Notes under the pieces: model-generated
Databases searched by the model: none
What the model was told of the DNA's origin: nothing
Seen by the model: only the letters and a program-made list of their open reading frames with translations
In this document: positions 1-64,000 of the stretch, one piece after another
How the letters are laid out: every line of letters starts with the position of its first letter
Position numbering within the stretch: position 1 is the stretch's first letter
Source: Gammaproteobacteria bacterium
Lineage (GTDB): Bacteria > Pseudomonadota > Gammaproteobacteria > Ga0077536
Length of the DNA: 64,000 nt
Direction of reading: 5' to 3'
Assembly: GCA_024235015.1 (NCBI GenBank)
Contig: JACKNG010000001.1
Span: 450,905-514,904, forward strand
Translations under genes and position numbers: made by a program

Positions 1-341
1 ACCAGTACCGGCACCACGAATCCGCCCGCCGCGCCGATCGCCGGCAACACGATCTGGCTGGGCTCGGCGAGGTCGCCCTCGAGCACCTCGCGCTTCAACT
101 CGAGACCGATGAGGAAGAAGAACACCGCCATCAGGCCGTCGTTGATCCACAGCAGCAGCGGCTTGTCGACGCCCTTCCCGTCGACCAGTACCGCGAAGTG
201 GGTTTCCAGCAGGTGTTCGTAGTAAGGCGCCAGCGGCGTGTTGCTGATGACGAGCGCGGCCAGTGCTGCCAGCATCAGCGCGATGCCGGGCGCGGACTCG
301 TGGCCGAACAGCCTGCGCAACGCCGAGGTGAGGGTGTCCAT
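1..341 (-). CDS. nhaA: Na+/H+ antiporter NhaA, N-terminal part (runs off window start)
   Basis: Manual translation from ATG at 341: MDTLTSALRRLFGHESAPGIALMLAA...LLLWINDGLMAVFFFLIGLELKREVLEG, containing the NhaA WINDGLMAxFF and GLExKRE motifs. Not in the ORF track because it is truncated. Confidence 0.93.
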   Translation of the reverse strand, partial: MDTLTSALRRLFGHESAPGIALMLAALAALVISNTPLAPYYEHLLETHFAVLVDGKGVDKPLLLWINDGLMAVFFFLIGLELKREVLEGDLAEPSQIVLPAIGAAGGFVVPVL

Positions 342-393
342 GGCCGTCGAGCCTGAACGTTCGGACCGTCGCCGACAAGTCCCGGGCCGCGCC

Positions 394-420
394 TGTCACG
401 CGCCGCGGGCGCTGCGCGTC
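394..420 (+). promoter_or_regulatory. ECF41-type promoter, TGTCACG-N16-CGTC
   Basis: TGTCACG at 394-400, 16-nt spacer, CGTC at 417-420, 29 nt before the sigma start codon. Matches the published ECF41 consensus TGTCACA-N16-CGTC with one mismatch. Confidence 0.72.
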
Positions 421-449
421 TTCACCCCGTGTAGCCCGGGATCCCGATC

Positions 450-1358
450 ATGACAGCCACTACCGACGTCTTCGAAGCCCAGCGCGCCTTCCTCTTCGGC
501 ATCGCCTACCGCATGCTCGGCAGCGTCAGCGACGCCGAGGACGTGGTGCAGGACGCCTGGCTGCGCTGGCAGGGCGACAGGCCGGCCGATCTCGCCCAGC
601 CACGCGCCTGGCTCGCGCGCGTCGTCACCCACCTCAGCATCGACCTGCTGCGCCGCCGCCGGCGCGAGCGGGTGGACTACACCGGCCCCTGGCTGCCCGA
701 GCCGCTGCTCGAGCCCGCCGCCGACGACGGCGCCGATGCCGCCGACCACGCGGCGCTGGCCGAGACCTTGTCGATTGGCCTGCTCGCCCTGCTCGAGGCA
801 CTCCCGCCGACCGAGCGCGCCACGTTCGTGCTGCGCGAGGCCTTCGGCATGGACTACGAAGCCATCGGCGCGATCCTCGAGGCGCAACCGACGACCTGCC
901 GCCAGTGGTTTCGTCGTGGACGCGCGCGCCTCGCGGCGCGCGATCACGACGCCGCCGCGGGCCGCGCCGGGCGTGCCCTGCTCGACCGCTTCCTCGCCGC
1001 CCTGGCCAGCGGGGATGCCACGCGGGTTGCCGCGCTGCTCGGCGAAGACGTCGAACTGGTCAGCGACGGTGGCGGCAAGGCCGCGGCGGCCAGCCGTCCG
1101 CTGCATGGCCGCCGCGCGGTGTCGCGCTTCCTCGCCGGCCTCGCCGCGCGTGCCGACGCCGCGGTGCGGGTGGCACCGGCGCGGCTCAACGGCGCCTGGG
1201 GTTGCCTGGTCTACCGCGGCGCCATGCTCGAAACGGCGGTTGTCCTGAGCGGCGCTGCCGACGCCGTGCGCGGCATCTACCTGGTGCGCAATCCCGACAA
1301 GCTCGCCCGCCTGCACGCCGCCGCCCGCTCAGCGGCGCAGTCCACCCAACACCCATAG
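450..1358 (+). CDS. ECF41/SigJ-family RNA polymerase sigma-70 factor with C-terminal SnoaL-like extension
   Basis: AYRMLGSVSDAEDVVQDAW region 2, WLPEP linker motif and C-terminal RNPDKL motif are ECF41 hallmarks. Confidence 0.93.
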   Translation: MTATTDVFEAQRAFLFGIAYRMLGSVSDAEDVVQDAWLRWQGDRPADLAQPRAWLARVVTHLSIDLLRRRRRERVDYTGPWLPEPLLEPAADDGADAADHAALAETLSIGLLALLEALPPTERATFVLREAFGMDYEAIGAILEAQPTTCRQWFRRGRARLAARDHDAAAGRAGRALLDRFLAALASGDATRVAALLGEDVELVSDGGGKAAAASRPLHGRRAVSRFLAGLAARADAAVRVAPARLNGAWGCLVYRGAMLETAVVLSGAADAVRGIYLVRNPDKLARLHAAARSAAQSTQHP

Positions 1359-1712
1359 CCCCCACAGCAGGCCGCCGGCGAGCACGCTGGTACCGGCCAG
1401 GCGCAAGGGCGACGGCGGCCCGGCGCCCGCCTCGAGAACGAAGGCGAGCCCGACGAGCAGGAAGCCGAGGGCGCAGGTCTGCAACGGCAGGCGCAGGCCG
1501 GCCAGCGCACGGGCCACGCACAGGCCGGCCACGGTCGCGCCGCCGAGCAGCGCCCAGCCGGTGGCAAAGATCGCGAGCGGCAGGCGTACGGGACCCCACA
1601 CGCCGATCGCGACCAGGCCAACCAGGGCGACCGCGGCCGCGGCGAGGGCTACAGCACCGACCAGGCGTTCGACGCGCCCGGGCGGCTGCCAGCCTGGGCG
1701 GGGCGTTGCCAC
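1329..1712 (-). CDS. Small hypothetical membrane protein (about 4 hydrophobic segments)
   Basis: Hydrophobic C-terminal part of track ORF 1329..2087. GTG at 1712 with GAGGT RBS upstream, immediately after the srkA stop. Confidence 0.6.
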   Translation of the reverse strand: MATPRPGWQPPGRVERLVGAVALAAAAVALVGLVAIGVWGPVRLPLAIFATGWALLGGATVAGLCVARALAGLRLPLQTCALGFLLVGLAFVLEAGAGPPSPLRLAGTSVLAGGLLWGLWVLGGLRR

Positions 1713-1723
1713 CCGTGCCGACC

Positions 1724-2713
1724 TCAATCGCCGCCCGGCAGGTCGAAGGGTTCGGCCAGCGCACCGAGCTGTTCGCGCAGCTCGAGCACGTGGCGCTCCC
1801 AGTAGGCCTGGGTGTTGAACCAGGGGAAGGCGTGGGGGAAGGCCGGGTCGTCCCAGCGCCGTGCCAGCCACGCCGCGTAGTGCAGCATGCGCAGGGTGCG
1901 CAGCGGCTCGACCAGGGCCAGCTCGCGGTAATCGAAATCGGCGAACTCCTGGTAACCGTCGAGCACCGCATCGAGCTGGGCGCGCTGTTCTTCCGGGCTG
2001 CCCGAGAGCAGCATCCACAGGTCCTGCACCGCCGGCGCCATGCGCGCGTCGTCGAAATCGACGAAGTGCGGGGCGTCGTCGCGCCACAGCACGTTGCCGG
2101 CGTGGCAGTCGCCGTGCACGCGGCGCAGGCGCACCTCGGCACGGGCCTCGAACGCGCGTTCGAGATGGGCGAGCAGGTCGCGCGTGATGCTGTCGTAGGC
2201 CGGCACGAGGTCGGCCGGGATCCAGCCGTCCTGCAGGAAGGCGATGCTGGCGTGGGCGAAGTCCGCCACCGTGATGGCGCCACGCGCCTGGAACGGCCGC
2301 CCGCCGCCGACGGTATGCAGGCGGGCCAGGCAGCGGCCCATGGTGCGCAGGTTGTCGGCACGGTCGAGGTCCGGCGCGCGACCGCCGCGGCGCGGGTACA
2401 ACGCGATGTGGAAACCCTCGAAATGGCGCAGCGTGCCGCCGTCGCGCTCGGCCAGCGGCGCCACCACCGGCAGGCCCTGCGCGGCCAGTTCGGCGACGAA
2501 ATCGTGTTCCTCGTGCAACGCCGCCTCGCTCCAGCGCCCCGGACGGTAGAACTTCGCCACCAGCGGCTCGGCATCCTCGATGCCGACCTGGTAGACGCGG
2601 TTCTCGTAGCTGTTCAGGGCCAGCAGGCGGCCGTCACAGCGGACCCCGCCGGCCTCGATCGCGGCGAGGATGAAATCCGGCGTCAGGCGTTCGAAGGGAT
2701 GGGAGTCGGACAC
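1724..2713 (-). CDS. srkA: Stress-response Ser/Thr kinase SrkA/RdoA (YihE)
   Basis: LALNSYENRVYQVG, KFYRPGRWS, HGDCHAGN and DFDD motifs. Start taken at GTG (VSDSHPFERLTP). Confidence 0.93.
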   Translation of the reverse strand: MSDSHPFERLTPDFILAAIEAGGVRCDGRLLALNSYENRVYQVGIEDAEPLVAKFYRPGRWSEAALHEEHDFVAELAAQGLPVVAPLAERDGGTLRHFEGFHIALYPRRGGRAPDLDRADNLRTMGRCLARLHTVGGGRPFQARGAITVADFAHASIAFLQDGWIPADLVPAYDSITRDLLAHLERAFEARAEVRLRRVHGDCHAGNVLWRDDAPHFVDFDDARMAPAVQDLWMLLSGSPEEQRAQLDAVLDGYQEFADFDYRELALVEPLRTLRMLHYAAWLARRWDDPAFPHAFPWFNTQAYWERHVLELREQLGALAEPFDLPGGD

Positions 2714-2860
2714 CTCAGGCAGCTCTCGACGCGTGGCGGGACCGTCCGTGGGCCTTGTTGCGCCTGGCCCGGCCATGCTCATGCCTCGCGAGCAGGCGCT
2801 GTGCGTCGCGCGCGGCGCCTGCCATGCCCCGGGCCTGCTCGCGCACGGTTCGGCGTCCCC

Positions 2861-3712
2861 TCAGTCGCGCAGGCGACGCGCGAGTGCGGCGACCTGGTCG
2901 AGCACCGGCAGGACCTCGTCGCGCGGCGCCGAGGGCAGGCCGAAGATGAGATGCGAGTAGCCGGCCGCGACCTGCTCGCGGACCGTCGCTTCGTCCAGCG
3001 GCGGGTAGAACAGGGCCAGGGTGATGTCCTCGGCCTTGCGCCCGCGTTTCGCGCAGGCTTCGCGCAACTGTTCCACCGAGGCGCCGCCGGCGCGACCGCC
3101 GACCGGGATCCAGCCGTCGGCGTACTCGGCGACGCGGTCGGCGACGTACTTCGAGTTGGCGCCGATCCAGATCGGCGGGCCGCCCGGCTGGACCGGCTTC
3201 GGGTACGACCACATCGGCGCGAAGTCGACGTACTCGCCGTGGAATTCCGGTTCGTCCTCGCTCCAGATGGTCTTCATGGCCAGGATGCGTTCGCGCACGA
3301 CCTTCCAGCGTTGTTCGAACTCGACCCCATGGTTCTCGATCTCGGGCTTGTTCCAGCCTGCGCCGATGCCGAAGATGAAGCGCCCGTTGGACAACCGGTC
3401 GACCGTCGCCACCTCCTTGGCGAGAGTGATGGGATGGCGCTGCGAGACCAGGCAGATCCCGGTGCCGAGACGGATGCGCTCGGTGACCGCGGCGCAGGCG
3501 CCGAGCACGACGAAGGGATCGTAGGTGCGCAGGTAGGGCGGTGGCACCTTGCCGTCGGGAAAGAACGGCGAATGGGTGTCGAGCGGTATGTGGGTGTGCT
3601 CGGGCACGAACAGGGAGTCGAGCCCGCGCGTCTCGACCTCGCGCGCGAGTTCGACCGGCTGCATGGACTGGTCGGTGGCGAAGATCATCACGCCGCAGGC
3701 GGGAGAGGTCAT
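2861..3712 (-). CDS. Luciferase-like (LLM) oxidoreductase, probable F420-dependent Rv2161c-type
   Basis: FVPEHTHIP, DPFVVL, LAKEVATVDRLSNGRFIFGIGAGWN, SYPKPVQ. Start MTSPACGVMIF at 3712. Confidence 0.88.
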   Translation of the reverse strand: MTSPACGVMIFATDQSMQPVELAREVETRGLDSLFVPEHTHIPLDTHSPFFPDGKVPPPYLRTYDPFVVLGACAAVTERIRLGTGICLVSQRHPITLAKEVATVDRLSNGRFIFGIGAGWNKPEIENHGVEFEQRWKVVRERILAMKTIWSEDEPEFHGEYVDFAPMWSYPKPVQPGGPPIWIGANSKYVADRVAEYADGWIPVGGRAGGASVEQLREACAKRGRKAEDITLALFYPPLDEATVREQVAAGYSHLIFGLPSAPRDEVLPVLDQVAALARRLRD

Positions 3713-3752
3713 GACAGGCTCCTGGTGGAATGGGGGCGGCAGCAGGCCGGGC

Positions 3753-3813
3753 AATTGGTGACAGTATACTTTCGGCGCCCCGGTGAGGCGCCGAAAGTAT
3801 ACTGTCACCAATT
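3753..3813. repeat. REP/REPIN-like inverted repeat, family 1 copy 1
   Basis: Perfect 27-bp arms AATTGGTGACAGTATACTTTCGGCGCC / GGCGCCGAAAGTATACTGTCACCAATT around a 7-nt loop, between divergent genes. Confidence 0.92.
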
Positions 3814-3850
3814 CGCTCGTTCCCCCGTCCGACCACGCCCGGAGTCCGCC

Positions 3851-5032
3851 ATGCAACGCAACGTCAATGTCCTCGGTGTCGGCATGACACCGTTCAAAAC
3901 GCCCAAGCACGCCGATCCCTACGACGTCATGGGCATCGCCGCCGGGCGCCTCGCCTTCGACGATGCCGGCATCGGCTACGACTGCGTCGAGCAGGCCTAC
4001 GTCGGCTACGTCTACGGCGATTCCACCGCCGGCCAGCGCGTGGTCTACGAGCTCGGCATGACCGGCATCCCGGTGTTCAACGTCAACAACAACTGTGCGA
4101 CCGGCTCTTCGGCCCTCTACCTCGCGCGCCAGGCGGTCGAGTCCGGCGCGGTCGAATGCGCGCTTGCGCTCGGCTTCGAGCAGATGAGCCCGGGCGCGCT
4201 GGGGGTGGTCTTCCCCGACCGCCCCGCCCCGCTCGGCAGGTTCGTCGAACGCGCCCTGGCCAAGTACGGCGACAGCCAGGTGCCGATGGCACCGCTGCTG
4301 TTCGGCGGCGCCGGGCGCGAGTACATGGAGAAATACGGCACCAAGCCGGAAACCTTCGGCCGTATCACCGTCAAGGCCCGCCAACACGCCGCGCACAACC
4401 CGAACGCCGTGTTCCGCGACCCGCTGAGCCTGGAGGAAGTCATGGCCAGCGCCTCGATCTGCGATCCGGTGACCCGTTTCCAATGCTGCCCACCGACCTG
4501 CGGCGCGGCCGCCGCGGTGCTGTGCTCGGACGACTTCGCCCGCCGTCACGGCCTCAAGCCCCGGGTCCGTATCGCCGCCCAGGCCATGACCACCGACACC
4601 GCCTCGACCTTCGGCGACAGCCTCATGGCGACGGTCGGTTACGACATGTCGAAAGCCGCGGCGCAAAAGGTCTACGAGGCCGCCGGCATCGGTCCCGAGG
4701 ACGTCAAGGTGGTCGAGCTGCACGACTGCTTCTCGACCAACGAGGTGCTCAACTACGAGGCGCTGGGCCTGACCGCCGAAGGCACGGCCGAGCGCATGAT
4801 CGAGGACGGCGACAACACCTACGGCGGCAAGTACGTGGTCAACCCGTCCGGCGGCCTCATCTCCAAGGGCCATCCGCTCGGCGCCACCGGGCTCGCGCAG
4901 TGCGCCGAACTCAACTGGCACCTGCGCGACGAGGCCGGGCCACGCCAGGTCGAGGGCGCCAAGGTCGCGCTGCAGCACAACATCGGCCTCGGCGGCTGCT
5001 GCGTCGTGACGCTCTACGAACGCCTCGGCTGA
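3851..5032 (+). CDS. SCP2-type thiolase (lipid-transfer protein)
   Basis: NVNNNCATGSSA, QCCPPTCGAAA, VELHDCFSTNE, KGHPLGATG and ALQHNIGLGG motifs. GGAG RBS before ATG 3851. Confidence 0.93.
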   Translation: MQRNVNVLGVGMTPFKTPKHADPYDVMGIAAGRLAFDDAGIGYDCVEQAYVGYVYGDSTAGQRVVYELGMTGIPVFNVNNNCATGSSALYLARQAVESGAVECALALGFEQMSPGALGVVFPDRPAPLGRFVERALAKYGDSQVPMAPLLFGGAGREYMEKYGTKPETFGRITVKARQHAAHNPNAVFRDPLSLEEVMASASICDPVTRFQCCPPTCGAAAAVLCSDDFARRHGLKPRVRIAAQAMTTDTASTFGDSLMATVGYDMSKAAAQKVYEAAGIGPEDVKVVELHDCFSTNEVLNYEALGLTAEGTAERMIEDGDNTYGGKYVVNPSGGLISKGHPLGATGLAQCAELNWHLRDEAGPRQVEGAKVALQHNIGLGGCCVVTLYERLG

Positions 5033-5054
5033 AGCCACGCCAGGCAGCCCGCGC

Positions 5055-5930
5055 GTGGCCCATCCCACCCTCACCGTCATCGGCCTCGGCCGCATGGGCA
5101 GCGCGCTGGCCGGCTGCTTCGCCGCCGCCGGCGTGCCGCTGACGGTGTGGAACCGCAGCCCCGCGCGCGCCTTCGCCTTCGACGGCCGCGCCGCCATCGG
5201 CCTGAACGCCGCCGCGGCCTGCGCCGCCAGCGACGTCATCGTGCTGTGCCTGTCTGATTACAGCGCCGGGCTCGAAGTCATGGACGAGGTCGCCGCACAC
5301 ACCGAACTGGCCGGCAAGCTGCTCGTGCAGTTCACCAGCGGCTCGCCCTCGGACGCCCGCACCATGGCGGCCTGGGCGCACATGCACGGGCTGGCCTACC
5401 TCGATGCCGCCATCCTCGCCTATCCCGCCGGCGTCGGCAGCGAGGGCGCGATCGTGTTCTACGCCGGCGACGAAGCGCCGTGGGAGCGCCATGCCGACAC
5501 CCTGCGCCTGCCGGGCGGCCTCACCCGCTACCTCGGCGAGGCGGTCGGTGCCGCCGCCGCGCTCGACTGCGCGGCGCTGGGCTATTACTACGGCGCGACC
5601 CTGGCGATGCTGCACGGCGCCGCGTTGTGCGAATCCGAGAGCCTGCCACTGACCGAGTACTTCTTCATCGCCAAGCGCCTCGCGCCGCTGCTCGCCGGCA
5701 CCGCCGACAATGCGCGCGAGATGATTGCGCGCGAGATCTACGCCGGCAACGAGTGCGCCAACGAGGTGCATACCGCGGCCATGCGCCACGTTCAGCGCAT
5801 GAGCCATGACAACGAGGTCGAGCCGCGCCTGGCCGATACCGTCATGGCGGCGTTCCGCAAGGCGCTGGCAGCAGGCCACGGCGAAGACGAGATCGCGGCC
5901 CTGTTCGAGGTCCTGCGCCGGCCGCGCTGA
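5055..5930 (+). CDS. NAD(P)-dependent oxidoreductase, imine-reductase/beta-hydroxyacid dehydrogenase family
   Basis: IGLGRMG Rossmann motif, VWNRSPAR, YLDAAILAYP, AAAALDCAAL. Confidence 0.82.
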   Translation: MAHPTLTVIGLGRMGSALAGCFAAAGVPLTVWNRSPARAFAFDGRAAIGLNAAAACAASDVIVLCLSDYSAGLEVMDEVAAHTELAGKLLVQFTSGSPSDARTMAAWAHMHGLAYLDAAILAYPAGVGSEGAIVFYAGDEAPWERHADTLRLPGGLTRYLGEAVGAAAALDCAALGYYYGATLAMLHGAALCESESLPLTEYFFIAKRLAPLLAGTADNAREMIAREIYAGNECANEVHTAAMRHVQRMSHDNEVEPRLADTVMAAFRKALAAGHGEDEIAALFEVLRRPR

Positions 5931-5936
5931 CGGCCC

Positions 5937-6269
5937 TCAGCCCGACGCGGCGAAAAAGGTATAGCTGCGCTCGACCCGCGCCACGCGCACGGCGTAGGCG
6001 TCGTACCACTGGGCGCGGCCGCGTTGCTGGGCGGCACGATGCTCGACGTGGCGTTTCCAGCCCAGGATCGCGTCCTCGTCGCGCCAGTAGCTGACGACCA
6101 CCTCGCCGCTCTCGTCGTGGGCCGACTCGACACCGAGGAAACCCGGCATGTCGGCCACCAGTTCGAGCATGCGGCCTATGGTGGTCTCGTAATCGGTCTG
6201 GTCGGCGCTGGCGCGGGCGCTGAAGATGACCGCGTAATACGGCGCTTCCAGGCCTTCAAGGATCTGCAT
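5937..6269 (-). CDS. Antibiotic biosynthesis monooxygenase (ABM) family protein
   Basis: PYYAVIF, PGFLGVES, VSYWRDE, WKRHVEHRAAQQRGR..WY. Start MQILEG at 6269. Confidence 0.87.
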   Translation of the reverse strand: MQILEGLEAPYYAVIFSARASADQTDYETTIGRMLELVADMPGFLGVESAHDESGEVVVSYWRDEDAILGWKRHVEHRAAQQRGRAQWYDAYAVRVARVERSYTFFAASG

Positions 6270-6372
6270 CGACGTCCCCTCCCCGCAAGTGGCAGGCGGC
6301 CAGCATAGCGCCGGCGAGGCGCCAGGGGATCGGCCAACTGCCGGCCACCGTCGCAAGCACCGTGGCACGCGT

Positions 6373-6520
6373 TCGCGGCCCAGGTATCCCGGAGGCGGCG
6401 TTCCGGGCGCCGCGAGAGCACCCGGCGTGGCGTGGTGTCGCCGGGCGCGGATCCGAGCGGTGGCGGCACCGGCGTGCAGGCCGAAAGGCCGGCCGAAAGG
6501 CGTTGCCCACCGCCCCCCGT
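6373..6520 (+). other. Putative structured RNA leader (multi-hairpin with tandem GAAA tetraloops)
   Basis: Stems TCGCGGC/GCCGCGA enclosing CCCGGA/TCCGGG; CCCGGCG/CGCCGGG; GCGGTGG/CCACCGC enclosing GGCC-GAAA-GGCC and GCC-GAAA-GGC. Lies in a 300-nt intergenic region. Confidence 0.3.
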
Positions 6521-6575
6521 GTCCACCGCCGCAGTGCCCACCGGCCTGTTAGACTGCGCGCCGGAGGTATCGCCC

Positions 6576-7373
6576 ATGTCCCAGCCGTTCCGCATCGCCG
6601 TCATCCTGCTCGCCCTCCTCGGCGCGCTGCCCGCGGCCGCCCAGCAGTCCGCCGTGGACGTGTGGGAGACCCTGCTGCGGCCGCACCATTTCCCGGACAC
6701 CGAGATCATCGAGGACAGCACGGTCATCGAGTTGAGCACGCCCTACCGCTCCGAGGATGCCGCCTTCACCCCGCTGCGCATCACGGCCAAGATCCCGCAG
6801 ACGCCGGCGCGCTACATCGAGTCCATCCACCTCTTCGTCGACCACAATCCCGAACCCGAGGTCGGCACCTTCCATTTCACGCCGGCCGCCGGCCGCGCCG
6901 ACCTCGCGCTGCGCATCCGCATCGATCGCTACACTGACGTGCGCGCCATCGCCGTGCTGAACAACGGCGAGCACCACATGGTCAAGAGCTTCGTCAAGGC
7001 GCAGGGCGGCTGCGCCATCCCGGTCGCCATCGACTACAAGCAGGCCATGGCCGGGCTCGGCAAGATCCAGTTGCACACCCTTACCGACAAGGTCGAGGAT
7101 GGCGCCGGCCTGCCGACCCAGCTGCGCATCCGCCACCCCAATTTCACCGGCATGCAGATGGACTACAAGATCTACGCCGTGCGCCCGGCGCACTACGTGA
7201 ACTCGATCCGCGTGCTGCTGAACGGCGAGGCCATCATGACCGCGGAGACCGGCATCTCGATCAGCGAGGACCCGAGCTTCCGCTTCTTCGTCAATCCCGA
7301 CGCCAAGGGCACCCTGACCGCCGAGATCACCGACACCAAGGGCAACAGCTGGGAAGAATCCCTGACCCTCTAG
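6576..7373 (+). CDS. Fused SoxY/SoxZ-like carrier (quinoprotein dehydrogenase-associated type), secreted
   Basis: Signal peptide; SoxY-like half (VDHNPEP..LRIRIDRYTDVRAIA..KAQGGC) fused to SoxZ-like half (IRHPNFTGMQMD..ISISEDPSFRF). GGAGG RBS. Confidence 0.88.
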   Translation: MSQPFRIAVILLALLGALPAAAQQSAVDVWETLLRPHHFPDTEIIEDSTVIELSTPYRSEDAAFTPLRITAKIPQTPARYIESIHLFVDHNPEPEVGTFHFTPAAGRADLALRIRIDRYTDVRAIAVLNNGEHHMVKSFVKAQGGCAIPVAIDYKQAMAGLGKIQLHTLTDKVEDGAGLPTQLRIRHPNFTGMQMDYKIYAVRPAHYVNSIRVLLNGEAIMTAETGISISEDPSFRFFVNPDAKGTLTAEITDTKGNSWEESLTL

Positions 7374-8350
7374 GCGTCGCGGCGCAGCAGCGCGGCGGCA
7401 CCCGCCAGGCAGGCCGCGGCCTCGGCCACGATACGCACGACGAGGTCGGCCGCCGGCGGACAATCGCCGACGAGGTCGGCCGCCTCGCCGACGATGACCG
7501 CGGCGCGCTCGGTATCGGCGGTGGCGACGGCCCTGGCGTAGTCGATACGTGCACTGTCGATGTCCCGTTCGAAGGCGGCCGGGTCGGCCGCGTACTCGCG
7601 CGTGACGGCGTTGGCGAGCGTGCGCAGGGCGTAACCCGGCGGCCAGTCCCAGCCGCGCAGTCGATCGAAGGCGGGGCTGCGCACGCTGTCGTCGCCGCTG
7701 GCCGCCACCGCCACGGCGCGCAGGGCGGGCGCGGCGAGCGATTCGGCACAGGCATAGAAGCGGCTGCCGAGCATGCCGCCGGCGGCGCCGAGCATCAGTG
7801 CCGCGGCCAGGCCGCGACCGTCGGCAATCCCCCCCGCCGCCACCACCGGCAACGGCGCCACGGCGTCGACCACCGCCGGCACCAGCGGCAGGGTGGCGCG
7901 CTGGCCGGCGTGCCCGCCGGCCTCGCTGCCCTGGGCGACGACGACGTCGGCACCGGCGTCGCGTGCTGCGCGCGCCTGCGCCACGCTCTGCACCTGCACG
8001 ACAAGGCGGGCGCCGGCGGCCCGGATCGCGGGGGCGAACGGCGCCGCCTCGCCAAACGACAGCAGCACGGCGCGCACCCCGTGCGCGAGGGCGAGATCGA
8101 GCACCGTCGGCCGCGCGGCGAGACGCCAGCCGATGAAACCGATGCCGACCGGTACGTCACCGGCGGCGGCGAGTTCGGCGCCGATCCATTCCGGGTCGCA
8201 ATAGCCGCCACCGATGAAGCCGAGCCCGCCGGCGCGGCTGACCGCCGTGGCGAGACGGCCGCCGGCGACGCCGGCCATGGGTGCCGACAGCAGCGGATGG
8301 ACGATGCCGAGGGTGGCGGCGAGCGGGCTGTGCAGGAGGCTGGAGGACAT
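7370..8350 (-). CDS. Nitronate monooxygenase family flavin oxidoreductase
   Basis: APMAGV, VAQGSEAGGH, VVAAGGIADGRGLAAALMLGA, LGSRF. Confidence 0.88.
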   Translation of the reverse strand: MSSSLLHSPLAATLGIVHPLLSAPMAGVAGGRLATAVSRAGGLGFIGGGYCDPEWIGAELAAAGDVPVGIGFIGWRLAARPTVLDLALAHGVRAVLLSFGEAAPFAPAIRAAGARLVVQVQSVAQARAARDAGADVVVAQGSEAGGHAGQRATLPLVPAVVDAVAPLPVVAAGGIADGRGLAAALMLGAAGGMLGSRFYACAESLAAPALRAVAVAASGDDSVRSPAFDRLRGWDWPPGYALRTLANAVTREYAADPAAFERDIDSARIDYARAVATADTERAAVIVGEAADLVGDCPPAADLVVRIVAEAAACLAGAAALLRRDA

Positions 8351-8439
8351 CCGCGGATTGTCCCTCCACGCCCGGCAACGGGGAAGTCGCGCCCCGACCT
8401 GGGCTACACTCGCCGCCCGCCCGTCAGCACCCAACGCCC

Positions 8440-9645
8440 ATGTTCGACCGCAACTTCATCGTTCTCGAAATCGCCAACATCCTCGCCGGTCCGGTCACCA
8501 CCATGGCCTTCGCCGAGCTCGGTGCGCGGGTGATCAAACTCGAGAATCCGCATACCCGCGGCGACGCCACGCGCGGCTGGAAGCTCGCCGGCGAAGCCGA
8601 CGACAGCGACATCTCCGGCTACTTTTCCTGTGCCAACTGGGGCAAGGAATCGCTCGCCTGCGACTTCACCTGCGCCGCCGGGCGTGACATCGCCCATGCC
8701 CTGGCCGCGCGCGCCGACATCGTCGTGGTGAGCTTCAAGCCGGGCGACGAGGCCCGCCTCGGGCTCGATTACGCGACCCTGTCGGCACTCAACCCGCGCC
8801 TGATCTACGGCCAGATCAGCGCCTATGGCGGCGACGACCCGCGCCCGGGCTTCGATGCCATCCTGCAGGCCGAGGCCGGTTTCACCTACCTCAACGGCGA
8901 ACCCGACGGTCCGCCGACCAAGATGCCGGTGGCCCTCATCGACCTGCTGCTCGCCCACCAACTCAAGGAAGGCCTGCTCCTGGCCCTGCTCAAGCGCGAG
9001 CGCAGCGGCCGGGGATCGCTGGTGACGACCTCGCTGATCGAGGCCGGGGTCGCCTCGCTGGCCAACCAGGCGACCAATTACCTGGTCGGCGGCGTGGTTC
9101 CCCAGCGCATGGGCTCGGAGCATCCCAACATCGTGCCTTACGGTTCCATCCTGGCCTGCGCCGATGGCCGCGAAGTGGTCATCGCGGCGGCGACCGAACG
9201 CCAGTACCGCGAACTGGTCTGTGCCCTCGGCCTGCCCGAGCTGGCCGACGACCCGGCCTACGCCACCGGCCAGCTGCGCGTGCGCAACCGCGACCGGCTG
9301 CTCGCGCGGATCCGCGACCAGGCTGCCACCCTCGCCTCGGCCGACCTCGCCGCCCGCCTGATCGCGGCCAAGGTGCCGTTCGGGTTCGTCAACGACATGG
9401 CCGCGGTGTTCGAACAAGCAGGCGCGCGCCGCCTGCTGCTCGAGGCCGCACAGGACGGGCGCCCGCTGCGTGGCGTGCGCACCCTGGCCTTCGGCGGCGA
9501 CGCCGTCTCCACCGTCACGCCCACCCCGCCCCCCCATTTCGACCAGCACGCGGAGACCATACTCGGCGGTCTCCTCGGCCTCGACCGGGACGCCATCGCG
9601 GCGCGACGCGCGGCCGGTGCATTCGGCCCGGCGCCCGCCCGCTGA
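8440..9645 (+). CDS. CaiB/BaiF family III CoA-transferase
   Basis: LAGP..ELGARVIKLE..GD..R, NWGKES, GFDAILQAEAG, VALIDL (catalytic Asp). Confidence 0.9.
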   Translation: MFDRNFIVLEIANILAGPVTTMAFAELGARVIKLENPHTRGDATRGWKLAGEADDSDISGYFSCANWGKESLACDFTCAAGRDIAHALAARADIVVVSFKPGDEARLGLDYATLSALNPRLIYGQISAYGGDDPRPGFDAILQAEAGFTYLNGEPDGPPTKMPVALIDLLLAHQLKEGLLLALLKRERSGRGSLVTTSLIEAGVASLANQATNYLVGGVVPQRMGSEHPNIVPYGSILACADGREVVIAAATERQYRELVCALGLPELADDPAYATGQLRVRNRDRLLARIRDQAATLASADLAARLIAAKVPFGFVNDMAAVFEQAGARRLLLEAAQDGRPLRGVRTLAFGGDAVSTVTPTPPPHFDQHAETILGGLLGLDRDAIAARRAAGAFGPAPAR

Positions 9646-9768
9646 TCCGGCCGCACCGGGGCAGCCTATAATCCCTCGCAGTTCAAGTTGTCATGCCGCC
9701 AGGCCGCCATAGGGGACAGCCGTGCCCCGCGCGCGGCCGTTACCAGCCACACGGAGCGATCGCCGCGC

Positions 9769-12700
9769 ATGACAGTGCAGGATCTCGCAGCGGTTCAATT
9801 CGACAGGGAGCGGCCCGAGCGGTCTGGGCACATGGACGACGAAGTTTACGCCGCAGACGATCTGCTCGCCGCCGGATTCGATGCAGTCACCGATGCCGTG
9901 CTACTGCTCGACGGGCACGGCCGCGTGCAGCGCCTGAACCGCGCCGCCAGCGCGCTGCTCGGCATCTCGAGCGCGCAGGCTGCGTCGTGCCCGTGGTCGG
10001 ACATCGTCACCTTCGACCCGGCGCTGAGCGAAGCGCCGCCGAGTGCCGACGAGGCCGGCAACCCGCGTCCCGGCGAGTATGCGGTCGCGCTCAGCGGCGC
10101 CGTCAGCGAACCCGGGTTGCGGGTCACGCTGCTGGTCTGGCCGTTGGACGCGCCGGCCCGCGGCAGCATCATGGGGCTGCGCCCGCAGCGCGATCTCAGC
10201 CGGCTCGAGGCCGACCTCGCGCACAGCCGTCACCTGCTGCGCCTGGCCTGTATCCGCGGGCAGGTCGGGTTGTGGGAATGGGACGTCACCACCGACCTGG
10301 TGCGCGAATCCGGTTACTGGGTCGGCCGCACCCTGCATACGGCCGCCGGCCACGAGAACCCGAGCACCGCGCTCGTTCCCTACCTTCACCCCCACGATCG
10401 GCGCCAGGCGCGGGACGCCCTGGTCGCCTATCTCAAAGGCGACACCGAGTTCTTCGAGTGCGAGATGCGCCTGCGTGCGCTCGACGGCAACTACCTGCAC
10501 TTCCTGGTCCGTGGCCAGGCCCTCGGCCGCGATCTCGACGGCCGCGTGCTGAGCATGGCCGGCACCAACGTCGATTTATCGGCCTACCGCGAACAGGAAG
10601 CCCTGCTCGAGTTCGCCCTGGAAAGCAGCCAGCAGGGCATCTGGGACTGGGATCTCGACCGCCACCGCATCACCGAGCACAACTACTGGCGTCCGGACAT
10701 GGCGCGCTACCGCGTACCCTCGGTGCTGTCGCAAGCGCGCTTCATGGACCTGCTGCCGGCCGACGATCGCGAACGCCTGCGCGAATGCGCCATCACCTAC
10801 CTGCGCGGTGGCACGACCTCGATGGAATGCGAGGTGCGCATCGCGCGCCAGGACGGCACCTGGGGCGAGCTGTTGCTGCGCGGTCGCGCGCTCGAACGCG
10901 ACGACGACGGCCGCGTGCACCGGATCATCGGCACCTATACCGAGATCGGCGCACTCAAGGCCCAGGAGCGCCGCCTGCAACTGGCCCTGGAAAACGGCCG
11001 CCAGGGACTGTTCGAATGGTGGCCGGAGAACGACCGGCTCGATTTCTCGCGCGAGTGGTACGCCATGTTCGGCTACCCGCCCGGGGCGATCGCCTCGCTG
11101 CGGGTCGACCTCCAGCGCATCCTGCACCACGACGACGTCGCCAGTGGTTTCGCCGCCCTGGTGCCGATGCTGCGCGGCGAGCGCGACACTTTCGAGGTCG
11201 AACACCGCCTGCGCCATGCCGACGGTCACTACCTCACGGTGCTCTCACGCGGACGCGTGATCGAACGCGACGCCGCCGGCCGCGCCGTCCGGGTCATCGG
11301 CACCCATGTCGACGTCAGCGCGCTGAAGGCGACCGAAACCCGCCTGCTGGAATCGCGCAAGCTGCTCGAAACGGTCATCGATGCCTTCCCCCAGCGGGTG
11401 TTCTGGAAGAGCCTGGACGATCACTACCTGGGCGCCAACCGCCGCTTCGCCCGCGATGCCGGCTTCGACTCGCCCGAGCGGCTCATCGGCAAGGCGGTCG
11501 CCGACGTGCCCTGGCCGATCGCCTTCGACGAGATCGCCGCCGACGATCGCCGCCTGCTGGACAGCGGCGAGTCCCACATCACCGTGCGCCGCCCCTTCCG
11601 CACCGTCGCCGGTGAAGAGTTCTGGGCCGAGACGACCAAGGTGCCCATCCTCGATGCCGGCGGCGAGACCATCGGCATCCTCGCCTACTACGACGACGTC
11701 ACCGAGGAGCAGGCGCGCGAGGTGCAGCTGCGCACCGTCGCCGAGGCCCTGACCGGGCACGATCGCGCTCGCCTGCTCGACAACCTGGCCCGGGCCGCGG
11801 CGGAACTCGCCGGTGCCGACTTCGCCTTCATCGGGCGCTGCCAGGACAATCGCGCCAAGCTCGACATCATCGCGCGCTTTCCGGCCGACGGTGTCCAACT
11901 CGAATCGGACTATGGCATCGCCGGGACCCCTTGCGCGCGCAGCCTGGAAGACGGCTTCTACTTTCTCCGCGACGGCGCCCGCGAGCGCTTTCCGGACGCC
12001 GGCGTGCTGCACGAACTCGACATCGCGGGCTACGCCGGGCGCCAGCTGACAGCGGCCGACGGGCACGCGCTCGGCCTGCTCGTGCTGCTCTTCAAGCAGG
12101 CCAACGCCGACGCCGGCCGCGTGCGCCGGGTCATCGACGTGCTCGAAGCACGCATCACCAGCGAACTCGAACGCGAACTCTCGCTGGCCGAGCTGGCCGC
12201 CAGTGAACAGCGCCTCAACGCGGCCATCGAGGCCGGTGGCCAGGGGGTATGGGAATGGACGCCGCGCAGCGATGCGCTGAACGTCATCGGGCCGTTCTTC
12301 CGCGACCGCGACGTTCGCACCGGGCACGACATCGAAGCCCTGCATCATCCCGACGACCTGCCGCAGATGCGCCGCGTACTGCGCGAGTTTCTCACCGGAC
12401 GCACGACGTTCTACGAGTACGAAGCGCGCCTACGCGTGTCCGCCGACAGCTATTGCTGGATGCTGGTGCGCGCGCGTGCCGCCGAACGCGATGCGGCGCA
12501 ACGCGTGACCCGGCTGATCGGCACGGTCACCGACATCTCCGCCCTGAAGACGGCACAGGCGACGTCGGAACAGGCCCAGCAGTTCCTCGGCCTCGTCATC
12601 GATACCGTGCCGCAGGCGATCTTCTGGCAGGACCTCGAGTTCCGCTACGGCGGCTGCAACCAGCGTTTCGCCGATCTCGCCGGCGTGGCCGATCCGCAGG

Positions 12701-14268
12701 ACCTGGTCGGCCGCACCGATGACGACCTGTGGTGGGCCGAACACGCCCGCCAGTTCCACGAAGCCGACCGCCGCCTGCTCGACGGCGAAGTCCGCCAGCA
12801 ACGCTTCGAGAACGAGATCCGGCGCCCGGGGCGCGAACCCGGCTGGTACGAGACGACCAAGGTCGCCATGCGCGATGCCGACGGTCACATCATCGGCATC
12901 CTCGGCGCCATCCACGACATCACCACGCGCAAACGTGCCGAGGACGCCGCCCGCCACCTGGCGCGTTTCGATCCCCTGACCAACCTGCCCAACCGACGCT
13001 ATTTCGCCGAACGGCTCGAGACCAGCCTGGCCGCGGCGGCGCGCCACCTGCGCATGGGCGCGCTGTTGTTCATCGACCTCGACCAGTTCAAGCAGATCAA
13101 CGACACCCTCGGCCACTCGGTCGGTGATTCGTTGCTGCAGGCCGTCGCCGAGCGCCTGCGCAACGTCACCCGCCAGGAAGACACGGTGGCACGCCTGGGC
13201 GGCGACGAGTTCGTCGTCTTGTTACCGGAAGTAGCGGCCGACCTCGAGGCCTGTGCGCGCCAGGCGCAGACCGTGGCCGAGAAGATCCACAGCTCGCTCG
13301 GCCAGCCGTTCCAGTTCGATCACCACCAGTTCCACATCACGCCGACCATCGGTATCTCGCTGTTTCCCGAGGGCAACAAGAGCGTCGACGACGTGCTCAA
13401 GGAAGCCGACACCGCCATGTACAACGGCAAGGCGGCCGGGCGGAACGTCACCCGCTTCTTCCGCCGCGAGATGGAAGAGGCGGCGCAGGCGCGCCTGCGC
13501 ATCGAGGGCGACCTGCGCCGTGCGATCGTGCGGCGCGAGTTCGAACTCGCCTTCCAGCCGCAGGTCGACCGCGTCGGCGAAGTCACCGGCGCCGAGGTCC
13601 TGCTGCGCTGGCGACATCCCGAGCGCGGCATGATCCCGCCCGGCGAGTTCATCCCCATCGCCGAGGAACGCGGCCTCATCGTCGACATCGGGCGCTGGGT
13701 ACTCGATGCCGCCTTCGACAGCTTCCGGCGCTGGACCGACGACGGCAGCATCGACCTCGACGAACTGGCCATCAACGTCAGTTCGCGACAGTTCCGCTCG
13801 GACGATTTCGTCGCCGACGTCGAACGCCTGCTGGTGTTGCACCGCATCCCGCCGCACCGCATCGTGTTCGAGATCACCGAGAGCACGGTGGTCGAGGACG
13901 TCGAGGCCACCATCGAGATCATGGAGCGCCTGCGCCGGGTCGGCATCCGTTTCGCCATCGACGACTTCGGTATCGGCTATTCCTCGCTGTCCTACCTCAA
14001 GCGCCTGCCCATCGACCAGCTCAAGATCGACCGCTCCTTCATTGCCGACATCGGCCGCGACAACAACGACGAGGTGATCTGCCAGACCATCGTCGCCATG
14101 AGCCAGCACCTGCGGTTGCAGACCATCGCCGAGGGGGTCGAGACGCGCGAGCAGTACAATTTCCTGTCGCGCCTGCGTTGCAACGGTTACCAGGGTTACC
14201 TGTTCCTGCGCCCGTCGTCGGAGCAGGAATTCCTCGACTACTGCCGACACACGCAGGCGATGGCCTGA
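9769..14268 (+). CDS. Multi-PAS/PAC and GAF diguanylate cyclase/phosphodiesterase (GGDEF-EAL)
   Basis: Repeated GxW(E/D)W PAS_3-type units, two FWK/FWQ PAS_4-type units, central GAF-like region, RLGGDEF, AEVLLRW, DDFGIGYSSLSYLK. Confidence 0.93.
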   Translation: MTVQDLAAVQFDRERPERSGHMDDEVYAADDLLAAGFDAVTDAVLLLDGHGRVQRLNRAASALLGISSAQAASCPWSDIVTFDPALSEAPPSADEAGNPRPGEYAVALSGAVSEPGLRVTLLVWPLDAPARGSIMGLRPQRDLSRLEADLAHSRHLLRLACIRGQVGLWEWDVTTDLVRESGYWVGRTLHTAAGHENPSTALVPYLHPHDRRQARDALVAYLKGDTEFFECEMRLRALDGNYLHFLVRGQALGRDLDGRVLSMAGTNVDLSAYREQEALLEFALESSQQGIWDWDLDRHRITEHNYWRPDMARYRVPSVLSQARFMDLLPADDRERLRECAITYLRGGTTSMECEVRIARQDGTWGELLLRGRALERDDDGRVHRIIGTYTEIGALKAQERRLQLALENGRQGLFEWWPENDRLDFSREWYAMFGYPPGAIASLRVDLQRILHHDDVASGFAALVPMLRGERDTFEVEHRLRHADGHYLTVLSRGRVIERDAAGRAVRVIGTHVDVSALKATETRLLESRKLLETVIDAFPQRVFWKSLDDHYLGANRRFARDAGFDSPERLIGKAVADVPWPIAFDEIAADDRRLLDSGESHITVRRPFRTVAGEEFWAETTKVPILDAGGETIGILAYYDDVTEEQAREVQLRTVAEALTGHDRARLLDNLARAAAELAGADFAFIGRCQDNRAKLDIIARFPADGVQLESDYGIAGTPCARSLEDGFYFLRDGARERFPDAGVLHELDIAGYAGRQLTAADGHALGLLVLLFKQANADAGRVRRVIDVLEARITSELERELSLAELAASEQRLNAAIEAGGQGVWEWTPRSDALNVIGPFFRDRDVRTGHDIEALHHPDDLPQMRRVLREFLTGRTTFYEYEARLRVSADSYCWMLVRARAAERDAAQRVTRLIGTVTDISALKTAQATSEQAQQFLGLVIDTVPQAIFWQDLEFRYGGCNQRFADLAGVADPQDLVGRTDDDLWWAEHARQFHEADRRLLDGEVRQQRFENEIRRPGREPGWYETTKVAMRDADGHIIGILGAIHDITTRKRAEDAARHLARFDPLTNLPNRRYFAERLETSLAAAARHLRMGALLFIDLDQFKQINDTLGHSVGDSLLQAVAERLRNVTRQEDTVARLGGDEFVVLLPEVAADLEACARQAQTVAEKIHSSLGQPFQFDHHQFHITPTIGISLFPEGNKSVDDVLKEADTAMYNGKAAGRNVTRFFRREMEEAAQARLRIEGDLRRAIVRREFELAFQPQVDRVGEVTGAEVLLRWRHPERGMIPPGEFIPIAEERGLIVDIGRWVLDAAFDSFRRWTDDGSIDLDELAINVSSRQFRSDDFVADVERLLVLHRIPPHRIVFEITESTVVEDVEATIEIMERLRRVGIRFAIDDFGIGYSSLSYLKRLPIDQLKIDRSFIADIGRDNNDEVICQTIVAMSQHLRLQTIAEGVETREQYNFLSRLRCNGYQGYLFLRPSSEQEFLDYCRHTQAMA

Positions 14269-14425
14269 GGCCGGGTCACGCCGGCACGCCTCGAACCGGC
14301 CCGCCCACGCACGGCGTCGTCGCCACCCCGGAGGCTCCCCGCCATCACCGCGGCGGTCGCCGCCTGCCGCGCAGGCCCCGAAATCGGCCACAATGACGGC
14401 CCCAATCGTCGTCGCCGAGGTTGTC

Positions 14426-15412
14426 ATGACCGACCTGCTCGATCGCCTTCGTAATGCCGTCCCGGTATGGAGCGCCGGCATGGGCGGCGGCCTCGCCGGC
14501 CCGCAACTGGCCGCCGCGGTGAGCGAGGCCGGCGGCTTCGGCGTCCTCGGCGTCGGCGGTGGCCTGCCGCGCGCCGCGGTACTCGAACTCGTCAGTGCGA
14601 CCCGCGCCCTGACCAGCCGCGCCTTCGGCGCCAATGTCATCCTGCCGATGTCGGACGGCGAAGACATCGCGGCCTGCTTCGACGCCCGCGTCGACGTGCT
14701 CGTGCTGTTCTGGGGCGACCCCCAGCCCTACGTCGCCGACGCCCACCGTCGCGGCATGTTCGTCGTCGCCCAGTGCGGCGGCCCCGAGGATGCCGTGGCG
14801 GCGGCCGATGCCGGGGTCGACGCGGTGATGGTCCAGGGCACCGAGGCCGGTGGGCACGTCAAGGCGCTCGCGCCCCTCGCCGAGACGGTGCCGGCGGCCG
14901 TGCGCGCCCTCGGTCGCCGCGTGCCGGTCATCGCCGCCGGCGGCCTGGCCACCGGCGCCGACGTCGCCACGGCGCTCGGCTACGGCGCCCGCGCGGCATC
15001 GCTCGGCACCCGCTTCCTGGCCAGCACCGAGGCTGCCGCGGTCGACGCCTACAAGGCCCGCGTGGTCGCTGCCCGCGCCGCCGACACCGTGTTCACCGAC
15101 TTGTTCGACATCGGCTGGCCGCGGGCCAATCACCGCGTGCTGCGCAACACCACCTACACCGCCTGGGAGGCAGCCGGTCGCCCCGCCCCGGGGGCGCGCC
15201 CGGGCGAGGGCGAGGAAATCGGTACAATCCCCGCCGGCGCCGAGCGCGTGCCCCTGCCGCGCTACGCCGTCATGCCGCCGATGAGCGGATTCGAGGGTGA
15301 CCTCGAGGCCGCCGCCCTGTACGCCGGCGAATCGGTCGAGCGCATCGACGCCGTGGTGCCAGCGGCCGAGCTCGTCACGCGCCTGCTGGACGAACTGCGG
15401 GCGGCGTCGTGA
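14426..15412 (+). CDS. Nitronate monooxygenase family flavin oxidoreductase
   Basis: VQGTEAGGH, VIAAGGLATG, LGTRFLASTEA. GAGG RBS before ATG 14426. Confidence 0.88.
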   Translation: MTDLLDRLRNAVPVWSAGMGGGLAGPQLAAAVSEAGGFGVLGVGGGLPRAAVLELVSATRALTSRAFGANVILPMSDGEDIAACFDARVDVLVLFWGDPQPYVADAHRRGMFVVAQCGGPEDAVAAADAGVDAVMVQGTEAGGHVKALAPLAETVPAAVRALGRRVPVIAAGGLATGADVATALGYGARAASLGTRFLASTEAAAVDAYKARVVAARAADTVFTDLFDIGWPRANHRVLRNTTYTAWEAAGRPAPGARPGEGEEIGTIPAGAERVPLPRYAVMPPMSGFEGDLEAAALYAGESVERIDAVVPAAELVTRLLDELRAAS

Positions 15413-15558
15413 CCCGCCGCGGCGCCGGGCCTGCGCGCCTGCGGGGCCGGATATAGTTCACGATGGCGCCCGGCGCGCGAGCACCGGCAAGCGCACGCAC
15501 GAACTGCGCGGACCTGCGCCGTCCGCCTGACAAGGATCACGAGAAGACCGGAAACATC

Positions 15559-17115
15559 ATGCGAGTCACCCAACCCCTGCAGCGCAACCTGCAACAGATC
15601 CCCCACGACATCGCCACCATCGACGGCGAGCGCCGCCGCACCTGGGCCGAGTTCGTCGACCGCGTGGCGCGCCTTGCCGGCGGCCTGCGCGGCCTCGGCG
15701 TCGCGCCGGGCGACCGGGTCGCCGTCATCGGCCTCAACTCGGATCGACACATGGAGGTGTTCTTCGCCGTGCCGTGGGCCGGCGCCGTGATCGTGCCCAC
15801 CAACTACCGCTGGTCGGCGCCGGAGATCGCGTTCTCGCTCAACGACTCGGGCACCCGCGTGTTGTTCATCGATCACACCTTCTGGCCGCTGGTCGCCGAG
15901 CTGCGCGCCCTGGTCGACCATCCGTTGACGGTGATCTGCATCGACGCCGCATTGGAAGGTCACGACGCGGTACACGACGACCTCGTCGCCGCGCACGCGC
16001 CGCTCGAGGAACACGTCAACGAATCGACGTCACTGTCCGGCATCTTCTACACCGGCGGCACCACCGGGCGTTCCAAGGGCGTCATGCTGACCCACGGCAA
16101 CCACGTCGCCAACACCCTGCAGTTCGCCGCCATGATCAGCTTCGGCGCCGACATCTGCTACCTGCACGCGGCGCCGATGTTCCACATTGCCGACGCCCTG
16201 TACATCTACCTGGTCACCCACCTCGGCGGCCGCCACGTGTTCATCCCGCGCTTCGAACCGGCTGCCTGCGCCGCGGCCATGCAGGAACACGGCGTCACCG
16301 ACACCATCCTCGTGCCGACCATGATCCAGATGCTGCTGGAACAGAAGGGCTTCGCCGATTTCGACCTCTCGCGGCTCGAACGCCTCTACTACGGCGCCTC
16401 GCCGATGCCCGAAGCGGTGGCCGTCGACCTCATCGGCAAATTGCCGCACGTCGCCGCCTACCAGCTCTACGGCCAGACCGAGTCGGCACCGCTGCTGACC
16501 GCCCTCGACTCGCGTTTTCACGTCACCGAGGGCCCGCTCGCCGGCCGCCTGCGTTCGGCCGGGCGCGCCGTGCCGGCAGTCGAGATCCGCATCGTCGACG
16601 AAAACGACGTCGAGGTGCCGCGTGGCCAGGTCGGCGAGATCGTGGTGCGCGGCCCGAACATCATGAAAGGTTACTGGGGCCGCGACGATCTCACCGCCGA
16701 GGCCCTGCGCGGTGGCTGGCTGCACACCGGCGACGCCGCCTACATGGACGAGGGCGGCTTCATCTTCATCAGCGATCGGCTGAAGGACATGATCATCTCG
16801 GGCGGTGAGAACGTCTATTCGACCGAAGTCGAGAACGCGCTCTACCAGCATCCCGACGTCGCCCAGGTCGCCGTCATCGGCGTGCCGGACGAGAAATGGG
16901 GCGAACGGGTGCATGCGGTGGTCGTGCCGCGCGAAGGTGCAAATCCCGATCCCAAGGATCTCATGGCCTTCTGCCGCAGCCTCATCGCCGACTACAAGTG
17001 CCCGCGCTCGGTGAGCTTCCGCGACGAGCCGCTGCCGCTCTCGGGTGCCGGCAAGGTGCTCAAGACGGAACTGCGCAAGCCGTTCTGGAGCGGCCGCGAC
17101 CGCCAGGTCAACTGA
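15559..17115 (+). CDS. Long-chain fatty-acid--CoA ligase (AMP-binding)
   Basis: YTGGTTGRSKG, YGQTE, WLHTGD, RLKDMIISGGENVY, SGAGKVLK. Confidence 0.93.
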   Translation: MRVTQPLQRNLQQIPHDIATIDGERRRTWAEFVDRVARLAGGLRGLGVAPGDRVAVIGLNSDRHMEVFFAVPWAGAVIVPTNYRWSAPEIAFSLNDSGTRVLFIDHTFWPLVAELRALVDHPLTVICIDAALEGHDAVHDDLVAAHAPLEEHVNESTSLSGIFYTGGTTGRSKGVMLTHGNHVANTLQFAAMISFGADICYLHAAPMFHIADALYIYLVTHLGGRHVFIPRFEPAACAAAMQEHGVTDTILVPTMIQMLLEQKGFADFDLSRLERLYYGASPMPEAVAVDLIGKLPHVAAYQLYGQTESAPLLTALDSRFHVTEGPLAGRLRSAGRAVPAVEIRIVDENDVEVPRGQVGEIVVRGPNIMKGYWGRDDLTAEALRGGWLHTGDAAYMDEGGFIFISDRLKDMIISGGENVYSTEVENALYQHPDVAQVAVIGVPDEKWGERVHAVVVPREGANPDPKDLMAFCRSLIADYKCPRSVSFRDEPLPLSGAGKVLKTELRKPFWSGRDRQVN

Positions 17116-17139
17116 GCCGGCACGGCCCGCGCACATCAT

Positions 17140-17189
17140 GGTGACAGTATACTTTTCGGCCGTGCGCGGCCGAAAAATATACTGTCACC
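17140..17189. repeat. REP/REPIN-like inverted repeat, family 1 copy 2
   Basis: 23-bp arms GGTGACAGTATACTTTTCGGCCG / CGGCCGAAAAATATACTGTCACC (1 mismatch), 4-nt loop, between convergent genes. Confidence 0.9.
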
Positions 17190-17198
17190 CTATCCCGC

Positions 17199-18245
17199 TC
17201 AGCCGAACAGCTCGCGCAGCAACGCCTCGGTTTCGGCCCAGCCCATGCAGGCATCGGTGATCGACACGCCGTAGCGCAAGGCCTCGCGCACAAGCGGCTG
17301 GTTGCCGGCTTCGAGGTGGCTCTCCAGCATCAGCCCGACGATGCCCTGGCGCCCCGCGACGCGCTGCGCCATCACCGCGCGGGCGACGAGCGGCTGGCGC
17401 GCGGGGTTCTTGGCCGAATTGCCGTGACTGCAGTCGACCATCACCGCCGTGGGCAGGCCGGCCGCGCCGAGTTCGGCCACGGCGGCCTCGACCTGGGCGG
17501 CTTCGTAGTTGGGCTCGCGCCCGCCGCGCAGGATGAGGTGGACATCGGCGTTACCGCGCGTGCGCACGACCGCCGTGCGCCCCTGGCCGTCGATGCCGAG
17601 AAAATGATGCGCGGTGCGTGCCGCCTGCATCGCCTGCACGGCGATGGTCACGCTGCCATCGGTACCGTTCTTGAACCCGCACGGCGCCGACAGGCCGCTG
17701 GCCATCTCGCGGTGGGTCTGCGACTCGGTGGTGCGGGCGCCGATCGCGTACCAGCTGATGAGGTCACCGAGGTACTGCGGCACGATGGGATCGAGTGCCT
17801 CGGTCGCGGCCGGCATGCCGGCCTCGGCCAGTTCGACGAGGAAACTGCGCGCCAGGGTCAGGCCCGACTCGATGTCGAAGCTGTCGTCGAGCCGCGGGTC
17901 GTTGATCAGCCCCTTCCAGCCGGTGGTCGTGCGCGGCTTCTCGAAATAGACGCGCATGACGATGAACACGCGTTCGGCGAGTGCGGCGGCGAGTTCGCGC
18001 AGGCGGGCGAGGTACTCGCGGCCGGCCGCGAGGTCGTGGATCGAGCACGGCCCGACCACCACCAGGGCGCGCGGATCGCGCCCGGCCAGGATGTTGGCGA
18101 CGGCGGCACGCGAACGCGCGACGAATATCCCGGCCTCGGCCGCGAGCGGCAGGCGCCGGTGAAGATCGGCCGGCGACGGCAGCGGGGTCAGCGAGACGAC
18201 GTTCTGGTTTTCGAGCTGGCAGGCATCGTTGAGGGCTGTGGACAT
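17199..18245 (-). CDS. 3-deoxy-7-phosphoheptulonate (DAHP) synthase, class I
   Basis: VVGPCSIHD, MRVYFEKPRTTTGWKGLINDP, IGARTTESQTHREMASGLS, DCSHGNS, YGVSITDAC. Confidence 0.95.
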   Translation of the reverse strand: MSTALNDACQLENQNVVSLTPLPSPADLHRRLPLAAEAGIFVARSRAAVANILAGRDPRALVVVGPCSIHDLAAGREYLARLRELAAALAERVFIVMRVYFEKPRTTTGWKGLINDPRLDDSFDIESGLTLARSFLVELAEAGMPAATEALDPIVPQYLGDLISWYAIGARTTESQTHREMASGLSAPCGFKNGTDGSVTIAVQAMQAARTAHHFLGIDGQGRTAVVRTRGNADVHLILRGGREPNYEAAQVEAAVAELGAAGLPTAVMVDCSHGNSAKNPARQPLVARAVMAQRVAGRQGIVGLMLESHLEAGNQPLVREALRYGVSITDACMGWAETEALLRELFG

Positions 18246-18341
18246 GGTCATTTCCGGAGCGACGACCCGGGCGGGTCCTGTGGCAACATGGGCGGCGATC
18301 ATAACCCGCGCCCCCCGCGCGCGCCGCACCAGGGAGTCCGC

Positions 18342-19178
18342 ATGCAGCTCGCCATGAACATCCGCAACTGGGGCGCCCAGGCGACGCCGGCCAAGCTGCG
18401 CGCCTGCGCCGAGGCAGCCGACCGCTCCGGCCTGGACGCCATCTGGTTCAACGACCACATCGGCCTGCCGCCGGTGATCGGCGACAACGCCTACGGCATC
18501 CCGGACGAGATGGGTGCCATCCTCGACCCGCTGGGCTTCGCCCACTGGCTCGCCGCGGTGACCACCCGTATCCGTTTCGGTACCGCGGTGCTGGTCCTGC
18601 CCTACCGCCCGCCGCTGGTCACCGCCAAGCTCGTCCAGACCGTGCAGGCCCTGTCCGGCGGCCGCTTCCTGCTCGGCGTCGGACCGGGCTACCTGGCCGA
18701 GGAATTCACCGCGCTCGGCGTGGCGCGCAACCGCCGCGGCGCGCTCACCGACGAGGTGCTCGAGGTGCTGCACGCCGCCGCGCGCGACGGCGTGGTCGAA
18801 CGTCACGGCCAGCTGCTGCGGCTCGAACCGCGCCCGCCGCTGCCCCCGATCTACGTCGGCGGCGGGGCGGCGGCGGCGATCCCACGCGCGCTGGCCCGCG
18901 GCGACGGCTGGATGCCGGTCGGCCTCGCCCCCGCGGCCCTGGCGGCGCCGATTGCCGACCTCGCCGCGCGGACACGCGACGCCGGCCGCGAACCGCTCGC
19001 GGTGGTTGCGATGAAGACGCTGCCGCTGGAAGATCCCGCCGCCGCCGCAGCCCTGGCCCGCGCCTACCGCGATGTCGGCGTGACCCAGCTCGTCCACACC
19101 CAGGGCTACGACAGCCCGGCCCACTATGCCGAGGTGGTGGAGCAGGTCGACCGTGAGCTGCGCAGCGCCATCGCCTGA
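18342..19178 (+). CDS. Luciferase-like (LLM) flavin/F420-dependent oxidoreductase
   Basis: IWFNDHI, LDP..LAAVTTRIRFGTAVLVLPYRPP, GRFLLGVGPGY..EF. Confidence 0.85.
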   Translation: MQLAMNIRNWGAQATPAKLRACAEAADRSGLDAIWFNDHIGLPPVIGDNAYGIPDEMGAILDPLGFAHWLAAVTTRIRFGTAVLVLPYRPPLVTAKLVQTVQALSGGRFLLGVGPGYLAEEFTALGVARNRRGALTDEVLEVLHAAARDGVVERHGQLLRLEPRPPLPPIYVGGGAAAAIPRALARGDGWMPVGLAPAALAAPIADLAARTRDAGREPLAVVAMKTLPLEDPAAAAALARAYRDVGVTQLVHTQGYDSPAHYAEVVEQVDRELRSAIA

Positions 19179-19199
19179 ACCGAGTCCGAGAACATCCGC

Positions 19200-20045
19200 A
19201 TGAGCCATCACTACGACCACATCATCGTCGCGCCCTTGACCCCGGCCATCGGCGCCGTCGTCGACGGCGTCGACCTCGCGCGCCCGCTGGCCCCCGCCGT
19301 GTTGGACGAAATCCAGCATGCCTTCCACGAACGCCTGGTGCTGTTCTTCCGCGACCAGTCGCTGGCCCCGGAGCAACTGGTACGCTTCGCACGCAATTTC
19401 GGCGACATCGGCTACTACCCCTTCGTCGAGGGCATGGCCGGGCATCCCGAGGTCGTCGAGGTGGTCAAGAAAGAGGACGAGACCATCAACTTCGGGGGGC
19501 TGTGGCACACCGACACCGCCTACCTCGAACGTCCGCCGGCCGGCTCGGTCCTCTATGCCGTGACCGTGCCGCCCTACGGCGGCGATACCCTGTTCGCCAA
19601 CATGTACCTGGCCTACGACAGCCTCTCCGACGGCATGAAACGATTGCTGGAGGGCCTGCGCGGCGTCAACAGCGCGGAGAAGCCCGATGCCGCCGTCACC
19701 CGCGTCCACCGCATGGCCGACAAGCCGCGCGACGCCAGCGCCATCGTCACCACCGCCGCCCATCCGCTGGTGCGCACCCATCCCGTCACCGGGCGCAAGG
19801 CGCTGTACTGCTCGGATGCCCACACCACCCACATCGAGGGCATGAGCGTCGCGGAATCGCGCCCGCTGCTGCAATACCTCTACCGGGTGCAGCAGCGCGA
19901 GGAATTCGGCTGCCGGCTGCACTGGACGCCGGGCACGGTCGCGCTGTGGGACAACCGCTGCGCCCAGCACAACGCGCTGAACGACTACCACGGCCACTTG
20001 CGCGTGATGCATCGCGTCACGCTGGCCGGCGAGGTACCTTGCTAG
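19200..20045 (+). CDS. TauD/TfdA Fe(II)/2-oxoglutarate dioxygenase
   Basis: WHTDT (HxD), GGDTLFANMY, HPLVRTHP, WDNRCAQH. Confidence 0.92.
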   Translation: MSHHYDHIIVAPLTPAIGAVVDGVDLARPLAPAVLDEIQHAFHERLVLFFRDQSLAPEQLVRFARNFGDIGYYPFVEGMAGHPEVVEVVKKEDETINFGGLWHTDTAYLERPPAGSVLYAVTVPPYGGDTLFANMYLAYDSLSDGMKRLLEGLRGVNSAEKPDAAVTRVHRMADKPRDASAIVTTAAHPLVRTHPVTGRKALYCSDAHTTHIEGMSVAESRPLLQYLYRVQQREEFGCRLHWTPGTVALWDNRCAQHNALNDYHGHLRVMHRVTLAGEVPC

Positions 20046-20117
20046 GGTCCGTATTGCATCAATCGCAGCCTCCGACGCCGAGCCGCGCCGGGGCCCATCC
20101 CAGGGGAGAGCAACATC

Positions 20118-20798
20118 ATGAGCGAACGTTTTTTCACCGACGCGGAACTGCGCGAGATGGAGCGGCGCACGGTCGACCGCCTGACCGACGCCATCGAGGC
20201 CGGCGACAGCGACAAGGCCAAGAAGCTCGCCCGCCGCATGTACAACGAGTTCCTGTCCATGCACGACCTCTACCGCAACTGGATCACCGCGACCTTGAGC
20301 GAAGTCGGCCGGCGTTACGGTGACGAGGCGCTCGACGACGTCATGGTCGAGGGCGTGCGCGCCTGGTGGCAGCCGATCACGCGCGCCATGCCGCAGGACC
20401 CGGAGTCACTGCCGGCGCGCATCAAGATGTTCGCCGCTGGCCTGCACGGCCACCTGCAGCCGCTCGAGATCAGCGAGGACGACGACAAGATCGAGATCAA
20501 GATGTGCCCCTGTGGCAGCGGCGGGCGCCTGATCCAGGAAGGCAAGTACGAGGGCGACGAGGCCTTCCTCACCATCGAGAAAGGCCAGCGTATGACCTAC
20601 GGCCGCCCCGACTACCCGGTCTACTGCGCCCACGAGTACGCCATGGAACGGGTCGACATCGAGGAGAACGGCACACCGTTCGTCGTCGTCGAGCCGGCCG
20701 CCAGGCTCGGACGCGATCACTGCAAGATGGTCGTCTACAAGGATCCGGCCAAGATCCCGGCCGAGTACTACGAGCGCATCGGCCTGAAGAAGCCCTAG
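20118..20798 (+). CDS. Hypothetical protein with Cys/His motifs (V4R/ATC-hydrolase-like fold suspected)
   Basis: Strong GC3 codon bias and GGAGAG RBS; motifs MCPCGSGG, YCAHE, DHC. Confidence 0.75.
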   Translation: MSERFFTDAELREMERRTVDRLTDAIEAGDSDKAKKLARRMYNEFLSMHDLYRNWITATLSEVGRRYGDEALDDVMVEGVRAWWQPITRAMPQDPESLPARIKMFAAGLHGHLQPLEISEDDDKIEIKMCPCGSGGRLIQEGKYEGDEAFLTIEKGQRMTYGRPDYPVYCAHEYAMERVDIEENGTPFVVVEPAARLGRDHCKMVVYKDPAKIPAEYYERIGLKKP

Positions 20799-20847
20799 GC
20801 CACCGCCGTGCCGTCGCGCGGCGCGCCAGCGGCGGGCCGCGCGACCT

Positions 20848-21444
20848 TCAGGACGCGTCGAGCGCGGGCAGGCGCTGCTCGACGATGTCGGCAAAGCTCT
20901 GCAGCACGCGCAGGGTCAGGCCCCAGATCACGTGGTCGTCGAAGCGGATACCCGGGAAGCTGGCCCCACCCGGCGGGTATTCGATCTCGGTCACCGTGCT
21001 GTCGTCGAACAGGTGGGAAAGCGGCACCCAGAACACGCTGGCGACCTCGTGCGGCTGGCGCACCGTGGCCTGGGCCCGGGTTGCCCCACCGACGTGGTAG
21101 ACGAACGGCGACAGGGTCAGGCCGCCACGCACGTCCGGCCGCACCGGCAACGGCCCGACACGGTCGGCCGGACCGATGTGCAGGCCGATCTCCTCGAACG
21201 TCTCGCGCTCGGCGACGGCGTGGGCATCGGCATCGTGGATGCCGGCACGCCCACCGGGGAAGGCCACCTGCCCCGTCCAGGGGTCGCCCTTGCGCTCGGC
21301 GCGGCGGATGAAACAGACGTCGAGTTCGCGTGCGCCCGGCGACAGGATCATCGCCACCGAGGCGTGGCTGGGCGCGGGTTTGAAGGCGGCGGGGACGTGC
21401 TCCTGCGCGAGCAGGGCCGCGCGGATTTCTTCGAGGGTCAACAC
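20848..21444 (-). CDS. Nudix hydrolase, CoA pyrophosphatase type
   Basis: QVAFPGG, RETFEEIG, IWGLT motifs. Confidence 0.88.
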   Translation of the reverse strand: MLTLEEIRAALLAQEHVPAAFKPAPSHASVAMILSPGARELDVCFIRRAERKGDPWTGQVAFPGGRAGIHDADAHAVAERETFEEIGLHIGPADRVGPLPVRPDVRGGLTLSPFVYHVGGATRAQATVRQPHEVASVFWVPLSHLFDDSTVTEIEYPPGGASFPGIRFDDHVIWGLTLRVLQSFADIVEQRLPALDAS

Positions 21445-21520
21445 CGGGTAAGGTTCGCGATTCGCTGCCGCGGCGTCAAGCGCCCGCGCCGCGAACCGAG
21501 TCCAGCCACGAGGAGGAGCG

Positions 21521-21934
21521 ATGTCATTCCGCCACCAGATCCGCGTCCGCTACGGTGAGTGCGACCAGCAGGGTGTTGCCTTCAACGCCCACTACATGGC
21601 CTGGATGGACGACGCCACCGAGGTCTGGGTGCGCGGCATCAGCCCGGGCGGCGACTACCACGCCTTCGACTGGGAATGGATGGTGGTCAAGAGCGTGATC
21701 GAATGGCAGTCCTCGGCGCGCACCGCGGACCTGCTCGACATCGACGTCGGCGTGGTGCGCTGGGGGCGCAGCTCCTTCGATTTCGGCTTCGTCGGCTGCG
21801 TCGCCGGCCGCCCCGTGTTCAGCGGCCGCACCGTCGCGGTGAGCGTGAAGCCGGTGACCCTGGCGAAGATGGACACCCCCGCCGCGGTGCGCGAACTGCT
21901 GGGGCCGGCGTTGGACTGGGACGTGCCGGCCTAG
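21521..21934 (+). CDS. Acyl-CoA thioesterase (hotdog fold, 4HBT/YbgC-like)
   Basis: VRYGECDQQGVAFNAHYMAW; strong GAGGAG RBS. Confidence 0.88.
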   Translation: MSFRHQIRVRYGECDQQGVAFNAHYMAWMDDATEVWVRGISPGGDYHAFDWEWMVVKSVIEWQSSARTADLLDIDVGVVRWGRSSFDFGFVGCVAGRPVFSGRTVAVSVKPVTLAKMDTPAAVRELLGPALDWDVPA

Positions 21935-21947
21935 GACGGCGCATGCG

Positions 21948-21979
21948 GCGCGAATGGGCCGCGCGAATGGCGCGAATGG
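21948..21979 (+). repeat. Three direct copies of GCGCGAATGG leading into the family 1 repeat
   Basis: Copies at 21948-21957, 21961-21970 and 21970-21979; the last overlaps the left arm of the inverted repeat. Confidence 0.75.
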
Positions 21980-22049
21980 TGACAGTATACTTTTCGCATG
22001 CGCCGTGCCGTCGGCACGGCGTGAGTCAAAAGTATACTGTCACCATTCG
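21973..22049. repeat. REP/REPIN-like inverted repeat, family 1 copy 3, with nested hairpin
   Basis: Perfect 22-bp arms CGAATGGTGACAGTATACTTTT / AAAAGTATACTGTCACCATTCG enclosing a perfect 10-bp inner palindrome CGCCGTGCCG-t-CGGCACGGCG (22001-22021), between convergent genes. Confidence 0.92.
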
Positions 22050-22125
22050 TGCCAGCATTCGCGCAGCCGACGGCGCAACGCCGCGGACGGGCGTGGCAAC
22101 AGCTCTGCGCCCGTCCGTCAGAGCG

Positions 22126-23679
22126 TCAGACGATTCTCGAGTCGTGCTTGCCCCAGTAGCGGTCGCGCAGCAGGCGCTTGTACAGCTTGCCCGTCGGCAA
22201 CCGCGGCAACTCGTCTTCGAAGTCGATGCTGCGCGGGCACTTGATGTGTGACAGGTTGGCGCGGCAGAAGACGATCAGTTCCTGCTCGAGCGCCGCCCCC
22301 GGGGTTTCGCCCGGCATCACCTGGACCACCGCCTTGACCTCCTCGCCGAGGTCCTCGTTGGGCACGCCGAACACCGCGGCATCGGCCACCTTCGGATGGG
22401 TGATGAGCAGGTTCTCGGTCTCTTGCGGATAGATGTTGACGCCACCCGAAATGATCATGAAGGTCTTGCGATCCGTCAGGTAGAGGTAGCCCTCCTCGTC
22501 GACGTAGCCGACGTCGTTGACCGTGCACAACTCGCCATTGGACGAGCGTGACTCGGCCGTCTTGTCCGGGTTCTTGTAATACTCGAAGGGCGTGCCGCTC
22601 CGGAACCACAGCGTGCCCGGCTCTCCGGTCGGCACCGGCTGCATGTCGTCGTCGAGCACTTGCAGTTCACCGAGCATGATCTTGCCCACCGTGCCGGGGT
22701 GCGCCAGCCACTCCTCGGCGTTGCAGTAGGAGAAGCCGAGGCCCTCGGTGGCGCCGTAATACTCGTGGATGATCGGCCCCCACCAGTCGATCATGGCCTG
22801 CTTGACCTGCACCGGGCAGGGCGCGGCGGCGTGCACCACGTATTCCAGCGAGGACACGTCGTACTTGCTGCGCACCGCTTCCGGCAGCTTGAGCATGCGG
22901 CTGAACATGGTCGGCACGAGCTGGCTGTGGGTGACGCGGTACCTCTCGACCAGGGCGAGGTACTGCTCCGGGTCGAACTTCTCCATGATGATGCTGGTGC
23001 CGCCGACGCGGATGGTCAGGCTGACCGAGGCGTTCGGCGCCGAGTGGTAGAGCGGCGCCGGCGACAGGTAGACCATGTCCTCGCGGAACTGCCACAGATC
23101 GGTGAGGAACTGGTAGAGCAGCAGCGGCTCGCTCGGCGGCTGGTCGGGCAGCGGTCGCAGGATGCCCTTGGGACGCCCGGTCGTGCCCGAGGAGTACAGC
23201 ATCGACGTGCCCAGCCACTCGTCGCTGATGGGGGTGGCCGGGAAACGCGCCGTCGCCGCCTCGAAGTCGACCACCGCGCCCTCCGCGCCGTCGCCGCCGC
23301 CGACGACCAGGACCTGCTTGACCTGCGGGCACTGTTCGACCGCGGCCAGCGCCACCTCGCGCTTGGCCTGCGAGGTGATCAGCAACTGCGAGTCGCTGTC
23401 GTTGATGATGAAGGCGACCTCCTCGGGGGTGAGGTAGGAGTTGATGCAGGTGTAGTACAGGCCTGCCCGCGCCGCCGCCCCGCAGGCCTCGCAGTAGTGC
23501 GCGTTGTTCTCCATGAACACCGCGTAGTGATCGCGTTGACCGAGGCCGTGGCTGCGCAACAGGTGAGCGAGGCGGTTGGTGCGCGCCTCGTATTCGCCCC
23601 AGGTCACCACTTCGCCGGACCCGGCCATGATGAAACAGGCTTGATCGGCCTTGGCGGCCGCATGCTTGCCGGGATACAC
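22126..23679 (-). CDS. Acyl-CoA synthetase (AMP-binding)
   Basis: YSSGTTGRPKG, YYGATEG, DRKTFMIISGGVNIYP, PTGKLYK. Confidence 0.92.
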   Translation of the reverse strand: MYPGKHAAAKADQACFIMAGSGEVVTWGEYEARTNRLAHLLRSHGLGQRDHYAVFMENNAHYCEACGAAARAGLYYTCINSYLTPEEVAFIINDSDSQLLITSQAKREVALAAVEQCPQVKQVLVVGGGDGAEGAVVDFEAATARFPATPISDEWLGTSMLYSSGTTGRPKGILRPLPDQPPSEPLLLYQFLTDLWQFREDMVYLSPAPLYHSAPNASVSLTIRVGGTSIIMEKFDPEQYLALVERYRVTHSQLVPTMFSRMLKLPEAVRSKYDVSSLEYVVHAAAPCPVQVKQAMIDWWGPIIHEYYGATEGLGFSYCNAEEWLAHPGTVGKIMLGELQVLDDDMQPVPTGEPGTLWFRSGTPFEYYKNPDKTAESRSSNGELCTVNDVGYVDEEGYLYLTDRKTFMIISGGVNIYPQETENLLITHPKVADAAVFGVPNEDLGEEVKAVVQVMPGETPGAALEQELIVFCRANLSHIKCPRSIDFEDELPRLPTGKLYKRLLRDRYWGKHDSRIV

Positions 23680-23766
23680 GCGTGGTTCCCCCTCTTTATT
23701 CTTCCTTCGACGTGGTTGAATGCCCGTGGCCCGCCGTCCGCGTCAGCGCGACGCGGGCGCGGCGCT

Positions 23767-24630
23767 TCACACGTCCGAACGCTGCTCGATGTCGGCTAGC
23801 ACCGGTAACAGGTACTTCTTGAACTGGACCGGGTCCTCGGACATCGGGAAATGGCCCATGCCTTCCATCAGGGTATAGCTCGCCCCCGGCACGGCCTCGG
23901 CCAGAGCGCGGCAGGCTTCCGGGTAGGCCGACCAGTCATAGTCGCCGCTCAGCACGTAGAGCATGCATTTCGCGGTATCGATGCCGCCCGCCGCCTCGCG
24001 CAGGTCGTGTTCGAGCGCGTAGTACCAGAGGTCGCCGGAGAACACCGGCGGCGCACCCTGGCTGTAGGTCCACACCGTCTCGCGCACGCGCGCCTCGGGC
24101 GCGTTGGGCGAGCACAGCGAGAGCATCATGGCCGGCTTGGCGTCGTTCGACAGTCGTGGATGGCGCCACCATTGCTGCCACAGCCGGTCGAAGCCGCCGC
24201 TCCACATCGAGGCCTCGAGGCCGATGCAGGCGCGGAAGCTGTCGGCGTGATTGAGGGCCAGGTCGGCAGCGAGGTGGCCGCCCATCGAGCAACCCATGTA
24301 GACGGGGCGATCGAGTCCGAGCGTCTCGACCAGGCGTACCCAGTAGTTCATGAAGAAGGCCTGGGTGAGCTTGTACTCCTCCTCCCAGTAACGCTTGCCG
24401 TCCGGCGGCAGCGACTTGCCGTGATACGGCAGGTCGGCGGCGATGACGCGGAAGCGCGCGGTGATCTCGGGATCCTCGAGCAGGTGACGGTACTGGCGCC
24501 CGTCCGAGCCCGCGGTGTGCTGGCAGACCAGCGGGATGCCCTGCCCCGCTTCCTCGAAGTAGACGCGATACTCGAGGCCATCGAGATCGAGGTAGACGTA
24601 GCGGCCGGTGATGTCGGAATAACGTGCCAT
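23767..24630 (-). CDS. Alpha/beta-fold hydrolase
   Basis: EEAGQGIPLVCQHTAG, GCSMGG nucleophile elbow, GMGHFPM catalytic His. Start MARYSDITG. Confidence 0.87.
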   Translation of the reverse strand: MARYSDITGRYVYLDLDGLEYRVYFEEAGQGIPLVCQHTAGSDGRQYRHLLEDPEITARFRVIAADLPYHGKSLPPDGKRYWEEEYKLTQAFFMNYWVRLVETLGLDRPVYMGCSMGGHLAADLALNHADSFRACIGLEASMWSGGFDRLWQQWWRHPRLSNDAKPAMMLSLCSPNAPEARVRETVWTYSQGAPPVFSGDLWYYALEHDLREAAGGIDTAKCMLYVLSGDYDWSAYPEACRALAEAVPGASYTLMEGMGHFPMSEDPVQFKKYLLPVLADIEQRSDV

Positions 24631-24641
24631 GCCAACCCTCC

Positions 24642-25046
24642 TCATGCAGCCTGCGCGGCTTCGCGCACGCACAGGCCGAACACGGCGTGGATGCGGCGCA
24701 GCGCGTAATAGTAGGCGTAGGCCGCGCCCAGGTCCCCGCTCAACTCGAAACCGTGATGCAGGGTGGCGGCGAAGATGTCGTGGTAGAACGGCTTGGGATT
24801 CGCCTCCAGCAGCATCGGCCGCCAGGTCTCGAGCGCACCACCGACGTGGATGTCGTAGGGGTCGTAGCCCTGGCTGCCCGGGACGAAGCCGGTGACCCGG
24901 CCGTTCTCGATGTGCATGAAGTAGTCGTCGTCGCCGACGCGGTAGCGGATGTCGCAATTCCAGTAACGCGCCGTCAACGTGAACTCGGCATCGGCGTTCA
25001 ACCGTTCACGGATGGCGTCGACCGGCAGTCGCAGCGGGTCGCTCAT
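24642..25046 (-). CDS. Small hypothetical protein, SCP2-like fold suspected
   Basis: MSDPLRLPVDAIRERLNADAEF..; GGGGAGGA RBS; alpha-beta-beta-beta pattern; 11 nt upstream of the hydrolase. Confidence 0.7.
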   Translation of the reverse strand: MSDPLRLPVDAIRERLNADAEFTLTARYWNCDIRYRVGDDDYFMHIENGRVTGFVPGSQGYDPYDIHVGGALETWRPMLLEANPKPFYHDIFAATLHHGFELSGDLGAAYAYYYALRRIHAVFGLCVREAAQAA

Positions 25047-25102
25047 GTCTTCCTCCCCAGTGCTAGAGCGGCCCGGGCGCAGAGGTGCCGGGCCGCGGGC
25101 CG

Positions 25103-25750
25103 TCAGCCCTTCTGTTCCATGAAGGCCTGCAGCGCGGCCTGTTGATCGGCCATGACCTTGGCCCCTGCCGGGCGCGCATTGGTCTGCTCCAGTGCGGCCT
25201 TCAAACCCGGCACCGCTTCGACGATGTCCCAGCCGTAGACCGCCTGGCACACCGGCGCGGCGTAGATGAAGCTGTGCGCGGCGACGATGTCGGCGAGCGA
25301 GAACGCACCGCAGATGAAGGGCTTGAAGCTGCCCAGGGCCTGCAGCGCGGCGAGGCCGTTCTCGATGACCGGCTTGGCCTCGGCGACCGCGGTTTCATTG
25401 CGCTTCTCACCGAAGAAGATCTCGGCGTAGTGACGGCGCGCGGGCAGCTCGATGTAGAGTTCGACGATCTTGGCCACCTCGCGCACGCGGGCGGCGGCGA
25501 AGGCATCGCCGGGCACGAGCGCCGGGGTCGGCTTGAGGGCCTCGATGTAGTCGAGGATGACGTTGGTCTCGGCGAGGAAGCCCTGCTCGGTCTCGAAGCA
25601 CGGCACTTTGCCCATCGGGCTCTTGGCCTTGTAATCGGCCTCCTGGCTGGGCATGGCCTGCACTTCCTCGAACTCGAGACCCTTCTCGAGCAGGGCGAAC
25701 TTGACCATGTTGTAGTAATTGCTGACGGCGAAACCATGCAGCTTGATCAT
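25103..25750 (-). CDS. Glutathione S-transferase family protein
   Basis: SNYYNMVK, SPMGKVP, LAETNVILDYIE, FSLADI. Confidence 0.92.
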   Translation of the reverse strand: MIKLHGFAVSNYYNMVKFALLEKGLEFEEVQAMPSQEADYKAKSPMGKVPCFETEQGFLAETNVILDYIEALKPTPALVPGDAFAAARVREVAKIVELYIELPARRHYAEIFFGEKRNETAVAEAKPVIENGLAALQALGSFKPFICGAFSLADIVAAHSFIYAAPVCQAVYGWDIVEAVPGLKAALEQTNARPAGAKVMADQQAALQAFMEQKG

Positions 25751-25870
25751 GACGGGATCTCCTCCTCAGTTGTCGTACGGTGCGCCCGCACCGGCCCTGC
25801 CACGGTCGCGGCAGCAGCACGCGACGGCGGCGCGCGAACGCTCACCCGGCGGTGCCGCGGGGCGTCGCGT

Positions 25871-26731
25871 TCAGATGGCGCCGATGCTGCGCCCGATCGC
25901 CGCGTAGCGGTCGAGCCAGCGTAGCACAGTGTCGCGATCCTCGGTCGGGCAGCGCGGGATCGCGCGCTCGATGCAGCCGAGGTCGGCGAAGCGCCTGAGA
26001 TCGTCAGCCGAGGTCTCGAAGATGTCGAACATCGAGACCGGCACCTCGGCCGGATCGCGGCCGACCGCGCGCAGCCGCGCGTGCAGGTCGTCGAGGTCGG
26101 CGCGCAGGTCGCGATGGAAGCCGCCGACGGGGATCCAGCCGTCGCCGAACTCGGCCACCCGCTGGCGCCCCCAGCGCGAGGCGAAGGTGCCCAGGATGAC
26201 CGGGGGATGCGGCTTCTGCACCGGTTTCGGATACGACCACACGCGGTCGAAGTTCACCCATTCGCCGTGGAAACTCGCCTCGTCCTGCGTCCACAGCGCC
26301 TTCATGGCCTTGACGCGTTCTTCGAGGACCTGCCAGCGCTTGTCGTAGGGGGTGCCGTGATTCTCCATCTCCTCGCGGTTCCAACCGGCGCCGACGCCGA
26401 ACAGGAAACGTCCATCGGACAGCCGGTCGACCGTGGCCACGGTCTTGGCCAGGGCCAGCGGTTCGTGCTCGACCACCAGGCAGATACCGGTGCCGAGCTT
26501 GATGGTCTTGGTCACCACGGCCGCCGCGGCGCAGCTCGCGAAGGGGTCGGACATGTGCACGTACTCGCGCGGCAGCGGCCCATTGCCCGGCCACGGCGTC
26601 TCGCGGCTGGCCGGGATGTGGGTGTGTTCCGGGAACCACACCGACTCGAAGCCGCGTTCCTCGGCAGCGACCGCGAGTTCGTCGGCGCGGATCGAATACT
26701 CGGTGTTGAAACTCATCACGCCCAGCTTCAC
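25871..26731 (-). CDS. Luciferase-like (LLM) oxidoreductase, probable F420-dependent Rv2161c-type
   Basis: WFPEHTHIPASR, DPF, LAKTVATVDRLSDGRFLFGVGAGWN, SYPKPVQ. GTG start with GAGGAG RBS. Confidence 0.88.
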   Translation of the reverse strand: MKLGVMSFNTEYSIRADELAVAAEERGFESVWFPEHTHIPASRETPWPGNGPLPREYVHMSDPFASCAAAAVVTKTIKLGTGICLVVEHEPLALAKTVATVDRLSDGRFLFGVGAGWNREEMENHGTPYDKRWQVLEERVKAMKALWTQDEASFHGEWVNFDRVWSYPKPVQKPHPPVILGTFASRWGRQRVAEFGDGWIPVGGFHRDLRADLDDLHARLRAVGRDPAEVPVSMFDIFETSADDLRRFADLGCIERAIPRCPTEDRDTVLRWLDRYAAIGRSIGAI

Positions 26732-26884
26732 GTCGTCCTCCTCTCCTGCGAATCGACGCGCCATTGTGTGCCATCACCGGCGTCGGCGACAGCACCGGCA
26801 CCCGCACCATGACCGGCAAACGCGACGTGCGGAACCTACACTTGAGCGGAAAGGTCCACTTCAGTCCGCACCGAGGAGATCGCC

Positions 26885-27478
26885 ATGCCCACTTACACGC
26901 TCTCGCTGACCCCGCTCGACCTCGCCCCCGGCACGCCCATCCGCCAACCGCCGCGGCGCCCCCTGGAGACGGTTACCGCGGATTCACCCGCCATCGTGGT
27001 GATGACCGACCTCAGGCAGACCCGTCCGGTTACCGTCGCCCCACAGACCACGGTGGGCACGGCGCTGTCGATCATGATCCACGCCAACGTGCGCCTGCTG
27101 CTGGTGCTCGACGCCGAGCACGCCATCTGCGGCCTGGTCGCGGCACGCGACCTCGGCGGCGAACGGCCGCTGCGTGTCGCGACCGAAGCACGCATCCCCT
27201 ACGACCAGGTCACCGTGGGCCACGTCATGACCGGGGTGGACGAAATGCGCCCGCTCGGCCTCGCCCAGGTCCGCACGGCCAGCGTGCGTGACGTGGTGCG
27301 CCACCTGGCGACGAGCAAGCGCCAGCACGCGCTGGTCCTGGAAGGCAGCGAGGAGATCGGCTACGTCGCGCGCGGCATCCTTTCGGCGACCCAGATCGGG
27401 CGCCAGCTGGGGCAGGAAGTCGCCGTCGACGACGGCTCGGTGAACAGCTTCGCGGAACTCGAACGGCTCATCGCCTGA
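26885..27478 (+). CDS. CBS domain-containing protein
   Basis: SPAIVVMTDL, VRLLLV, VGHVMT, RGILSATQIGRQLG. GAGGAG RBS. Confidence 0.8.
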   Translation: MPTYTLSLTPLDLAPGTPIRQPPRRPLETVTADSPAIVVMTDLRQTRPVTVAPQTTVGTALSIMIHANVRLLLVLDAEHAICGLVAARDLGGERPLRVATEARIPYDQVTVGHVMTGVDEMRPLGLAQVRTASVRDVVRHLATSKRQHALVLEGSEEIGYVARGILSATQIGRQLGQEVAVDDGSVNSFAELERLIA

Positions 27479-27479
27479 G

Positions 27480-27499
27480 CGCCGCCGCGCGCGGCGGCG
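27480..27499. terminator. Perfect 20-bp GC palindrome between convergent genes (possible terminator)
   Basis: CGCCGCCGCG|CGCGGCGGCG immediately after the CBS gene stop. No U-tract. Confidence 0.35.
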
Positions 27500-27511
27500 T
27501 CGCCGCGTCGC

Positions 27512-28723
27512 TCAGCTGGCGTCCTCGCCCAGGCCGCGCACGCGGGTCACGCGGAACTGGTCGAGCACCTCTTGGGTGTGCTCGCCGAGCGCCGGCCCGG
27601 CATGGCGCACCCGGCCGGGCGCAGCCGAGAACTTGACCGGCACCCCGGCGACGGCGGCGCGGCGATCGAGCCCGGGCAGGTCGATGGTCGGCAGCATGTC
27701 GCGCGCGGTGGCATGCGGATCGGCGACGATGTCGGTGATGTCGTTGACCGGGCCGCAGGGCACCCGCCCGCCGAGCCGCTCGGACAGTTCGTGCTTGGTC
27801 ATGGTCGACGTCCAGTCCTCGATGATCGCGCGCAGCTCGACCTGGTTGCGTGCGCGGTCCTCGTTGGTGACGAAGCGCGGGTCGGCCGCGAGGGCCGGCT
27901 GCTGCATGACCTCGAGCAGGGCGTGCCACTGGCTGTCGGTGGGGCAGCCCAGCGCCATCCAGCCGTCCGCGGCGCGGTAGACCGAGAACGGGCTGACCAG
28001 CGGGTGGTCGTTGCCTTCCGGTTTCGACACCGCGCCGCCGAAGGAATAGCGGTACACGTTGCGCTCGCACACCGCGATCATGGCGTCGACCATGCCGACG
28101 TCGACGAACTGGCCGTGGCCGGTCTGCTCGGCGTGGCGCACCGCCGCGACCACGCCGAAGGCGGCCATGACGCCGGGAATGATGTCACCGACCCCGGGCC
28201 CTGCCTTCATCGGCGTCCCCGGCGGCCCGGTCATGGCCATGAAGCCGGACATGGCCTGGGCGACGATGTCGAAGGCCGGCCAGTCGCCGTAGGGACTGAC
28301 CCCGGACCGCGCATCGCCGAAACCGCGGATGCAGGCGTAGACCAGGCGCGGGTTGCGCGCGTGCAGCGCCTCGTAGCCGAGTCCGAGGCGCTCCATCACC
28401 CCGGCGCGGTAGTTCTCCACCACCACGTCGGCCTGCTCGACCAGGGACAGGAAGGCATCGCGATCGTCGGCGTTCTTGAGGTCGAGCACCATCGAGCGCT
28501 TGTTGCGGTTGATGCTGTGGAAATAACCGCCCTGGGTACGTGCGCCGTCCTCGGCCAGGTAGGGCCCCATGGCGCGCGACATGTCGCCGCCGGGCGGCTC
28601 GATCTTGATCACGTCGGCGCCGTGATCGGCGAGGATCATGGTGCAGTAGGGTCCGGCCAGCATCTGCGTGAGATCGAGGACGACGATGCCCTCGAGCACG
28701 CCGTTGGTGTCGAGCGCGCTCAT
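27512..28723 (-). CDS. CaiB/BaiF family III CoA-transferase
   Basis: VLDLTQMLAGPYCTMILADHGADVIKIE, NRNKRS, FDIVAQAMSG, GVGDI. Start overlaps the upstream stop (ATGA). Confidence 0.92.
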   Translation of the reverse strand: MSALDTNGVLEGIVVLDLTQMLAGPYCTMILADHGADVIKIEPPGGDMSRAMGPYLAEDGARTQGGYFHSINRNKRSMVLDLKNADDRDAFLSLVEQADVVVENYRAGVMERLGLGYEALHARNPRLVYACIRGFGDARSGVSPYGDWPAFDIVAQAMSGFMAMTGPPGTPMKAGPGVGDIIPGVMAAFGVVAAVRHAEQTGHGQFVDVGMVDAMIAVCERNVYRYSFGGAVSKPEGNDHPLVSPFSVYRAADGWMALGCPTDSQWHALLEVMQQPALAADPRFVTNEDRARNQVELRAIIEDWTSTMTKHELSERLGGRVPCGPVNDITDIVADPHATARDMLPTIDLPGLDRRAAVAGVPVKFSAAPGRVRHAGPALGEHTQEVLDQFRVTRVRGLGEDAS

Positions 28724-29892
28724 CGGCCGGCCTTGCCGAGCAGGTTGTCGGAGATGATGCGCAGCTGGATTTCCGAAGTGCCTTCGAAGATCTTGGTCAG
28801 GCGCGCGTCGCGCCAGTAGCGCTCCACCGCGTGCAACTTGGTATACCCGGCACCGCCGAGGATCTGCAGGGCATCGGAGGTCACACGTTCGCTCATTTCC
28901 GAGGCGAAGTACTTCACCATCGAGGCTTCCTTGTCGCAGCGCTGTCCGCCGTCGATGCGGTCGCACACGTAGTAGAGCAGCTGGCGCGCGGCCTCGATGT
29001 CGGTCGCCATGCGCGCGAGCTTGAAGCGCAGATCCTGGAACTCGGCGATCGGCCGGCTGAACTGCATGCGCTGCTGGGCATAGGCCATGGCGTCTTCGAG
29101 GGCGCCCTGGGCGAGCCCGATGGAGCGCGCCGCGGTGTGCGCGCGGGCCTCGTCCAGGCCCTTGGCCAGGGCGTAGAAGGCCGTGCCCGGTTCGCCGATG
29201 AGGGCTTCGGCCGGCAGGCGCAGGCCATCGAAACCGAGCTCCCAGGTCTTCCAGCCGAAGTAACCGATCTTGGGGATCGGCGCGCCGTGGCAGTTGGGGG
29301 GCAACTCGCCGCGCGGCTTGTCGATCATGAAGGCGCTGATGCCGAGGTGGCGGCGCTTGGGATCGGGCGGCGGCGCGGTACGTGCGAACACCACCAGGTA
29401 GTCGGCGCCGTCGGCGAAGGTGCACCAGTACTTGGCCCCGGTCAGCACCCAGGCGTCGCCGTCGCGTTCGGCGCGGCAGGAGATCGAGGCGAGGTCGGAG
29501 CCGGTATCGGGTTCGGACAGCGACATCGCGCCGAGGTACTCGCCGCGCACCACGCGCGGCAGCTTCTCCGCTTTCTGTGCGTCGGACAGGAGATCGATGG
29601 TCAGCGTGCCGTTGCCGCGCGCGATGATGCTGGCCACGCTCATCCAGCCGCGCGCGAGCTGCTCGGCGACCAGGCAGTACTCGAAACAGCCGAGCCCGCT
29701 GCCGCCGTATTCCTCGGGAATGCGGATGCCGAAGTAGCCCATCTCGGCCAGCTTGTCGCGCAGCTCGAGCGGGATCTCGCCCTCGACGGGGTCGAGGCGA
29801 TTCGCGACCGGCAGCACCTCGTTGAGGGTGAACTCGCGCGCGGTGTCGCGAATCATCCGGCGCTCGGCGCTGAGCAGGCCGTCGGCGCTCAT
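28720..29892 (-). CDS. Acyl-CoA dehydrogenase
   Basis: LSEPDTGSDL, LTGAKYW, AARSIGLAQGALE, RDARLTKIFEGTSEIQ (catalytic Glu). Confidence 0.93.
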   Translation of the reverse strand: MSADGLLSAERRMIRDTAREFTLNEVLPVANRLDPVEGEIPLELRDKLAEMGYFGIRIPEEYGGSGLGCFEYCLVAEQLARGWMSVASIIARGNGTLTIDLLSDAQKAEKLPRVVRGEYLGAMSLSEPDTGSDLASISCRAERDGDAWVLTGAKYWCTFADGADYLVVFARTAPPPDPKRRHLGISAFMIDKPRGELPPNCHGAPIPKIGYFGWKTWELGFDGLRLPAEALIGEPGTAFYALAKGLDEARAHTAARSIGLAQGALEDAMAYAQQRMQFSRPIAEFQDLRFKLARMATDIEAARQLLYYVCDRIDGGQRCDKEASMVKYFASEMSERVTSDALQILGGAGYTKLHAVERYWRDARLTKIFEGTSEIQLRIISDNLLGKAGR

Positions 29893-29950
29893 GGGCTGCG
29901 CAGTCCTCCGCGTGATGCGCGGCCGCAGCCGTCTCCAACCGCGGCGGTCA

Positions 29951-31171
29951 TCAGAAATCGCCCGACTGCAGCACGCCGTCCGTTTCGAGCCGGGCAATCT
30001 CCTCGGCATCCTTGCCGAGCACGTCGGCGAGCACCGCGCCGTTGTGCTGGCCGAGCGTCGGCGCGACGTAGTCGGCGTCGTAGGGGTAGTCCGATGTGCG
30101 GATGGGCATGCCCGGCACCTTGAACTCGCCGGCGACCGGGTCGTTGATGGTGCGTACCGTGCCGCGAGCGACCAGGTGGGGATGTTCGACGGTCTCCGCC
30201 ACCGACAGCACCGGCGCGCACGGCACACCGTGTTCCTCGAGCTTCGCCACGGCGGTGCCGACGTCGGCGAAGCCCTTCAACCAGCCTTCGATCAGCGCCA
30301 CCACCTCGTCCTGGCGGGCGAGGCGCTCGGCATCGGTCGCCCAGCCGACGGCCTGCACCAGGTCCTCGCGGCCCATCGCCGCACAGAGGTCCGCCCAGTG
30401 GTGCAGGAAGGCCATGATCATGACGTCGCCGCCAGTGCCGGCGAACACCCCGGCCGGTGACACGTAGCTCAGGTGACGGCCGCAGCGCGTCGGCTTGGTC
30501 GCGCCGCCGGTCGCGCTGTAGGTGTGCACGTTGACTTCGTGGTAGTGGTAGTAGCAGTCGAGCAGCGCGATATCGAGATGCTGGCCGCGCCCGGTGCGAC
30601 CGCGGTGCAACAGCGCGGCGGCGACGGCGAAGGCGCCGTGCACCCCGGTCGAGACGTCGCCGATGCCGAGCAGCGGAATGTAGGGCGGCTGGTCGGCCTC
30701 GCCGATCATCGAGGTCACCCCGGCGTAGGCCTGGGCGATGAAGTCGTAACCGGGCTTGCCGGACAAGGGCCCTTTCTGCCCCAGCGCCGAGATCGAGCAC
30801 AGGATGATGTCCGGCCTGAGCGCCTGCAGCGCTTCGTAGCCGAGCCCCATGCCGGCCATCACGCCGGGGCGGAAGTTCTCCACCACCACGTCGCAGTGCG
30901 GCACCAGCTCGCGGATCAGCGCCATGCCCGCGGGCTTGCGCAGGTCCACGCACAGGCTCTTCTTGTTCAGGTTCTGCTGCACGTAGTAGAGGCTGCGATC
31001 GTTCAGCAACTTCGACACGGCGCGGGTGAGGTCCCCGGACGGCGCCGCCTCGACCTTGATCACCTCGGCGCCCATCTCGGCGAACATGCGCGTGCACGAG
31101 GGGCCGGCCAGGGCGCGGGTGAAATCGAGGATACGGTAGCCGCTGAGGAGATGTTCGTTGGGTATGCTCAT
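29951..31171 (-). CDS. CaiB/BaiF family III CoA-transferase
   Basis: ILDFTRALAGP, EMGAEVIKVE, NLNKKS, GYDFIAQAYAG, IGDV. Confidence 0.92.
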   Translation of the reverse strand: MSIPNEHLLSGYRILDFTRALAGPSCTRMFAEMGAEVIKVEAAPSGDLTRAVSKLLNDRSLYYVQQNLNKKSLCVDLRKPAGMALIRELVPHCDVVVENFRPGVMAGMGLGYEALQALRPDIILCSISALGQKGPLSGKPGYDFIAQAYAGVTSMIGEADQPPYIPLLGIGDVSTGVHGAFAVAAALLHRGRTGRGQHLDIALLDCYYHYHEVNVHTYSATGGATKPTRCGRHLSYVSPAGVFAGTGGDVMIMAFLHHWADLCAAMGREDLVQAVGWATDAERLARQDEVVALIEGWLKGFADVGTAVAKLEEHGVPCAPVLSVAETVEHPHLVARGTVRTINDPVAGEFKVPGMPIRTSDYPYDADYVAPTLGQHNGAVLADVLGKDAEEIARLETDGVLQSGDF

Positions 31172-31285
31172 GGTCGCCGGAGTATATGTCACCGCCCGGC
31201 CGCCACGGCAAGCCCGGCGCGCCGACACCCCGGGCGGGAGCCCGCCGGCCGCACCCGAAACCGGCGCCGCGGGCGCTGCCCGCGC

Positions 31286-33367
31286 TCAGAAGCGCCAGCT
31301 CAGCGTGCCGCGCACGGCGCGCGGCTCGACCGGGTGGGCATGGACGCCCTCGACGCCGTCGCGCGGCGCCGCACCGCACGCGGCCGCCGGATCGCCGGGG
31401 ATGCACGAGGCGAACCAGTAGCTGATGTCTGGATCACCGCTGTCGAACAGGTTGAACACCTCCAGCGCCAGTTCGACGCCGCGCGCCACGCGGTAGCCGG
31501 CGCGCAGGTTGACCACCGTGGTGTCGCGGGCCTCGACGCTGCCATCCTCGACCAGCGGCGTGTCGCCGAAATGGCGCAGGCGCAGGCTGCCGAAGAATCC
31601 CTGGGGGAAATCCAGTGCGACGCCGGCGGTGATCACCCGGCCGACGGCGTTGGGGATCGCGTCGTCGACGACGCCGGTGAACTCGGCATGGGTGAAGGCG
31701 AGGTCGAGGTCGAAGGTGAGCCAGTCGCGCGGCCGGTAGAAGTTGGTCCATTCGACGCCATAGCGCCGCGACGCACCGCTGGCCTCGGTGGTGCCGGCAT
31801 CGCCGACGAAGAGGAGTTCGGAATCGACCTCTAGGTACCAGCCGGCGACGGTGGTGGTGAGCCCGGGCAGCGCGGTGGTGCGCCAGCCGGCCTCGCCACC
31901 CCAGGCGCTGACCAGCGGGTCGACCGGGGTGCTCGGCGTGCCGCTGGCCGGGTCGATGCGGGTCAGCACCCCGCGCGCGTCGTTGCTGTGGAAGCCGCGC
32001 CCGTAGTTGAGGTAGAGCTCGTGGCCGGCGTGCGGAGTGAAAACCAGCGTCGCCTTGGGACTGAGCTGGGTGTCGGCGGCCGCGCCGCTGTTGGCGGCGA
32101 GGTCGGCGGCGACATCGAACCAGTAGCGATCCGCACGCAGCGCCGCCTCGGCGCGCAGCCAGGGTGCGAGTTCCACCCGCGTCGCAAGGTAGAGCCCGAG
32201 GCTGGTCTCGTCGACACTGTCGCTGCGCACGAAGGCGTGCACACGCCGCGCGGTACTGCGCGCCAGCGCGACGTCGAGGATGCCGTCGTGACGCACCTGC
32301 GTCCCGACGCGGGTCTCGGCGGCGTGGCCGAACAGTTCGTGCGCCTGCGTGAACTCGCTGTTCATGCCGGCCAGCCAGCGGCGGTCGAACTGCGCGATCT
32401 GGTCGCCCCGCACGGGGTCGTCGAGGAAATAGGTGAAGTTCGAGTAGAGCTCGAAATCGGAATACACCGCGTAGGCGTTCGCCTGCCAGCGTCGATCCGG
32501 CGCCGGTGCGCCGCGCCAGGCGAGGTTGACGCTGTAGCGTTCGCTCTCGCCGCCGAGCGTGGGGTCGATGCTGCCGAGGCGGTCGATGCGGCCGTCGCGC
32601 ACCGCGCGCAGCGGGACCTGGTCGGTCGAATCCCAGCGCGCCTCGTAGACCGTCAGGCTGGCGTCGAAGCCCTCCTCCAGCGTGCCGCTGGTGTAACGCA
32701 GCAGGCCGTTGAGCTTGCGCGCGTTCTCGTCGACCTCCCAGGGGCCGTCGTAGTACTGGGCCTCGACCGCGCCGAGAAGCTCACCGGCGGCAACGGCAGT
32801 GCTGGCGGCCGTCACCCCACGGTAGTAGCCGAATTCGCCCGCCTGTACGCGCAGCAAGCCGTCATGCAGGTGACGCTTGAGCGCGTAGCGCGCATAACCG
32901 GCGGCAGCGAAGTCGCCGACACTGGCCTCGTAGGGACCCTTGCCGTACTCGATGTAATCGACCAGCTCGGGGATGATCGGATTGAGGTCGAGATAACCCT
33001 GGCCGTGGCCGTGGGTGCGCAGGTTGAGCGGTACGCCGTCGAGGCTGGCCGAGAAGTCGGTGCCATGGTCGAGGTTGAAGCCGCGCAGGAAGTACTGGTT
33101 GGCCTTGCCTGTACCGGAATGCTGGGTGACGGCAGCGCCGGGCACCACTTCGAGCAGCTCGCCGGAACGCAGGATGGGCCGCGCCGCGAGGTCTGCGGCG
33201 CCGACCAGGCCGCTGGAGGCGCTCTGCTCGATGCCGATGAGGTCGGTGGCGCGGCCGCGGACGACGATTTCCTCGGAGACTTCCTCGTGTGCACCGGCCT
33301 GCGGGGCGATACTCGCCAGGGCGAACAGCAGGTACCGGCACGCGGCACTCACATGGCTCGGGTTCAC
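31286..33367 (-). CDS. TonB-dependent outer-membrane receptor
   Basis: Signal peptide, EEIVVRG TonB box, plug GKANQYFLRGFNLDHGTDF, C-terminal LSWRF. GGAGG RBS before GTG 33367. Confidence 0.92.
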   Translation of the reverse strand: MNPSHVSAACRYLLFALASIAPQAGAHEEVSEEIVVRGRATDLIGIEQSASSGLVGAADLAARPILRSGELLEVVPGAAVTQHSGTGKANQYFLRGFNLDHGTDFSASLDGVPLNLRTHGHGQGYLDLNPIIPELVDYIEYGKGPYEASVGDFAAAGYARYALKRHLHDGLLRVQAGEFGYYRGVTAASTAVAAGELLGAVEAQYYDGPWEVDENARKLNGLLRYTSGTLEEGFDASLTVYEARWDSTDQVPLRAVRDGRIDRLGSIDPTLGGESERYSVNLAWRGAPAPDRRWQANAYAVYSDFELYSNFTYFLDDPVRGDQIAQFDRRWLAGMNSEFTQAHELFGHAAETRVGTQVRHDGILDVALARSTARRVHAFVRSDSVDETSLGLYLATRVELAPWLRAEAALRADRYWFDVAADLAANSGAAADTQLSPKATLVFTPHAGHELYLNYGRGFHSNDARGVLTRIDPASGTPSTPVDPLVSAWGGEAGWRTTALPGLTTTVAGWYLEVDSELLFVGDAGTTEASGASRRYGVEWTNFYRPRDWLTFDLDLAFTHAEFTGVVDDAIPNAVGRVITAGVALDFPQGFFGSLRLRHFGDTPLVEDGSVEARDTTVVNLRAGYRVARGVELALEVFNLFDSGDPDISYWFASCIPGDPAAACGAAPRDGVEGVHAHPVEPRAVRGTLSWRF

Positions 33368-33469
33368 GCAGTTCCTTTCCTCCGCCGGGGTCGTGTCGAC
33401 TGCCCGCAAGGCTAGCAGCTTGCACCTCCCCGCACCTTGGGAAACCTTCCTATCTTCGTCCGGCGGCGG

Positions 33470-34318
33470 TCAACCCGCGGCGGCCGCCTCGGCGGCGGCG
33501 ACCGTCTGCCAGATCAGCGTGTTGATGGTCATCGGCCCGACCCCGCCCGGCACCGGCGTGTAGGCGCTGGCGCGCTCCACGATGGCATCCAGTTCGACGT
33601 CGCCGACCCCGCCCGGGTGGTAGCCGGCGTCGACCACCACCGCGCCGTCCTTGATCCACTCGCCGCGGATGAACGCCGGCTTGCCGACTGCGCCGACCAC
33701 GATGTCGGCCTGGCGGACCAGGGTGGGCAGGTCGCGCGTCTTCGAGTGACAGACCACGACGGTGGCGTCGGCATTGAGCAGCATCGCCGCCATCGGCTTG
33801 CCGAGGATGGGGCTGCGCCCGACCACCACCGCGAGCCGCCCGGCGAGCGGGATCTCGTAGTGTGCGAGCAGGCGCATGATGCCGGCCGGGGTGGCCGAAC
33901 CCCAGGCCGGTTCGTCCATCGCCATGCGGCCGTAGCCGGCCGTGGTCACGCCGTCGACATCCTTGGCCAGCGCGATGCGATCGAAGCACGCGCGCTCGTC
34001 GATCTGCGCGGGCACCGGGTGCTGCAGGAGGATGCCGTGGACGTCGGGGTTGGCATTGAGCTCGTCGATGCAGGCGAGGAGTTCTTCGGTGGTGGTCGTT
34101 GCCGGCATTTCGATCGCGCGCGAGTCCATACCGACCCGGCGGCAGGCGTTACCCTTCATGCGCACGTAGGTGGCCGACGCCGGGTCGTCACCGACCAGGA
34201 TGGTGGCGAGGATCGGCACGCGGCCACCGTTGCGCGCCGCGAGCGCGGCGACGCGCGTCGCCAGTTCGCCCTCCGCCGCCGCCGCCAGCGCCTTGCCATC
34301 CAGCACGCGTGCCGTCAT
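33470..34318 (-). CDS. folD: Bifunctional methylenetetrahydrofolate dehydrogenase/cyclohydrolase
   Basis: [40 protein letters not shown]. Confidence 0.96.
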
Positions 34319-34348
34319 GTCGTCGTCCTCGGCTATTCAGGGAGCGCG

Positions 34349-34400
34349 ATTATAGGCCGGGCCGGCGGGCCGGCCCGCCGCGGGTGTTTTGCGCCATAAT
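34349..34400. promoter_or_regulatory. Divergent -10-like elements flanking an 18-bp palindrome (folD/amidase)
   Basis: TATAAT on the minus strand at 34349-34354, CATAAT on the plus strand at 34395-34400, palindrome CGGCGGGCCGGCCCGCCG at 34363-34380. Confidence 0.4.
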
Positions 34401-34408
34401 CCGGGCCC

Positions 34409-35914
34409 ATGCTCGATTTCACCGACTACCTCGCCGAGGACGGACTCGGCCTCGCGGCCCGCGTCGCCGCGGGCGACGTCAGCGCCGCCGAACTGCTCGA
34501 GACGGCGATCGCCGCGTGCGAGGCGGTCAACCCGGCCATCAACGCCGTCATCGAGCCGATGTTCGAGCAGGCCCGGGCGCGCGTCGCGCAGGCGAGCCCG
34601 GCCGGCCCCTTCGGCGGCGTGCCCTTTCTCATGAAGGATCTCGGCTCGGCGGTGGCCGGTGCGCGGCTGCAGAACGGCTCGCGTTTCTTCCGCGACTTCG
34701 TGCCCGATTACGACGCCGAGATGGTCGTGCGCCTGCACGCCGCGGGCCTGGTCACCTTCGGCAAGACCTCGACCCCCGAACTCGGTCTCGTCGGCACCAC
34801 CGAGCCGCGCCTGTTCGGCCCGACGCGCAATCCCTGGAACCTCGAACGCACGGCGGGCGGTTCCAGCGGCGGATCCGGCGCGGCCGTCGCCGCCGGCATC
34901 GTGCCGCTGGCCAGTGCCGGCGATGGCGGCGGTTCGATCCGCATCCCGGCGGCCTGCAACGGCCTGGTCGGGCTCAAGCCCTCGCGCGGGCGTAATCCGT
35001 CCGGCCCCGAGGGCGGCGAGGGCTGGTACGGCCAGGTCCAGCTCGGGGTCGTCTCGCGCAGCGTGCGCGACACCGCTGCCGCGCTCGACGCCACCGCCGG
35101 CGGCGACCCCGGCATGCCCTACTGCGCGCCGCCGCCGCCGCTGCGCTTCAGCGACGAGATCCAGCGTGAGCCCGGCCGCCTGCGCGTGGCCGTGTGCCGC
35201 GCCGCGCTGTGCTGCGAGGCGCCCATCGACGCCGAGTGCCTGGCTGGCCTCGACGCCACCGCGCAACTGCTGGAGCAGCTCGGTCACCATGTCGAGGAAG
35301 CCGTGCCGCCGCTCGATCGCCTCGCGCTCGGCTGTAACTTCCTCATGCGCGTGCTGGCCTGTACCGGCGCCGAGATCGCCGATGCCGAGCGCCTGCTCGG
35401 CCGCCGCTCGCGCTACGGCGAGTTCGAACCCACCACGCGCGCCTTCGCCAACCTCGCACGTGCCTTCAATGCCGTCGACCTGACGCTGGCCAACCGCGCC
35501 ATCGAGCGCGAGATGCGCACGCTCGGCCGCTTCATGGAAGGCTACGACGTGCTGCTGACACCGACCCTGGCCACGCCGCCCGCGCCGCTCGGCGTGTTCG
35601 ATCCGCACGGCGTCGACGCGGTGATGACCGCGATTGCGAGCCGCGTGTCGCTCGGTCCGCTGCCCAAGTGGGGGGGTGTGCTCGAACAACTCGTCGCCAA
35701 CAATTTCACCTTCGTCGTCTCGACCATGCTGGCCAACATGAGCGGCGAGCCGTCGATCTCGCTACCCCTGCACTGTAGCGCCGACGGCCTGCCGGTGGGC
35801 ATGATGTTCACCGCGCGCATCTACCAGGAGGCGACCCTGCTACGCCTCGCCGCCCAGCTCGAACGCGCGCGCCCGTGGGCCGCGCAGCGCCCGCCCCACG
35901 GCCTCGCCGCCTGA
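34409..35914 (+). CDS. Amidase signature family protein
   Basis: [23 protein letters not shown] (Ser-cisSer-Lys triad motifs). Confidence 0.93.
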
Positions 35915-35931
35915 TCACCCGGAGAAACACC

Positions 35932-36768
35932 ATGCCCGACATCCGCTATGCCGAAGCCGTGACCCTGAGCCCGCGCCTCAGGCGCGTGACGGCGCGCAAC
36001 CCCGGGCGCATGACCGGTCCCGGCACCAACACCTACATCGTCGGCACCGAGCAACTCGCCGTGGTCGACCCTGGCCCGCTGGTCGAGGAGCACGTCGAGG
36101 CACTGCTCCGCATCTGCGGCGAGCGCCTGCGCTGGGTGCTCGTCACCCACACCCACCGCGACCATTCCCCCGCCGCCCACGTGCTCGCCGAACGGACCGG
36201 CGCCGAGCTCATCGGCAACGTCATCCCCAACGACGGCTACCAGGACGACACTTTCGGCGACGCCCGCGCGCTGGCCCAGGACGACACCCTGGTCACGCCC
36301 GAGTTCACCCTGCGCGCCCTGCTCACCCCGGGGCACGTCGCCAACCACGTGTGCTACCTGCTCGAGGACGACCGCATCCTCATGACCGGCGACCACATGA
36401 TGGCCGGCTCGACGGTGGTCATCGTGCCGCCGGCCGGCGACATGAAACACTACATCGAGTCACTCGAACGCATGCTGGACTACGCCGTCGACTGGGTCGC
36501 CCCGGGGCACGGCGACCTGATCGGCGAGCCGGCGACGGAAATCCGCCGCCTCATCGAGCATCGCCTGGCCCGCGAACGCAAGGTGGTCGAGGCCCTGCGC
36601 CGCAGCGGTCCGGCCAGCGTCGAGGCGCTGACGCCGCCGGTCTACGACGACGTCGACCCGGCCCTGCACGGCTGGGCAGCGCTGTCCCTGCACGCCCACC
36701 TGCTCAAGTTGCAGGCCGAAGGCCGCGCCGGGGTCGAAGGCGAGACCTGGTGCTTGACGGAGGCGTGA
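35932..36768 (+). CDS. Metallo-beta-lactamase-fold hydrolase (LACTB2-like)
   Basis: NPGRMTGPGTNTY, THTHRDH, TPGH, GDH, PGHG, C-terminal winged helix. Confidence 0.9.
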   Translation: MPDIRYAEAVTLSPRLRRVTARNPGRMTGPGTNTYIVGTEQLAVVDPGPLVEEHVEALLRICGERLRWVLVTHTHRDHSPAAHVLAERTGAELIGNVIPNDGYQDDTFGDARALAQDDTLVTPEFTLRALLTPGHVANHVCYLLEDDRILMTGDHMMAGSTVVIVPPAGDMKHYIESLERMLDYAVDWVAPGHGDLIGEPATEIRRLIEHRLARERKVVEALRRSGPASVEALTPPVYDDVDPALHGWAALSLHAHLLKLQAEGRAGVEGETWCLTEA

Positions 36769-36820
36769 GTCGCGCCCGGCGACGCGGCGTCAGCACCGGG
36801 CAACCCGCTGCCCGTCCCGG

Positions 36821-37882
36821 TCAGAACGACAGCGACAGGGAAATCGAGCCGAAGTTGTGACGGTCGCGCCGCTGGCCGTCGAATTCCTTGGTACGGAACA
36901 CCTGTGCGTAGGACAGCTTGGCCGCGCGCCACACCACGCTGCCGCCGATGATGAAGTCGCCGACGGCGATCTTCTTGTCGACGTCGTGGCTGTCGGCGAA
37001 GGTGTTGCCGTCGAGGAAGATGTCGCGTCCGACCAGGCGCCCGCCGAAGGCGGCGAAACCGTAGACGCCGAGTTCGCGCGCACGCACGCCGTGCGCGCTC
37101 GATACCGCCGGTGCGTTGCTGTCGCCGCCCGGGCGGATCACCGAGGTGCCGAAATCGCGTGGCAGGTTCCAGCCGAAACGCAGTTCGCCGCCGGCGGCGA
37201 GGTAGTCGTAGACGTTGCCCAGCGCGAGGCCGGCGTGGGCGATGACGTCGCCGCTCAAGCCGGCGCCGAAATCGCGCGCGGCGAGCCGCCACTTCCGTTC
37301 GAAATACAGCACCCCACCCGGCTCGTTGTCGAGCTGGTTGTCCCAGCCGCGCGGCAGCGGCAGGTCACGGATGTCGTGGACCAGCTTCTGCGCATCCTCG
37401 GCCAGCGAGGCCGGGCCGATCATGCCGAGCTGGATCTCGAGGGTATCGGCGATGTCGGCGTTCTTGCTGACCAGGGTGAGTGCACCGTAGAGCCAGCCGG
37501 CATAGGGCCGGTCGTCGCGGATCAGCGCGGTGGCCTGGGTGTCGTCCGGGGTGTACATCATCTGGCCGAGGGCGAAGCCGACGTTGAACTCACGGCCCTG
37601 GTCGGGGAAGTAGATCTCCTCCAGCGCGTTGATGCGCGAGACGGCTCCGAGCAGCCAGGCCGGCACGCCCGGGGCGTCGGCCAGCGCGCCGAGATCGGGC
37701 GAGAGGTAGGACAGCTTCATGCCGTTGGTGTACTGCGCGTCGGTATCGCCGAAGAGGTCGTTCTCGAACGTGAACGTGACGACGTGCGGCCCCGGGTCGA
37801 AATCCGCCGGCGCCTCCGCGGCCGCCGCGGCGCAGGCAAGTAGCGCCGCCCACGCGGCGAGGGATGTCAGGCGGCGGAGCAT
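36821..37882 (-). CDS. Lipid A deacylase LpxR-family outer-membrane protein
   Basis: ENDLF..D..YTNG, GQMMYTP, DRPYAGWL, GWDNQL, DIFLDGN, terminal LSLSF. Confidence 0.88.
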   Translation of the reverse strand: MLRRLTSLAAWAALLACAAAAAEAPADFDPGPHVVTFTFENDLFGDTDAQYTNGMKLSYLSPDLGALADAPGVPAWLLGAVSRINALEEIYFPDQGREFNVGFALGQMMYTPDDTQATALIRDDRPYAGWLYGALTLVSKNADIADTLEIQLGMIGPASLAEDAQKLVHDIRDLPLPRGWDNQLDNEPGGVLYFERKWRLAARDFGAGLSGDVIAHAGLALGNVYDYLAAGGELRFGWNLPRDFGTSVIRPGGDSNAPAVSSAHGVRARELGVYGFAAFGGRLVGRDIFLDGNTFADSHDVDKKIAVGDFIIGGSVVWRAAKLSYAQVFRTKEFDGQRRDRHNFGSISLSLSF

Positions 37883-37969
37883 TGTGCGACCATCCATAGC
37901 AAATTCGGCCGCGCACTATACCAGTCGTGCCGCGCGTCAAACGGGTTTGCGTCTCAACGGGGAGCTTGT

Positions 37970-38839
37970 ATGAGCTGGATGACCATCGGCGATGTCGGCA
38001 TCGCGCGCGTGCTCGAATCGAACGGACCGTTCATGAGCATCTACGATTTCTTTCCCGACGCCACCGCGGAAGCGCTGGCGCCGCACCGCCACTGGCTGGA
38101 CGGCAGCGCGCTGGATCCCGCCAACGACATGATGCTGATGCCGATCCAGAGCTACGTCGTGCGCACACCGCGCTCGACGGTGCTGATCGACAGCTGCGTG
38201 GGCAACCACAAGTCGGTCGGCTGGTTCCCGGCCTGGGACAAGATGGATGGCCACACCTGGCAGGCCAACCTCGCCGCGCTCGACCTGCGCCCGGAAGACA
38301 TCGACGTCGTGCTGTGCACCCACCTGCACGTCGATCACAGTGGTTGGAACACGCGCCGCGTCGACGGCCGCTGGGTGCCCAACTTTCCCAATGCGCGCTA
38401 CGTCTTCTCGCGCCGCGAATGCGCCAACGCCGAGCGCATGTGGCAGAAGTACCAGGACCCCGTGTGGGTCGAGAACGTCGAGCCAGTGATCAGCGCCGGG
38501 CAGGCCGTGCTGGTCGACGACGACCACGAGATCGACGAGTACGTCCACCTCGAACCGACCCCCGGCCACACCCCGGGGCATTGCGCCGTACACGTCGCCC
38601 ATCGCGGGCAGGACGCGGTCGTCACCGGTGACCTCATCCACAGCCCGATCCAGTGCCACTATCCGCACTGGAACTTCAAGTTCGATTTCGACAAGGCACA
38701 GGCGGCGGCCACTCGCCAGGCCTTCCTGGAACGCTACACCGATTGCGCGACACGGGTGCTGACCGCCCACTTCCCGCTGCCCTCGACCGGCCACGTCCGC
38801 CGTGACGGCGCGGCCTTCCATTTCCATTACGACGCGTGA
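37970..38839 (+). CDS. Metallo-beta-lactamase-fold hydrolase (lactonase-like)
   Basis: THLHVDHSGWN, PNFPNARY, TPGHTPGH, GDLIH, AHFP. Confidence 0.9.
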   Translation: MSWMTIGDVGIARVLESNGPFMSIYDFFPDATAEALAPHRHWLDGSALDPANDMMLMPIQSYVVRTPRSTVLIDSCVGNHKSVGWFPAWDKMDGHTWQANLAALDLRPEDIDVVLCTHLHVDHSGWNTRRVDGRWVPNFPNARYVFSRRECANAERMWQKYQDPVWVENVEPVISAGQAVLVDDDHEIDEYVHLEPTPGHTPGHCAVHVAHRGQDAVVTGDLIHSPIQCHYPHWNFKFDFDKAQAAATRQAFLERYTDCATRVLTAHFPLPSTGHVRRDGAAFHFHYDA

Positions 38840-38872
38840 AGCCATGCCGGCCGCCGCGTCCCGGCGACCGGC

Positions 38873-39994
38873 TCAGGGATCGACCGGGTTGCCGTGTACG
38901 CGTTGCAGCCAGTCGACCAGCTCGGCCGCACCGAGGTGGGGCTGGAGGTCGAGCATGACCGCGGCCACGCCGCTGGCATGGGCCGCGGCGAAGGACGGTC
39001 CGGAGACGAAGTCGTAGCGCCCGTCGGGCACCGTCGTGAGCAGCTGCAGGCCGGGCACCGCGAGCCGCGCCCCGGCCACCGGGTTGGCCGGCGGATCGCT
39101 TTGCTCGACGGCGATGACCCCGGGGATCGAGGTCGGAAAGGCCTGGCCCGGTTCCTCGCCCACCGCGCCGATGACCACCGCGCCGAGCTCAATGGCGCGG
39201 CTGACCAGCCGTTCCAGCAGGGGATCCTCGGGCCCGGCCAGGCTGAGGTTGATGATGCGTGCGCGGACGTCGATGGCGTAGTCCAGCGCGCGCGCCAGGG
39301 TGTCGGTGCTGCATAGGCCGATCGCGTAGTGCGGCTCCCAGCAGGCGCGCAGGGCGAACAGCTCGGCGTCGGCCGCGAGACCGTGAATGCCGATGCCGTT
39401 CCCGGGGCGTGCCACGATCAGCCCGGCCACCGCGGTACCGTGGAACTCGGCCGGGATGGTGGCCGGGTCGCCGCCGGCGAAGTTGATGGCCTCGGTGATC
39501 TGGCCGGCCAGGTCCGGATGGGCCATGTCGATGCCGGTGTCGATCACCGCCACCCGTACCCCGCGCCCGCTGGCGTGGCGAACCAGGGTCTCGACCGCAC
39601 GCCGCTCGGTACGCATCTGCAGGTCGTAATAGGGGTCCTTGACCGGCATGCGCGGCACCCGGCCGGCCACGCGGTGGTGGCGCATGACCTGGGCGGCCTC
39701 GACCCGCGGATCGACCGCCAGGGCTGCGGCCATCGCCTGTGGATCGGCACCCGGCGCCACGGCGAACTCGACCACGTCGAGTTCGAGCGCCGCCAGGGCG
39801 TGGCGGTCGAGCATGCGCAGGTCGTGATCGCGCGCCAGCGCCGCGACCAGCGCCGGCGTCGCCTGCGCCACGGTGACGAGTAGCGCGGCATCGCGCGCGG
39901 CAGGCGCGGCGGCGGCCGGCCGACCCAGGAATCCGAGCAGTGCCGCCAGCAGCCACGGCAGCGCGACCGCGGCGACGCCGCGGCGCTGCTTCAC
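38873..39994 (-). CDS. S8 family serine peptidase (subtilase), secreted
   Basis: Signal peptide, prodomain, VAVIDTG (Asp), FHGTAVAG (His), INLSL, SGPSFAAAH (Ser). GTG start overlaps the upstream TGA. Confidence 0.9.
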   Translation of the reverse strand: MKQRRGVAAVALPWLLAALLGFLGRPAAAAPAARDAALLVTVAQATPALVAALARDHDLRMLDRHALAALELDVVEFAVAPGADPQAMAAALAVDPRVEAAQVMRHHRVAGRVPRMPVKDPYYDLQMRTERRAVETLVRHASGRGVRVAVIDTGIDMAHPDLAGQITEAINFAGGDPATIPAEFHGTAVAGLIVARPGNGIGIHGLAADAELFALRACWEPHYAIGLCSTDTLARALDYAIDVRARIINLSLAGPEDPLLERLVSRAIELGAVVIGAVGEEPGQAFPTSIPGVIAVEQSDPPANPVAGARLAVPGLQLLTTVPDGRYDFVSGPSFAAAHASGVAAVMLDLQPHLGAAELVDWLQRVHGNPVDP

Positions 39995-40677
39995 CGGCGC
40001 CGGTCCGGACGCGCTCCGATCACGCTCACCGGTTCGACGAACAGGGTGTGCGCGTCGGCGCGCAGCGCCGCGACCACCTCGTCGAGGCGGCCGGGACCCA
40101 GCGGCACGCGCACCGTCATGACGCCGATGGCCGACGGTCCGTCGACCAGTTCGGCGCCGTGCCGCGCGAGCCAGGCCGCCCGCGTCGCGCCGTCGACCTC
40201 GTCGCGCAACACCACGCGCAGCTCGGGATAGCCGATCTGGCCGGCCGGCTGGGTGGAACGCCCGAGGGTCTTGAACGGCTGGTCGAACGGCGCCATGCCG
40301 CGTTGCCCGCTCAGCACGATGGCGCCGGCGACGACGGCCGTGCCGATCAGCAGGGCCGCCCCGGCGACGAGGGGCACCGGTTCGCACACCGTGCGCAAGG
40401 CCGCCCACAGGCGCGCAACCCCGCGGCGGCGCGGTTGCAGGCGCGCTGACAGCTTGGCGTAGGCCAGGCCGCAGGCATAGTCACCCGCCGGCTGCGCCAG
40501 CGCGCGGGCCAGCACGTCGAGGCGGCGCAGCTCGCGGGTGCACACCAGGCAGGCGCTGACATGGGCGCGAACGCATTCGCGCTCGGCCTCGTCGAGGCTG
40601 CCGTTGGCGTACCACGGCAACACCGCCCAGGCGGCCTCGTGGTCGTAACCGGCCTGCCGCCGTTCAGGAGCGTGCAT
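39991..40677 (-). CDS. Zinc-finger (zf-HC2) anti-sigma factor with TM helix and periplasmic domain
   Basis: LPWYANGSL..AHVSACLVC (HxxxCxxC), TM segment PLVAGAALLIGTAVVAGAIVL. Confidence 0.88.
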   Translation of the reverse strand: MHAPERRQAGYDHEAAWAVLPWYANGSLDEAERECVRAHVSACLVCTRELRRLDVLARALAQPAGDYACGLAYAKLSARLQPRRRGVARLWAALRTVCEPVPLVAGAALLIGTAVVAGAIVLSGQRGMAPFDQPFKTLGRSTQPAGQIGYPELRVVLRDEVDGATRAAWLARHGAELVDGPSAIGVMTVRVPLGPGRLDEVVAALRADAHTLFVEPVSVIGARPDRRR

Positions 40678-41287
40678 GACGTTTCTCCTCGTCGAGCGCC
40701 TTGTCCAGTACCGGGCGCAAGCGCTCCCGGGCGTAGAACATGCGCGTCTTCACCGTGTTGACCGGACAGTCGACGATCTCGGCGATCTCGCCGTAGCTGT
40801 AGCCGTAGAAGAACGACAGCTGCACGATCGAGCGCTGGGCGAGCGGCAGGCGGGCGACGGCCACACGCAGGCGCTCGAGCAACGCGGCATCGCTGACCTG
40901 GTCGGCCGGGTCGCGGGGATCGGCGGCCTCGACCTCGACCTGCAACTCGCGCGCGGCCCGGCGTTTGCTCGCCTTCAGGCGCTTGAGCGCCTTCTTGTAG
41001 GCGATGCCGAAGATCCAGGTCGACACCTTGGACCGCCCGGCGAATTCGTCGGCCTTGCGCCAGACCACGAGCATGGTGTCGTTGATGGTCTCCTCGGCGT
41101 CGCTGGGCGAACCGAGGATGCGCAGGACGAAATCGAACAGGCGCGGGTAGAACTCGCGGTAGAGCCGCTCGAATGCCGCCGGTTCGCGCTGCAGGCGGCG
41201 CAGCGCGGCGAGGTCGCGGGCATCGTCGGCGCCGCGATCGATTGCCTCGCCTGCCGTCACCCCGGTCTGCGGTGTGCTGTCGTCCAT
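40664..41287 (-). CDS. ECF RNA polymerase sigma-70 factor
   Basis: FERLYREFYPRL, DAEETINDT, SKVSTWIFGIA, SYGEIAEIVDCPVNTVKTRMFYAR. Confidence 0.93.
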   Translation of the reverse strand: MDDSTPQTGVTAGEAIDRGADDARDLAALRRLQREPAAFERLYREFYPRLFDFVLRILGSPSDAEETINDTMLVVWRKADEFAGRSKVSTWIFGIAYKKALKRLKASKRRAARELQVEVEAADPRDPADQVSDAALLERLRVAVARLPLAQRSIVQLSFFYGYSYGEIAEIVDCPVNTVKTRMFYARERLRPVLDKALDEEKRHARS

Positions 41288-41375
41288 CGTCTCCCCTGCC
41301 GGCCGTCGCCTGTCGGTCAGGCTTAGTCCCCGCCGACCCCGTGCCGGTTCAGATAGCGCACCGTCACCGCGCGCA

Positions 41376-44189
41376 TCAGCGCAGGCGCCCGGGCTGGTTG
41401 GCGAGGAAGGCCTTGGTCATGTCGACGTAGTAGCCCACCAGGCGCTGGAGATCGGTCGGCGGACCGAGCCCGTTGCGGTTCAGGGTCCATGCGGTCGGCG
41501 AGGCCAGCGCCTGCGACAGGCTGGCACGCAGCAGGTCGCCGTCGTAGACGTTGACCGAACCGGCCCAGGAATACTGGCCGGTGGCGGTGTTCTCGTTGAC
41601 GGTGAGCCGGTAGACGACGAGGCGCAGGTTGTTCCACGTCCAGCCGGCGTCGTGCACCTGGTCACGCTTGACGATGGTGTAACCGGCAGCCTCGAACAGC
41701 GGCGCGACGGCGGCGTAGACGTCGTCGATGGTGAGGTCGTGGACCTTGAACTTGGGATCGAAGCCCCAGTAGTCGAGGACCACGCGCGGCACCGCGTTCT
41801 CCGCCGCCTCTCTCGCGCGCTGCTCGGCCGCCGCCGCCAGGCGCTCTTCCTCCGCCTTGCGCCGGGCCTGTTCCAGCAGCCGCGTGGCCTCGGCCTCCTG
41901 CGCGGCGCGGCGGCGCTGCTCTTCCGCCTGGCGCGCCTGCTCGGCCTGTGCGCGCATGGCCGCCTGGCGCGCCTCGGCCTCGGCCGCCAGCCGCGCCGTC
42001 TCGGCCTCGCGCCGACGCGTCTCGGTCGCGCTGATGTCGGCAGCCAGCAGCCGCGCCGGTTCCGACTGCGGCAACACGCTCAGCGCCCGGCTGGCGAACT
42101 GGCGCGCCTCGTCGAACTCGTCGCGGCCGAGGGCCTGGCGCGCCATGTCGAGATAGCGGTCGTGGATGCGGCGCATACCGTCACGCGCAGCCACGTTGCC
42201 CGGGTCGAGCCGGCTCACTTCCTGCAGGCGCTCGACCGCGTTGTTGCCGGCCGGCGACGTGAGGCGGTTGGCGGCGATGTCGGCGTCGGCCTGCTCGAGC
42301 AGGGTCGCGATGCTGGCATTGCGCTCGGTTTCGCTGCGCTCCTCGCGCAGGGCGTCGCCGAGCGCGACCACCGCCTTGGCGCCGGCGTCGATGAGGCTGG
42401 CATGGCCATGCCACTCGGCTGCCTCGGCGCGCTCGCCCGCGGCCAGCGCCGCCTGGCCCCGCTCGGCCATGGCGACGGCCAGCGCGGCCAGGCCGGCGGC
42501 GGCGGCGGCATTGTCCGGTTCCAGGATCTGCACCGCACGGTAGCGCGCCAGTGCGTTGTCGGTGCCGGCCCCGACCAGGCGCCCGGCGGCGACGTCGGCG
42601 GCGGCGGCATCGAGGTAGGCCTGGATGCGTTCGGCCTGGCGCGCGCGCTCGGCCTGGCGCGCCGTCGCCGCCGCCACCCGCTCGCGCAGCGCGACCAGGT
42701 CGACGGCATCCTTGGGGATCTGCCCGAGCAGGGCCGAGAGCGCGGCGAAACGCGCGTCGTCGCCGGCTGCGATGGCCTCGTCGAGCGCACTGCCGAGGCG
42801 TTCGCCGACGATACGCAGGCCGTGTGCGGCGTCCTCGTCGCCGGGGCTGTCGGCCCAGGCGCGGGCGTAGAAGGCCAGCGCGCTGCGCCCCTCGGGTTCG
42901 AAGACCTGGCCGACCGAGAGGGCACGGTCGCCCTGCGCGACCAGGCGCTCGGCACGCCCGAACTGCAACAGGTGGGTCGGCAGCAGGCCGGCATACCAGG
43001 CATAACCCCCGCCCCCCGCCACGAGCCCGAGCAGCAGCGCCAGTACCCACGGCCAGCGTCGCCGCGGCGCCGCGTCGGCTGGCGTCGCCGAACGCGGCGC
43101 GCTGCGTGACTCGGACACCCCGCCGCGACGCGAGCGCGTACCGCTCGCCGGTGCCGACGGGCGGCGGATGTCGGGATTGAGTACCGCGCCGTCCGCGATC
43201 ACCTGGGTGGGGTCGACCAGGCCGCTGTAGCGGGTCGCGCCGTCGTCGGCATACACGGTGACGAGCGCGCTTTCGGTCGGCTCGGTCGTGGGACTGGCGA
43301 AGTGGAAGGATTCGCGCCACTCCGCCACGCTCTGCGGGCGCTTCTTCTCGTTGAATTCCAGCGCGTGATCGACGGCGACGAGGAAATCGCGCGAATACTT
43401 GCCGGCACCCAGTTCGGAGGCGGAGATGAACACGTCGCGCTCGGCCTTGAGGATGGCCTCGCTGCGATCGATGGCGGCCATCGGCTGCAGACCGCTGATG
43501 CAGCGGTAGAGCGTGGCGCCGAGCCCGTAGATGTCGGTCCACGGCCCCTGGCGATCGCTCTTCGAGTAGTACTGCTCGAACGGCGCATAGCCCGGCGAGA
43601 CCACGCTGGTCAGGGTGCGTGTCTCTTCGCCCAGCGCCTGGCGCGCCGAGCCGAAGTCGAGCAGCACCGGTTGCCCGCTGTGGTTGATGTAGATGTTGGC
43701 CGGCTTGATGTCGCGATGGATGAAGCCCTGGGCGTGCATCGCCTCGAGCCCGTCGAGCAGGGGCAGGACCAGGGCCACCAGTTCCTGCTGCGGCAGGGTG
43801 CCGCGGCGGTCCAGCACCCCCTGCAGGCTGAGACCGTCCTGGTATTCCATCACCATGTAGGCGGTGTTGTTGGCTTCGAACACCGACATCACCCGCACGA
43901 TGGCCGGATGCTTGAAGCGCGCCAGGGTGCGCGCCTCGGTCAGGAAGCGCTCCAGCCCCCAGCGGTAGCGCTTGTCGTGGGCGCGCGAAGCCGGGTAGAC
44001 GGAGTGGTCGCCGTCGCGCACGGCGAGCTCCATCGGCAGGTATTCCTTGATCGCGACCGGCTGGTCGAGGTTGGTGTCGAAGGCCAGGTAGGTGATGCCG
44101 AAGCCACCCTGGCCGAGCACCTTGTCGATGCGGTACCAGTGCAGGACGTGCCCCGGCTTGAGCGCATTACGCAGCTTGTCCTCGCTCAC
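41376..44189 (-). CDS. Hanks-type Ser/Thr protein kinase with TM helix and periplasmic TPR-like repeats
   Basis: LGQGGFGITY, VAIKEY, HRDIKPANI, LDFG, PGYAPFE, DIYGLG; TM WPWVLALLLGLVAG; three NA..Y..V...P.N..A..GL-type repeats. Confidence 0.92.
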   Translation of the reverse strand: MSEDKLRNALKPGHVLHWYRIDKVLGQGGFGITYLAFDTNLDQPVAIKEYLPMELAVRDGDHSVYPASRAHDKRYRWGLERFLTEARTLARFKHPAIVRVMSVFEANNTAYMVMEYQDGLSLQGVLDRRGTLPQQELVALVLPLLDGLEAMHAQGFIHRDIKPANIYINHSGQPVLLDFGSARQALGEETRTLTSVVSPGYAPFEQYYSKSDRQGPWTDIYGLGATLYRCISGLQPMAAIDRSEAILKAERDVFISASELGAGKYSRDFLVAVDHALEFNEKKRPQSVAEWRESFHFASPTTEPTESALVTVYADDGATRYSGLVDPTQVIADGAVLNPDIRRPSAPASGTRSRRGGVSESRSAPRSATPADAAPRRRWPWVLALLLGLVAGGGGYAWYAGLLPTHLLQFGRAERLVAQGDRALSVGQVFEPEGRSALAFYARAWADSPGDEDAAHGLRIVGERLGSALDEAIAAGDDARFAALSALLGQIPKDAVDLVALRERVAAATARQAERARQAERIQAYLDAAAADVAAGRLVGAGTDNALARYRAVQILEPDNAAAAAGLAALAVAMAERGQAALAAGERAEAAEWHGHASLIDAGAKAVVALGDALREERSETERNASIATLLEQADADIAANRLTSPAGNNAVERLQEVSRLDPGNVAARDGMRRIHDRYLDMARQALGRDEFDEARQFASRALSVLPQSEPARLLAADISATETRRREAETARLAAEAEARQAAMRAQAEQARQAEEQRRRAAQEAEATRLLEQARRKAEEERLAAAAEQRAREAAENAVPRVVLDYWGFDPKFKVHDLTIDDVYAAVAPLFEAAGYTIVKRDQVHDAGWTWNNLRLVVYRLTVNENTATGQYSWAGSVNVYDGDLLRASLSQALASPTAWTLNRNGLGPPTDLQRLVGYYVDMTKAFLANQPGRLR

Positions 44190-44226
44190 GCAGCCTCCAG
44201 CGCCCGTCCCGGTCGTCGTCCCGGCA

Positions 44227-44619
44227 TCAGTCCTGCGTCTCGTAGCGCGGCTGCTTGGCCTTCACGTAGGTCTGCTTGAGCCGGATCAGCGGCCCGTCGA
44301 AGTGCAGCAGGTCGAGGCCGCGCAGGACGGTGGTGACACCGTCCTTGGTGGTGCGCAGATCCCAGCTGCTCATGACCTTGCCGCTCTCGGCGTCGACGAA
44401 GGTGTCGTCCTCGACGAACTCCATCGTGCCGAAGCGGCCTTCGAACTGCGGCTCGAACGCGGCGCGCACGGCCGCCTTGCCCTCGTTGGGCCGGCCGTTG
44501 AGCTCGTCGTACACGGCATCCTCGCTGAAGAAGGCCATGACGGCATCGAGATCGTTGCGGTTGAACGCGTCGAGAAATTCGCGCGTGCGTGCGTAGAGTT
44601 CCTGGCGGCGATCGGCCAT
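44227..44619 (-). CDS. SnoaL-like/NTF2-family protein
   Basis: FLDAFNRNDLDAVMAFFSEDAVY, RGLDLLHF. Confidence 0.85.
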   Translation of the reverse strand: MADRRQELYARTREFLDAFNRNDLDAVMAFFSEDAVYDELNGRPNEGKAAVRAAFEPQFEGRFGTMEFVEDDTFVDAESGKVMSSWDLRTTKDGVTTVLRGLDLLHFDGPLIRLKQTYVKAKQPRYETQD

Positions 44620-44744
44620 GGCGGCTGCCCTCCCCTGCGGTGGACGCGGACGTGGGGCCGGATTCTAGCAGGCTCCCCCCGCCGCCGAGCCCCCCGGGGC
44701 GCCGCCGGGAGGGGTAATCGTTCACGCCGCGGTCGCGGCCGCGT

Positions 44745-45665
44745 TCAGCCGGCCAGGCCGCGGAAACGCAGGTAGTCGGCCGCGGTCTCCGCCGGGCGTT
44801 CGATCATGGGCACGTGACCCATGCGTGGCATCAGGATGCGTTCGGCCTTGGGCAGCAGGCCGGCGACGACGTCGAGACCCGACGGGTGCAACACGCGGTC
44901 GTCGTCGCCCCACGCGACCAGGGTCCGCGTGGCAAGGCCGTCGATACGCCCTTCCAGCGGCACCGGGTCACCGAAGATGTCGGCGAAGATCTTGTGATTG
45001 AAGGCCGCCTCGCGGCGTGCGCGCGCGAGGAGTGGCCGCTTGAACTGCGCCGGCAGGTAGGGCTGACGGGTGAAGCACAGCGCGGCGAGGCGCTCGAACT
45101 GCGCCATGGTGTCGGTCACCAGCGGGTTGTCGCCGCGCTCGATGAGGGCCAGGGTCTCGCTGGTCTCGGCGCCCATGGCGCCGGCCGGGGCGAGCAGCCA
45201 CAGGCTCGCCACGCGCTCCGGATGGCGGGCGGCGAACATCGCCGCGAGGTAACCGCCCATCGAGTTGCCGCCGAGATGAAAGCGGTCGAGGCCGAGGGCA
45301 TCGGCGAAGGCGGCGATACGTTCGAGCTGGGCATCGAGCCCGTAACTCGCCTCCGGGCGCCGCGTGCTGTCGCCGAAACCCGGCAGGTCGGGGGCATAGA
45401 CGTGGCAGTGGCGGGTGAGATGCGGTGCGATCGGCACCCAGTTGTCCTTGTTGGCGCCGAAGCCGTGCAACAGCAGCAGTGGCTCGCCGCGGCCCCCCTC
45501 CAGGTAGGGCACGCGGTGACCGTCGACGCTGACCGCGTCGACGCGCAGGCGCCCGGCGCGCCGCGCCAGGGCCAGCGCGCCGGCCAGCACCACGCCGGGC
45601 ACGAGGTAGTAGAGCGCGACGGCCGCAAGGACCAGCGCGAGCAGGACGTAGAGGATGACGTTCAT
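44745..45665 (-). CDS. Alpha/beta hydrolase (lipase/esterase) with N-terminal membrane anchor
   Basis: LLLHGF, PDLPGFGDS, GNSMGG, GHVPM. Start overlaps the upstream stop. Confidence 0.9.
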   Translation of the reverse strand: MNVILYVLLALVLAAVALYYLVPGVVLAGALALARRAGRLRVDAVSVDGHRVPYLEGGRGEPLLLLHGFGANKDNWVPIAPHLTRHCHVYAPDLPGFGDSTRRPEASYGLDAQLERIAAFADALGLDRFHLGGNSMGGYLAAMFAARHPERVASLWLLAPAGAMGAETSETLALIERGDNPLVTDTMAQFERLAALCFTRQPYLPAQFKRPLLARARREAAFNHKIFADIFGDPVPLEGRIDGLATRTLVAWGDDDRVLHPSGLDVVAGLLPKAERILMPRMGHVPMIERPAETAADYLRFRGLAG

Positions 45666-47389
45666 GCGCCGTCGACGACCGGCAGGATCAACCGCGAGGC
45701 GCGGCCGGCCTCGCGGAACACCCGCTGCAGGGCCGGTTCGAAGCGCGTCGCGGTATGGGCCAGCTCGCCGGTGTTGGGATTGCGGTCGTAGCGCGGGAAA
45801 TCGCTGGACGTCACCAGCACCGCCAGCCGGTGACCGGCGCGGAACACCGCCGCCGTCGCCCACAGGTCGAGGGTGTAGGTGGTCACCGCGCCCGGTTCCA
45901 ACAGGCACCGTTGGCGCCCGTCGCGCAGGCTCGCGCGCACCACGCCGTCGCACAGGTTGACGATGCGACCGTCGGGATGGACGTCGCACAGCTTGACCAT
46001 CCAGTCGGTGTCCGGCCCCGAGGTCGCAGCGACCAGCTCGAAGCTGACCGCCCCGGCGATCTCGAGATCGCGTGCGAGCGGCGCCGAGGTGTAGACCAGC
46101 ACGTCGCGCCGAGCGGCGACCTCGCGCTGGTCGACCGGGCCGGCCGGGTATTGCGGTGGCAGCAGGGTGTTGCCGCCGCGCGTCGGGCACGGCTCGGCCG
46201 GGTCGTAGACGTAGCTGTCGGCGCCCGCCCCCGTCGCCGGCGCCTGCGGCGCGAGGCAACCGCCCGCGTGCAGGTACCACGACGTCGGCCGGTTGGGCGG
46301 CGGCCAGTCACTCGCCTCGCGCCAGCGATTCGGGCCCTGCACGAAGTAGCGCACCGGCGCCTCGTCCTCGCAGCCGTTGGCGGCCTCGTTCAGCCAGCGA
46401 TCGAACCAGCGCAGCTGCAGCTTGGTCAGGTCTTCCTTGAGGTCGAGGAACAGGCCGTTGGCGCGGAAGCCGAAATCGACCTCGCCGACGACGTTGCCGA
46501 ACATGCCGTGCGACCACGGGCCGATGACCAGGCGGCTGTGGCGCCGCGCCTGCTCGCTGCCGGCGTTGGCGCGCATGCCGGCGAAATGCTCGAGGTCGCC
46601 CATCAGCAGCAGGTCGTGCCAGCCGGCGATACTGAGGCTGGGCACCGTGACCTCGGCGTGGCGATCGGAGAACAACACCGAGCCGGTCCAGTCGTCCGGT
46701 GCCGGGTGACGCAGGAATTCGTAGAAGAACGGCACGAAATCATCGGCCTCGGGGTGCGCCGGCGCGAAGCGCTCGAGCGGCAGGGCAGCGAGGATGTCGC
46801 CGAAGGCGTCGATGTCGTCGATGAGCTGGACCAGGGGCGGGCCGAAGCTGGCCGGCTCGGGCCGCGCCCGGATCAGCGCGGCAGGCCCGATCGCGCGCAG
46901 CGCCCACATCGCCAGCGTGCCGAGGTTGAGTGCGCCGCCGCGCCAGAAATGGTTGCGCCAGAAATCGTTGGGCGCCGTGGTCGGCGAGATCGCGCCGAGC
47001 GCGGGGTGCCGGGACAGCGCCGCCAGCCACGAGGTACCGCCCATGTAGGACAGCCCGTAGCAGCCGACGCGCCCGCTCGACCAGGCTTGCGCCGCGCACC
47101 AGGCGATGCTGTCGTGACCGTCGTCGCGCTCGTGCACGTAGGGAAAGAACACCCCGCCCTCCGAGGCCCAGCGCGACCGTACGTCCTGGATGACGACGGC
47201 GAAGCCGGCTGCCGCCGCGCGCACCGGGTCCAGGGTCATGGCCGTGATCGGCCACAGTTCCTTGTTGTAGGGCGTGCGCTGCAACAGCACCGGGTGGCGG
47301 CCGCCGTCGTTGGGACGGTAGACGTCGGCACGCAGGCGCACGCCGTCGCGCAGGGGAATGTCGACGTTCTTCTCGACGATGACGGTCAT
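45662..47389 (-). CDS. CocE/NonD family hydrolase
   Basis: RDGVRLRAD, RTPYNK, QDVRSRWASEG, GLSYMG, GWHD, IGPWSH, SSDFPRYDRNPNTG. Confidence 0.92.
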   Translation of the reverse strand: MTVIVEKNVDIPLRDGVRLRADVYRPNDGGRHPVLLQRTPYNKELWPITAMTLDPVRAAAAGFAVVIQDVRSRWASEGGVFFPYVHERDDGHDSIAWCAAQAWSSGRVGCYGLSYMGGTSWLAALSRHPALGAISPTTAPNDFWRNHFWRGGALNLGTLAMWALRAIGPAALIRARPEPASFGPPLVQLIDDIDAFGDILAALPLERFAPAHPEADDFVPFFYEFLRHPAPDDWTGSVLFSDRHAEVTVPSLSIAGWHDLLLMGDLEHFAGMRANAGSEQARRHSRLVIGPWSHGMFGNVVGEVDFGFRANGLFLDLKEDLTKLQLRWFDRWLNEAANGCEDEAPVRYFVQGPNRWREASDWPPPNRPTSWYLHAGGCLAPQAPATGAGADSYVYDPAEPCPTRGGNTLLPPQYPAGPVDQREVAARRDVLVYTSAPLARDLEIAGAVSFELVAATSGPDTDWMVKLCDVHPDGRIVNLCDGVVRASLRDGRQRCLLEPGAVTTYTLDLWATAAVFRAGHRLAVLVTSSDFPRYDRNPNTGELAHTATRFEPALQRVFREAGRASRLILPVVDGA

Positions 47390-47414
47390 GTGAGGTCCTG
47401 TGTCGGGGGGTGGA

Positions 47415-47801
47415 TCAGGGCTGGTCGCTGGCCTCGTCGGCCGACGCCCGGCGGTCACGCGGCGCGCGCGGGCCACCGGGCGCGAGCAGTTGTTCGATCA
47501 TCGAGCGGTGCAGGTCGACCAGGGCCAGCCAGTTGTGCAGGAACAGCGTGCCGGCCTGGGTCAGTTCGTACATGCGGCGGGCCGGCCCGGACTGGCTGGT
47601 GTCCCACATCGAGCACACCAGGCCCATGTGTTCGAGTTGGCGCAACGCCCGGTACACCGAGCCCTTGTTGTACTCGCCGAGACCGGCCTCGTTGAGCCGC
47701 TGCACGAGTTCGTAGCCGTAGGCCGACCAGCCCTTGAGCATGGCCAGCAGGTGGGCGTTCAGCATGTCGCCGGTCGGGTTGACCGAATGCTCGTCTTTCA
47801 T
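47415..47801 (-). CDS. phaQ: PadR-family repressor, PhaQ-like (PHB-responsive)
   Basis: YGYELVQRL, GSVYRALRQLE, WDTSQSGPARRMYELTQAG closely resemble Bacillus PhaQ as recalled; divergent from a PHA operon. Confidence 0.82.
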   Translation of the reverse strand: MKDEHSVNPTGDMLNAHLLAMLKGWSAYGYELVQRLNEAGLGEYNKGSVYRALRQLEHMGLVCSMWDTSQSGPARRMYELTQAGTLFLHNWLALVDLHRSMIEQLLAPGGPRAPRDRRASADEASDQP

Positions 47802-47846
47802 CGCTCCGTTCCTTTCCGGCGCGTGGCCGGCAAATCGCTGCAGCTA

Positions 47847-47887
47847 CCTATATGCATCTTGCACCTAGGTGTCAAATGTCTTATATT
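47847..47887. promoter_or_regulatory. Overlapping divergent sigma70 promoters with a central palindrome (candidate PhaQ operator)
   Basis: Plus strand TTGCAC (47859-47864)-N17-TATATT (47882-47887). Minus strand TTGACA (47875-47870)-N17-TATAGG (47852-47847). Palindrome TTGCACCTAGGTGtCAA spans both -35 boxes. Confidence 0.8.
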
Positions 47888-47965
47888 TTGCATCGCAGCA
47901 TTTCGACACCCCGTGAATCCGTCGTGCTGCACAGGAAAACCCGTACAACCCAGGAGGTTGCAGAC

Positions 47966-48403
47966 ATGGCCACGACGAAGAAGACCGAGACGACGGTCGA
48001 AATCCCCGCCCAGTTCACCGAATCCGCCAATGCCTACGCCGAGCGCATGCTCAGCGCCCACGAGCGCCTGGCTAACGCCATGGCGACCGCCCGCGCGCGC
48101 AACGCCCGCGTCGCCGACAAGTTCTTCGAGGCCCTGGTCGCCGGCCAGCGTGACGCCCTCGAGCTCAGCCGCGCCATGATCGCGGAGCCGACTGCCTATG
48201 CCAAGAACATGGAAGCCGTCGTGCACTCCATGACCACCGCGCAGGAGCGTGCGCTCGAAGTCGCCAAGACCGTCTATCGCGAACAGTCGGAAGCCACCGG
48301 CGAGATGCGCGAAGCGGCCGGCAAGGCCTTCGAATCGGCCAAGACCTGGATGCCCTCCTTCGACAAGATGAAGGACCTGTGGAGCCCGGTCGCCGCCAAG
48401 TAA
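47966..48403 (+). CDS. Phasin-like alanine-rich helical protein
   Basis: 145 aa, Ala/Glu-rich and predicted all-helical; CAGGAGG RBS; first gene of the PHA operon. Confidence 0.65.
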   Translation: MATTKKTETTVEIPAQFTESANAYAERMLSAHERLANAMATARARNARVADKFFEALVAGQRDALELSRAMIAEPTAYAKNMEAVVHSMTTAQERALEVAKTVYREQSEATGEMREAAGKAFESAKTWMPSFDKMKDLWSPVAAK

Positions 48404-48441
48404 GGTCCCGACCTGCACCTTCACCTGCTCGAGGGACGTCG

Positions 48442-49257
48442 ATGATCCATACCGAAAACGAGCCCATCGATACCGACGAAGACGTCAGTCATCTCGGCTT
48501 TCTCGGCTATGACGACGCCATCGAGCACGTCCTCACGCCCCTGTGGCGCGAGGCCGTATGGGGCTTCGAGTGGGCCCAGCTGCGCCTGAGCCCGGTGTTC
48601 TACGGTATCGGCGTGCCGCACGGTCGCGGCGAGCCGGTACTGGTGATCCCGGGTTTCATGGCCGGCGACCTGCTCATGCTGGAAATGCATCGCTGGCTCA
48701 AGCGCATCGGCTACCGCTCGTCGCTGTCGCGTATTCCGTGGAACAACGACTGCCCGGATCTCACCGGGCGCAAGCTGCTCCACCGCGTACGGCGGCTCTA
48801 CGAGCGCACCGGCAAGCGGGTCAACCTGGTCGGCCACAGCCTCGGCGGCATGCTCGCCAGGAGCATCGTCCAGGAGGTCCCCGAGTACGTCGACCGCGTG
48901 GTCACGCTCGGTTCGCCGTTCCGCTCGCTGGTCAAGGCCCATCCGGCCGTGGTCGGCATCTGGGACAAGCTCAAGCTGGCCCAGGGCGGGCTCATCGGCC
49001 GCAATCTGCATGCGTCCTGCGGCACCGGGCACTGCACCTGCACCTTCGTTCGCAACATGAGCCTGCCGAAGGCGGTCGACGTGCCGCAGTACGCGATCTA
49101 CTCGCGCAACGACGGCGTCGCCGACTGGTCGAGTTGCATCGAGGACGATCCGAGCATGAACCGCGAGGTGTCCTGCACCCATATCGGCATGGCGGTCCAT
49201 GCCGGCGTGTACCGCGAACTGGCGGGCTGCCTGGCGGCCGGCCGCACCGGCGCCTGA
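48442..49257 (+). CDS. Alpha/beta esterase/lipase (GHSLGG)
   Basis: VLVIPGF, LVGHSLGG, VTLGSP, YSRNDGV, CTHIGM (Ser-Asp-His). Confidence 0.85.
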   Translation: MIHTENEPIDTDEDVSHLGFLGYDDAIEHVLTPLWREAVWGFEWAQLRLSPVFYGIGVPHGRGEPVLVIPGFMAGDLLMLEMHRWLKRIGYRSSLSRIPWNNDCPDLTGRKLLHRVRRLYERTGKRVNLVGHSLGGMLARSIVQEVPEYVDRVVTLGSPFRSLVKAHPAVVGIWDKLKLAQGGLIGRNLHASCGTGHCTCTFVRNMSLPKAVDVPQYAIYSRNDGVADWSSCIEDDPSMNREVSCTHIGMAVHAGVYRELAGCLAAGRTGA

Positions 49258-49306
49258 CGCCGGCCTGCAAGAAAAACGAACACCGTACTGATCGGAGGGA
49301 ATCACG

Positions 49307-49696
49307 ATGAGCGATGGAGACGGCCTGGACCCGATGCGCCTGTGGCGCGAATGGTTCGTGAAATCCGAGAAAGCCTGGAGCGATGCCCTGACCGACCTGA
49401 TGGGCGACGAACGCTTCTCCAACGGCATGGGACGCTACGTGCACGAAGCGCTGCACACCCATCGCATGTTCAGCGAGGCCATGGCGCAGTACCTGGCGAA
49501 CCTGAACATTCCGTCGCGGGCGGACATCCTCGACATGAGCGACCGCATGGCGCACATCGAGGACACCCTCAACCAGATCCAGGTCGAGCTGCGCGGCCAG
49601 CGCTCGCAGCTGACCAAGCTGGCGGCCAGCGCACCGGGTGCCGAGGAGCGCAAGCGCCCGGCGCGCACGCGCAAACCCGAAACCAATGACAGCTGA
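49307..49696 (+). CDS. Short PHA synthase partner subunit (PhaR class IV / short PhaE-like)
   Basis: DPMRLWREWFVKSEKAWS..DERFSNGMG..YLANLNIPSRADI..IED followed by coiled coil; directly upstream of and overlapping phaC. Confidence 0.78.
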   Translation: MSDGDGLDPMRLWREWFVKSEKAWSDALTDLMGDERFSNGMGRYVHEALHTHRMFSEAMAQYLANLNIPSRADILDMSDRMAHIEDTLNQIQVELRGQRSQLTKLAASAPGAEERKRPARTRKPETNDS

Positions 49697-50843
49697 TGAC
49701 AGCCGCTCGTTCGCGAGCGCGGGACTGATCGAGAACGCCGCCATGGAACCTGTGACCGCCGAACACCCTGCCGCGGGCGACGACGACAACTTCGACGCCC
49801 ACGTCGAACGCGTCGTCCAGCGCGCCATCCTGCGCAACATACCGGGCCTGAACCTGCCCCAGTCGCAGTCCGAGCTCGACGTCGGCCAGACGCCGAAGGA
49901 ACTCGTCTACAGCAACGAGACGGCGCGGCTGTACCACTACACGCCGATGCTCGACGAGATCTACCGCGTGCCGGTGCTGATCGTGATGTCGCCGGTCGCC
50001 AAGGGCTACATCCTCGACCTCGCCCACGGCCAGAGCCTGATCGAATACCTGCTCATGCAGGGCCACGACGTCTACATGCTCGACTGGGCCGCGCCGCACC
50101 GTGAGCAGAGCCGCCTCGGCCTCGACGAGTACGTGCTCGACCTCGTCGGCGGTTGCGTCGAAGCGGTTGCCCACGACAGTGGCGAGGACGACATCACCCT
50201 TATCGGCTACTGCATGGGCGGCATGCTGTCGCTGATGTACACCGCGCTCAACGTCGGCGGCCCGGTCAGGAACCTGGCCTGCTTCACCACCCCGGTGAAT
50301 GGCGACGGCATGGCCTTGTTCAAGAAGTGGATGACCTCGAAGTCGTTCGACATCGATCGCCTGGTCGACCAGATCGGTAACATCCCGGGCGACATGATCA
50401 ACGGTTCGATCCAGGCTCTGCGGCCGCTGCAGCGCTCGGCCAACCAGATGCGTCTGCTCAACAACGTGCAGGACGACGCCTTCGTCAAGGCCCACCTGCG
50501 CTTCGATCGCTGGGCGGTCGACCAGCTGCCCTTGCCGGGCGAGCTCGCACGCAAGATGGCCAAGGATTTCATCATCGACAACAAGCTCATCCGCGGTGGC
50601 CTGGAACTGCGCGGCAAGCCGGTCGACTTTGCTAATATCCGCGTGCCCTTCCTGCACGTCGCCGCGCTCTACGATCACATCGTGCCCGCAGAAGCGTCAC
50701 GTGACCTGATCGATCTCGTCGGCAGCGAAGACAAGAAGGAGATCGTCATGAAGGGTGGGCACGTGAGCCTGGTCGCCGGCGGCAATGCCATCTTCCGCCT
50801 GTGGCCCCAGCTCGATGCCTGGCTGGCCGCACGCGACCAGTAG
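49686..50843 (+). CDS. phaC: PHA synthase catalytic subunit, small class III/IV type
   Basis: VGQTPKE, YILDL..GQSL..YL...G.DVY..DW, lipase-box IGYCMGG (Cys), YDHIVP (Asp), GGHVSL (His); about 385 aa. Alternative start at 49743. Confidence 0.92.
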   Translation: MTADDSRSFASAGLIENAAMEPVTAEHPAAGDDDNFDAHVERVVQRAILRNIPGLNLPQSQSELDVGQTPKELVYSNETARLYHYTPMLDEIYRVPVLIVMSPVAKGYILDLAHGQSLIEYLLMQGHDVYMLDWAAPHREQSRLGLDEYVLDLVGGCVEAVAHDSGEDDITLIGYCMGGMLSLMYTALNVGGPVRNLACFTTPVNGDGMALFKKWMTSKSFDIDRLVDQIGNIPGDMINGSIQALRPLQRSANQMRLLNNVQDDAFVKAHLRFDRWAVDQLPLPGELARKMAKDFIIDNKLIRGGLELRGKPVDFANIRVPFLHVAALYDHIVPAEASRDLIDLVGSEDKKEIVMKGGHVSLVAGGNAIFRLWPQLDAWLAARDQ

Positions 50844-50884
50844 CTGCGCTGCTTCAACAAAATCCGATTCGAAAGGAGCTCCGC

Positions 50885-51481
50885 ATGTCGCGCGAGGCAC
50901 TCGAACAGGCGCTGAAGGCCTACCCCCTGCAGGTCAAGCTCAACGGGCGTGGCTACACCATTCGCCCGATGACACTGGACGACGGCGACGCGCTGCGGGC
51001 CTTCGCTTCCGCGCTGCCGGCCCACGACCGCCTCTACATGCGTCGCGACCTGACCTCCGCCGCTGGCATGGAATCGTGGCTGGACGACATCCGCGAAGGC
51101 GTCATCTACTCGCTGATCGCGTTGGACGACGACGGCGTGGCCGGTTTCTCGACCGTGCATCTGAACAAGCTCGAGTGGACGCGCCATGTCGCCGACATCC
51201 GCGTCGCCACCGCCGAGCGCACCCGGCGCAGTGGGCTCGGCCGGGTGCTGGTGCGCGAAGGCTTCAACCTCGCGCTCGCACTCGACGTCGAGAAGCTGCT
51301 GGCGCGCATGACCCCCGATCAGAACGGCGCCCGGGTGCTGTTCGAGGAACTGGGCTTCACCCCCGAGGCCCTGCTCAAGGATTACGTCAAGGATCGCGAC
51401 GGCCACTACCACGACATGCTGTTGAAGGGCTGCTCGGTACGCGAGTTCCTCGCCCGCCGCGAGGCCTACGGGCGCAGCTGA
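50885..51481 (+). CDS. GNAT family N-acetyltransferase
   Basis: TIRPMTLDD, RRSGLGRVL, LFEELGF..EALLKDYVKDRDG..HD. GGAG RBS. Confidence 0.85.
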   Translation: MSREALEQALKAYPLQVKLNGRGYTIRPMTLDDGDALRAFASALPAHDRLYMRRDLTSAAGMESWLDDIREGVIYSLIALDDDGVAGFSTVHLNKLEWTRHVADIRVATAERTRRSGLGRVLVREGFNLALALDVEKLLARMTPDQNGARVLFEELGFTPEALLKDYVKDRDGHYHDMLLKGCSVREFLARREAYGRS

Positions 51482-51616
51482 CCCGCCCGGCGGCCTGCTC
51501 AGAAATTTTCCGGCCACCGCGGAGGGCGCCGCCGTTGAAGCGCGCGGCGCCCGCCCCCATCTGTGTCCCCGGGCGCCACGGCGCCGGTTTCGAACCACGT
51601 TCTGCGCGGGACACAC

Positions 51617-52570
51617 ATGCAGTACAAAGACTACTACCAGGTCCTCGGCGTCGCGCGCGACGCCGACGGCGACGCCATCAAGCGCGCCTACCGCAAGCTC
51701 GCGCGCAAGTACCACCCGGACGTCAGCGAGGAGGCCGACGCCGAGGAACGCTTCAAAGAGGTCCAGGAAGCCTACGAGGTCCTCAAGGACCCGGAAAAGC
51801 GCGAAGCCTACGACCGCCTTGGCGCCAACTGGCGCGCCGGCGAGGATTTCACCCCGCCGCCCGACTGGGAGCCGGAGTTCTCGTTCCACGGCGGCGGCTT
51901 CCGCAACGCGGCCGACTTCAGCGACTTCTTCGCCTCGATCTTCGGTGGCGCACCCGGCGGCGGCGCCCGCGGCGGGCGCGGTGCTCACGGCGGCGGTTTC
52001 CAGATGCGCGGCGAAGACCGCCAGGTGCGGGTGCAGATCCGCCTCGAGGACGCCTACGCCGGGGCCACGCGCAGCTTTTCCTTCGTCAGCCCCGAGATCG
52101 ATCCGCGCGGCGAGGTCCGCCAGCAGCAGCGCAACATCAACGTGACCATCCCCAAGGGCGTCGTCGAGGGCCAGCGCATCCGTCTCGCCGGCCAGGGCGG
52201 CCCCGGCTTCGGCGGCGGCCCGGCCGGTGACCTGTTCCTCGAGGTCGAGTTCGAAGCGCACGCGATCTACCACGTCGACGGTCGCGACATCCATCTCGAC
52301 CTGCCCCTGGCACCCTGGGAGGCGGCGCTCGGCGCCAAGGTCAAAGTGCCCACCCTGGGTGGCCAGGTCGAGCTGAACATCCCGCCCAACACCCAGGCCG
52401 GGCGTAAGCTGCGTCTCGGCGGTCGCGGCCTGCCGGGCAAGGTGCCCGGCGACCAGTACGTGACCATACGCATCGTCACCCCGCCGGCGCACGACGACAG
52501 TCAGCGCGAGTTCTACCGCCGCATGGCCGAGGTCATGCCCTACGATCCGCGCGCCAACCTCAAGGCCTGA
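51617..52570 (+). CDS. cbpA: Curved DNA-binding DnaJ-class chaperone CbpA
   Basis: [15 protein letters not shown]-domain, G/F region, DnaJ C-terminal domain without zinc finger; followed by cbpM. Confidence 0.92.
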
Positions 52571-52573
52571 GCC

Positions 52574-52894
52574 ATGACCGACGATTTCACTCCCGGCGCC
52601 GGCGAACTGCTCGCCGACGATCGTCACCTCACCCTGGCCGAGTTGGTCGACGCCAGCGGCGTACGCGTCGAGCTGATCGTGGAAATGGTCAGCCACGACA
52701 TCCTGCGGCCGCACGGCCGTGGCGCCCCGGACTGGCGCTTCCCCGCGCCGGCGCTGGCGCGCGTCCGTCGCGTGGTGCGCCTGCGCCAGGATCTCGAACT
52801 GAACTGGCCCGGGGTGTGCCTGGCGCTCGAGCTACTCGACGAACTCCACGATCTGCGCCGCCGCCACCGCGCCCTCCTCCGCCGCCTCGGCTGA
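52574..52894 (+). CDS. cbpM: Chaperone modulator CbpM (MerR-like)
   Basis: RLRQDLELNWPGVCLALELLDE; 3 nt after cbpA. Confidence 0.9.
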   Translation: MTDDFTPGAGELLADDRHLTLAELVDASGVRVELIVEMVSHDILRPHGRGAPDWRFPAPALARVRRVVRLRQDLELNWPGVCLALELLDELHDLRRRHRALLRRLG

Positions 52895-53965
52895 ACGCGC
52901 CCCGGCACCGCCGTCGGCCACGATACGCAGCGATTCGCCGAATCCGAGTACGCGGAACGCGTCCGCCGGCACCCCGGCGGCGTCCAGTGCCCGCGCGAGC
53001 TCGGCATAGGGCTCGTCGATGGTCTCGAAGGTGAGCTGGAAGGTGCCGTGGTGGATGGCGATGCTCTGGCGACAGCCGAGGTCGAGATGCGCCTGCACCG
53101 CGCCCTGCGGATCGAGGTGCACCGGCAGCATGAAGTCGCGCGGGCGATAGGCCGCGATCGGCAACAGGCAGAGGTCGAAACCGCCGAAGCGCGTCCGCGC
53201 GGCGGCGAAATGCGGCCCGTAGCCCGTATCCCCGGCAAAGTACACCCGGCCCTGCGGCGCACGCAGCACGAACCCACCCCACAAGGTCTTCATCTGGTCG
53301 CCGAGCCCGCGCCCCGAGCGGTGGCGCACCTCGACGAAGCTCGCCTCGAGCGGGCCGAGCGCGGCCGTCTGCCACCAATCGAGCACACGGTAGGGCGTGA
53401 TCCCGCGCGCCTCGAACAGGGACTCGTTGCCGAGGCCGGCCAGTACCAACGGCGGCCCGTCGCGGCCGTGGGCGGCCAAGGCCTGCAGGCTGTCGAGGTC
53501 GAGATGGTCGTAGTGATCGTGGCTGACCAGTACGAGGTCGATCGGCGGCAACTCGGCCAGCGCCAGTCCGGGTGCACGAACCCGTGTCGGGCCGAGAAAG
53601 GAGAAGGGACTGGCGCGCTCGCTCCAGATGGGGTCGGTCAGCACATTCACTTCGCCCAGGGACAGCAACACCGTCGAATGGTTGACGAAGGTGACGACGA
53701 TGCCGTCCGCGCCGGGAGCCGGTCGCGGCGGGTAGTCGCCGTTGGCGACCGCTTGCGGCCAGGCCTCGCGCCGGAACGGGAAGGTGGCCAGGAAGCCCAC
53801 GATGTCACCGAGCGACTTGTCGGCCGGCAGGCGGTTGTGGAAGCGTACGCCGTCGAAGTGCGCGCTCGGCGCGCCGTCGTGGCGCGGCTGCAGGGCGCAG
53901 CCGTGCATGACCACGGCGACGGCCAGGCCGGCGGCCAGCAGCTGCCACAGGCGGCGTCTCGTCAT
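52832..53965 (-). CDS. Metallo-beta-lactamase-fold hydrolase (NAPE-PLD/RomA-like), probably exported
   Basis: LTDPIWSERASP, SHDHYDHLD, LWGGF, FAGDTGY, IHHGTF. Confidence 0.88.
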   Translation of the reverse strand: MTRRRLWQLLAAGLAVAVVMHGCALQPRHDGAPSAHFDGVRFHNRLPADKSLGDIVGFLATFPFRREAWPQAVANGDYPPRPAPGADGIVVTFVNHSTVLLSLGEVNVLTDPIWSERASPFSFLGPTRVRAPGLALAELPPIDLVLVSHDHYDHLDLDSLQALAAHGRDGPPLVLAGLGNESLFEARGITPYRVLDWWQTAALGPLEASFVEVRHRSGRGLGDQMKTLWGGFVLRAPQGRVYFAGDTGYGPHFAAARTRFGGFDLCLLPIAAYRPRDFMLPVHLDPQGAVQAHLDLGCRQSIAIHHGTFQLTFETIDEPYAELARALDAAGVPADAFRVLGFGESLRIVADGGAGARSAEAAEEGAVAAAQIVEFVE

Positions 53966-54063
53966 CTTGCGTCGTCCTCCGGGGGGCCGCGGCGGCGCAG
54001 GATGCGCGGCGCCAGCCTGCCGCTATACTAGCCCGCCTTGTCGCAGTTCACGGGGAGGTGAAC

Positions 54064-54807
54064 ATGGCCCGCAAACGCAGCCCGGCGCTCAGCGCGCGCA
54101 GCTACAGCATGCCGGAATTGTCCGAACTCTACGGCGAGCCGCCGTTCCACTACCGCGAGGTGACCCAGCTGCTGGTCGCCTTCGAAACCGACCCCAAGGT
54201 GCTGCGAGCGCTGGTCCCGGCGCCGCTGGTCCCGAACAAGGAAGCGACGATGTTCGTCTCCATCGCCGACTTCCTGTGCTCGGGTTTCGGCCGCTACTAC
54301 GAGATGCACCTGTTCACCCACGCCACCTACAAGCGCCGGCTGGTCAACTTCAGCCTCTACCTGGTGCTCGATAACGACGTCGCCATCTGCGGCGGGCGCG
54401 AAATCTGGGGCTTCCCCAAGAAGCTCGGCCGGCTCGAGATGGACATGACCGACGACGTCGTGCGCGGCACGGTGGAACGCGGCGGCATCCAGCTCGTCGA
54501 CATGGCCGTGCGCATGAAGACCATGGTCGCGCCCGAGGACCTCGGCGGCACCGTCGACTGGGTGGCGCGCAAGTTCATTCCCAGCGTCTCCCTGAAAAGC
54601 CCGCCGGACGTCGACCAGCTCACCCTCACCACGCTGACCAACGTGGTGGTCGACGAGGTCCACGCTGGCCCGGCCACGCTCAGCTTCGGCGCCTCGCCCG
54701 CCGATCGTCTCGCCGACGTGCCCATCGCGCGGGTCACCGGCGGCTGGTTCTTCCAGAGCGAGATGACGCTCGAGGACGGCCAGGTCCTGCACGACTACCT
54801 GGCCTGA
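54064..54807 (+). CDS. Acetoacetate decarboxylase family protein
   Basis: FGRYYE, GGREIWGFPKKL (Schiff-base Lys motif), LHDYL terminus. GGAGG RBS. Confidence 0.9.
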   Translation: MARKRSPALSARSYSMPELSELYGEPPFHYREVTQLLVAFETDPKVLRALVPAPLVPNKEATMFVSIADFLCSGFGRYYEMHLFTHATYKRRLVNFSLYLVLDNDVAICGGREIWGFPKKLGRLEMDMTDDVVRGTVERGGIQLVDMAVRMKTMVAPEDLGGTVDWVARKFIPSVSLKSPPDVDQLTLTTLTNVVVDEVHAGPATLSFGASPADRLADVPIARVTGGWFFQSEMTLEDGQVLHDYLA

Positions 54808-54818
54808 GCCGTTCGGGC

Positions 54819-55658
54819 ATGCGCGAGCGCGAGGCCGACATCGAGCGTCACTACGGCGCCGCCGACATCAGCGCGCGCATCTTGGACGCGCTGGCGCGCG
54901 CCGGGCGCGATCCCGAACGCCTCGAACGGGCCGACCTCGCGCCCTTCGACGAGTTCCACGGCGGCGGCATCGCCTCGACCCGCGACCTCGCGACCTTCGC
55001 CGGCATCACCCCGGGGCTGCGCGTGCTCGACGTCGGCAGCGGCATCGGCGGCCCGGCGCGCACGCTGGCGGCCGAGTTCGGCTGCACCGTGACCGGCGTC
55101 GATCTCACCCGCGAGTTCGTCGCCGCGGCGCAGATGCTGACCGCGCGACTCGGCATGGGCGACGCCTGCCGTTTCGTGCAGGGCAGCGCCACCGCCCTGC
55201 CCTGCGCCGCGGCCAGCTTCGATCTCGCCTGGTCACAGAACATGCTGATGAACGTCGCCGACAAGGCGGCGTTCTTCGCCGAGGTCGCGCGCGTGCTGGT
55301 GCCGGGCGGGCGCTTCGCCTTCGAAGCAGTGCTGGCCGGCGATGGCCGCCCGCTGCACCTGCCGACCTTCTGGGCTTCGCGCCCCGAGTTCAATTTCCTC
55401 GTCACCCTGGACGAACTCCAGGCCCTGCTCGGCGGCGCCGGGCTCGAAGCGGTCGCACTGGAAGACACCACCGCCCAGGTCATCGCTGCCGGCCACAAGC
55501 GGCGCGCCGCGATCGCGGCGCAGGCCGAGGACCCGGCCGCGCTCAGCATCGCCGTCATCGTGCCGCAGGACGTCGGCACCAAGATGCAGAACGCGCTGGC
55601 CAACAACGAACAGGGCCGTACGCGCACCGTGAAAGCGGTCTACCGGCGGCCGGCCTGA
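54819..55658 (+). CDS. Class I SAM-dependent methyltransferase
   Basis: DEFHGGG, VLDVGSGIGGPAR, VTGVDLT, VLVPGGRF. Confidence 0.9.
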   Translation: MREREADIERHYGAADISARILDALARAGRDPERLERADLAPFDEFHGGGIASTRDLATFAGITPGLRVLDVGSGIGGPARTLAAEFGCTVTGVDLTREFVAAAQMLTARLGMGDACRFVQGSATALPCAAASFDLAWSQNMLMNVADKAAFFAEVARVLVPGGRFAFEAVLAGDGRPLHLPTFWASRPEFNFLVTLDELQALLGGAGLEAVALEDTTAQVIAAGHKRRAAIAAQAEDPAALSIAVIVPQDVGTKMQNALANNEQGRTRTVKAVYRRPA

Positions 55659-55723
55659 ATGCAAGGCCCGGCCACGGTCCGGGCACCGACCACCCAACCA
55701 TCGATCAAAGGGGGAGCTTACCC

Positions 55724-56479
55724 ATGGACCTCGGACTCAAAGGCAAGAACGTCGTCGTCACCGGCGGCAGCCGCGGCATCGGCCGCGCCACCGCGCTGGC
55801 CTTCGCCGCCGAAGGCGCCAACGTCGCCATCTGCGCACGCAGCCAGGACGCGCTCGACGCCACCCGCGCGGCAATCGAAGCGGCCGGGGTCAAGGCGCAT
55901 GCCGCGAGCTGTGACGTCGGCGACGCCGCGGCGCTGGCCGCGTTTCTCGATGGCGCCCGGGCGGCACTCGGCTCGGTCGACGTCCTCGTCAACAACCCGT
56001 CCGGCTTCGGCATGACCGACGACGAGGCCGGCTGGAAAGCCGCCGTCGACGTCGACCTCATGGCCACCGTGCGCGCCACCCAACAGGTGGTGCCGTGGAT
56101 GGAAGCGGCCGGCGGCGGCGCCATCGTGCACATCTCGTCTGCCTCCGGCCTCGAGGCCGGCTGGCCCGCGCCCTACGCGGCGATGAAGGCCGCCCTGTTC
56201 AACCACGCCAAGACCATGGCCGCCGAGCTGATGCCCAAGGGCATCCGCGTCAACTGCATCGCGCCCGGTTCGATCTTCTTCGAAGGAGGGGTGTGGGACC
56301 AGGTCCAGCAGAACATGCCCGACTACTACAACGCGACCCTGGCACAGTGCCCGGCCGGGCGCATGGGCACCCCCGAGGAAGTCGCCACCGCGGTGGTCTT
56401 CGTCGCCTCGCCGCGCGCGAGCTGGGTGTCCGGCGTCACGCTGCTGGTCGACGGCGTGCAGCACAAGGGCATCTACTGA
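55724..56479 (+). CDS. Short-chain dehydrogenase/reductase
   Basis: TGGSRGIG, LVNN, YAAMK (YxxxK), NCIAPG. Confidence 0.92.
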   Translation: MDLGLKGKNVVVTGGSRGIGRATALAFAAEGANVAICARSQDALDATRAAIEAAGVKAHAASCDVGDAAALAAFLDGARAALGSVDVLVNNPSGFGMTDDEAGWKAAVDVDLMATVRATQQVVPWMEAAGGGAIVHISSASGLEAGWPAPYAAMKAALFNHAKTMAAELMPKGIRVNCIAPGSIFFEGGVWDQVQQNMPDYYNATLAQCPAGRMGTPEEVATAVVFVASPRASWVSGVTLLVDGVQHKGIY

Positions 56480-56511
56480 TCGCGCCCGGCAAGCACAGGG
56501 AGAACCAAGGC

Positions 56512-57564
56512 ATGTACGACAACCCCTACTACTCGCAGGAACTGCACGGCCCTTACGAGATCTTCGAGGCCGGCGCGTTCGAACTCGAGGACGGCGGCCG
56601 CCTGCCCGACCTCAAGCTCGCCTACGCCGTGCACGGCAAGCCGAACGCGAACAAGGACAACGTCGTCCTCTTCCCGACCTGGTATTCCGGCACCAACAAG
56701 CTGCTCGAGCAGGTCTACATCGGCCCCGGCCGCGCGCTCGACCCGGCGAAGTATTGCATCGTGTGCGTGAACCAGATCGGCAGCGGCCTGTCGAGTTCGC
56801 CGCACAACACGCCGGCGCCGTGGAACATGGCGAAATTCCCGCGCGTGCGCATCAGTGACGACGTCCGTGCCCAGCACAAGCTGCTCACCGAGCACCTCGG
56901 CCTACACGAACTCGCGCTGGTGGTCGGCGGCTCGATGGGCGCGCAGCAGACCTACGAATGGGCGGTGCGCTATCCCGACATGGTCAAGCGCGCCGCGCCC
57001 ATCGCGGGCTATGCCAAGAACACCGACCACGACTTCCTCTACACCGACACCCTCAGCGAGGCCATCACCTCGGACCCGGGCTGGAACGGCGGCTGGTACG
57101 CGAGCAATGCCGCGGTTCACCAGGGCCTGCGCCGCCAGGCCAAGCTGTGGTCGGTAATGGGCCTGTGCCCCGAGTTCTTCGCCCAGGAAGGCTGGCGCGC
57201 CCTCGGCTGCACCTCGCTCGAAGACTTCCAGGTCGGTTTCATGGAAGGGCTGTTCACCCAGATGGATCCCAACGACCTGCTGTGCATGGCCTGGAAATGG
57301 CAGCGCGGCGACGTCAGCCGCCTCACCGGCGGTGACCTCAAGGCCGCGCTCAAGCGCATCAAGGCCAAGGTCTTCGTCCTGCCCATCGACACTGACATGT
57401 TCTTCAAGGTGCCCGACTGCAAGAAGGAGCAGAAACTCATCAAGGGCTCGGAGCTGCGTGTCATCAAGAGCGTGGCCGGTCATTTCGGCCTGTTCGGCCT
57501 GGAGCCCGAGTACCACGCCCAGGTCGACCAGCACCTCAACGACCTGCTCGCCATCGACGTCTGA
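56512..57564 (+). CDS. Homoserine-acetyltransferase-like esterase, MekB-like
   Basis: PTWYSGT, RALDPAKY, GGSMGAQQTYEWAVRYPD, KWQRGDVS, GHFGLFG; resembles Pseudomonas veronii MekB as recalled. Confidence 0.85.
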   Translation: MYDNPYYSQELHGPYEIFEAGAFELEDGGRLPDLKLAYAVHGKPNANKDNVVLFPTWYSGTNKLLEQVYIGPGRALDPAKYCIVCVNQIGSGLSSSPHNTPAPWNMAKFPRVRISDDVRAQHKLLTEHLGLHELALVVGGSMGAQQTYEWAVRYPDMVKRAAPIAGYAKNTDHDFLYTDTLSEAITSDPGWNGGWYASNAAVHQGLRRQAKLWSVMGLCPEFFAQEGWRALGCTSLEDFQVGFMEGLFTQMDPNDLLCMAWKWQRGDVSRLTGGDLKAALKRIKAKVFVLPIDTDMFFKVPDCKKEQKLIKGSELRVIKSVAGHFGLFGLEPEYHAQVDQHLNDLLAIDV

Positions 57565-57582
57565 ATTCAACCGGAGAAACCC

Positions 57583-58596
57583 GTGACCACCACCAACCGC
57601 GTCTGGCGCCTGCGCAAGCGCCCCGTCGGCGAACTCACCGACGACGTCCTCTCCCTCGAAGAGGAAGCCATTCCCGAGCCCGGCGAAGGCGAATGCCTGT
57701 TCCGCCTCAACTACCTCTCGCTCGACCCGACCAACCGCATCTGGATGAGCGACATGGACCAGTACATGCCGCCGGTGGAGCTCGGCGCGCCGATGCGCGG
57801 CGTGGTCTGCGGCACGGTGGTGAAGAGCCGCAACCCGGCGATCAAGGAAGGCGACATCGTCTCCGGCCTCGGCGAATGGGCGGACTACCAGATCGGCCGC
57901 GCCGGGTTCGTCAACCCGCTCGGCGACACCGGCGGCGTGCCGGTCGTCGACGCCTTCGGCACCTTCGCCGTGGTCGGGCCGACCGCCTACTTCGGCCTCG
58001 TCGACCTCGGCGAGCCCAAGGCCGGCGAGACCGTGGTGGTCTCGGCAGCGGCTGGCGCGGTCGGTTCCATCGTCGGCCAGATCGCCAAGATCAAGGGCTG
58101 CCGCGCCGTCGGCCTCGCCGGCTCGGACGACAAGTGCCGTTGGATCACCGAGGAGCTCGGCTTCGACGCCGCCATCAACTACAAGACCGAGGACGTGCCG
58201 GCCGCACTGAAGCGCGCCTGCCCGGACGGCATCGACATCTACTTCGACAACGTCGGCGGCGACATCCTCGACGCCTGTCTCAAGCAGATGAACTTCAAGG
58301 GCCGCGTCCCGACCTGCGGACTGATCTCGCAGTACAACGCGACCGGCGCGGTACCGGGGCCGAAGAACTACGACATGATCCTCATGCAGCGGCTCAAGGT
58401 GCAGGGTTTCATCGTGCTCGACTACGCCGATCGCTATCCCGAGGCCATCGGCGCGCTGGCCGGCTGGATGGCCGAGGGCAAGCTGAAGGTACGCCAGGAC
58501 GTGGTCGACGGCCTGGAGAACGCCTTGCAGACCCTGAAGAAGCTCTACACCGGGGCCAACACCGGCAAGCTCATGATTCGCGTCGAGGACGTCTGA
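57583..58596 (+). CDS. NADP-dependent alkenal/one double-bond reductase (PTGR/CurA-like MDR)
   Basis: YLSLDP, TAYFGL, VSAAAGAVGSIVGQIAKIKG, YFDNVGG, CGLISQYN, NTGKL. Confidence 0.92.
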   Translation: MTTTNRVWRLRKRPVGELTDDVLSLEEEAIPEPGEGECLFRLNYLSLDPTNRIWMSDMDQYMPPVELGAPMRGVVCGTVVKSRNPAIKEGDIVSGLGEWADYQIGRAGFVNPLGDTGGVPVVDAFGTFAVVGPTAYFGLVDLGEPKAGETVVVSAAAGAVGSIVGQIAKIKGCRAVGLAGSDDKCRWITEELGFDAAINYKTEDVPAALKRACPDGIDIYFDNVGGDILDACLKQMNFKGRVPTCGLISQYNATGAVPGPKNYDMILMQRLKVQGFIVLDYADRYPEAIGALAGWMAEGKLKVRQDVVDGLENALQTLKKLYTGANTGKLMIRVEDV

Positions 58597-58622
58597 AGGC
58601 GTCCAACCGAGGGGAGAACACC

Positions 58623-60479
58623 ATGCTGAAAACCACTCACCGCGCGCTCCTGCTGGGCGCGCTGGGCGCCCTGCTGCTGCACTTGCAGGGCGTCGCCGCC
58701 GACGATCGCGCCATCGGCGCGGAAGCCTTCGACCGCGCCTGCTCGGGTTGCCACGGCGACCCGCCGGTGCCGCGCGCGCTGACCCGCGCCCAGCTCGCCG
58801 CGCTGCCGCCGGAGAAGATCTTCCAGGCCCAGTTGTCGGGGCTGATGGCGCTGCAGGCCGCGGCGCTGACCGAGATCGAGAAGAAGGCCGTGGCCATCTA
58901 CCTGTCCGACACCGAGTGGGGCACGGTGAAGATGGAGAAAGCGGCCGAGAAGCTCGCCATGTGCACCGGGTCGAGCGCGGTCACGGCGGCGGACTTCGAA
59001 CGGCCCAAGTGGATCGGCTGGGGCCTGGACCTCGACAACAGCCGCTTCCAGCCGGGTGACCAGGCCGGGCTGACCGCCGCCGACCTCGCCAATCTCGAGC
59101 TCAAGTGGGTACACGGCTACGCCGGCGCCACCACCGTCACCACCCAGCCGGCCGTGGTCGGCGACCACATTTTCATCGGCTCGCCCAACGGCGCCATCTA
59201 CAACCTCGATCGCAAGACCGGCTGCGCCTACTGGAAGTACGACACCGCGGCCGAGGTGCGCGCCGCCATCGTCGTCGCCCCGCGTGCCGACGGTACCATC
59301 GGGCTCTACGCCGGCGACCGCAAGGCCAACTTCTACGCGCTCGACGCCAACAGCGGCAAGCTGTTGTGGCAGGACCGCGTCGAACCGCACCCGTGGTCGA
59401 TGATCACCTCCTCGCCCGTGCTCTACGAGGGCAAGCTCTACTTCGGCACGGCCTCGTTCGAGGAACTCGCCGGCGGCTCGAAGAAGTACGAGTGCTGCAC
59501 CTTCCGCGGCAGCGTGCTGGCCTACGACGCCGAGAGCGGCAAGAAGCTGTGGCAGAGCTACGTCATTCCCGGCGAACCGCAGAAGACCAAGGTGACCACC
59601 GAGGGCGTGCAGTTGTGGGGACCGTCAGGCGCGGCGGTGTGGTCGAGCCCGACGCTCGATCCGGCCCACAACACGCTCTACGTGACGACGGGGGACTCCT
59701 ACTCCGCGCCGGCCGCCGACACCTCCGACGCCATCGTCGCCATGGACATGACCACCGGCGCCATCAAGTGGTTCAAACAGATGACGGCGGACGATGCGTT
59801 CACCGCGGCCTGCGTCGCGCCCAACGCCGACCCGGTGTCCAAGGAGGGCTGCGGGCCGGACGTCGACTTCGGCGCCTCGGCCATCCTGCGCACCCTGCCG
59901 AACGGCAAGCGCCTGCTGCTGGCCGGTCAGAAGTCGGGCGTCATGCACGCCGTCGACCCGGACGCGGACGGCGCCATCGTGTGGCAGAAGCGGCTCTCGC
60001 CGGGTGGCGTGCTGGGCGGCATCGAGTGGGGCTTCGCCGCCGATGACACCCACCTCTACGTGCCCATCTCGGACGTGTGGGAGACCAAGCACGCGCCGGG
60101 CGCGGCGGGCGGCATCTATGCGCTGAACTTCGCCGACGGCAGCGAGCTGTGGAACACCCCGGCGGCCAAGCCCGACTGCAACGACATCCCCGGCTGCAAT
60201 GCCGGCCAGCCGGCAGCGGCCACGCTCATCCCGGGCGTGGTGTTCTCGGGCTCCATGGACGGCCACATGCGCGCCTACGACCCGGCCAGCGGCAAGGTCA
60301 TCTGGGATGTCGACACCAAGGGCGAACACGCCACCGTCAACGGCGTCCCTGCCCACGGCGGCTCGATCAAGGGCGCCGGCGTGACCGTGGTGAACGGCTG
60401 GGTCTACTTCGGCTCCGGCTACGGTCTCTTCGGCATGCCCGGCAACATGTTCATGGCGTTCGGGCCGAAAGGGGACTAG
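58623..60479 (+). CDS. PQQ-dependent quinohemoprotein dehydrogenase, polyvinyl-alcohol dehydrogenase family
   Basis: Signal peptide, CSGCH heme c motif, PQQ beta-propeller repeats, ECCTFRGS, SGAAVWSSP, DVDFG, GGIEWG, SGYG. Confidence 0.88.
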   Translation: MLKTTHRALLLGALGALLLHLQGVAADDRAIGAEAFDRACSGCHGDPPVPRALTRAQLAALPPEKIFQAQLSGLMALQAAALTEIEKKAVAIYLSDTEWGTVKMEKAAEKLAMCTGSSAVTAADFERPKWIGWGLDLDNSRFQPGDQAGLTAADLANLELKWVHGYAGATTVTTQPAVVGDHIFIGSPNGAIYNLDRKTGCAYWKYDTAAEVRAAIVVAPRADGTIGLYAGDRKANFYALDANSGKLLWQDRVEPHPWSMITSSPVLYEGKLYFGTASFEELAGGSKKYECCTFRGSVLAYDAESGKKLWQSYVIPGEPQKTKVTTEGVQLWGPSGAAVWSSPTLDPAHNTLYVTTGDSYSAPAADTSDAIVAMDMTTGAIKWFKQMTADDAFTAACVAPNADPVSKEGCGPDVDFGASAILRTLPNGKRLLLAGQKSGVMHAVDPDADGAIVWQKRLSPGGVLGGIEWGFAADDTHLYVPISDVWETKHAPGAAGGIYALNFADGSELWNTPAAKPDCNDIPGCNAGQPAAATLIPGVVFSGSMDGHMRAYDPASGKVIWDVDTKGEHATVNGVPAHGGSIKGAGVTVVNGWVYFGSGYGLFGMPGNMFMAFGPKGD

Positions 60480-60627
60480 TCCCCGCATCCAGCGCCGGTC
60501 CGTCGCGGTCCGCCCCGGGCCGCGGCGGCCGGTCGCCTCCCCTGACGGGCGACGGGCCGGGCGCAGTTCGGCACAGCGGGGCGACGGTACGCTGCATCGC
60601 GGCCGGCAACTCATTACCATCGCGTCC

Positions 60628-61932
60628 ATGGATACGCTCACCCCCGCCCCCGCTGCTTCACTCAGCGCATTCCCCCCGGCCGAGTACGCCGCACGCCGCG
60701 CCCGCGCTCGCGACGCCATGCGCCGCGAAGGCCTCGACGCCATCCTGGTCTCGACGCCGGAGAACATCTACTACCTCACCGGCCTCGACCACATGGGCTA
60801 CTTCGCCTACCAGATGCTGGTACTGGCGCTGGACGGCGAACCGGTGCTCATCACCCGCGCCATGGAGCGCGTGACCATCGAGCTGCAGGTACCCGATCTC
60901 GTGCACGTCGGCTACAGCGACGGCAGCCACGCCGCCGCGACCGGTGACCCCGGCGAGATCGAAGGCGACATCGGTGGCAACCTGTTCGTCGAGCCGCTGC
61001 TCGACGAGCGTTCGCGTCCCGGGGTCATCGACCTCGACGCCGACTTCTCGCCCCCCGTCAAAGTGACCTGCGGCGCGGTCGCCGACCTCGGGCTCGCCGC
61101 AGGCCGCCTGGGCCTCGAGATGGGCGGCAGCTTCCTGTCCTACCGCGTTGCCAACGGCATTCAACGCGGCTTACCGCAGGCGCGCTGGCACGATGCCACC
61201 GGCCTGGTCGACCAGCTGCGCCAGGTCCAGTCGCCGGCCGAGCTCGCCTACACCCGGCGCGCGGCGGTGATCTCCGACGCCATGCTGCAGGCGGCCATCG
61301 CCGCCGCCGGCGAACGCATCCACCACGGCGAGATCATGGCCGCGATCTACGACGCCATGTTCCGCCGCGGCGGCACCTACCCGGGCTTCGTGCCCCTGGT
61401 GCGCTCATCGGCCAACCTGCTCGAGGAGCACGGCACCTGGGGCGACATCAGCCTGGCCGCGGGCGACCTGCTGTTCCTCGAGATGTCGGGCTGCGCGCGG
61501 CGCTACCACGCGCCGATGGGGCGGGTGGTCCACATCGGTGACGTGCCGGCCAGCGCCGGCCGCGCGCTCGAAGTCTGTGCAGAAGCCCAGACGGCCGCCT
61601 TCGACGCCCTGCGGCCCGGCGTCCTGGCGGGCGATGTCTACGCTGCCTGGCAGGGCGTCCTCGACGGCCGCGGGCTGGCCAGCTACCGCCGGCATCACTG
61701 CGGCTACGCGGTCGGCATCGGCTACCCGCCGAGCTGGTCGGGCGGCGGCGTGCCGGTCGGTCTGCGCGCCGATTCGACGATGCCGATCCGCGCCGGCATG
61801 GTCTTCCACCTGATGTCCTGGCTGCTGCGCTCGGAGCACGGTGATTCGTTTCTCTCCGACACCGTGGTCGTCACCGCCGACGGTGCCGAGATGCTCACCA
61901 CCACCACGCGCGAACTGCTGCGGCGGATCTGA
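60628..61932 (+). CDS. M24/creatinase-fold hydrolase, ectoine hydrolase DoeA-like
   Basis: PENIYYLTG, VKS-like VQSPAELAY, EMSGCARRYHAP, GIGYPPSW, GMVFHL. Confidence 0.82.
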   Translation: MDTLTPAPAASLSAFPPAEYAARRARARDAMRREGLDAILVSTPENIYYLTGLDHMGYFAYQMLVLALDGEPVLITRAMERVTIELQVPDLVHVGYSDGSHAAATGDPGEIEGDIGGNLFVEPLLDERSRPGVIDLDADFSPPVKVTCGAVADLGLAAGRLGLEMGGSFLSYRVANGIQRGLPQARWHDATGLVDQLRQVQSPAELAYTRRAAVISDAMLQAAIAAAGERIHHGEIMAAIYDAMFRRGGTYPGFVPLVRSSANLLEEHGTWGDISLAAGDLLFLEMSGCARRYHAPMGRVVHIGDVPASAGRALEVCAEAQTAAFDALRPGVLAGDVYAAWQGVLDGRGLASYRRHHCGYAVGIGYPPSWSGGGVPVGLRADSTMPIRAGMVFHLMSWLLRSEHGDSFLSDTVVVTADGAEMLTTTTRELLRRI

Positions 61933-61984
61933 ATCGGCCGTGGACGGACTGCACCCTGCGGCCAGCGCTCGAGCATTTACCCCT

Positions 61985-61999
61985 CGGTGGCAGACACCA
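61985..61999. repeat. Degenerate family 2 palindrome
   Basis: CGGTGGCAGACACCA, 2 mismatches to CGGTGTCnGACACCG, downstream of the SDR gene. Confidence 0.5.
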
Positions 62000-62059
62000 C
62001 GGCGCGCGCCACAGGCCGCTTCCGGTACGGCTGGCTCGTGGCGCGCCCCACCACGGCCG

Positions 62060-62842
62060 TCAGATCATCGTCCGCCCACCATCCACGGCCCACGACTGGC
62101 CGTTGACGTAGCTCGCCTCGTCGCAGGCGAGGTAGACGACCAGGCTGGCCACTTCCTCGGGCCGGATGAAGCGCTTGAGCGGCACCGAGTTGACGAAGTT
62201 CCGCGTCGTCGTTTCGACATCCAGTCCGGCCACCCGCGCATGCTCGGTGATGAAACTGGTCGCCATGTCGGTATCGACCACCCATGGGCACACCGCGTTG
62301 ACGCGCACGCCCTGGGCGGCGAGTTCCAGCGCGAGGCAGCGGGTGAGACCGATGACGGCGTGCTTGGAGACGTTGTAGGCCGCCTGGTTGGGGGTGCCCC
62401 ACTTGCCGGCGGTCGAGGCCAGGTTGACGATGCTGCCGGCGCCGCGCGCGACCATGCCGGGCAGCACGAGCTGGGTGACGTGCAGCACGCCGATGAAATT
62501 GACCTCGAAGAGATCGCGGAAGTCCTGCGCGTCGTAATCGAGAAAGGCCGCCGCGCGATGGATACCGGCGTTGTTGACCAGCACGTCGATACCCCCGGCC
62601 GCCTCGGCCTGTTCGACCATCGCCGCCATCGCCGCGCGATCGGTGACGTCGCCGGCATGGACCGCCACGGCGACCCCGAAACGTCGCCGCAGGTCTGCGG
62701 CGACCGCCTCGAGGCGCGTCGCGTCGCGCGCATTCAACACCAGGCCCGCACCTTCCGCTGCGCAGGCCTCCGCCACCGCCAGGCCGATGCCGCGGCTGCC
62801 GCCGGTGATGAGCGCGGTGCGCCCGGCCAGTCGTCCACTCAT
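62060..62842 (-). CDS. Short-chain dehydrogenase/reductase
   Basis: TGGSRGIG, LVNNAG, YNVSK (YxxxK), NAVCPW..DT. Confidence 0.93.
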   Translation of the reverse strand: MSGRLAGRTALITGGSRGIGLAVAEACAAEGAGLVLNARDATRLEAVAADLRRRFGVAVAVHAGDVTDRAAMAAMVEQAEAAGGIDVLVNNAGIHRAAAFLDYDAQDFRDLFEVNFIGVLHVTQLVLPGMVARGAGSIVNLASTAGKWGTPNQAAYNVSKHAVIGLTRCLALELAAQGVRVNAVCPWVVDTDMATSFITEHARVAGLDVETTTRNFVNSVPLKRFIRPEEVASLVVYLACDEASYVNGQSWAVDGGRTMI

Positions 62843-62871
62843 GTCCCGTCTCCTTCACTGTGTCTCGCTGC

Positions 62872-63065
62872 CGTGTCGGACACCGGTCGACAGCCGGGAC
62901 TCGGGAACCTCGTCCCGGTGTCTGACATCGCACAGCAACGCGTTGAATCCTCGGCACGGACCCGATCGGTGTCGGACACCGTCGTGGTCGATCCGCCGCC
63001 ACCCTATCACCCTGCCGCGAACCCCGTCGCGGTGTCTGACACCGCGTGGCGGCGCGTTGAATTCC
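62872..63065. repeat. Array of four 15-bp palindromes CGGTGTC(G/T)GACACCG (family 2, BIME-like)
   Basis: Copies at 62872-62885, 62916-62930, 62967-62981 and 63030-63044, with alternating G/T centres. GCGTTGAAT(T)CC follows copies 2 and 4. Confidence 0.85.
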
Positions 63066-63135
63066 GGTCAGGCCACCGGCCGTCGTCGGCCACGCTCGGA
63101 GCGGGCCGGCCCTCGCGCCCGGGTCCGGCCGCCGC

Positions 63136-64000
63136 TCACGCCTCCGCCACCGAGCGAAAGCGGAAGCTCTCCCGGTAGCGCGACGGCGTCATACCCACGT
63201 AGCGCTTGAACAGGGTGCGGAAGAACGCCGCATCCGCGTAGCCGACCCTCGCCGCAACCTGGTCGATGGGGGTGTTGTCGTGCTCGAGCAGGCGCCGCGC
63301 GGCATTCAGGCGCAGCTTCTGCAGGTAGACCTTGGGGGGATCGCCGAAAGCCTCCTGGAAGCGCCGGTAGAAGGTGCGCCAGGACATGCCGAAGTCGGCC
63401 GCCAGGCGTTCGAAATGGATCGGCTGGTGGAAGTGGCCGAGGATCCAGCTCTCCACTGCGGCCATGGAACCAGCCTCGATGCCGGCGCGTTGCAGCATCG
63501 GCGGCGGCACGTTCTGGCGCACCCGCGGCAGGTCGGCGAGAAACCATTGCGCGCAGGCCAGCAGGGTGTCGCGCCCGCACAGGCGGTCGACGAGGTAGAG
63601 AGTGAGGTCGATGGTCGCGCTCGCCCCGCAGCAGGAGTAGATGCCGTGGTCCTCGACCACCATGCGCTCGGCCGTCCAGTCGACGCGCGGGAAGCGCTGG
63701 CGGACCTCGTCGATCAGGCTCCAGTGCATGGCCACGGTGCGGCCGTCGAGCAGGCCGCCGTGGGCGAGCAGGGCCTGGCTCGGGCAGACCGTCGCCACCG
63801 GCACGCCACGCGCCATCTCGGCCGCGAGCCAGCCGAGGATGCCGGCATTGGCCTCGATCACCTCGTCGACGTTGCACGGCATGCCGGCGAGAAAGATGAA
63901 ATCGGCCGCCCGGGCATCGGCGATCGAGGCCACCGGGGTGATGGTGACGCAGCCGTCGCAGGTCACCGCCGCACCGTCACGCGTGATCACCGAGACCTCG
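63136..64000 (-). CDS. GlxA-family AraC transcriptional regulator (N-terminus beyond window end)
   Basis: DJ-1-like domain then dual HTH: SWRTFYRRFQEAFG, LRLNAARRLLE, VGYADAAFFRTLFKRYVGMTPSRYRESF. Confidence 0.92.
   Translation of the reverse strand, partial: EVSVITRDGAAVTCDGCVTITPVASIADARAADFIFLAGMPCNVDEVIEANAGILGWLAAEMARGVPVATVCPSQALLAHGGLLDGRTVAMHWSLIDEVRQRFPRVDWTAERMVVEDHGIYSCCGASATIDLTLYLVDRLCGRDTLLACAQWFLADLPRVRQNVPPPMLQRAGIEAGSMAAVESWILGHFHQPIHFERLAADFGMSWRTFYRRFQEAFGDPPKVYLQKLRLNAARRLLEHDNTPIDQVAARVGYADAAFFRTLFKRYVGMTPSRYRESFRFRSVAEA

What the first reader, a model, noticed from the sequence alone, without database searches (positions are those of the whole stretch)
3753..22049. A family of intergenic hairpin elements with conserved GGTGACAGTATACTTT arms and variable cores
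Seen: three copies (3753-3813, 17140-17189, 21973-22049) share AT-rich arms GGTGACAGTATACTTT / AAA(G/A)TATACTGTCACC. Their GC-rich interiors differ in sequence yet stay self-complementary (GGCGCC, CGGCCG, nested CGCCGTGCCG). One is between divergent genes and two between convergent genes, so position is independent of promoter logic. Known: this is how REP doublets/REPINs or MITEs mobilised by RAYT (TnpA-REP) nucleases look. Inference: an active non-autonomous mobile family whose sequence I do not recognise as a described class. No cognate transposase is in the window.
Basis: partly seen in the sequence, partly recalled or inferred. Interest (0 to 1): 0.62.

Follow-up and report, generated by a model that had tools for sequence, protein, structure and literature searches.

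The report
Hairpin repeats of a TIRYT transposase
The three intergenic hairpins belong to a family of about 60 short palindromic DNA repeats whose arms are the inverted-repeat ends of a RAYT-like tyrosine transposase (TIRYT) gene elsewhere in the genome; this kind of element was described in 2013 but has never been tested experimentally, so this is a new member of a known kind.

Summary
Three hairpins with arms GGTGACAGTATACTTT / AAAGTATACTGTCACC lie at 3753-3813, 17140-17189 and 21973-22049 (6 arm hits against 0.85 expected). Genome-wide there are about 57-61 paired copies, mostly 66-67 nt long.

A 215-aa HUH/Y1 transposase gene on another contig (C2:677801-678445) is bracketed by the same arms. 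It is 52% identical over its full length to a published TIRYT (gsu 2396). The arm head GGGGACAG fits the published TIR motif GGGGWSAS. Homologues about 50% identical, in many phyla, carry near-identical ends.

The repeats and the close transposase ortholog (86-87% identical) co-occur in only 2 of 41 related genomes. Of 28 mappable sister-genome copies, 26 sit at sites also occupied in this genome.

Across these pairs the 14 non-covarying arm positions differ at 1.6%. Flanks differ at 11%, and cores and neighbouring intergenic DNA are near saturation. Two arm positions switch on both arms together.

"Active" and "undescribed class" are not supported, and self-complementary cores are not typical of the family. 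Verdict: new member of a known, little-studied kind (TIRtron/TIRYT repeats).

The parts
3753..3813 (.). Copy 1: a short-core TIR-dimer hairpin. AATT + left arm 3757-3772 (GGTGACAGTATACTTT) + 21-nt core + right arm 3794-3809 (AAAGTATACTGTCACC) + AATT. It lies between a divergent luciferase-like monooxygenase (start at 3712, minus strand) and a thiolase (start at 3851, plus strand).
   Evidence: (DNA fold -34.8 kcal/mol, z -13.0). The orthologous site in sister genome G002 is occupied by a GGGGAC/GTCCCC subtype copy with a different core.
17140..17189 (.). Copy 2: the shortest copy. Left arm 17140-17155, 18-nt core (TCGGCCGTGCGCGGCCGA), right arm 17174-17189 (AAAATATACTGTCACC) with one arm mismatch at 17177. 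It lies between a convergent acyl-CoA synthetase (stop codon ends at 17115) and DAHP synthase (stop at 17199, minus strand).
   Evidence: (z -11.8). The site is empty in G001, G003, G004 and G005 and holds a decayed copy in G002. In an independent sludge metagenome (X3) base 17177 is G, which restores the consensus pair.
21973..22049 (.). Copy 3: a full-length (67-nt) copy plus paired flank. CGAAT + left arm 21978-21993 + 35-nt core with its own inner hairpin + right arm 22029-22044 + ATTCG. It lies between a convergent thioesterase-like gene (stop codon ends at 21934) and an AMP-binding enzyme (stop at 22126, minus strand).
   Evidence: (z -12.2). G002 holds a copy of a different subtype (GGGGACAGTTTAC/GTAAACTGTCCCC) with an unrelated core at the same site. 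G001, G004 and G005 have no element in this spacer. An RNA contig covering 21784-22032 runs from the upstream ORF into the element (weak evidence).
21950..21977 (+). Junction 'stutter': the word GCGAATGG (flank plus the first arm bases) occurs at 21950-21957 and 21963-21970, before the true junction at 21972-21979.
   Evidence: Such reiterations occur at 23 of 114 element ends genome-wide, against 7.3 +/- 2.3 in permutations.

Best explanation
The three hairpins are head-to-head dimers of the terminal inverted repeat (TIR) of a TIRYT. A TIRYT is a RAYT-like HUH/Y1 tyrosine transposase of the group called RAYT group 1 or TnpA_Y1 subclass 2.1. The cognate gene is not in the window. It lies at C2:677801-678445 (215 aa). 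A solo arm abuts its stop codon, and two full hairpins lie 54-240 nt upstream of its start; together these form a 'TIRtron'. Each element is a selected stem of about 24 bp (flank RAAY + GGKGACAGTWTACTTT + 1-3 more pairs). The stem closes a fast-drifting GC-rich interior that, in this lineage, is usually about 34 nt long with an apical GCCGCGGC. Shown here: the family has about 60 copies. It co-occurs with the transposase ortholog. Its arm is the conserved end of the whole transposase clade. Most copies predate the split of this species from one sister species. The arms are held nearly invariant while their surroundings are saturated with change. Inferred, not shown: by analogy with IS200/IS605 TnpA and E. 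coli TnpA_REP, the TIRYT would recognise the arm stem as a hairpin in single-stranded DNA and cleave and rejoin near its foot. That activity would have spread the dimers through intergenic DNA of the common ancestor of the two species. Since then the copies have been positionally stable and their arms and base pairing have been maintained.
For: (1) Four PF01797 Y1_Tnp genes are in the genome. Only the C2 gene is bracketed by this arm. (2) The protein keeps the HUH motif (NHVHLIM) and the YVESNPV tyrosine motif. Its best NCBIfam model is REP-associated tyrosine transposase. Its best PDB relative is E. coli TnpA_REP, 4er8. It is 52% identical over 215 aa to the named TIRYT gsu 2396 (E 3e-72). 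(3) The sister-genome ortholog (86-87% identical by tblastn) has the same layout at the orthologous locus. (4) In most of the 80 related loci retrieved, homologues of about 44-60% identity from many phyla are flanked by inverted repeats fitting roughly ATTNCGGKGACA(G/C)NNTAC. The left repeat usually ends some tens to about 120 nt upstream of the gene, and the right repeat lies at or shortly after the stop. (5) Co-occurrence: the strict paired-arm pattern and the close ortholog (86% in that search) both occur only in G000 and G002 among 41 relatives. (6) Covariation: at arm position 3 both arms carry the same base in 55 of 57 copies (35 G/G, 20 T/T, 2 mixed), against 0.53 in the control. At position 10 the figure is 53 of 57 against 0.45. 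Covariation also appears at position 17 and at flank positions -1, -2 and -4. (7) Across 26 orthologous pairs the 14 other arm positions differ at 12 of 728 sites (1.6%), while flanks differ at 11%. Cores are 67% identical against a 59% non-orthologous baseline, and adjacent intergenic DNA is 56% identical. Both arms switched together at position 3 in 7 pairs and at position 10 in 3 pairs. (8) Site 2 is empty in four congeners, and three congeners have no element at site 3. (9) The literature defines this kind: TIRtron/TIRYT, the TIR motif GGGGWSAS, and TIR repeats in dimers or clusters (PMC3733652); subclass 2.1 = TIRYT = RAYT group 1 (PMC6006769).
Against: No TIRYT has ever been shown to bind, cut or move its TIRs (PMC3733652 says so), so the mechanism is analogy. 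There is no sign of recent transposition in this genome: no dispersed copies share a core, nearly all copies are shared with the sister species, and no contig skips an element (though contigs hide rare variants). The protein scores below NCBIfam's RAYT cut-off (68.4 against 80 bits). About a third of the arms read GGTGACAG, which departs from GGGGWSAS at position 3. The very strong in-place conservation of the arms is more than a purely selfish, decaying repeat would predict. It therefore points to an additional host-level or transposase-dependent constraint that I cannot identify.
Confidence: 0.85

Rival explanations
1. Today the elements are mainly host-exapted structural elements, whatever their origin. 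They would act as 3'-UTR hairpins that stabilise mRNA or block read-through between convergent genes, or as binding sites for a host protein, and selection on the host would keep them. This does not exclude a TIRYT origin.
For: The arms differ at 1.6% across a species split where flanks differ at 11% and intergenic DNA is saturated. Base pairing is kept by double changes. Copies are enriched between convergent genes: 19 of 50 (38%) against 18% of intergenic regions (crude gene caller). An RNA contig runs from the upstream ORF into copy 3 and stops inside it.
Against: None of the three copies scores as an intrinsic terminator. The stem is followed by A-runs or mixed sequence, not a T-run. Nine copies sit between divergent genes. 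Four congeners with the same flanking genes do without the element at site 2, and three have none at site 3. The RNA evidence is a single contig at depth ~2 and could be DNA carry-over or an assembly break. A sequence-specific stem shared with unrelated phyla fits recognition by the transposase better than a generic RNA stabiliser.
Confidence: 0.25
2. The arms stay intact, and subtypes switch on both arms, because copies are repeatedly replaced in place. A family member of another subtype would insert into or convert an existing copy. On this view there is ongoing TIRYT-driven turnover rather than purifying selection plus compensatory change.
For: At orthologous sites both arms switch subtype together (7 of 26 pairs at position 3; 3 of 26 at position 10). 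Switched pairs have cores near the non-orthologous baseline of 0.59, for example L105 at 0.52 and L139-L146 at 0.59-0.62; L085 is higher at 0.73. Junction stutters at 23 of 114 ends suggest repeated events at the element boundary.
Against: No donor copies are visible. The median best non-self core identity is 0.72, and only tandem neighbours exceed 0.9. Same-subtype pairs also have baseline cores. Neighbouring intergenic DNA is equally scrambled, so core divergence needs no replacement. Mixed-arm intermediates exist (2 at position 3, 1 at position 10), as stepwise compensatory change or templated correction within the palindrome would predict.
Confidence: 0.15
3. They are canonical REP/REPIN elements of a group 2 or group 3 RAYT (the E. 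coli or Pseudomonas type).
For: The general look fits: extragenic palindromes, a Y1 gene flanked by them, and a best NCBIfam hit to the RAYT model.
Against: There is no GT[AG]G tag at the hairpin foot. The protein is 21% identical over 91 aa to E. coli RAYT but 52% over its full length to a TIRYT. It falls below the NCBIfam RAYT cut-off.
Confidence: 0.03
4. They are classical MITEs derived from a DDE-transposase insertion sequence, or operator pairs for a transcription factor.
For: They have terminal inverted repeats and a small size. Copy 1 lies in a divergent promoter region.
Against: There are no target-site duplications; the flanks are inverted, not direct, repeats. The only gene bracketed by these ends is a Y1 transposase. 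There are about 60 copies, mostly at gene 3' ends. Covariation between the arms is not expected for independent half-sites.
Confidence: 0.02

Closest known systems
TIRtrons / TIRYT and their TIR repeat families (Di Nocera, De Gregorio & Rocco 2013, BMC Genomics 14:522, PMC3733652); TnpA_Y1 subclass 2.1 (Quentin et al. 2018, PMC6006769); RAYT group 1 (Bertels et al. 2017, PMC5581495)
   Same: A RAYT-like HUH/Y1 gene is bracketed by terminal inverted repeats. The TIR head GGGGACAG fits the published GGGGWSAS motif. The TIRs are also dispersed in the genome as dimers and clusters. The protein is 52% identical to the published TIRYT gsu 2396 and shares the C-terminal TGRPLG region.
   Different: The copy number (about 60 dimers, or about 120 arms) is well above the ~12 flanking-16-mer occurrences reported on average for group 1. 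This lineage has a long (~34-nt) GC-rich spacer with an apical GCCGCGGC, whereas the compact hairpins common elsewhere have spacers mostly of 11-19 nt. A GGTGACAG subtype is also present. The ortholog comparison showing constrained, co-varying arms is, as far as I could find in the papers read here, not in that literature.
REPIN-RAYT systems (Bertels & Rainey 2011, PMC3116915; Nunvar et al. 2010)
   Same: Two inverted recognition sequences form a long hairpin with a less conserved spacer. A cognate Y1 gene is flanked by the same repeats. The system is inherited vertically with its host over a species split.
   Different: There is no GTAG tag. Each arm is not itself a palindrome (the GTTTAC subtype has 2 mismatches). 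The transposase belongs to a different clade. No master-sequence cloud of near-identical copies is seen.
IS200/IS605 (IS608, ISDra2) TnpA
   Same: It has the HUH/Y1 catalytic core (PF01797). The presumed substrate is a DNA hairpin in single-stranded DNA.
   Different: IS200/IS605 elements have subterminal, non-identical hairpins at the left and right ends and no terminal inverted repeats, and they move as whole ISs in multiple copies. Here the gene with these ends is single-copy and only the ends have multiplied.

Membership tests
TIRtron / TIRYT repeat family | Encodes a RAYT-like Y1 transposase with an HUH motif and a catalytic tyrosine | tested here: met
   PF01797 scores 46.3 bits against a cut-off of 23. 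The NHVHLIM and YVESNPV motifs are present. The best PDB relative is 4er8, TnpA_REP.
TIRtron / TIRYT repeat family | The gene is bracketed by terminal inverted repeats rather than GTAG REPs | tested here: met
   A solo arm abuts the stop codon (C2:677782-677797) and full hairpins lie at 678499-678565 and 678623-678689. The sister genome has the same layout.
TIRtron / TIRYT repeat family | The TIR carries the GGGGWSAS motif | tested here: met
   GGGGACAG fits exactly. 35 of 57 copies have it on both arms, and 20 of 57 have GGTGACAG, which deviates at position 3. The motif is quoted from PMC3733652.
TIRtron / TIRYT repeat family | The protein groups with named TIRYTs rather than canonical RAYTs | tested here: met
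   52% identity over 215 aa to gsu 2396 (E 3e-72), against 21% over 91 aa to E. coli RAYT. The reference sequences come from Additional file 5 of PMC3733652.
TIRtron / TIRYT repeat family | The TIRs are also dispersed as a repeat family, often as dimers or clusters | tested here: met
   There are 57-61 paired copies plus solo arms and tandem arrays, for example C6:227450-227674 and C1:544339-545066.
TIRtron / TIRYT repeat family | C-terminal HTH-like extension (Quentin 2018, subclass 2.1) | tested here: inconclusive
   A ~75-aa C-terminal extension aligns with that of gsu 2396, including TGRPLG, but no Pfam HTH domain was found at E <= 0.01.
TIRtron / TIRYT repeat family | The transposase binds, cleaves or mobilises its TIRs | not testable with these tools
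   No experiment exists even for published TIRYTs. Public contigs show no excision, but contigs drop rare variants.
Canonical REP/REPIN-RAYT | A conserved 5' GT[AG]G tetranucleotide at the foot of the hairpin | tested here: not met
   The consensus RAAY-GGKGACAGTWTACTTT has no GTAG or GTGG tag at the foot. The criterion is as stated in PMC6006769.
Canonical REP/REPIN-RAYT | The RAYT scores above the NCBIfam NF047646 cut-off, or belongs to groups 2/3 | tested here: not met
   68.4 bits against a cut-off of 80, and only 21% identity to E. coli RAYT.
Canonical REP/REPIN-RAYT | Doublets of inverted repeats form a hairpin and are abundant in extragenic space flanking a single cognate gene | tested here: met
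   This is a likeness of form, not of sequence family.
Classical MITE (DDE transposase derived) | Target-site duplications flank the terminal inverted repeats | tested here: not met
   Direct repeats of 3-5 nt are at or below the chimeric expectation at almost all offsets. The only 4-nt excess is the palindromic AATT. 17-22 of 57 copies have inverted flanks instead.
Intrinsic (bidirectional) terminator | A GC-rich stem-loop is followed by a T-run | tested here: not met
   No terminator-like site was found at any of the three window copies on either strand.
Any Rfam RNA family | A match at the gathering score | tested here: not met
   0 matches in the whole window.

The most novel reading that the evidence does not exclude
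TIR-dimer hairpins are the REPIN equivalent for the largest and most widespread RAYT group (group 1 / subclass 2.1), a group that published surveys report as lacking REP-like partners. They are also not decaying junk. In this lineage about 26 copies have kept the 14 non-covarying bases of each arm 98.4% identical, and kept their pairing through double substitutions, across a species split that has saturated the surrounding intergenic DNA. That would mean each locus is under purifying selection, or under active transposase-dependent maintenance. In other words, it would be a long-lived, vertically inherited TIRYT-repeat partnership with a function for the host.
Probability: 0.3. Interest if true: 0.55.

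Novelty: new member of a known kind. Interest (0 to 1): 0.3.

Why it matters
TIRYTs (RAYT group 1 / subclass 2.1) are the most widespread branch of the RAYT world, yet nothing is known experimentally about what they act on. This genome and its sister species give a clean natural data set. It contains one cognate gene and about 60 hairpin copies. It also offers orthologous copies for comparison and congeners that lack both the gene and the repeats. The data show which bases of the end are invariant (the likely protein contacts) and which are free as long as they pair (arm positions 3, 10 and 17, plus the flank). They also show that the interior is unconstrained apart from an apical GCCGCGGC. 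These features are direct design rules for a first biochemical test of a TIRYT. For annotation, the result explains a recurrent class of AT-rich palindromes in a 69% G+C genome and the contig breaks they cause in metagenome assemblies.

Tried and rejected
- **Rfam:** the gathering-score search of the window found no known RNA family.
- **Terminator and promoter scans at the three copies:** no terminator-like site was found. There was one weak -10-like TATACT inside copy 3.
- **Are the variable cores kept self-complementary?** Not family-wide.
- **Donor copies or recent bursts:** only tandem neighbours share cores.
- **Target-site duplications:** none were found.
- **The other three Y1 genes as cognate transposases:** rejected. 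The C1 gene has different ends (GGTGTCAGGT). The C4 and C9 genes have no detectable inverted repeats.
- **Present-day excision or empty alleles in public metagenomes:** four DNA runs, held as contigs, show the copies present and no contig that skips one. The listed joints have sides under 30 nt and are unrelated. This is inconclusive, because contigs drop rare variants.
- **Metatranscriptome:** one low-depth contig enters copy 3, which is too weak to build on.
- **An early idea that AGTATACT in both arms is a target-site duplication of a palindromic target:** rejected, because the GTTTAC/GTAAAC subtype shows the arms are true inverted repeats.
- **Gene caller:** my crude caller under-calls (2866 genes, 74% coding), so the seven 'inside ORF' placements and the exact context percentages are approximate.

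Full report
**1. The observation.**
- The word GGTGACAGTATA occurs six times in the window, as three inverted pairs. Shuffles give 0.85 +/- 0.81.
- As single-stranded DNA the three elements fold into near-perfect hairpins: -34.8, -24.7 and -38.5 kcal/mol, with z-scores of -13.0, -11.8 and -12.2.
- Copy 1 lies between a divergent luciferase-like monooxygenase and a thiolase.
- Copies 2 and 3 lie between convergent gene pairs: acyl-CoA synthetase / DAHP synthase, and thioesterase / AMP-binding enzyme.

**2. The family in the whole genome.** The window is C1:450905-514904 of a 4.66-Mb, 69% G+C, 13-contig genome.
- Allowing two mismatches per arm, I found 57 paired copies of 80 nt or less, or 61 pairings when tandem overlaps are counted, plus a few solo arms.
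- The modal length is 66-67 nt.
- The consensus is RAAY-GGKGACAGTWTACTTT(T)-core-(A)AAAGTAWACTGTCMCC-RTTY. In the modal class the centre carries GCCGCGGC.
- Window copies 1 and 2 are short-core deviants.
- Copies are extragenic and enriched between convergent genes. With a crude gene caller, 19 of 50 are convergent, against 18% of intergenic regions.
- No target-site duplications flank them. The flanks are inverted repeats, not direct ones.

**3. Structure.** Both arms of a copy almost always carry the same variant.
- At position 3 there are 35 G/G, 20 T/T and 2 mixed copies. The agreement is 0.96, against 0.53 in a chimeric control.
- At position 10 there are 29 A/A, 23 T/T and one C/C copy.
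- The same holds at position 17 and at flank positions -1, -2 and -4.
- The selected stem is therefore about 24 bp. Fourteen of the 16 arm positions are essentially invariant.
- The interior is different. Cores fold only marginally better than shuffles (mean z -0.57), and mirrored pairing stops after about 3 bases.

**4. The cognate gene.** A search for PF01797 finds four Y1 genes in the genome.
- The gene at C2:677801-678445 (minus strand, 215 aa) has a solo arm directly after its stop codon. Two full hairpins lie upstream of its start.
- The C1 gene has different ends (GGTGTCAGGT). The C4 and C9 genes have none detectable.
- The C2 protein keeps the HUH motif and the catalytic-tyrosine motif.
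- Its best NCBIfam model is REP-associated tyrosine transposase, but below the cut-off (68.4 against 80 bits).
- Its best solved relative is E. coli TnpA_REP, 4er8.

**5. The clade and its ends.** A scan of 185,579 species genomes returned 80 related loci.
- One has 87% identity. It lies in a MAG labelled 'Gammaproteobacteria bacterium CA_2019_TPBS_26', which is G002, the sister genome.
- There the layout is the same: hairpin, gene, solo arm. The locus is orthologous, next to the same response-regulator gene.
- The other loci are 44-60% identical. They come from Alpha-, Beta-, Gamma- and Deltaproteobacteria, Planctomycetota, Nitrospirota, Elusimicrobia, Acidobacteria and others.
- Most of them are bracketed by inverted repeats fitting roughly ATTNCGGKGACA(G/C)NNTAC(T/C)TAATT.
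- The geometry recurs. The left repeat usually ends some tens to about 120 nt upstream of the gene. The right repeat lies at or shortly after the stop.
- Head-to-head dimers of the arm core are also widespread.
- Elsewhere these dimers are usually compact hairpins with spacers of 11-19 nt. The ~34-nt GC-rich core with CCGCGG is specific to the G000/G002 lineage.

**6. What is known.** Earlier notes of this scan pointed to TIRYT. I treated that as a lead and read the sources.
- Di Nocera et al. 2013 (PMC3733652) define TIRtrons as RAYT-like genes flanked by TIRs, and TIRYTs as their transposases. They report a shared TIR motif GGGGWSAS. They also note that TIRs form moderately abundant families, often as dimers or clusters, and that no functional test exists.
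- Quentin et al. 2018 (PMC6006769) equate TIRYT with TnpA_Y1 subclass 2.1 and with Bertels' RAYT group 1. They found no REP-like sequences near those genes.
- Bertels et al. 2017 (PMC5581495) report only about 12 occurrences of flanking 16-mers for group 1.
- Using the published alignment, the C2 protein is 52% identical over its full length to the TIRYT gsu 2396 (E 3e-72). It is only 21% identical over 91 aa to E. coli RAYT.
- GGGGACAG fits GGGGWSAS exactly.
- Membership in the TIRtron/TIRYT kind is therefore met on every feature I could test. Membership in canonical GTAG-tagged REP/REPIN is not.

**7. Distribution and age.** Among 41 related genomes, only G000 and G002 carry the strict paired-arm pattern (32 and 34 hits).
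- The same two genomes are the only ones with the close ortholog (86% identity in that search). Other relatives have clade members of at most 56% identity, with different ends.
- I mapped 34 G002 copies onto G000. Of these, 28 could be placed, 26 fall at sites that also hold a copy in G000, one site holds a decayed remnant, and one holds nothing.
- Of the window sites, site 2 is empty in four congeners and decayed in G002. Three congeners have no element at site 3. Sites 1 and 3 are occupied in both G000 and G002.
- The expansion therefore predates the split of the two species, and most copies have not moved since.
- Independent activated-sludge metagenomes carry all three window copies unchanged. 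One exception is base 17177, where sample X3 has G. That restores the only mismatched pair of copy 2.
- No contig skips an element, and several contigs break inside the hairpins.

**8. Constraint.** This comparison covers the 26 orthologous pairs.
- Flanks, which are mostly coding, are 88.7% identical.
- The 14 non-covarying arm positions differ at only 12 of 728 sites (1.6%).
- Cores are 67% identical, against a 59% baseline for non-orthologous cores.
- Ordinary intergenic DNA starting 8 nt outside the arms is 56% identical, which is saturated.
- Core drift therefore needs no special mechanism, but the arms are strongly held.
- Position 3 switched on both arms in 7 pairs, with 2 mixed. Position 10 switched in 3 pairs, with 1 mixed.
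- I see three candidate causes: purifying selection with compensatory change, templated correction within the palindrome, or in-place replacement by other family members.
- No donor copies are visible, so I rank replacement lowest. None of the three is excluded.

**9. Mechanism: what is shown and what is inferred.** Shown:
- the family and its stem;
- the link to the C2 TIRYT, by adjacency, by co-occurrence and by clade-wide conservation of the ends;
- the family's age and the constraint on its arms.

Inferred by analogy with IS200/IS605 TnpA and TnpA_REP: the TIRYT reads the arm as a hairpin in single-stranded DNA, cuts and rejoins near its foot, and this spread the dimers.

A possible footprint exists. 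The word made of 4 flank bases plus the first 4 arm bases is reiterated just outside 23 of 114 element ends, against 7.3 +/- 2.3 in permutations. An example is GCGAATGG, which occurs three times upstream of copy 3. I did not follow this further.

**10. Verdict.** The RAYT-type interpretation is right in kind, but 'active' and 'undescribed' are not supported. This is a new, unusually copy-rich and well-resolved member of the TIRtron/TIRYT kind. Interest is modest (0.3). The most novel reading still open is that these hairpins are maintained, functional partners of the largest RAYT group. I give that about 0.3 probability.

Noticed in passing
window 62968-62980 and 63031-63043 (also noted by another reader at 61985-63065): A second palindrome family, GGTGTC-N-GACACC. 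The pattern GGTGTC N0-2 GACACC occurs 128 times genome-wide. Its head matches the GGTGTCAGGT inverted repeats that bracket a different Y1 gene at C1:138929-139630. It may be that gene's own repeat family.
   Followed up: partly
window 21950-21979 and 22056-22064; genome-wide at 23 of 114 element ends: 'Junction stutter': the 4 flank bases plus the first 4 arm bases are reiterated one to three times just outside the element, against 7.3 +/- 2.3 ends in permutations. This could be a footprint of abortive cleavage and ligation at the cap, or of slippage at the hairpin foot.
   Followed up: partly
genome contigs C4:435541-436167, C9:199674-200534, C1:138929-139630, C2:677801-678445: The genome holds four different RAYT-like Y1 genes, 31-38% identical to one another. 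All hit the NCBIfam RAYT model best. Only two of them have recognisable inverted-repeat ends.
   Followed up: partly
window 3757-3809 (copy 1): Copy 1 fills 61 of the 138 nt between two divergent start codons. Each AT-rich arm carries a -10-like TATACT about 45-50 nt upstream of a start codon, in a 69% G+C genome. The element may therefore supply or overlap both promoters. The scan tool flagged the same hexamer only at copy 3.
   Followed up: no
window 17177: The only arm mismatch of copy 2 (A at 17177, opposite C) is G in an independent sludge metagenome (X3), which restores the consensus pair. This is strain-level polymorphism in the direction of pairing.
   Followed up: partly
window 3782, 22031, 22049 (contig ends in runs X1, X3, X4): Metagenome contigs end inside or exactly at the hairpins. 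These palindromes break short-read assemblies, which may explain fragmented MAGs in this clade.
   Followed up: no
window 13055-14368 and 17654-18310: Summed contig depth in the sludge metagenomes is 5-8 times higher here than over the rest of the stretch, with many short joints. This is probably conserved or repeated gene segments shared with other community members. I did not examine it.
   Followed up: no

What the first reader, a model, noticed from the sequence alone, without database searches (positions are those of the whole stretch)
39991..40260. Anti-sigma periplasmic domain looks like a copy of a subtilase prodomain
Seen: the anti-sigma C-terminus (ELRVVLRDEVDGATRAAWLARHGAELVDGPSAIGVMTVRV..VVAALRADAHTLFVEP) has the same beta-alpha-beta-beta-alpha-beta pattern as the N-terminal prodomain of the next gene (LLVTVAQ..LVAALARDHDLRMLD..LDVVEFAV..MAAALAVDPRVEAAQV). 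Known: subtilase prodomains (I9-like) bind and inhibit their protease. Inference: the anti-sigma senses the active protease by acting as a bait or inhibitor domain, giving direct feedback on protease level.
Basis: inference. Interest (0 to 1): 0.62.

Follow-up and report, generated by a model that had tools for sequence, protein, structure and literature searches.

The report
Anti-sigma factor carrying a protease-prodomain domain
The membrane protein that silences a stress sigma factor carries, on its periplasmic side, a distant copy of the inhibitory "cap" (prodomain) of the subtilisin-type protease encoded by the next gene, which suggests a protease-to-gene-switch link for which I found no published description.

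Summary
Residues ~152-216 of the zinc-finger anti-sigma factor (39991-40677, minus strand) fold as beta-alpha-beta-beta-alpha-beta (AlphaFold core pLDDT >90). The best PDB matches are subtilisin, Tk-subtilisin and PC1/3 propeptides.

The next gene overlaps by GTGA. It encodes an S8 precursor with a confident N-terminal prodomain of the same fold.

The two domains have no BLAST similarity. Broad profiles align over 70 columns (hhalign 93%, E 2.6e-7; controls score about a third). Of 107 relatives of the anti-sigma, 74 match Pfam PF22148 (fervidolysin N-terminal prodomain). This is remote homology (~20% identity), not a recent copy.

The order ECF sigma, anti-sigma, S8 recurs in 14/14 close loci, 11 of 12 other phylum genomes and 4 further sampled loci. 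This subfamily adds an invariant C-terminal tail, G-x-R-P-D/E-R-x-R.

The mechanism is inferred. The mature protease probably docks on the prodomain-like domain and trims it. That would license RseP-type cleavage and release the sigma factor. A protective, homeostatic reading remains open.

I found no published description. Earlier notes of this scan report the same module in other genomes.

The parts
41325..41351 (-). Candidate ECF-type autoregulated promoter: TGAACC (41346-41351), 16-nt spacer, GGACT (41325-41329), about 38 nt upstream of the sigma start codon
   Evidence: TGAACC is invariant, and a GAC/AAC element lies at fixed spacing, in the otherwise diverged upstream regions of 4 loci. 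There is one match in the window against 0.05 expected. It is the only match to CTGAACC-N16-17-GGACT in the 4.66-Mb genome. No sigma-70-like promoter lies in 38600-44400. Promoter function is inferred.
40664..41287 (-). ECF sigma factor gene (207 aa); overlaps the anti-sigma start by 14 nt
   Evidence: Pfam Sigma70_r2 6e-13, Sigma70_r4_2 1e-14 and Sigma70_ECF 9e-8. NCBIfam sigma70-ECF, 89.9 bits, over its cut-off. A canonical acidic DAEE motif in region 2 can be read in the sequence.
39991..40677 (-). Single-pass zinc-finger (ZAS-type) anti-sigma factor gene, 228 aa
   Evidence: ORF and translation. zf-HC2 at residues 16-46, E 5.9e-4. 104 of 107 relatives match zf-HC2. 31 close homologues.
40540..40563 (-). 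H39-x3-C43-x2-C46 zinc-binding motif of the cytoplasmic sigma-binding domain
   Evidence: H39, C43 and C46 are nearly invariant or invariant in alignment A1.
40312..40380 (-). Predicted transmembrane segment (residues ~100-122, PVPLVAGAALLIGTAVVAGAIVL)
   Evidence: Hydrophobic stretch read from the sequence and conserved in position in A1. No dedicated TM predictor was run.
40261..40284 (-). Conserved periplasmic juxtamembrane motif D/E-Q-x-F-Q/K-T-L-G (residues 132-139); role unknown
   Evidence: F135, T137, L138 and G139 are nearly invariant in A1. The consensus is Y-x-T-L-S in the broad family A4. pLDDT is about 50 in the model.
40030..40224 (-). Prodomain-like periplasmic domain (residues 152-216), beta-alpha-beta-beta-alpha-beta
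   Evidence: AlphaFold2. Foldseek top hits are 1spb_P, 3cnq_P, 3whi, 1scj_B, 2z58_B and 9fid_D. hhalign to the S8 prodomain gives 93.4%. Relatives match PF22148.
39994..40029 (-). C-terminal tail VSVIGARPDRRR-COOH, with the subfamily-invariant motif G-x-R-P-D/E-R-x-R
   Evidence: Nearly invariant in A1 and in all 14 subfamily loci. Synonymous codon differences show selection at the protein level.
38873..39994 (-). S8 (subtilisin-family) peptidase precursor gene, 373 aa; its GTG start overlaps the anti-sigma stop (GTGA)
   Evidence: Peptidase_S8 4e-27. D152, H185, S334 and N249 are invariant in 48 homologues, as is the pair C218/C228. AlphaFold pLDDT 85.
39905..39994 (-). Predicted Sec signal peptide of the S8 precursor (residues 1-30)
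   Evidence: A basic N-terminus, a hydrophobic helix (model helix 11-23) and an Ala-rich end, read from the sequence. No lipobox Cys. No signal-peptide predictor was run.
39662..39886 (-). The S8 protein's own N-terminal prodomain (residues ~37-111)
   Evidence: AlphaFold2: b37-42, a47-56, b60-67, b72-78, a85-93, b100-109, pLDDT 96-98. The whole model best matches unautoprocessed pro-subtilisin E (3whi, 353 of 355 columns), fervidolysin 1r6v, ProN-Tk-SP and pro-Tk-subtilisin.
38876..39637 (-). S8 catalytic domain (residues ~120-373), beginning at the invariant D-P-Y-x-x-x-Q motif
   Evidence: Alignment A2; Pfam match at 143-363.
41376..44189 (-). Membrane Hanks-type Ser/Thr kinase gene (937 aa) ending 88 nt upstream of the sigma gene; an accessory neighbour, not a core part
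   Evidence: Pkinase 1.9e-38. Present upstream in 5 of 13 subfamily loci with a full flank and in L001 and L002. Not found in the short flanks (~1.5 kb) held for the distant loci.

Best explanation
The locus is an autoregulated three-gene operon: ECF sigma factor, single-pass zinc-finger anti-sigma factor, secreted S8 peptidase precursor. The periplasmic domain of the anti-sigma factor is an ancient homologue of subtilase propeptides, including the prodomain of the S8 protein made from the translationally coupled next gene.

Proposed mechanism (inferred):
1. The S8 precursor is exported, cuts off its own prodomain and destroys it.
2. The mature enzyme then docks on the anti-sigma's prodomain-like domain in the way subtilases bind propeptides and propeptide-type 'temporary inhibitors'. 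The conserved tail G-x-R-P-D-R-x-R lies at or near the active-site cleft.
3. The enzyme slowly degrades this domain.
4. Loss of the periplasmic domain is the site-1 event. It lets an RseP-type site-2 protease cut the membrane span, which frees the sigma factor to transcribe its own operon.

On this reading the S8 peptidase is the dedicated site-1 protease of its own sigma switch, recruited by prodomain mimicry.

Shown here: the fold, the homology, intact catalytic residues, the gene order and its conservation, a candidate ECF promoter, and the presence of RseP. Inferred: docking, cleavage and the direction of the switch.
For: - Fold and homology of the C-domain. For example, relative P0171 scores 38.7 bits on PF22148 at residues 157-224 (cut-off 21), and it was found with the window's C-domain profile at E 2.6e-11 in 1.8 billion proteins.
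- The S8 protein has its own prodomain, and its model resembles pro-subtilisins end to end.
- The catalytic residues D152, H185, S334 and N249 are invariant.
- The stop and start codons overlap as GTGA.
- The trio is conserved. It is present in 14 of 14 subfamily loci. In the phylum sample, 11 of the 12 other genomes with a match have it, in 12 of 13 loci; one locus has the order S8, sigma, anti-sigma. It is also present in four further sampled loci, in two of which the sigma or S8 gene is cut off by the contig end.
- 1357 representative proteins carry the domain, nearly all at the C-terminus of anti-sigma-sized proteins.
- The tail is invariant despite synonymous codon changes.
- There is a conserved TGAACC-N16-GGACT element upstream of the sigma gene, unique in the genome.
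- The genome encodes an RseP-like M50 protease, E 5e-72.
- Established knowledge: subtilisin propeptides are tight competitive inhibitors that the mature enzyme then degrades, and RseP-type proteases act only after the periplasmic domain of the anti-sigma has been trimmed.
Against: - No interaction was tested or modelled; no complex prediction was available.
- The window's own C-domain and S8 prodomain do not match PF22148 or I9 directly, so family membership rests on transitive and profile evidence.
- The Foldseek E-values are weak (best 6e-3), and generic ferredoxin-like folds (ribosomal protein S6, ACT, BLUF) also appear.
- Positive feedback of a protease on its own synthesis needs a brake that I cannot point to.
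- In distant family members the tail after the last strand has only 2-8 residues. Some of these are probably too short to reach an active site as the subtilisin propeptide C-terminus does, so tail insertion cannot be the general mechanism.
- Alignment of the tail to the S8 junction has no statistical support.
- One relative (REC-TM-domain protein P0202) has no S8 neighbour.
Confidence: 0.45

Rival explanations
1. Homeostatic (negative-feedback) sensor, closest to the first reader's idea. The prodomain-like domain is stable only when bound to mature S8, as many isolated propeptides fold only on their protease. When periplasmic S8 is scarce or titrated away by substrates, the unbound domain is degraded by housekeeping proteases (DegS, DegP or Prc type). 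RseP then cuts, the sigma factor is released and more S8 is made. When S8 is plentiful the anti-sigma is protected and the operon shuts off.
For: It rests on the same homology and gene-order evidence. It gives a self-limiting circuit without an extra brake. The invariant Arg-Pro in the tail could make a poorly cleavable, inhibitor-like segment, if it lies across the scissile position. That placement is speculative.
Against: One-to-one inhibition of the protease by its translationally coupled partner would waste the enzyme. AlphaFold models the isolated domain confidently, though that says little about stability. No direct evidence exists.
Confidence: 0.25
2. Membrane tether or latency device without signalling. 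The domain only holds mature S8 inhibited at the inner membrane as a storage or positioning function. The sigma switch responds to some other signal, for example redox through the zinc finger or the neighbouring kinase.
For: Propeptide-like domains are protease inhibitors (established knowledge). The ZAS motif is intact. A kinase lies next to the operon in this clade.
Against: It does not explain why the domain sits almost exclusively on anti-sigma factors (102 of 146 top representatives carry HxxxCxxC, and most of the rest are short fragments). The kinase is present in only 5 of 13 subfamily loci.
Confidence: 0.12
3. No physical link. The C-domain is a ferredoxin-like sensor for an unrelated ligand, and S8 is merely the regulated output of the sigma factor.
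For: The beta-alpha-beta-beta-alpha-beta fold is very common. Foldseek also lists S6, ACT and BLUF domains with similar E-values. There is no direct Pfam hit for the window's sequence.
Against: Relatives pass Pfam's own threshold for a subtilase prodomain family. The profile-profile match to the neighbour's prodomain is far above the controls. Propeptide hits have the lowest rmsd (1.9-3.2 A against 4-6 A for most others).
Confidence: 0.1
4. Trans-acting foldase. The anti-sigma domain chaperones folding of S8 in the periplasm.
For: Propeptides are intramolecular chaperones (established knowledge). The two genes are translationally coupled.
Against: S8 keeps a complete, confidently modelled prodomain of its own, so a second foldase is not needed.
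Confidence: 0.05

Closest known systems
Subtilase N-terminal propeptides and propeptide-type inhibitors (Pfam PF22148 Fervidolysin_NPro-like; MEROPS I9 / Pfam PF05922; structures 1SPB, 3CNQ, 1SCJ, 2Z58, 3WHI)
   Same: They share the beta-alpha-beta-beta-alpha-beta fold. Propeptides are the best structural matches. Relatives of the anti-sigma match PF22148 above its cut-off. The domain also keeps the conserved Glu-Pro at the end of the last strand.
   Different: The domain sits at the C-terminus of a membrane anti-sigma factor, not at the N-terminus of the protease. The window's own sequence is too diverged for a direct Pfam hit. In this subfamily it carries a 12-residue basic tail ending in a free carboxylate. 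Inhibition has not been tested.
E. coli sigmaE-RseA-DegS-RseP and B. subtilis sigmaW-RsiW-PrsW-RasP regulated intramembrane proteolysis
   Same: All have an ECF sigma factor held by a single-pass anti-sigma whose extracytoplasmic domain must be removed before an M50 site-2 protease acts. An M50 protease is present in this genome.
   Different: Here the candidate site-1 protease is an S8 subtilase encoded in the same operon. It would be recruited by a mimic of its own prodomain, not by a PDZ domain sensing porin C-termini (DegS) and not as a membrane CAAX-type protease (PrsW). Cleavage has not been shown.
ZAS-type (class I) anti-sigma factors such as RsrA, ChrR and RsiW
   Same: It has the N-terminal HxxxCxxC sigma-binding domain, and its gene overlaps the sigma gene.
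   Different: The C-terminal sensor is a protease-prodomain homologue rather than a cupin (ChrR), no sensor domain at all (RsrA), or an unrelated ectodomain.
Kinase-regulated ECF sigma factors (ECF43-type; EcfP/PknT, EcfK/PknS; PMC7826278, PMC13147305)
   Same: A membrane Hanks-type kinase gene lies directly upstream.
   Different: According to PMC7826278, those groups typically lack an anti-sigma factor. From my own recollection, they also lack the acidic region-2.2 motif. This sigma has DAEE and a cognate anti-sigma. The kinase is present in only 5 of 13 subfamily loci.

Membership tests
Subtilase propeptide superfamily (PF22148 Fervidolysin_NPro-like / I9-like) | beta-alpha-beta-beta-alpha-beta open-sandwich fold of about 70-80 residues | tested here: met
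   AlphaFold2 model with core pLDDT above 90. Foldseek top hits are 1spb_P (TM 0.70), 3cnq_P (0.72), 2z58_B (0.76, rmsd 1.9) and 3whi (rmsd 1.9).
Subtilase propeptide superfamily (PF22148 Fervidolysin_NPro-like / I9-like) | The sequence itself matches the curated family model | tested here: not met
   The window's C-domain gives no Pfam hit at E <= 10. PF22148 finds nothing in the whole genome at E <= 1.
Subtilase propeptide superfamily (PF22148 Fervidolysin_NPro-like / I9-like) | Membership through homologues (transitive) and profile-profile comparison | tested here: met
   74 of 107 relatives match PF22148 at E <= 1, best 5.1e-10. P0171 (38.7 bits) and P0218 (40 bits) exceed the 21-bit cut-off in the same region that the window's profile matches. 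hhalign to the S8 prodomain family gives 93.4%, E 2.6e-7, with controls at or below a score of 13.7.
Subtilase propeptide superfamily (PF22148 Fervidolysin_NPro-like / I9-like) | Lies N-terminal to an S8 catalytic domain in the same polypeptide and is removed by autoprocessing | tested here: not met
   It is the C-terminal domain of a separate membrane protein.
Subtilase propeptide superfamily (PF22148 Fervidolysin_NPro-like / I9-like) | Binds and inhibits the cognate mature protease | not testable with these tools
   No complex prediction or assay was available.
ZAS-type class I anti-sigma factor | N-terminal HxxxCxxC anti-sigma domain | tested here: met
   H39, C43 and C46 are conserved. zf-HC2 gives E 5.9e-4 at 20.3 bits, just under the 22.2-bit cut-off. 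104 of 107 relatives match it.
ZAS-type class I anti-sigma factor | Encoded directly after, and co-transcribed with, an ECF sigma factor gene | tested here: met
   There is a 14-nt overlap with the sigma gene. The sigma gene lies upstream in every related locus checked whose upstream flank is held.
S8 subtilase precursor (the neighbouring gene) | Asp-His-Ser triad and oxyanion Asn | tested here: met
   D152, H185, S334 and N249 are invariant in 48 homologues. Peptidase_S8 gives 4e-27.
S8 subtilase precursor (the neighbouring gene) | N-terminal propeptide packed on the catalytic domain | tested here: met
   The model has the prodomain at 37-109 with pLDDT 96-98. The best whole-chain matches are unprocessed pro-subtilisins, fervidolysin and ProN-Tk-SP. 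Sequence models support this only weakly: 2 of 48 homologues hit PF22148, best E 0.0015.
Regulated intramembrane proteolysis of an anti-sigma factor (RseA/RsiW type) | A site-2 (M50, RseP-type) protease is present in the genome | tested here: met
   PF02163 match with E 5e-72, in a 454-aa open frame on contig C8.
Regulated intramembrane proteolysis of an anti-sigma factor (RseA/RsiW type) | Signal-dependent site-1 cleavage of the periplasmic domain | not testable with these tools
   This needs cleavage assays or in vivo stability measurements.
Kinase-regulated ECF sigma factors (ECF43-like) | No cognate anti-sigma factor; a conserved adjacent Ser/Thr kinase | tested here: not met
   An anti-sigma factor is present. 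The kinase is present in only 5 of 13 subfamily loci. The group definition is taken from PMC7826278.

The most novel reading that the evidence does not exclude
A secreted S8 subtilase is the dedicated site-1 protease, or the obligate ligand, of its own ECF anti-sigma factor. It is recruited because the anti-sigma displays a pre-cleaved mimic of the protease's prodomain. In this subfamily the mimic would include the processing junction, in the form of the invariant free C-terminal tail G-x-R-P-D-R-x-R. That would be a new class of trans-envelope signalling in which zymogen activation is read out directly as transcription. By the count it would be spread over more than a thousand protein clusters.
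Probability: 0.4. Interest if true: 0.8.

Novelty: new variant of a known kind. Interest (0 to 1): 0.64.

Why it matters
ECF sigma/anti-sigma pairs are one of the main bacterial signalling systems. For most of them the sensed signal and the site-1 protease are unknown. Here the sensor domain can be read from the sequence: it is a homologue of the inhibitory prodomain of the protease encoded in the same operon.

That yields a directly testable wiring of protease binding or cleavage, then anti-sigma loss, then sigma release. I found no published description of it. The family is large: 1357 representative clusters.

It would add subtilases to the short list of site-1 proteases. It would also show a new use of prodomain mimicry, and could provide a compact, orthogonal protease-responsive gene switch.

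The organism is an uncultured, non-pathogenic-looking environmental gammaproteobacterium, so the interest is mechanistic.

Tried and rejected
- BLASTP of the two domains gave no alignment.
- phmmer and a profile search against PDB sequences gave nothing meaningful.
- Pfam on the window's own C-domain and on the S8 prodomain gave no I9 or PF22148 hit. PF22148 against the whole genome gave no hit.
- hmmsearch of the narrow C-domain profile against 120 S8 homologues gave only weak hits of 7 bits or less. They fall mostly in register on the N-terminal region but are individually insignificant.
- Aligning the tail to the S8 processing junction places G221 on G111 and P224 on P114, but with zero confidence. 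I do not rely on it.
- The genome-contig scan used a single narrow peptide pattern and returned only the close subfamily, so it says nothing about wider taxonomy.
- A second weak match to the C-domain profile in the same genome (contig C3, E 0.017) has no Pfam support. I treat it as chance.
- I considered direct kinase control of the sigma factor and set it aside as the core mechanism. An anti-sigma is present, the DAEE motif is present, and the kinase is in only 5 of 13 loci.
- The supplement of the ECF classification paper, which describes the gene neighbourhoods of each group, is not held. I could not check whether this group is listed there with an S8 neighbour.
Full report
**What is at the coordinates**

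On the minus strand the window carries four co-oriented genes:
- a 937-aa membrane Ser/Thr kinase (41376-44189);
- an ECF sigma factor (40664-41287);
- a 228-aa anti-sigma factor (39991-40677);
- a 373-aa S8 peptidase (38873-39994).

The sigma and anti-sigma genes overlap by 14 nt. The anti-sigma stop and the S8 GTG start overlap as GTGA.

Pfam and NCBIfam confirm the kinase, the ECF sigma and the S8 family. They also give a borderline zf-HC2 match at residues 16-46 of the anti-sigma.

The finding's interval, 39991-40260, encodes residues 140-228 of the anti-sigma. This is the part beyond the single hydrophobic span (residues ~100-122), so it is periplasmic.

**Is the secondary-structure resemblance real?**

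AlphaFold2 on an alignment of 22 C-domains gives strand 152-157, helix 163-172, strand 176-179, strand 186-190, helix 198-207 and strand 211-216. Block pLDDT is 81-94 across this core. The linker in front and the last ~12 residues are poorly defined.

AlphaFold2 of the whole S8 protein (48-sequence alignment, mean pLDDT 85) gives the same order of elements at residues 37-109, with pLDDT 96-98. A low-confidence linker follows (119-130), then the catalytic domain. The beta-alpha-beta-beta-alpha-beta pattern is therefore present in both proteins.

**Is it more than a common fold?**

Three lines of evidence say yes.

1. *Structure search.* Foldseek of the C-domain model against the PDB puts the subtilisin BPN' prosegment first (1spb_P, E 6e-3, TM 0.70). 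Next come prosubtilisin (3cnq_P), pro-subtilisin E (3whi, rmsd 1.9 A), 1scj_B, the Tk-subtilisin propeptide (2z58_B, TM 0.76, rmsd 1.9 A) and the PC1/3 prodomain (9fid_D). Generic ferredoxin-like proteins (S6, ACT, BLUF) also appear, mostly with rmsd of 4-6 A. No hit reaches E 1e-3, so this alone is only suggestive.

2. *Profile comparison.* BLASTP finds nothing. Narrow profiles give only p = 5e-4. Broad profiles (176 C-domains, 110 S8 N-terminal regions) align over 70 columns covering all six elements. The probability is 93.4%, E is 2.6e-7 and the score is 38.6. Reversed profiles and 30 column-shuffled profiles score at most 13.7.

3. *Curated family membership of relatives.* A profile search of 1.84 billion representative proteins with the C-domain found 1357 proteins at E <= 1e-3. 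Almost all have the domain at the C-terminus of 200-250-aa proteins. Of the top 146, 102 carry HxxxCxxC. Of 107 such relatives, 104 match zf-HC2 and 74 match Pfam PF22148, 'Fervidolysin N-terminal prodomain' (best E 5.1e-10). P0171 scores 38.7 bits (cut-off 21) at residues 157-224, the same region the window's profile matches.

The window's own domain is too diverged for a direct Pfam hit. Identity to the neighbour's prodomain is about 20%. The right description is 'ancient homologue of subtilase prodomains', not 'copy'.

I tested it here independently.

**The neighbouring S8 protein is a normal precursor**
- D152, H185, S334 and the oxyanion N249 are invariant in 48 homologues. So is the pair C218/C228, which could form a disulfide and would then fit a periplasmic protein (my inference, not tested).
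- The whole-chain model best matches unautoprocessed pro-subtilisin E (353 of 355 columns), fervidolysin, ProN-Tk-SP and pro-Tk-subtilisin. The N-terminal domain therefore sits where a propeptide sits.
- Sequence models barely see it: 2 of 48 homologues hit PF22148, best E 0.0015.

**Gene context**

| Sample | Result |
|---|---|
| Close subfamily, 14 loci (all uncultured Gammaproteobacteria/Pseudomonadota MAGs) | sigma, anti-sigma, S8 in this order in all 13 complete loci; the truncated 14th shows anti-sigma then S8 |
| Even sample of 401 genomes of the phylum | 13 genomes carry the domain; of the 12 besides the window's own, 11 have the ECF sigma, anti-sigma, S8 trio (12 of 13 loci; G159 has two copies) |
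| Four further loci of relatives (P0035, P0171, P0260, P0175) | sigma, anti-sigma, S8 where the contig allows: sigma is cut off at P0035, and at P0171 the downstream gene is cut and unidentified |

In the phylum sample, one of the loci with the trio has the order S8, sigma, anti-sigma. The only locus without an S8 gene is the weakest hit (E 9e-4). The trios lie in many different families and in unrelated neighbourhoods.

One exception is a receiver-domain/TM/prodomain-like protein without an S8 neighbour.

The kinase is not part of the core. It lies upstream in only 5 of 13 subfamily loci. It was not seen in the short flanks held for the distant loci.

**Operon signals**

Upstream of the sigma gene, TGAACC is invariant in four diverged loci, with a GAC/AAC element at fixed spacing. 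In the window it reads TGAACC-N16-GGACT (41325-41351). That is one match against 0.05 expected in the window. It is the only match to CTGAACC-N16-17-GGACT in the 4.66-Mb genome. No sigma-70-like promoter lies in the region.

This fits an autoregulated ECF promoter whose main output is the operon itself. That is an inference, and the strictness of the pattern limits the regulon claim.

The genome encodes an RseP-type M50 protease (E 5e-72).

**A feature specific to this subfamily**

After the last strand (T-L-F-V-E-P) comes a 12-residue tail. It ends the protein with G-x-R-P-D/E-R-x-R-COOH. The motif is nearly invariant in 29 homologues of 40-76% identity and in all 14 subfamily loci.

The codons differ synonymously between loci. 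Selection therefore acts on the peptide, not on the overlapping S8 start region.

The S8 family has its own invariant junction, H-x-V-A-G-M-P-P-K-D-P-Y-F. A relaxed alignment puts the tail's G221 on G111 of the junction and P224 on P114, but with no statistical support.

In distant relatives the tail has only 2-8 residues. The globular domain is therefore the general feature, and insertion of the tail into the active site can at most be a subfamily elaboration.

A second conserved element, (D/E)-Q-x-F-Q-T-L-G, lies just outside the membrane (residues 132-139; Y-x-T-L-S in the broad family). It is unexplained.

**Mechanism**

From established knowledge of subtilases, propeptides and I9-type proteins bind the mature enzyme tightly through their sheet face and C-terminus. 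They inhibit the enzyme and are then degraded by it.

From established knowledge of ECF systems, RseP-type proteases cut a single-pass anti-sigma only after its periplasmic domain has been trimmed.

Combining these with the anatomy shown here, I think the most likely sequence is this (0.45):
1. Mature S8 docks on the anti-sigma's prodomain-like domain.
2. S8 degrades the domain, which is the site-1 cleavage.
3. RseP cuts the membrane span.
4. The sigma factor is released and transcribes the operon.

In it, bound S8 protects the domain, and a lack of free S8 exposes it to housekeeping proteases. Tether-only, unrelated-ligand and trans-foldase readings are less likely.

No tool available here could model or test the complex. 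The direction of the switch is open.

**Comparison with what is known, and novelty**

The parts are known kinds: a ZAS anti-sigma, an ECF sigma, an S8 precursor, a prodomain fold and RIP logic. The domain combination zf-HC2 plus PF22148 is implicit in Pfam hits on public proteins.

Five full-text searches found no paper describing an anti-sigma factor with a subtilase-prodomain sensor, or a subtilase as its site-1 protease. [quoted passage not shown] The supplement of the ECF classification paper was not available.

Earlier notes of this scan report the same module in at least six other genomes. They are leads, not independent evidence, but they agree with what I measured.

I rate this as a new variant of a known kind, of moderate-to-high interest. 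This window adds a subfamily with an invariant basic C-terminal tail and, in part of the clade, an adjacent membrane kinase.

Noticed in passing
window 40261-40284 (-), anti-sigma residues 132-139: A conserved periplasmic juxtamembrane motif, (D/E)-Q-x-F-Q/K-T-L-G (Y-x-T-L-S in the broad family), lies between the membrane span and the prodomain-like domain. It has low pLDDT. It could be a cleavage or docking site.
   Followed up: partly
window 41376-44189 (-): A 937-aa membrane Hanks-type kinase with a long helical periplasmic part ends 88 nt upstream of the sigma gene, outside the candidate ECF promoter. It is conserved upstream in only 5 of 13 subfamily loci, and one of those (L001/L032) has a short 408-aa version. 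The sigma keeps the acidic DAEE motif, so direct phospho-activation seems unnecessary.
   Followed up: partly
P0202 / L035:1091-1891: A relative of the C-domain is fused to a response-regulator receiver domain and a membrane span instead of a zinc-finger anti-sigma domain. It has no S8 gene next to it; the upstream gene looks like a SCO1/cytochrome c protein.
   Followed up: partly
P0218 (528 aa, metagenome protein): This protein appears by eye to carry three tandem prodomain-like repeats; the searches report two matched stretches and one PF22148 match at 40 bits. It ends in a degenerate segment that resembles the start of an S8 domain. It may be truncated or a pseudo-protease.
   Followed up: no
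L010 and L020 (genome G159, C1:1282525 and C1:2288196): One genome carries two nearly identical copies of the sigma, anti-sigma, S8 trio about 1 Mb apart on opposite strands.
   Followed up: no
L012 (genome G230): The gene order is permuted here. An S8 gene ends just upstream of the sigma gene (S8, sigma, anti-sigma), and no S8 gene follows the anti-sigma within 1.5 kb.
   Followed up: partly
L029 (CAMCBY010000020.1): A contig carrying this trio is titled 'MAG: Klebsiella pneumoniae'. Every other carrier but L030 (titled uncultured Rhodocyclaceae) is an unclassified Gammaproteobacteria or Pseudomonadota MAG. The label is probably a binning or naming error.
   Followed up: no
window 36821-38839 and homologous loci L001, L002, L005: Downstream of the S8 gene, the neighbours are syntenic across the clade: an MBL-fold hydrolase (opposite strand), an LpxR-like outer-membrane lipid A deacylase and a second MBL-fold protein. 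A link to the sigma regulon was not examined.
   Followed up: no
G000:C3:29295-29453 (L007): This is a second, weak match (E 0.017) of the C-domain profile in the same genome, inside a 318-aa open frame with no Pfam hit. It is probably chance.
   Followed up: partly

What the first reader, a model, noticed from the sequence alone, without database searches (positions are those of the whole stretch)
47415..51481. Bacillus-style (class IV-like) polyhydroxyalkanoate system in a Gram-negative genome
Seen: PhaQ-like PadR repressor divergent from phasin-like (145 aa), GHSLG esterase, 129-aa synthase partner, small PhaC with an intact Cys-Asp-His triad, and GNAT. Known: proteobacterial PHA loci typically use class I/II single-subunit synthases or class III PhaC with a roughly 40-kDa PhaE, regulated by PhaR(reg)/PhaF/PhaD; the PhaQ-PhaP-PhaR-PhaC set is the Bacillus class IV design. 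Inference: the partner is far shorter than class III PhaE, and its N-terminus and YLxxxNxPxxxD motif recall B. megaterium PhaR. This appears to be a class IV-like system, with extra esterase and acetyltransferase, outside Firmicutes. It is the strongest candidate for an undescribed system in this window. No phaA/phaB is adjacent.
Basis: partly seen in the sequence, partly recalled or inferred. Interest (0 to 1): 0.85.

Follow-up and report, generated by a model that had tools for sequence, protein, structure and literature searches.

The report
PHA synthase operon with Bacillus-type parts
An uncultured activated-sludge gammaproteobacterium carries a conserved, mostly unannotated bioplastic (PHA) storage locus whose repressor, DNA operator and small synthase subunit are related to those of Bacillus, although the synthase forms its own lineage and always comes with an acetyltransferase.

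Summary
In detail: all six genes are present as described.

For a Bacillus (class IV) affinity:
- The 129-aa partner is a true homologue of the N-terminal module of Bacillus PhaR (hhalign 99.1%, E 1.3e-18). It has no PhaE hit.
- The PadR gene is PhaQ-like. It shares 41-44% identity with Priestia megaterium PhaQ.
- An operator-like palindrome, CTAnnTG-N5-9-CAnnTAG, sits upstream of the repressor gene in the window, in 15 related loci and in P. megaterium.

Against membership of class IV:
- All three class IV-type proteins score below NCBI's curated cut-offs.
- PhaC sits in its own 97%-supported clade. Its sister link to Bacillus PhaC has only 39% support.
- The partner lacks PhaR's C-terminal half. 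It equals the module that PhaR shares with the C-terminus of PhaE.
- The 145-aa helical protein matches no phasin family.
- There is no phaB in the operon.
- A GNAT (51 of 54 related loci) and a lipase-like esterase (50 of 54) are conserved additions.

Partner and PhaC are neighbours in all 54 related species-level genomes, all of them MAGs and mostly Gammaproteobacteria. They are adjacent on one strand in 53. A core version occurs on Novosphingobium aromaticivorans pNL2.

I found no published description. My verdict is a new variant of two-component PHA synthase systems. Function is inferred, not shown.

The parts
44745..45680 (-). Alpha/beta hydrolase of 311 aa with a hydrophobic N-terminal helix. 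It is the last gene of the PadR-side operon and a candidate PHA or oligomer hydrolase.
   Evidence: Abhydrolase_1 scores 133 bits. There are weak hits to intracellular scl-PHA depolymerase NF050089 (81 bits, below its cut-off) and TIGR02240 (40 bits). It is co-conserved on the PadR strand in 36 of 54 loci. Its start overlaps the stop of the upstream gene by 19 nt.
45662..47392 (-). CocE/NonD-family serine hydrolase, 576 aa. Its start lies 22 nt downstream of the PadR stop.
   Evidence: TIGR00976 scores 431 bits, with Peptidase_S15 and PepX_C domains. It is conserved next to the locus in 35 of 54 loci, including rearranged ones (L047, L049, L050). Relatives L065, L067 and L068 have a class II-like PhaC at this position instead.
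47415..47801 (-). PhaQ-like PadR-family repressor, 128 aa.
   Evidence: Pfam PadR scores 65.5 bits. The best NCBIfam model is TIGR02719 PhaQ at 86.9 bits, below its 139.35 cut-off. It is 41% identical over 95 aa to P. megaterium PhaQ by BLASTP, and 44% over 89 aa by tblastn.
47848..47868 (.). 21-bp palindrome CTATATGCATCTTGCACCTAG, the putative PhaQ-type operator. It overlaps two candidate divergent sigma-70 promoters. On the minus strand: TTGACA (47875-47870), 17 nt, TATAGG (47852-47847). On the plus strand: TTGCAC (47859-47864), 17 nt, TATATT (47882-47887).
   Evidence: It is the only match in the 64 kb; 0.02 are expected by chance. The pattern CTAnnTG-N5-9-CAnnTAG occurs 17 times in 856 kb of window plus loci. 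Every occurrence is within about 110 bp upstream of the PadR/PhaQ gene, including P. megaterium phaQ (CTATATGTGTAATTTACACCTAG). The promoter hexamers are my reading. The scan tool did not call them.
47966..48403 (+). 145-aa all-helical orphan protein, first gene of the plus-strand operon. It is a candidate phasin or granule coat protein.
   Evidence: It has no Pfam, NCBIfam or PDB match, either alone or as a 14-member family. AlphaFold2 predicts two long helices, 15-73 and 75-144, broken at the invariant Pro75, with pLDDT 74. It is present in 46 loci. Its 300-nt bin is the only one above 4x depth in all three metatranscriptome runs.
48442..49257 (+). Cytoplasmic lipase-family alpha/beta hydrolase, 271 aa. 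It has the GHSLGG nucleophile elbow, Asp224 and His247, and a conserved Cys/His cluster.
   Evidence: It hits Lipase_2, PGAP1 and Abhydrolase_1 and family I lipases in the PDB around the nucleophile elbow. G131, H132, L134, G135, G136, D224, H247, C193, C198 and C200 are invariant, and S133 and H197 are at least 90% conserved, in 51 homologues. The AlphaFold2 model has pLDDT 80.5, and Foldseek finds only generic lipases and esterases. It is adjacent in 50 of 54 loci and has a homologue beside the Novosphingobium core.
49307..49696 (+). 129-aa small synthase partner. It is a minimal PhaR/PhaE-module protein with a conserved basic C-terminal P-x-R-T-R-K-P tail.
   Evidence: TIGR02132 phaR_Bmeg gives E 3.1e-11 over residues 2-106. 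There is no PhaE hit at E of 1 or below. hhalign against the Bacillus-type PhaR family gives 99.1%, E 1.3e-18, over residues 1-80. A profile of the family retrieves Bacillus-type PhaR relatives. It neighbours PhaC in 54 of 54 loci.
49743..50843 (+). Short class III/IV-type PHA synthase catalytic subunit PhaC, 366 aa, with Cys157, Asp311 and His340.
   Evidence: TIGR01836 scores 309.4 bits against a 365.3 cut-off, and PhaC_N scores 37 bits. It aligns to solved class I PhaCs with the triad conserved. The triad columns are 98% conserved across 64 sequences. It is 37% identical to P. megaterium PhaC, 36% to Hfx. mediterranei, 34% to Rhizobium and 48% to Novosphingobium pNL2. Its own clade has 97% bootstrap support.
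50882..51481 (+). GNAT-family acyl-CoA N-acyltransferase, 199 aa, directly downstream of PhaC.
   Evidence: Acetyltransf_1, _3, _4 and _7 hit, as do uncharacterised PDB GNATs. It follows PhaC in 51 of 54 related loci and in Novosphingobium pNL2. It is absent from the two Planctomycetota loci whose PhaC groups with Bacillus. RNA-derived contigs meet and overlap across the PhaC-GNAT junction.

Best explanation
This is a divergently organised polyhydroxyalkanoate (PHA) granule locus of an uncultured activated-sludge gammaproteobacterium.

The plus-strand operon has five genes:
- a helical 145-aa protein, the presumed granule coat or phasin;
- a cytoplasmic lipase-like esterase;
- a 129-aa subunit;
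- a 366-aa PhaC;
- a GNAT.

PhaC and the 129-aa protein most likely form a two-component PHA synthase. PhaC supplies the Cys157-Asp311-His340 catalytic centre. The small protein is essentially just the conserved module shared by the N-terminus of Bacillus PhaR and the C-terminus of class III PhaE. It would play the activating or assembly role that PhaR and PhaE play for their PhaCs.

The minus-strand operon encodes a PhaQ-like PadR repressor followed by a CocE/NonD hydrolase and a helix-anchored alpha/beta hydrolase.

The repressor most likely binds the 21-bp palindrome that overlaps both divergent promoters. By analogy with P. megaterium PhaQ, it would be titrated away once polymer appears. 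Here that would derepress the coat protein, the synthase itself and the hydrolases.

The three hydrolases are candidates for polymer or oligomer mobilisation. The GNAT's role is unknown; it may acylate a granule protein or use the acyl-CoA pool.

Shown here: gene content, homologies, conserved catalytic residues, synteny, the shared palindrome, and the presence of RNA-derived contigs.

Inferred: enzyme activity, dependence on the partner, repressor-operator binding, granule association, and the roles of the hydrolases and the GNAT.
For: -
- The PhaC triad aligns with solved class I PhaCs and with P. megaterium PhaC.
- The partner is homologous to PhaR. A profile built only from the gammaproteobacterial partners retrieves Bacillus-type PhaR relatives. 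Of its top 150 hits, 129 match the PhaR model and 75-84 match the PhaE models.
- PhaR residues 10-97 match the last roughly 90 positions of the PhaE models. The haloarchaeal PhaE C-terminus reciprocally matches the PhaR model.
- Partner and PhaC are neighbours in 54 of 54 species-level genomes. The full PadR, helical protein, esterase, partner, PhaC, GNAT order recurs in about 45.
- The PhaQ-like regulator is 41-44% identical to P. megaterium PhaQ.
- The palindrome class is found 17 times in 856 kb, always just upstream of the regulator gene, including in P. megaterium.
- Related loci place a class II-like PhaC and a bona fide PhaZ (TIGR02240, 253 bits, above its cut-off) downstream of the same PadR.
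- Metatranscriptome contigs cover the locus, highest on the 145-aa gene. They span the 145-aa/esterase and esterase/partner junctions and overlap across PhaC/GNAT.
Against: - There is no experimental evidence for this clade.
- PhaC scores below the curated class III/IV cut-off (309 against 365 bits). PGAP names its relatives only 'alpha/beta fold hydrolase'.
- No phaA or phaB lies in the 64 kb, so the monomer supply is unknown.
- The 145-aa protein has no similarity to any phasin family, and its fold search was uninformative.
- Three hydrolases and an invariably linked GNAT are unusual for a simple storage operon. They could indicate a different product or process.
- The RNA evidence comes from low-depth assembled contigs that may include DNA.
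- My tree is neighbour-joining and lacks the canonical Allochromatium and cyanobacterial class III enzymes.
- The published PhaQ footprint could not be read, so identity of the palindrome with the real PhaQ site is unverified.
Confidence: 0.7

Rival explanations
1. It is simply a class III PhaEC synthase with a truncated, minimal PhaE. The Bacillus resemblance reflects only the shared ancestry of PhaE and PhaR, so no special class IV relationship exists.
For: - The partner equals the module that PhaR shares with the PhaE C-terminus.
- Close relatives of the partner (Novosphingobium, L068, L051, L052, L046) weakly hit the last roughly 95 positions of the PhaE models.
- RefSeq names the Novosphingobium protein PhaE.
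- Short PhaEs of 182-219 aa exist in haloarchaea and Rhizobium.
- PhaC identity to Bacillus (37%) barely exceeds identity to haloarchaeal class III (36%).
Against: - The window partner hits the PhaR model at E 3e-11 and no PhaE model at E of 1 or below.
- All small partners tested score better on PhaR than on PhaE.
- Alignment with PhaR is colinear from residue 1, at 99.1%.
- The regulator and its palindrome are of the PhaQ type known only from Bacilli.
- PhaC does not group with the PhaE-associated Rhizobium or haloarchaeal enzymes.
Confidence: 0.2
2. The PhaC-like enzyme, GNAT and esterases make or remodel something other than storage PHA. Examples are short oligo-hydroxyalkanoate conjugates, or an acyl transfer or hydrolysis reaction. 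On this view the PhaC homologue is an acyltransferase or hydrolase, not a polymerase.
For: - PhaC is below the family cut-off.
- A GNAT is linked in 51 of 54 loci and three hydrolases are co-conserved.
- No phaAB is nearby.
- The supposed phasin matches no phasin family.
Against: - The triad, PhaC_N segment and conserved PhaC residues, such as the Trp aligned at position 257, are retained.
- A PhaR/PhaE-type partner is known only as a synthase subunit.
- The regulator is of the PhaQ type.
- Relatives place a class II-like PhaC and a PhaZ in the same divergon.
Confidence: 0.07
3. The locus is a recent horizontal acquisition from Firmicutes, not a native proteobacterial system.
For: G+C is slightly lower at 48-52 kb (0.66) than the window mean of about 0.70. 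The PhaQ, operator and PhaR-module affinities point to Bacilli.
Against: - The locus is conserved with the same flanking genes across dozens of gammaproteobacterial species, at identities of 60-90% that fall gradually with distance.
- G+C of 66% is far from Bacillus values.
- PhaC is only 37% identical to Bacillus PhaC and forms its own deep clade.
Confidence: 0.03

Closest known systems
Class IV PHA synthase system of Bacillus/Priestia (phaQ-phaP and phaR-phaB-phaC; reference locus L056, P. megaterium)
   Same: - Two-component synthase: a roughly 40-kDa PhaC with a GYCMGG lipase box and Cys-Asp-His triad, plus a small non-catalytic subunit whose first roughly 80-105 residues are homologous, including the Y-L-x3-N-x-P-x3-D motif.
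- A PadR-family PhaQ-type repressor with a CTAnnTG...CAnnTAG palindrome upstream of its own gene.
- The repressor gene is linked to the gene for a small helical protein.
   Different: - PhaC forms a separate clade and scores below the family cut-off.
- The partner is 129 aa against 199 aa. It lacks the C-terminal coiled-coil half of PhaR and has a basic PxRTRKP tail.
- There is no phaB.
- The helical protein is unrelated to PhaP_Bmeg.
- The repressor is divergent from the coat and synthase operon rather than co-transcribed with phaP, so the synthase itself would fall under PhaQ-type control.
- The palindrome spacing is 21 bp against 23 bp.
- There are extra conserved genes: an esterase, a GNAT, a CocE/NonD hydrolase and an alpha/beta hydrolase.
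- The host is a high-G+C Gram-negative bacterium.
Class III PHA synthase PhaEC (Allochromatium, cyanobacteria; short-PhaE versions in Haloferax mediterranei, L058, and Rhizobium johnstonii pRL10, L061)
   Same: A short PhaC plus an adjacent upstream partner gene. The partner carries the same conserved roughly 90-residue module, which lies at the C-terminus in PhaE.
   Different: - The window partner does not hit the PhaE models and has none of the N-terminal PhaE sequence.
- PhaC does not group with the PhaE-linked enzymes available to me.
- The regulator is different.
- A GNAT and an esterase are linked.
Novosphingobium aromaticivorans DSM 12444 plasmid pNL2 cluster SARO_RS18625-18640 (L055)
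   Same: The same core in a cultured organism. It comprises a 121-aa partner (34% identical), a PhaC (48%), a GNAT (40%) and a homologue of the esterase (32%). The PhaC falls in the same 97%-supported clade.
   Different: It has no PadR or PhaQ and no 145-aa helical protein. A LuxR-type regulator lies upstream. It is embedded among aromatic and fatty-acid catabolic genes. It is annotated only as 'PhaE', 'alpha/beta fold hydrolase' and 'GNAT'. I found no experimental study.

Membership tests
Class IV PHA synthase system (Bacillus PhaRC with PhaQ/PhaP) | PhaC of about 40 kDa with a lipase-box Cys and a Cys-Asp-His triad | tested here: met
   The protein has 366 aa, the GYCMGG box, and Cys157, Asp311 and His340. 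These align with Cys151, Asp306 and His335 of P. megaterium PhaC.
Class IV PHA synthase system (Bacillus PhaRC with PhaQ/PhaP) | PhaC groups with Bacillus class IV PhaC | tested here: inconclusive
   In a neighbour-joining tree (360 columns, 100 bootstraps), the window clade has 97% support. Bacillus plus two Planctomycetota sequences have 81%. The sister relation between the two has only 39%.
Class IV PHA synthase system (Bacillus PhaRC with PhaQ/PhaP) | PhaR subunit (NCBIfam TIGR02132 equivalog, cut-off 148.4 bits; about 200 aa with a C-terminal coiled-coil half) | tested here: not met
   The score is 43.6 bits. Homology is real but limited to the N-terminal module (hhalign 99.1% over residues 1-80). 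The protein has only 129 aa. P. megaterium PhaR scores 372.9 bits.
Class IV PHA synthase system (Bacillus PhaRC with PhaQ/PhaP) | PhaQ repressor (TIGR02719 equivalog, cut-off 139.35 bits) | tested here: not met
   The score is 86.9 bits, the best-scoring model but below its cut-off. Identity to P. megaterium PhaQ is 41-44%. A shared palindrome type lies upstream of both genes. This makes it PhaQ-like, not an equivalog.
Class IV PHA synthase system (Bacillus PhaRC with PhaQ/PhaP) | PhaP_Bmeg-type phasin (PF09602) | tested here: not met
   There is no hit for the 145-aa protein or for 14 family members at E of 1 or below. P. megaterium PhaP scores 229 bits.
Class IV PHA synthase system (Bacillus PhaRC with PhaQ/PhaP) | phaB located between phaR and phaC (phaRBC operon) | tested here: not met
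   The partner stop (49696) and the PhaC start (49743) are 46 nt apart. The nearest SDRs lie more than 4 kb away and are 33-35% identical to PhaB.
Class IV PHA synthase system (Bacillus PhaRC with PhaQ/PhaP) | PhaC activity depends on PhaR | not testable with these tools
   This needs co-expression and enzyme assays.
Class III PHA synthase (PhaEC) | PhaC reaching the TIGR01836 cut-off (365.3 bits) | tested here: not met
   The window PhaC scores 309.4 bits and Novosphingobium 293.5. By comparison, P. megaterium scores 534, Hfx. mediterranei 418 and R. johnstonii 391.
Class III PHA synthase (PhaEC) | PhaE subunit (PF09712 / TIGR01834) | tested here: not met
   The window partner has no hit at E of 1 or below (Pfam) or 0.01 or below (NCBIfam). 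Only related small partners weakly match the last roughly 95 profile positions.
PadR-family transcriptional regulators | PadR winged-helix domain (PF03551, cut-off 27 bits) | tested here: met
   65.5 bits over residues 18-88.
GNAT acyltransferases | Acetyltransf_1 domain (PF00583, cut-off 20.7 bits) | tested here: met
   31.7 bits. An RRSGLGR acyl-CoA-binding motif is visible in the sequence.

The most novel reading that the evidence does not exclude
This clade is a distinct, unrecognised class of two-component PHA synthase. Its features are:
- a minimal roughly 125-135-aa PhaR/PhaE-module subunit;
- its own PhaC lineage;
- an obligatorily linked GNAT;
- PhaQ-type control of the synthase itself.

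It is widespread in uncultured Gammaproteobacteria of activated sludge, fresh water and sea water, with relatives in Alphaproteobacteria, Binatia and Myxococcota. Current annotation cut-offs and phaC surveys miss it. It also supplies the link showing that PhaE and PhaR are one protein family.
Probability: 0.35. Interest if true: 0.75.

Novelty: new variant of a known kind. Interest (0 to 1): 0.6.

Why it matters
- PHA synthase classes I-IV are the framework used for annotation, for primer and HMM surveys of PHA producers, and for enzyme engineering. Class IV, PhaR and PhaQ are treated as Bacillus-specific.
- This locus shows that the PhaQ repressor with its operator type, and the PhaR module, also occur in a large group of uncultured Gram-negative bacteria. 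There they are joined to a PhaC lineage that falls below the curated cut-offs, so the genes are labelled 'alpha/beta fold hydrolase' and 'hypothetical protein'.
- Carbon-storage potential in wastewater and aquatic Gammaproteobacteria may therefore be underestimated.
- The 129-aa partner is a natural minimal version of the synthase accessory subunit. It marks which part of PhaR and PhaE is likely to matter for PhaC activation, and that is directly testable.
- The invariably linked GNAT and the lipase-like esterase are new candidate players in granule biology.

Tried and rejected
- Phasin assignment. Pfam, NCBIfam and PDB sequence searches of the 145-aa protein, alone and as a 14-member family, gave nothing. 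Foldseek on the AlphaFold2 model returned only generic helical hairpins with E above 0.2. 'Phasin' therefore rests on position, size, helicity and RNA coverage.
- Esterase function. I tested the idea that it is a PhaZ7-like depolymerase. The PDB sequence search and Foldseek returned generic family I lipases and esterases with TM about 0.5, and no PHA depolymerase. The function is not resolved.
- GNAT function. Only uncharacterised or generic GNAT matches appeared.
- Promoter and terminator scan. It found no promoter in the divergent intergenic region and no convincing terminators. The promoters I propose are hand-read.
- Canonical class III reference sequences (Allochromatium, cyanobacteria). 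The tree lacks them.
- Lee et al. 2004, the PhaQ footprint paper, is not held.
- Literature searches for this arrangement found nothing relevant. I searched for class IV or PhaQ outside Bacilli, Pseudohongiella with PHA, Novosphingobium with PhaE, and activated sludge with class III. The library covers open-access papers only.
- Rfam found no RNA family in the window.
- Recent horizontal transfer from Firmicutes is rejected on the grounds of synteny, identity level and G+C content.

Full report
**1. What is there**

- A PadR-family regulator lies on the minus strand at 47415-47801 (128 aa).
- A 164-bp intergenic region follows.
- Five genes then run on the plus strand:
  - a 145-aa ORF at 47966-48403, with an AGGAGG ribosome-binding site 8 nt upstream;
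  - a 271-aa alpha/beta hydrolase with GHSLGG at 48442-49257;
  - a 129-aa ORF at 49307-49696;
  - a 366-aa PhaC, whose true start is the ATG at 49743 and which ends at 50843;
  - a 199-aa GNAT at 50882-51481.

Two more hydrolase genes follow the PadR gene on its own strand. A CocE/NonD-family hydrolase (45662-47392) starts 22 nt after the PadR stop. A 311-aa alpha/beta hydrolase with a hydrophobic N-terminal helix (44745-45680) overlaps the CocE/NonD stop by 19 nt.

**2. Identity of the parts**

*PhaC.* It matches TIGR01836 (class III/IV PhaC) at 309.4 bits, below the 365.3 cut-off. It also has the PhaC_N segment. It aligns to solved class I PhaCs with the nucleophile Cys in GYCMGG and with the catalytic Asp and His conserved. 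In a 64-sequence alignment, Cys157, Asp311 and His340 fall in columns that are 98% conserved. They coincide with Cys151, Asp306 and His335 of P. megaterium PhaC.

*The 129-aa protein.* It has no Pfam family. It does match NCBIfam TIGR02132, the Bacillus PhaR subunit, at E 3.1e-11 over residues 2-106 of both protein and model. That is 43.6 bits, below the 148.4 cut-off.

*The PadR protein.* Its best model is TIGR02719 (PhaQ), at 86.9 bits against a 139.35 cut-off.

*The 145-aa protein.* It matches nothing.

**3. Direct comparison with reference loci**

A tblastn of PhaC against plasmid records supplied annotated reference clusters:

- P. megaterium phaP-phaQ / phaR-phaB-phaC (L056);
- Haloferax mediterranei phaP-phaE-phaC (L058);
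- Rhizobium johnstonii pRL10 phaE-phaC (L061);
- an unstudied cluster on Novosphingobium aromaticivorans pNL2 (L055).

Pairwise identities:

| Window protein | Reference | Identity |
|---|---|---|
| PadR | P. megaterium PhaQ | 41% over 95 aa (44% over 89 aa by tblastn) |
| Partner | PhaR | 28% over residues 7-78 of both |
| Partner | 121-aa Novosphingobium protein | 34% |
| PhaC | P. megaterium | 37% |
| PhaC | Hfx. mediterranei | 36% |
| PhaC | Rhizobium | 34% |
| PhaC | Novosphingobium | 48% |
| GNAT | Novosphingobium GNAT | 40% |
| Esterase | Novosphingobium hydrolase | 32% |
| 145-aa protein | PhaP of P. megaterium or Haloferax | none |

**4. The partner is the shared PhaR/PhaE module**

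Profile-profile comparison of 23 gammaproteobacterial partners (A1) with eight Bacillus-type PhaR proteins (A3) gives 99.1% probability and E 1.3e-18. The alignment is colinear from residue 1 to about 80.

A profile built only from the gammaproteobacterial proteins finds 665 representative clusters at E of 1e-3 or below among 1.84 billion proteins. Most are 120-150 aa long. Of the top 150:

- 129 match the PhaR model and 75-84 match the PhaE models;
- 14 are closest to P. megaterium PhaR.

The two subunit types also match each other's models:

- P. megaterium PhaR residues 10-97 match the last roughly 90 positions of the PhaE models (TIGR01834 positions 231-318 of 324; PF09712 positions 229-299 of 311).
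- The Haloferax PhaE C-terminus reciprocally matches the PhaR model.

PhaR and PhaE therefore share one module, N-terminal in PhaR and C-terminal in PhaE. The window protein is essentially that module plus a conserved basic P-x-R-T-R-K-P tail.

The window protein and every small partner I tested from other phyla score better on PhaR than on PhaE. N67, P69 and R71 are the only nearly invariant positions across the 150 representatives.

**5. PhaC phylogeny**

I built a neighbour-joining tree from 360 columns with 100 bootstraps, rooted on a class I enzyme.

- The window, the MAG homologues, Novosphingobium and two divergent MAGs form a clade with 97% support.
- The Bacillus and Priestia class IV enzymes group with two Planctomycetota MAG enzymes at 81%.
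- The sister relation between these two clades has only 39% support.
- The PhaE-linked Rhizobium and haloarchaeal enzymes fall outside.

On TIGR01836, Bacillus (534 bits), Haloferax (418) and Rhizobium (391) exceed the cut-off. The window (309) and Novosphingobium (293) do not. The window PhaC is therefore its own lineage within the short-PhaC group, not a member of class IV.

One limitation: no Allochromatium or cyanobacterial class III sequence was available to me.

**6. Conservation**

A scan of one genome per GTDB species with two partner peptides found 54 loci.

- All are MAGs, mostly labelled Gammaproteobacteria. They include Pseudohongiellaceae and Porticoccaceae.
- A few are labelled Binatia, Myxococcota, Deltaproteobacteria or Planctomycetota.
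- The scan needed exact peptide patterns, so divergent partners such as the Novosphingobium one were missed.

Counts by tblastn:

| Feature | Loci out of 54 |
|---|---|
| Partner and PhaC as neighbours | 54 (adjacent on the same strand in 53) |
| GNAT | 51 |
| Esterase | 50 |
| 145-aa gene | about 46 |
| PadR | 32 |
| CocE/NonD hydrolase | 35 |
| 311-aa hydrolase | 36 |

Public names for these proteins are 'alpha/beta fold hydrolase', 'polyhydroxyalkanoate synthase' (JGI), 'hypothetical protein' and 'lipase family'.

In three further relatives (L065, L067, L068) the genes downstream of PadR differ. There they are a 554-aa class II-like PhaC (TIGR01839, 705 bits) and a poly(3-hydroxyalkanoate) depolymerase that passes its curated cut-off (TIGR02240, 253.4 against 250.6 bits). 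This independently ties the PadR divergon to PHA metabolism.

**7. Regulation**

The PadR/145-aa intergenic regions of 28 loci share a palindrome. In the window it is CTATATGCATCTTGCACCTAG at 47848-47868. This is the only match in 64 kb, where 0.02 are expected by chance.

The relaxed pattern CTAnnTG-N5-9-CAnnTAG occurs 17 times in 856 kb of window plus fetched loci. Every occurrence lies within about 110 bp upstream of the PadR/PhaQ start. One of these is P. megaterium phaQ, with CTATATGTGTAATTTACACCTAG. Its outer heptamers, CTATATG and CACCTAG, are identical to the window's. Its spacing is 2 bp longer.

Reading the sequence, the palindrome overlaps two candidate promoters:

- minus strand: TTGACA, 17 nt, TATAGG;
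- plus strand: TTGCAC, 17 nt, TATATT.

The scan tool did not call either, so these are my inference.

P. megaterium PhaQ is described as an autoregulated repressor that responds to PHB and binds granules (review PMC9049629). By analogy, the window's regulator probably represses both operons until polymer appears. Unlike in Bacillus, the synthase genes lie in the regulated operon. I could not read the original footprinting paper.

**8. The accessory genes**

*The 145-aa protein.*
- Its family has invariant R45, R48, Q61, P75, Q93, R95, K101 and Y104.
- It has no match in Pfam or the PDB.
- AlphaFold2, run on the single sequence, predicts two long helices broken at Pro75, with pLDDT 74.
- Foldseek gave nothing significant.
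- 'Phasin-like' therefore remains an inference from position, size, helicity and RNA coverage.

*The esterase.*
- It has no signal peptide.
- It resembles family I lipases around the nucleophile elbow.
- Its G-H-S-L-G-G motif, D224, H247 and a Cys/His cluster (C193, H197, C198, C200) are invariant or nearly so in 51 homologues.
- Its model (pLDDT 80.5) matches only generic lipases and esterases.

*The GNAT.* It is a typical small GNAT with no specific assignment.

**9. Habitat and expression**

The exact sequence is present in about 20 activated-sludge and wastewater metagenome runs, and partly in three wastewater metatranscriptomes.

In those three RNA runs, the bin covering the 145-aa gene is the only one above 4x depth in all of them. 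RNA-derived contigs span the junctions between the 145-aa gene and the esterase (47952-48711) and between the esterase and the partner (48878-49392). Two overlapping contigs cover the PhaC/GNAT junction (50600-51028). These are low-depth assembled contigs and may contain DNA, so this is supportive evidence only.

**10. Other checks**

- The window holds no second PhaC, no PhaE and no PhaA. Two SDRs are only 33-35% identical to PhaB.
- An LpxR gene at 36821-37897 fits a Gram-negative envelope.
- Literature searches found PhaQ and class IV only in Bacillus and Priestia. A 2019 survey found PhaR restricted to Bacilli plus two Clostridia. Nothing describes this arrangement. The library holds only open-access papers.

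**11. Verdict**

The regulator, its operator type and the partner module are closer to the Bacillus class IV system than to class III. However, no class IV-specific curated model is met, and PhaC is a separate lineage. The partner is a minimal PhaR/PhaE module, the coat protein is unrelated to Bacillus PhaP, phaB is absent, and a GNAT and an esterase are conserved additions.

I rate it a new variant of two-component PHA synthase systems. It is widespread among uncultured Gram-negative bacteria, effectively unannotated and experimentally untested.

Noticed in passing
L065:2830-4494, L067:2830-4494, L068:2855-4519 (minus strand) and the next gene downstream: In some relatives the PadR-side operon carries a 554-aa class II-like PhaC (TIGR01839, 705 bits) and a depolymerase that passes the TIGR02240 cut-off. 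The window has a CocE/NonD hydrolase and an alpha/beta hydrolase at those positions. One divergon thus holds two different synthase types.
   Followed up: partly
L053:8001-9460 and L054:1176-2635: Two Planctomycetota MAGs have a small PhaR-module partner next to a PhaC that groups with Bacillus class IV PhaC (81% bootstrap). Their PhaC scores 341 bits on TIGR01836, and no GNAT follows it. These may be closer 'class IV outside Firmicutes' cases than the window itself.
   Followed up: partly
window 54058-56480: An acetoacetate decarboxylase-family gene (ADC, 161 bits), a class I methyltransferase and an SDR lie 2.6-5 kb downstream of the locus. They may relate to ketone-body or 3-hydroxybutyrate metabolism. 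I did not test whether they are co-conserved with the locus.
   Followed up: no
window 47887-47901 and the same position in 22 of 28 related intergenic regions: A second conserved motif, TGCAnnGCA[A/G]CA (TGCATCGCAGCA in the window), lies about 20 nt downstream of the palindrome, around the predicted plus-strand transcription start. Its role is unknown.
   Followed up: partly
window 48442-49257 (esterase residues C104, C193, H197, C198, C200, C232): An invariant Cys/His cluster (C-x3-H-C-x-C plus two more Cys) lies in a region the model predicts with low confidence (residues 160-200). It may be a metal site or a redox switch in a cytoplasmic lipase-like enzyme.
   Followed up: no
window 49658-49678 (partner residues 118-124) and homologues: A conserved basic C-terminal motif, P-x-R-T-R-K/R-P, occurs in small partners from several phyla, including Novosphingobium. 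P. megaterium PhaR ends in QPARK. Its function is unknown.
   Followed up: no
window 51617-52894: A CbpA (curved-DNA-binding DnaJ homologue) and CbpM chaperone-modulator pair lies directly downstream of the GNAT. CbpA is found there in only 12 of 54 loci (the closest relatives) and CbpM in 8, so the pair is probably not part of the system.
   Followed up: yes
window 41376-44189 (minus strand): A 937-aa Ser/Thr protein kinase has a transmembrane segment and a long Ala/Arg/Glu-rich repetitive C-terminal region. It lies upstream of a SnoaL-like protein at 44227-44619.
   Followed up: no
L048:8378-9358 and 10093-11148: A Myxococcota MAG has two short PhaC homologues flanking the GNAT, on opposite strands, and a rearranged PadR, esterase and helical-protein set.
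   Followed up: no
window 36821-37897 and 57597-57693: An LpxR lipid A 3'-O-deacylase gene is a marker of a Gram-negative outer membrane. The window's only RNA gene is a tRNA-Leu (GAG).
   Followed up: yes
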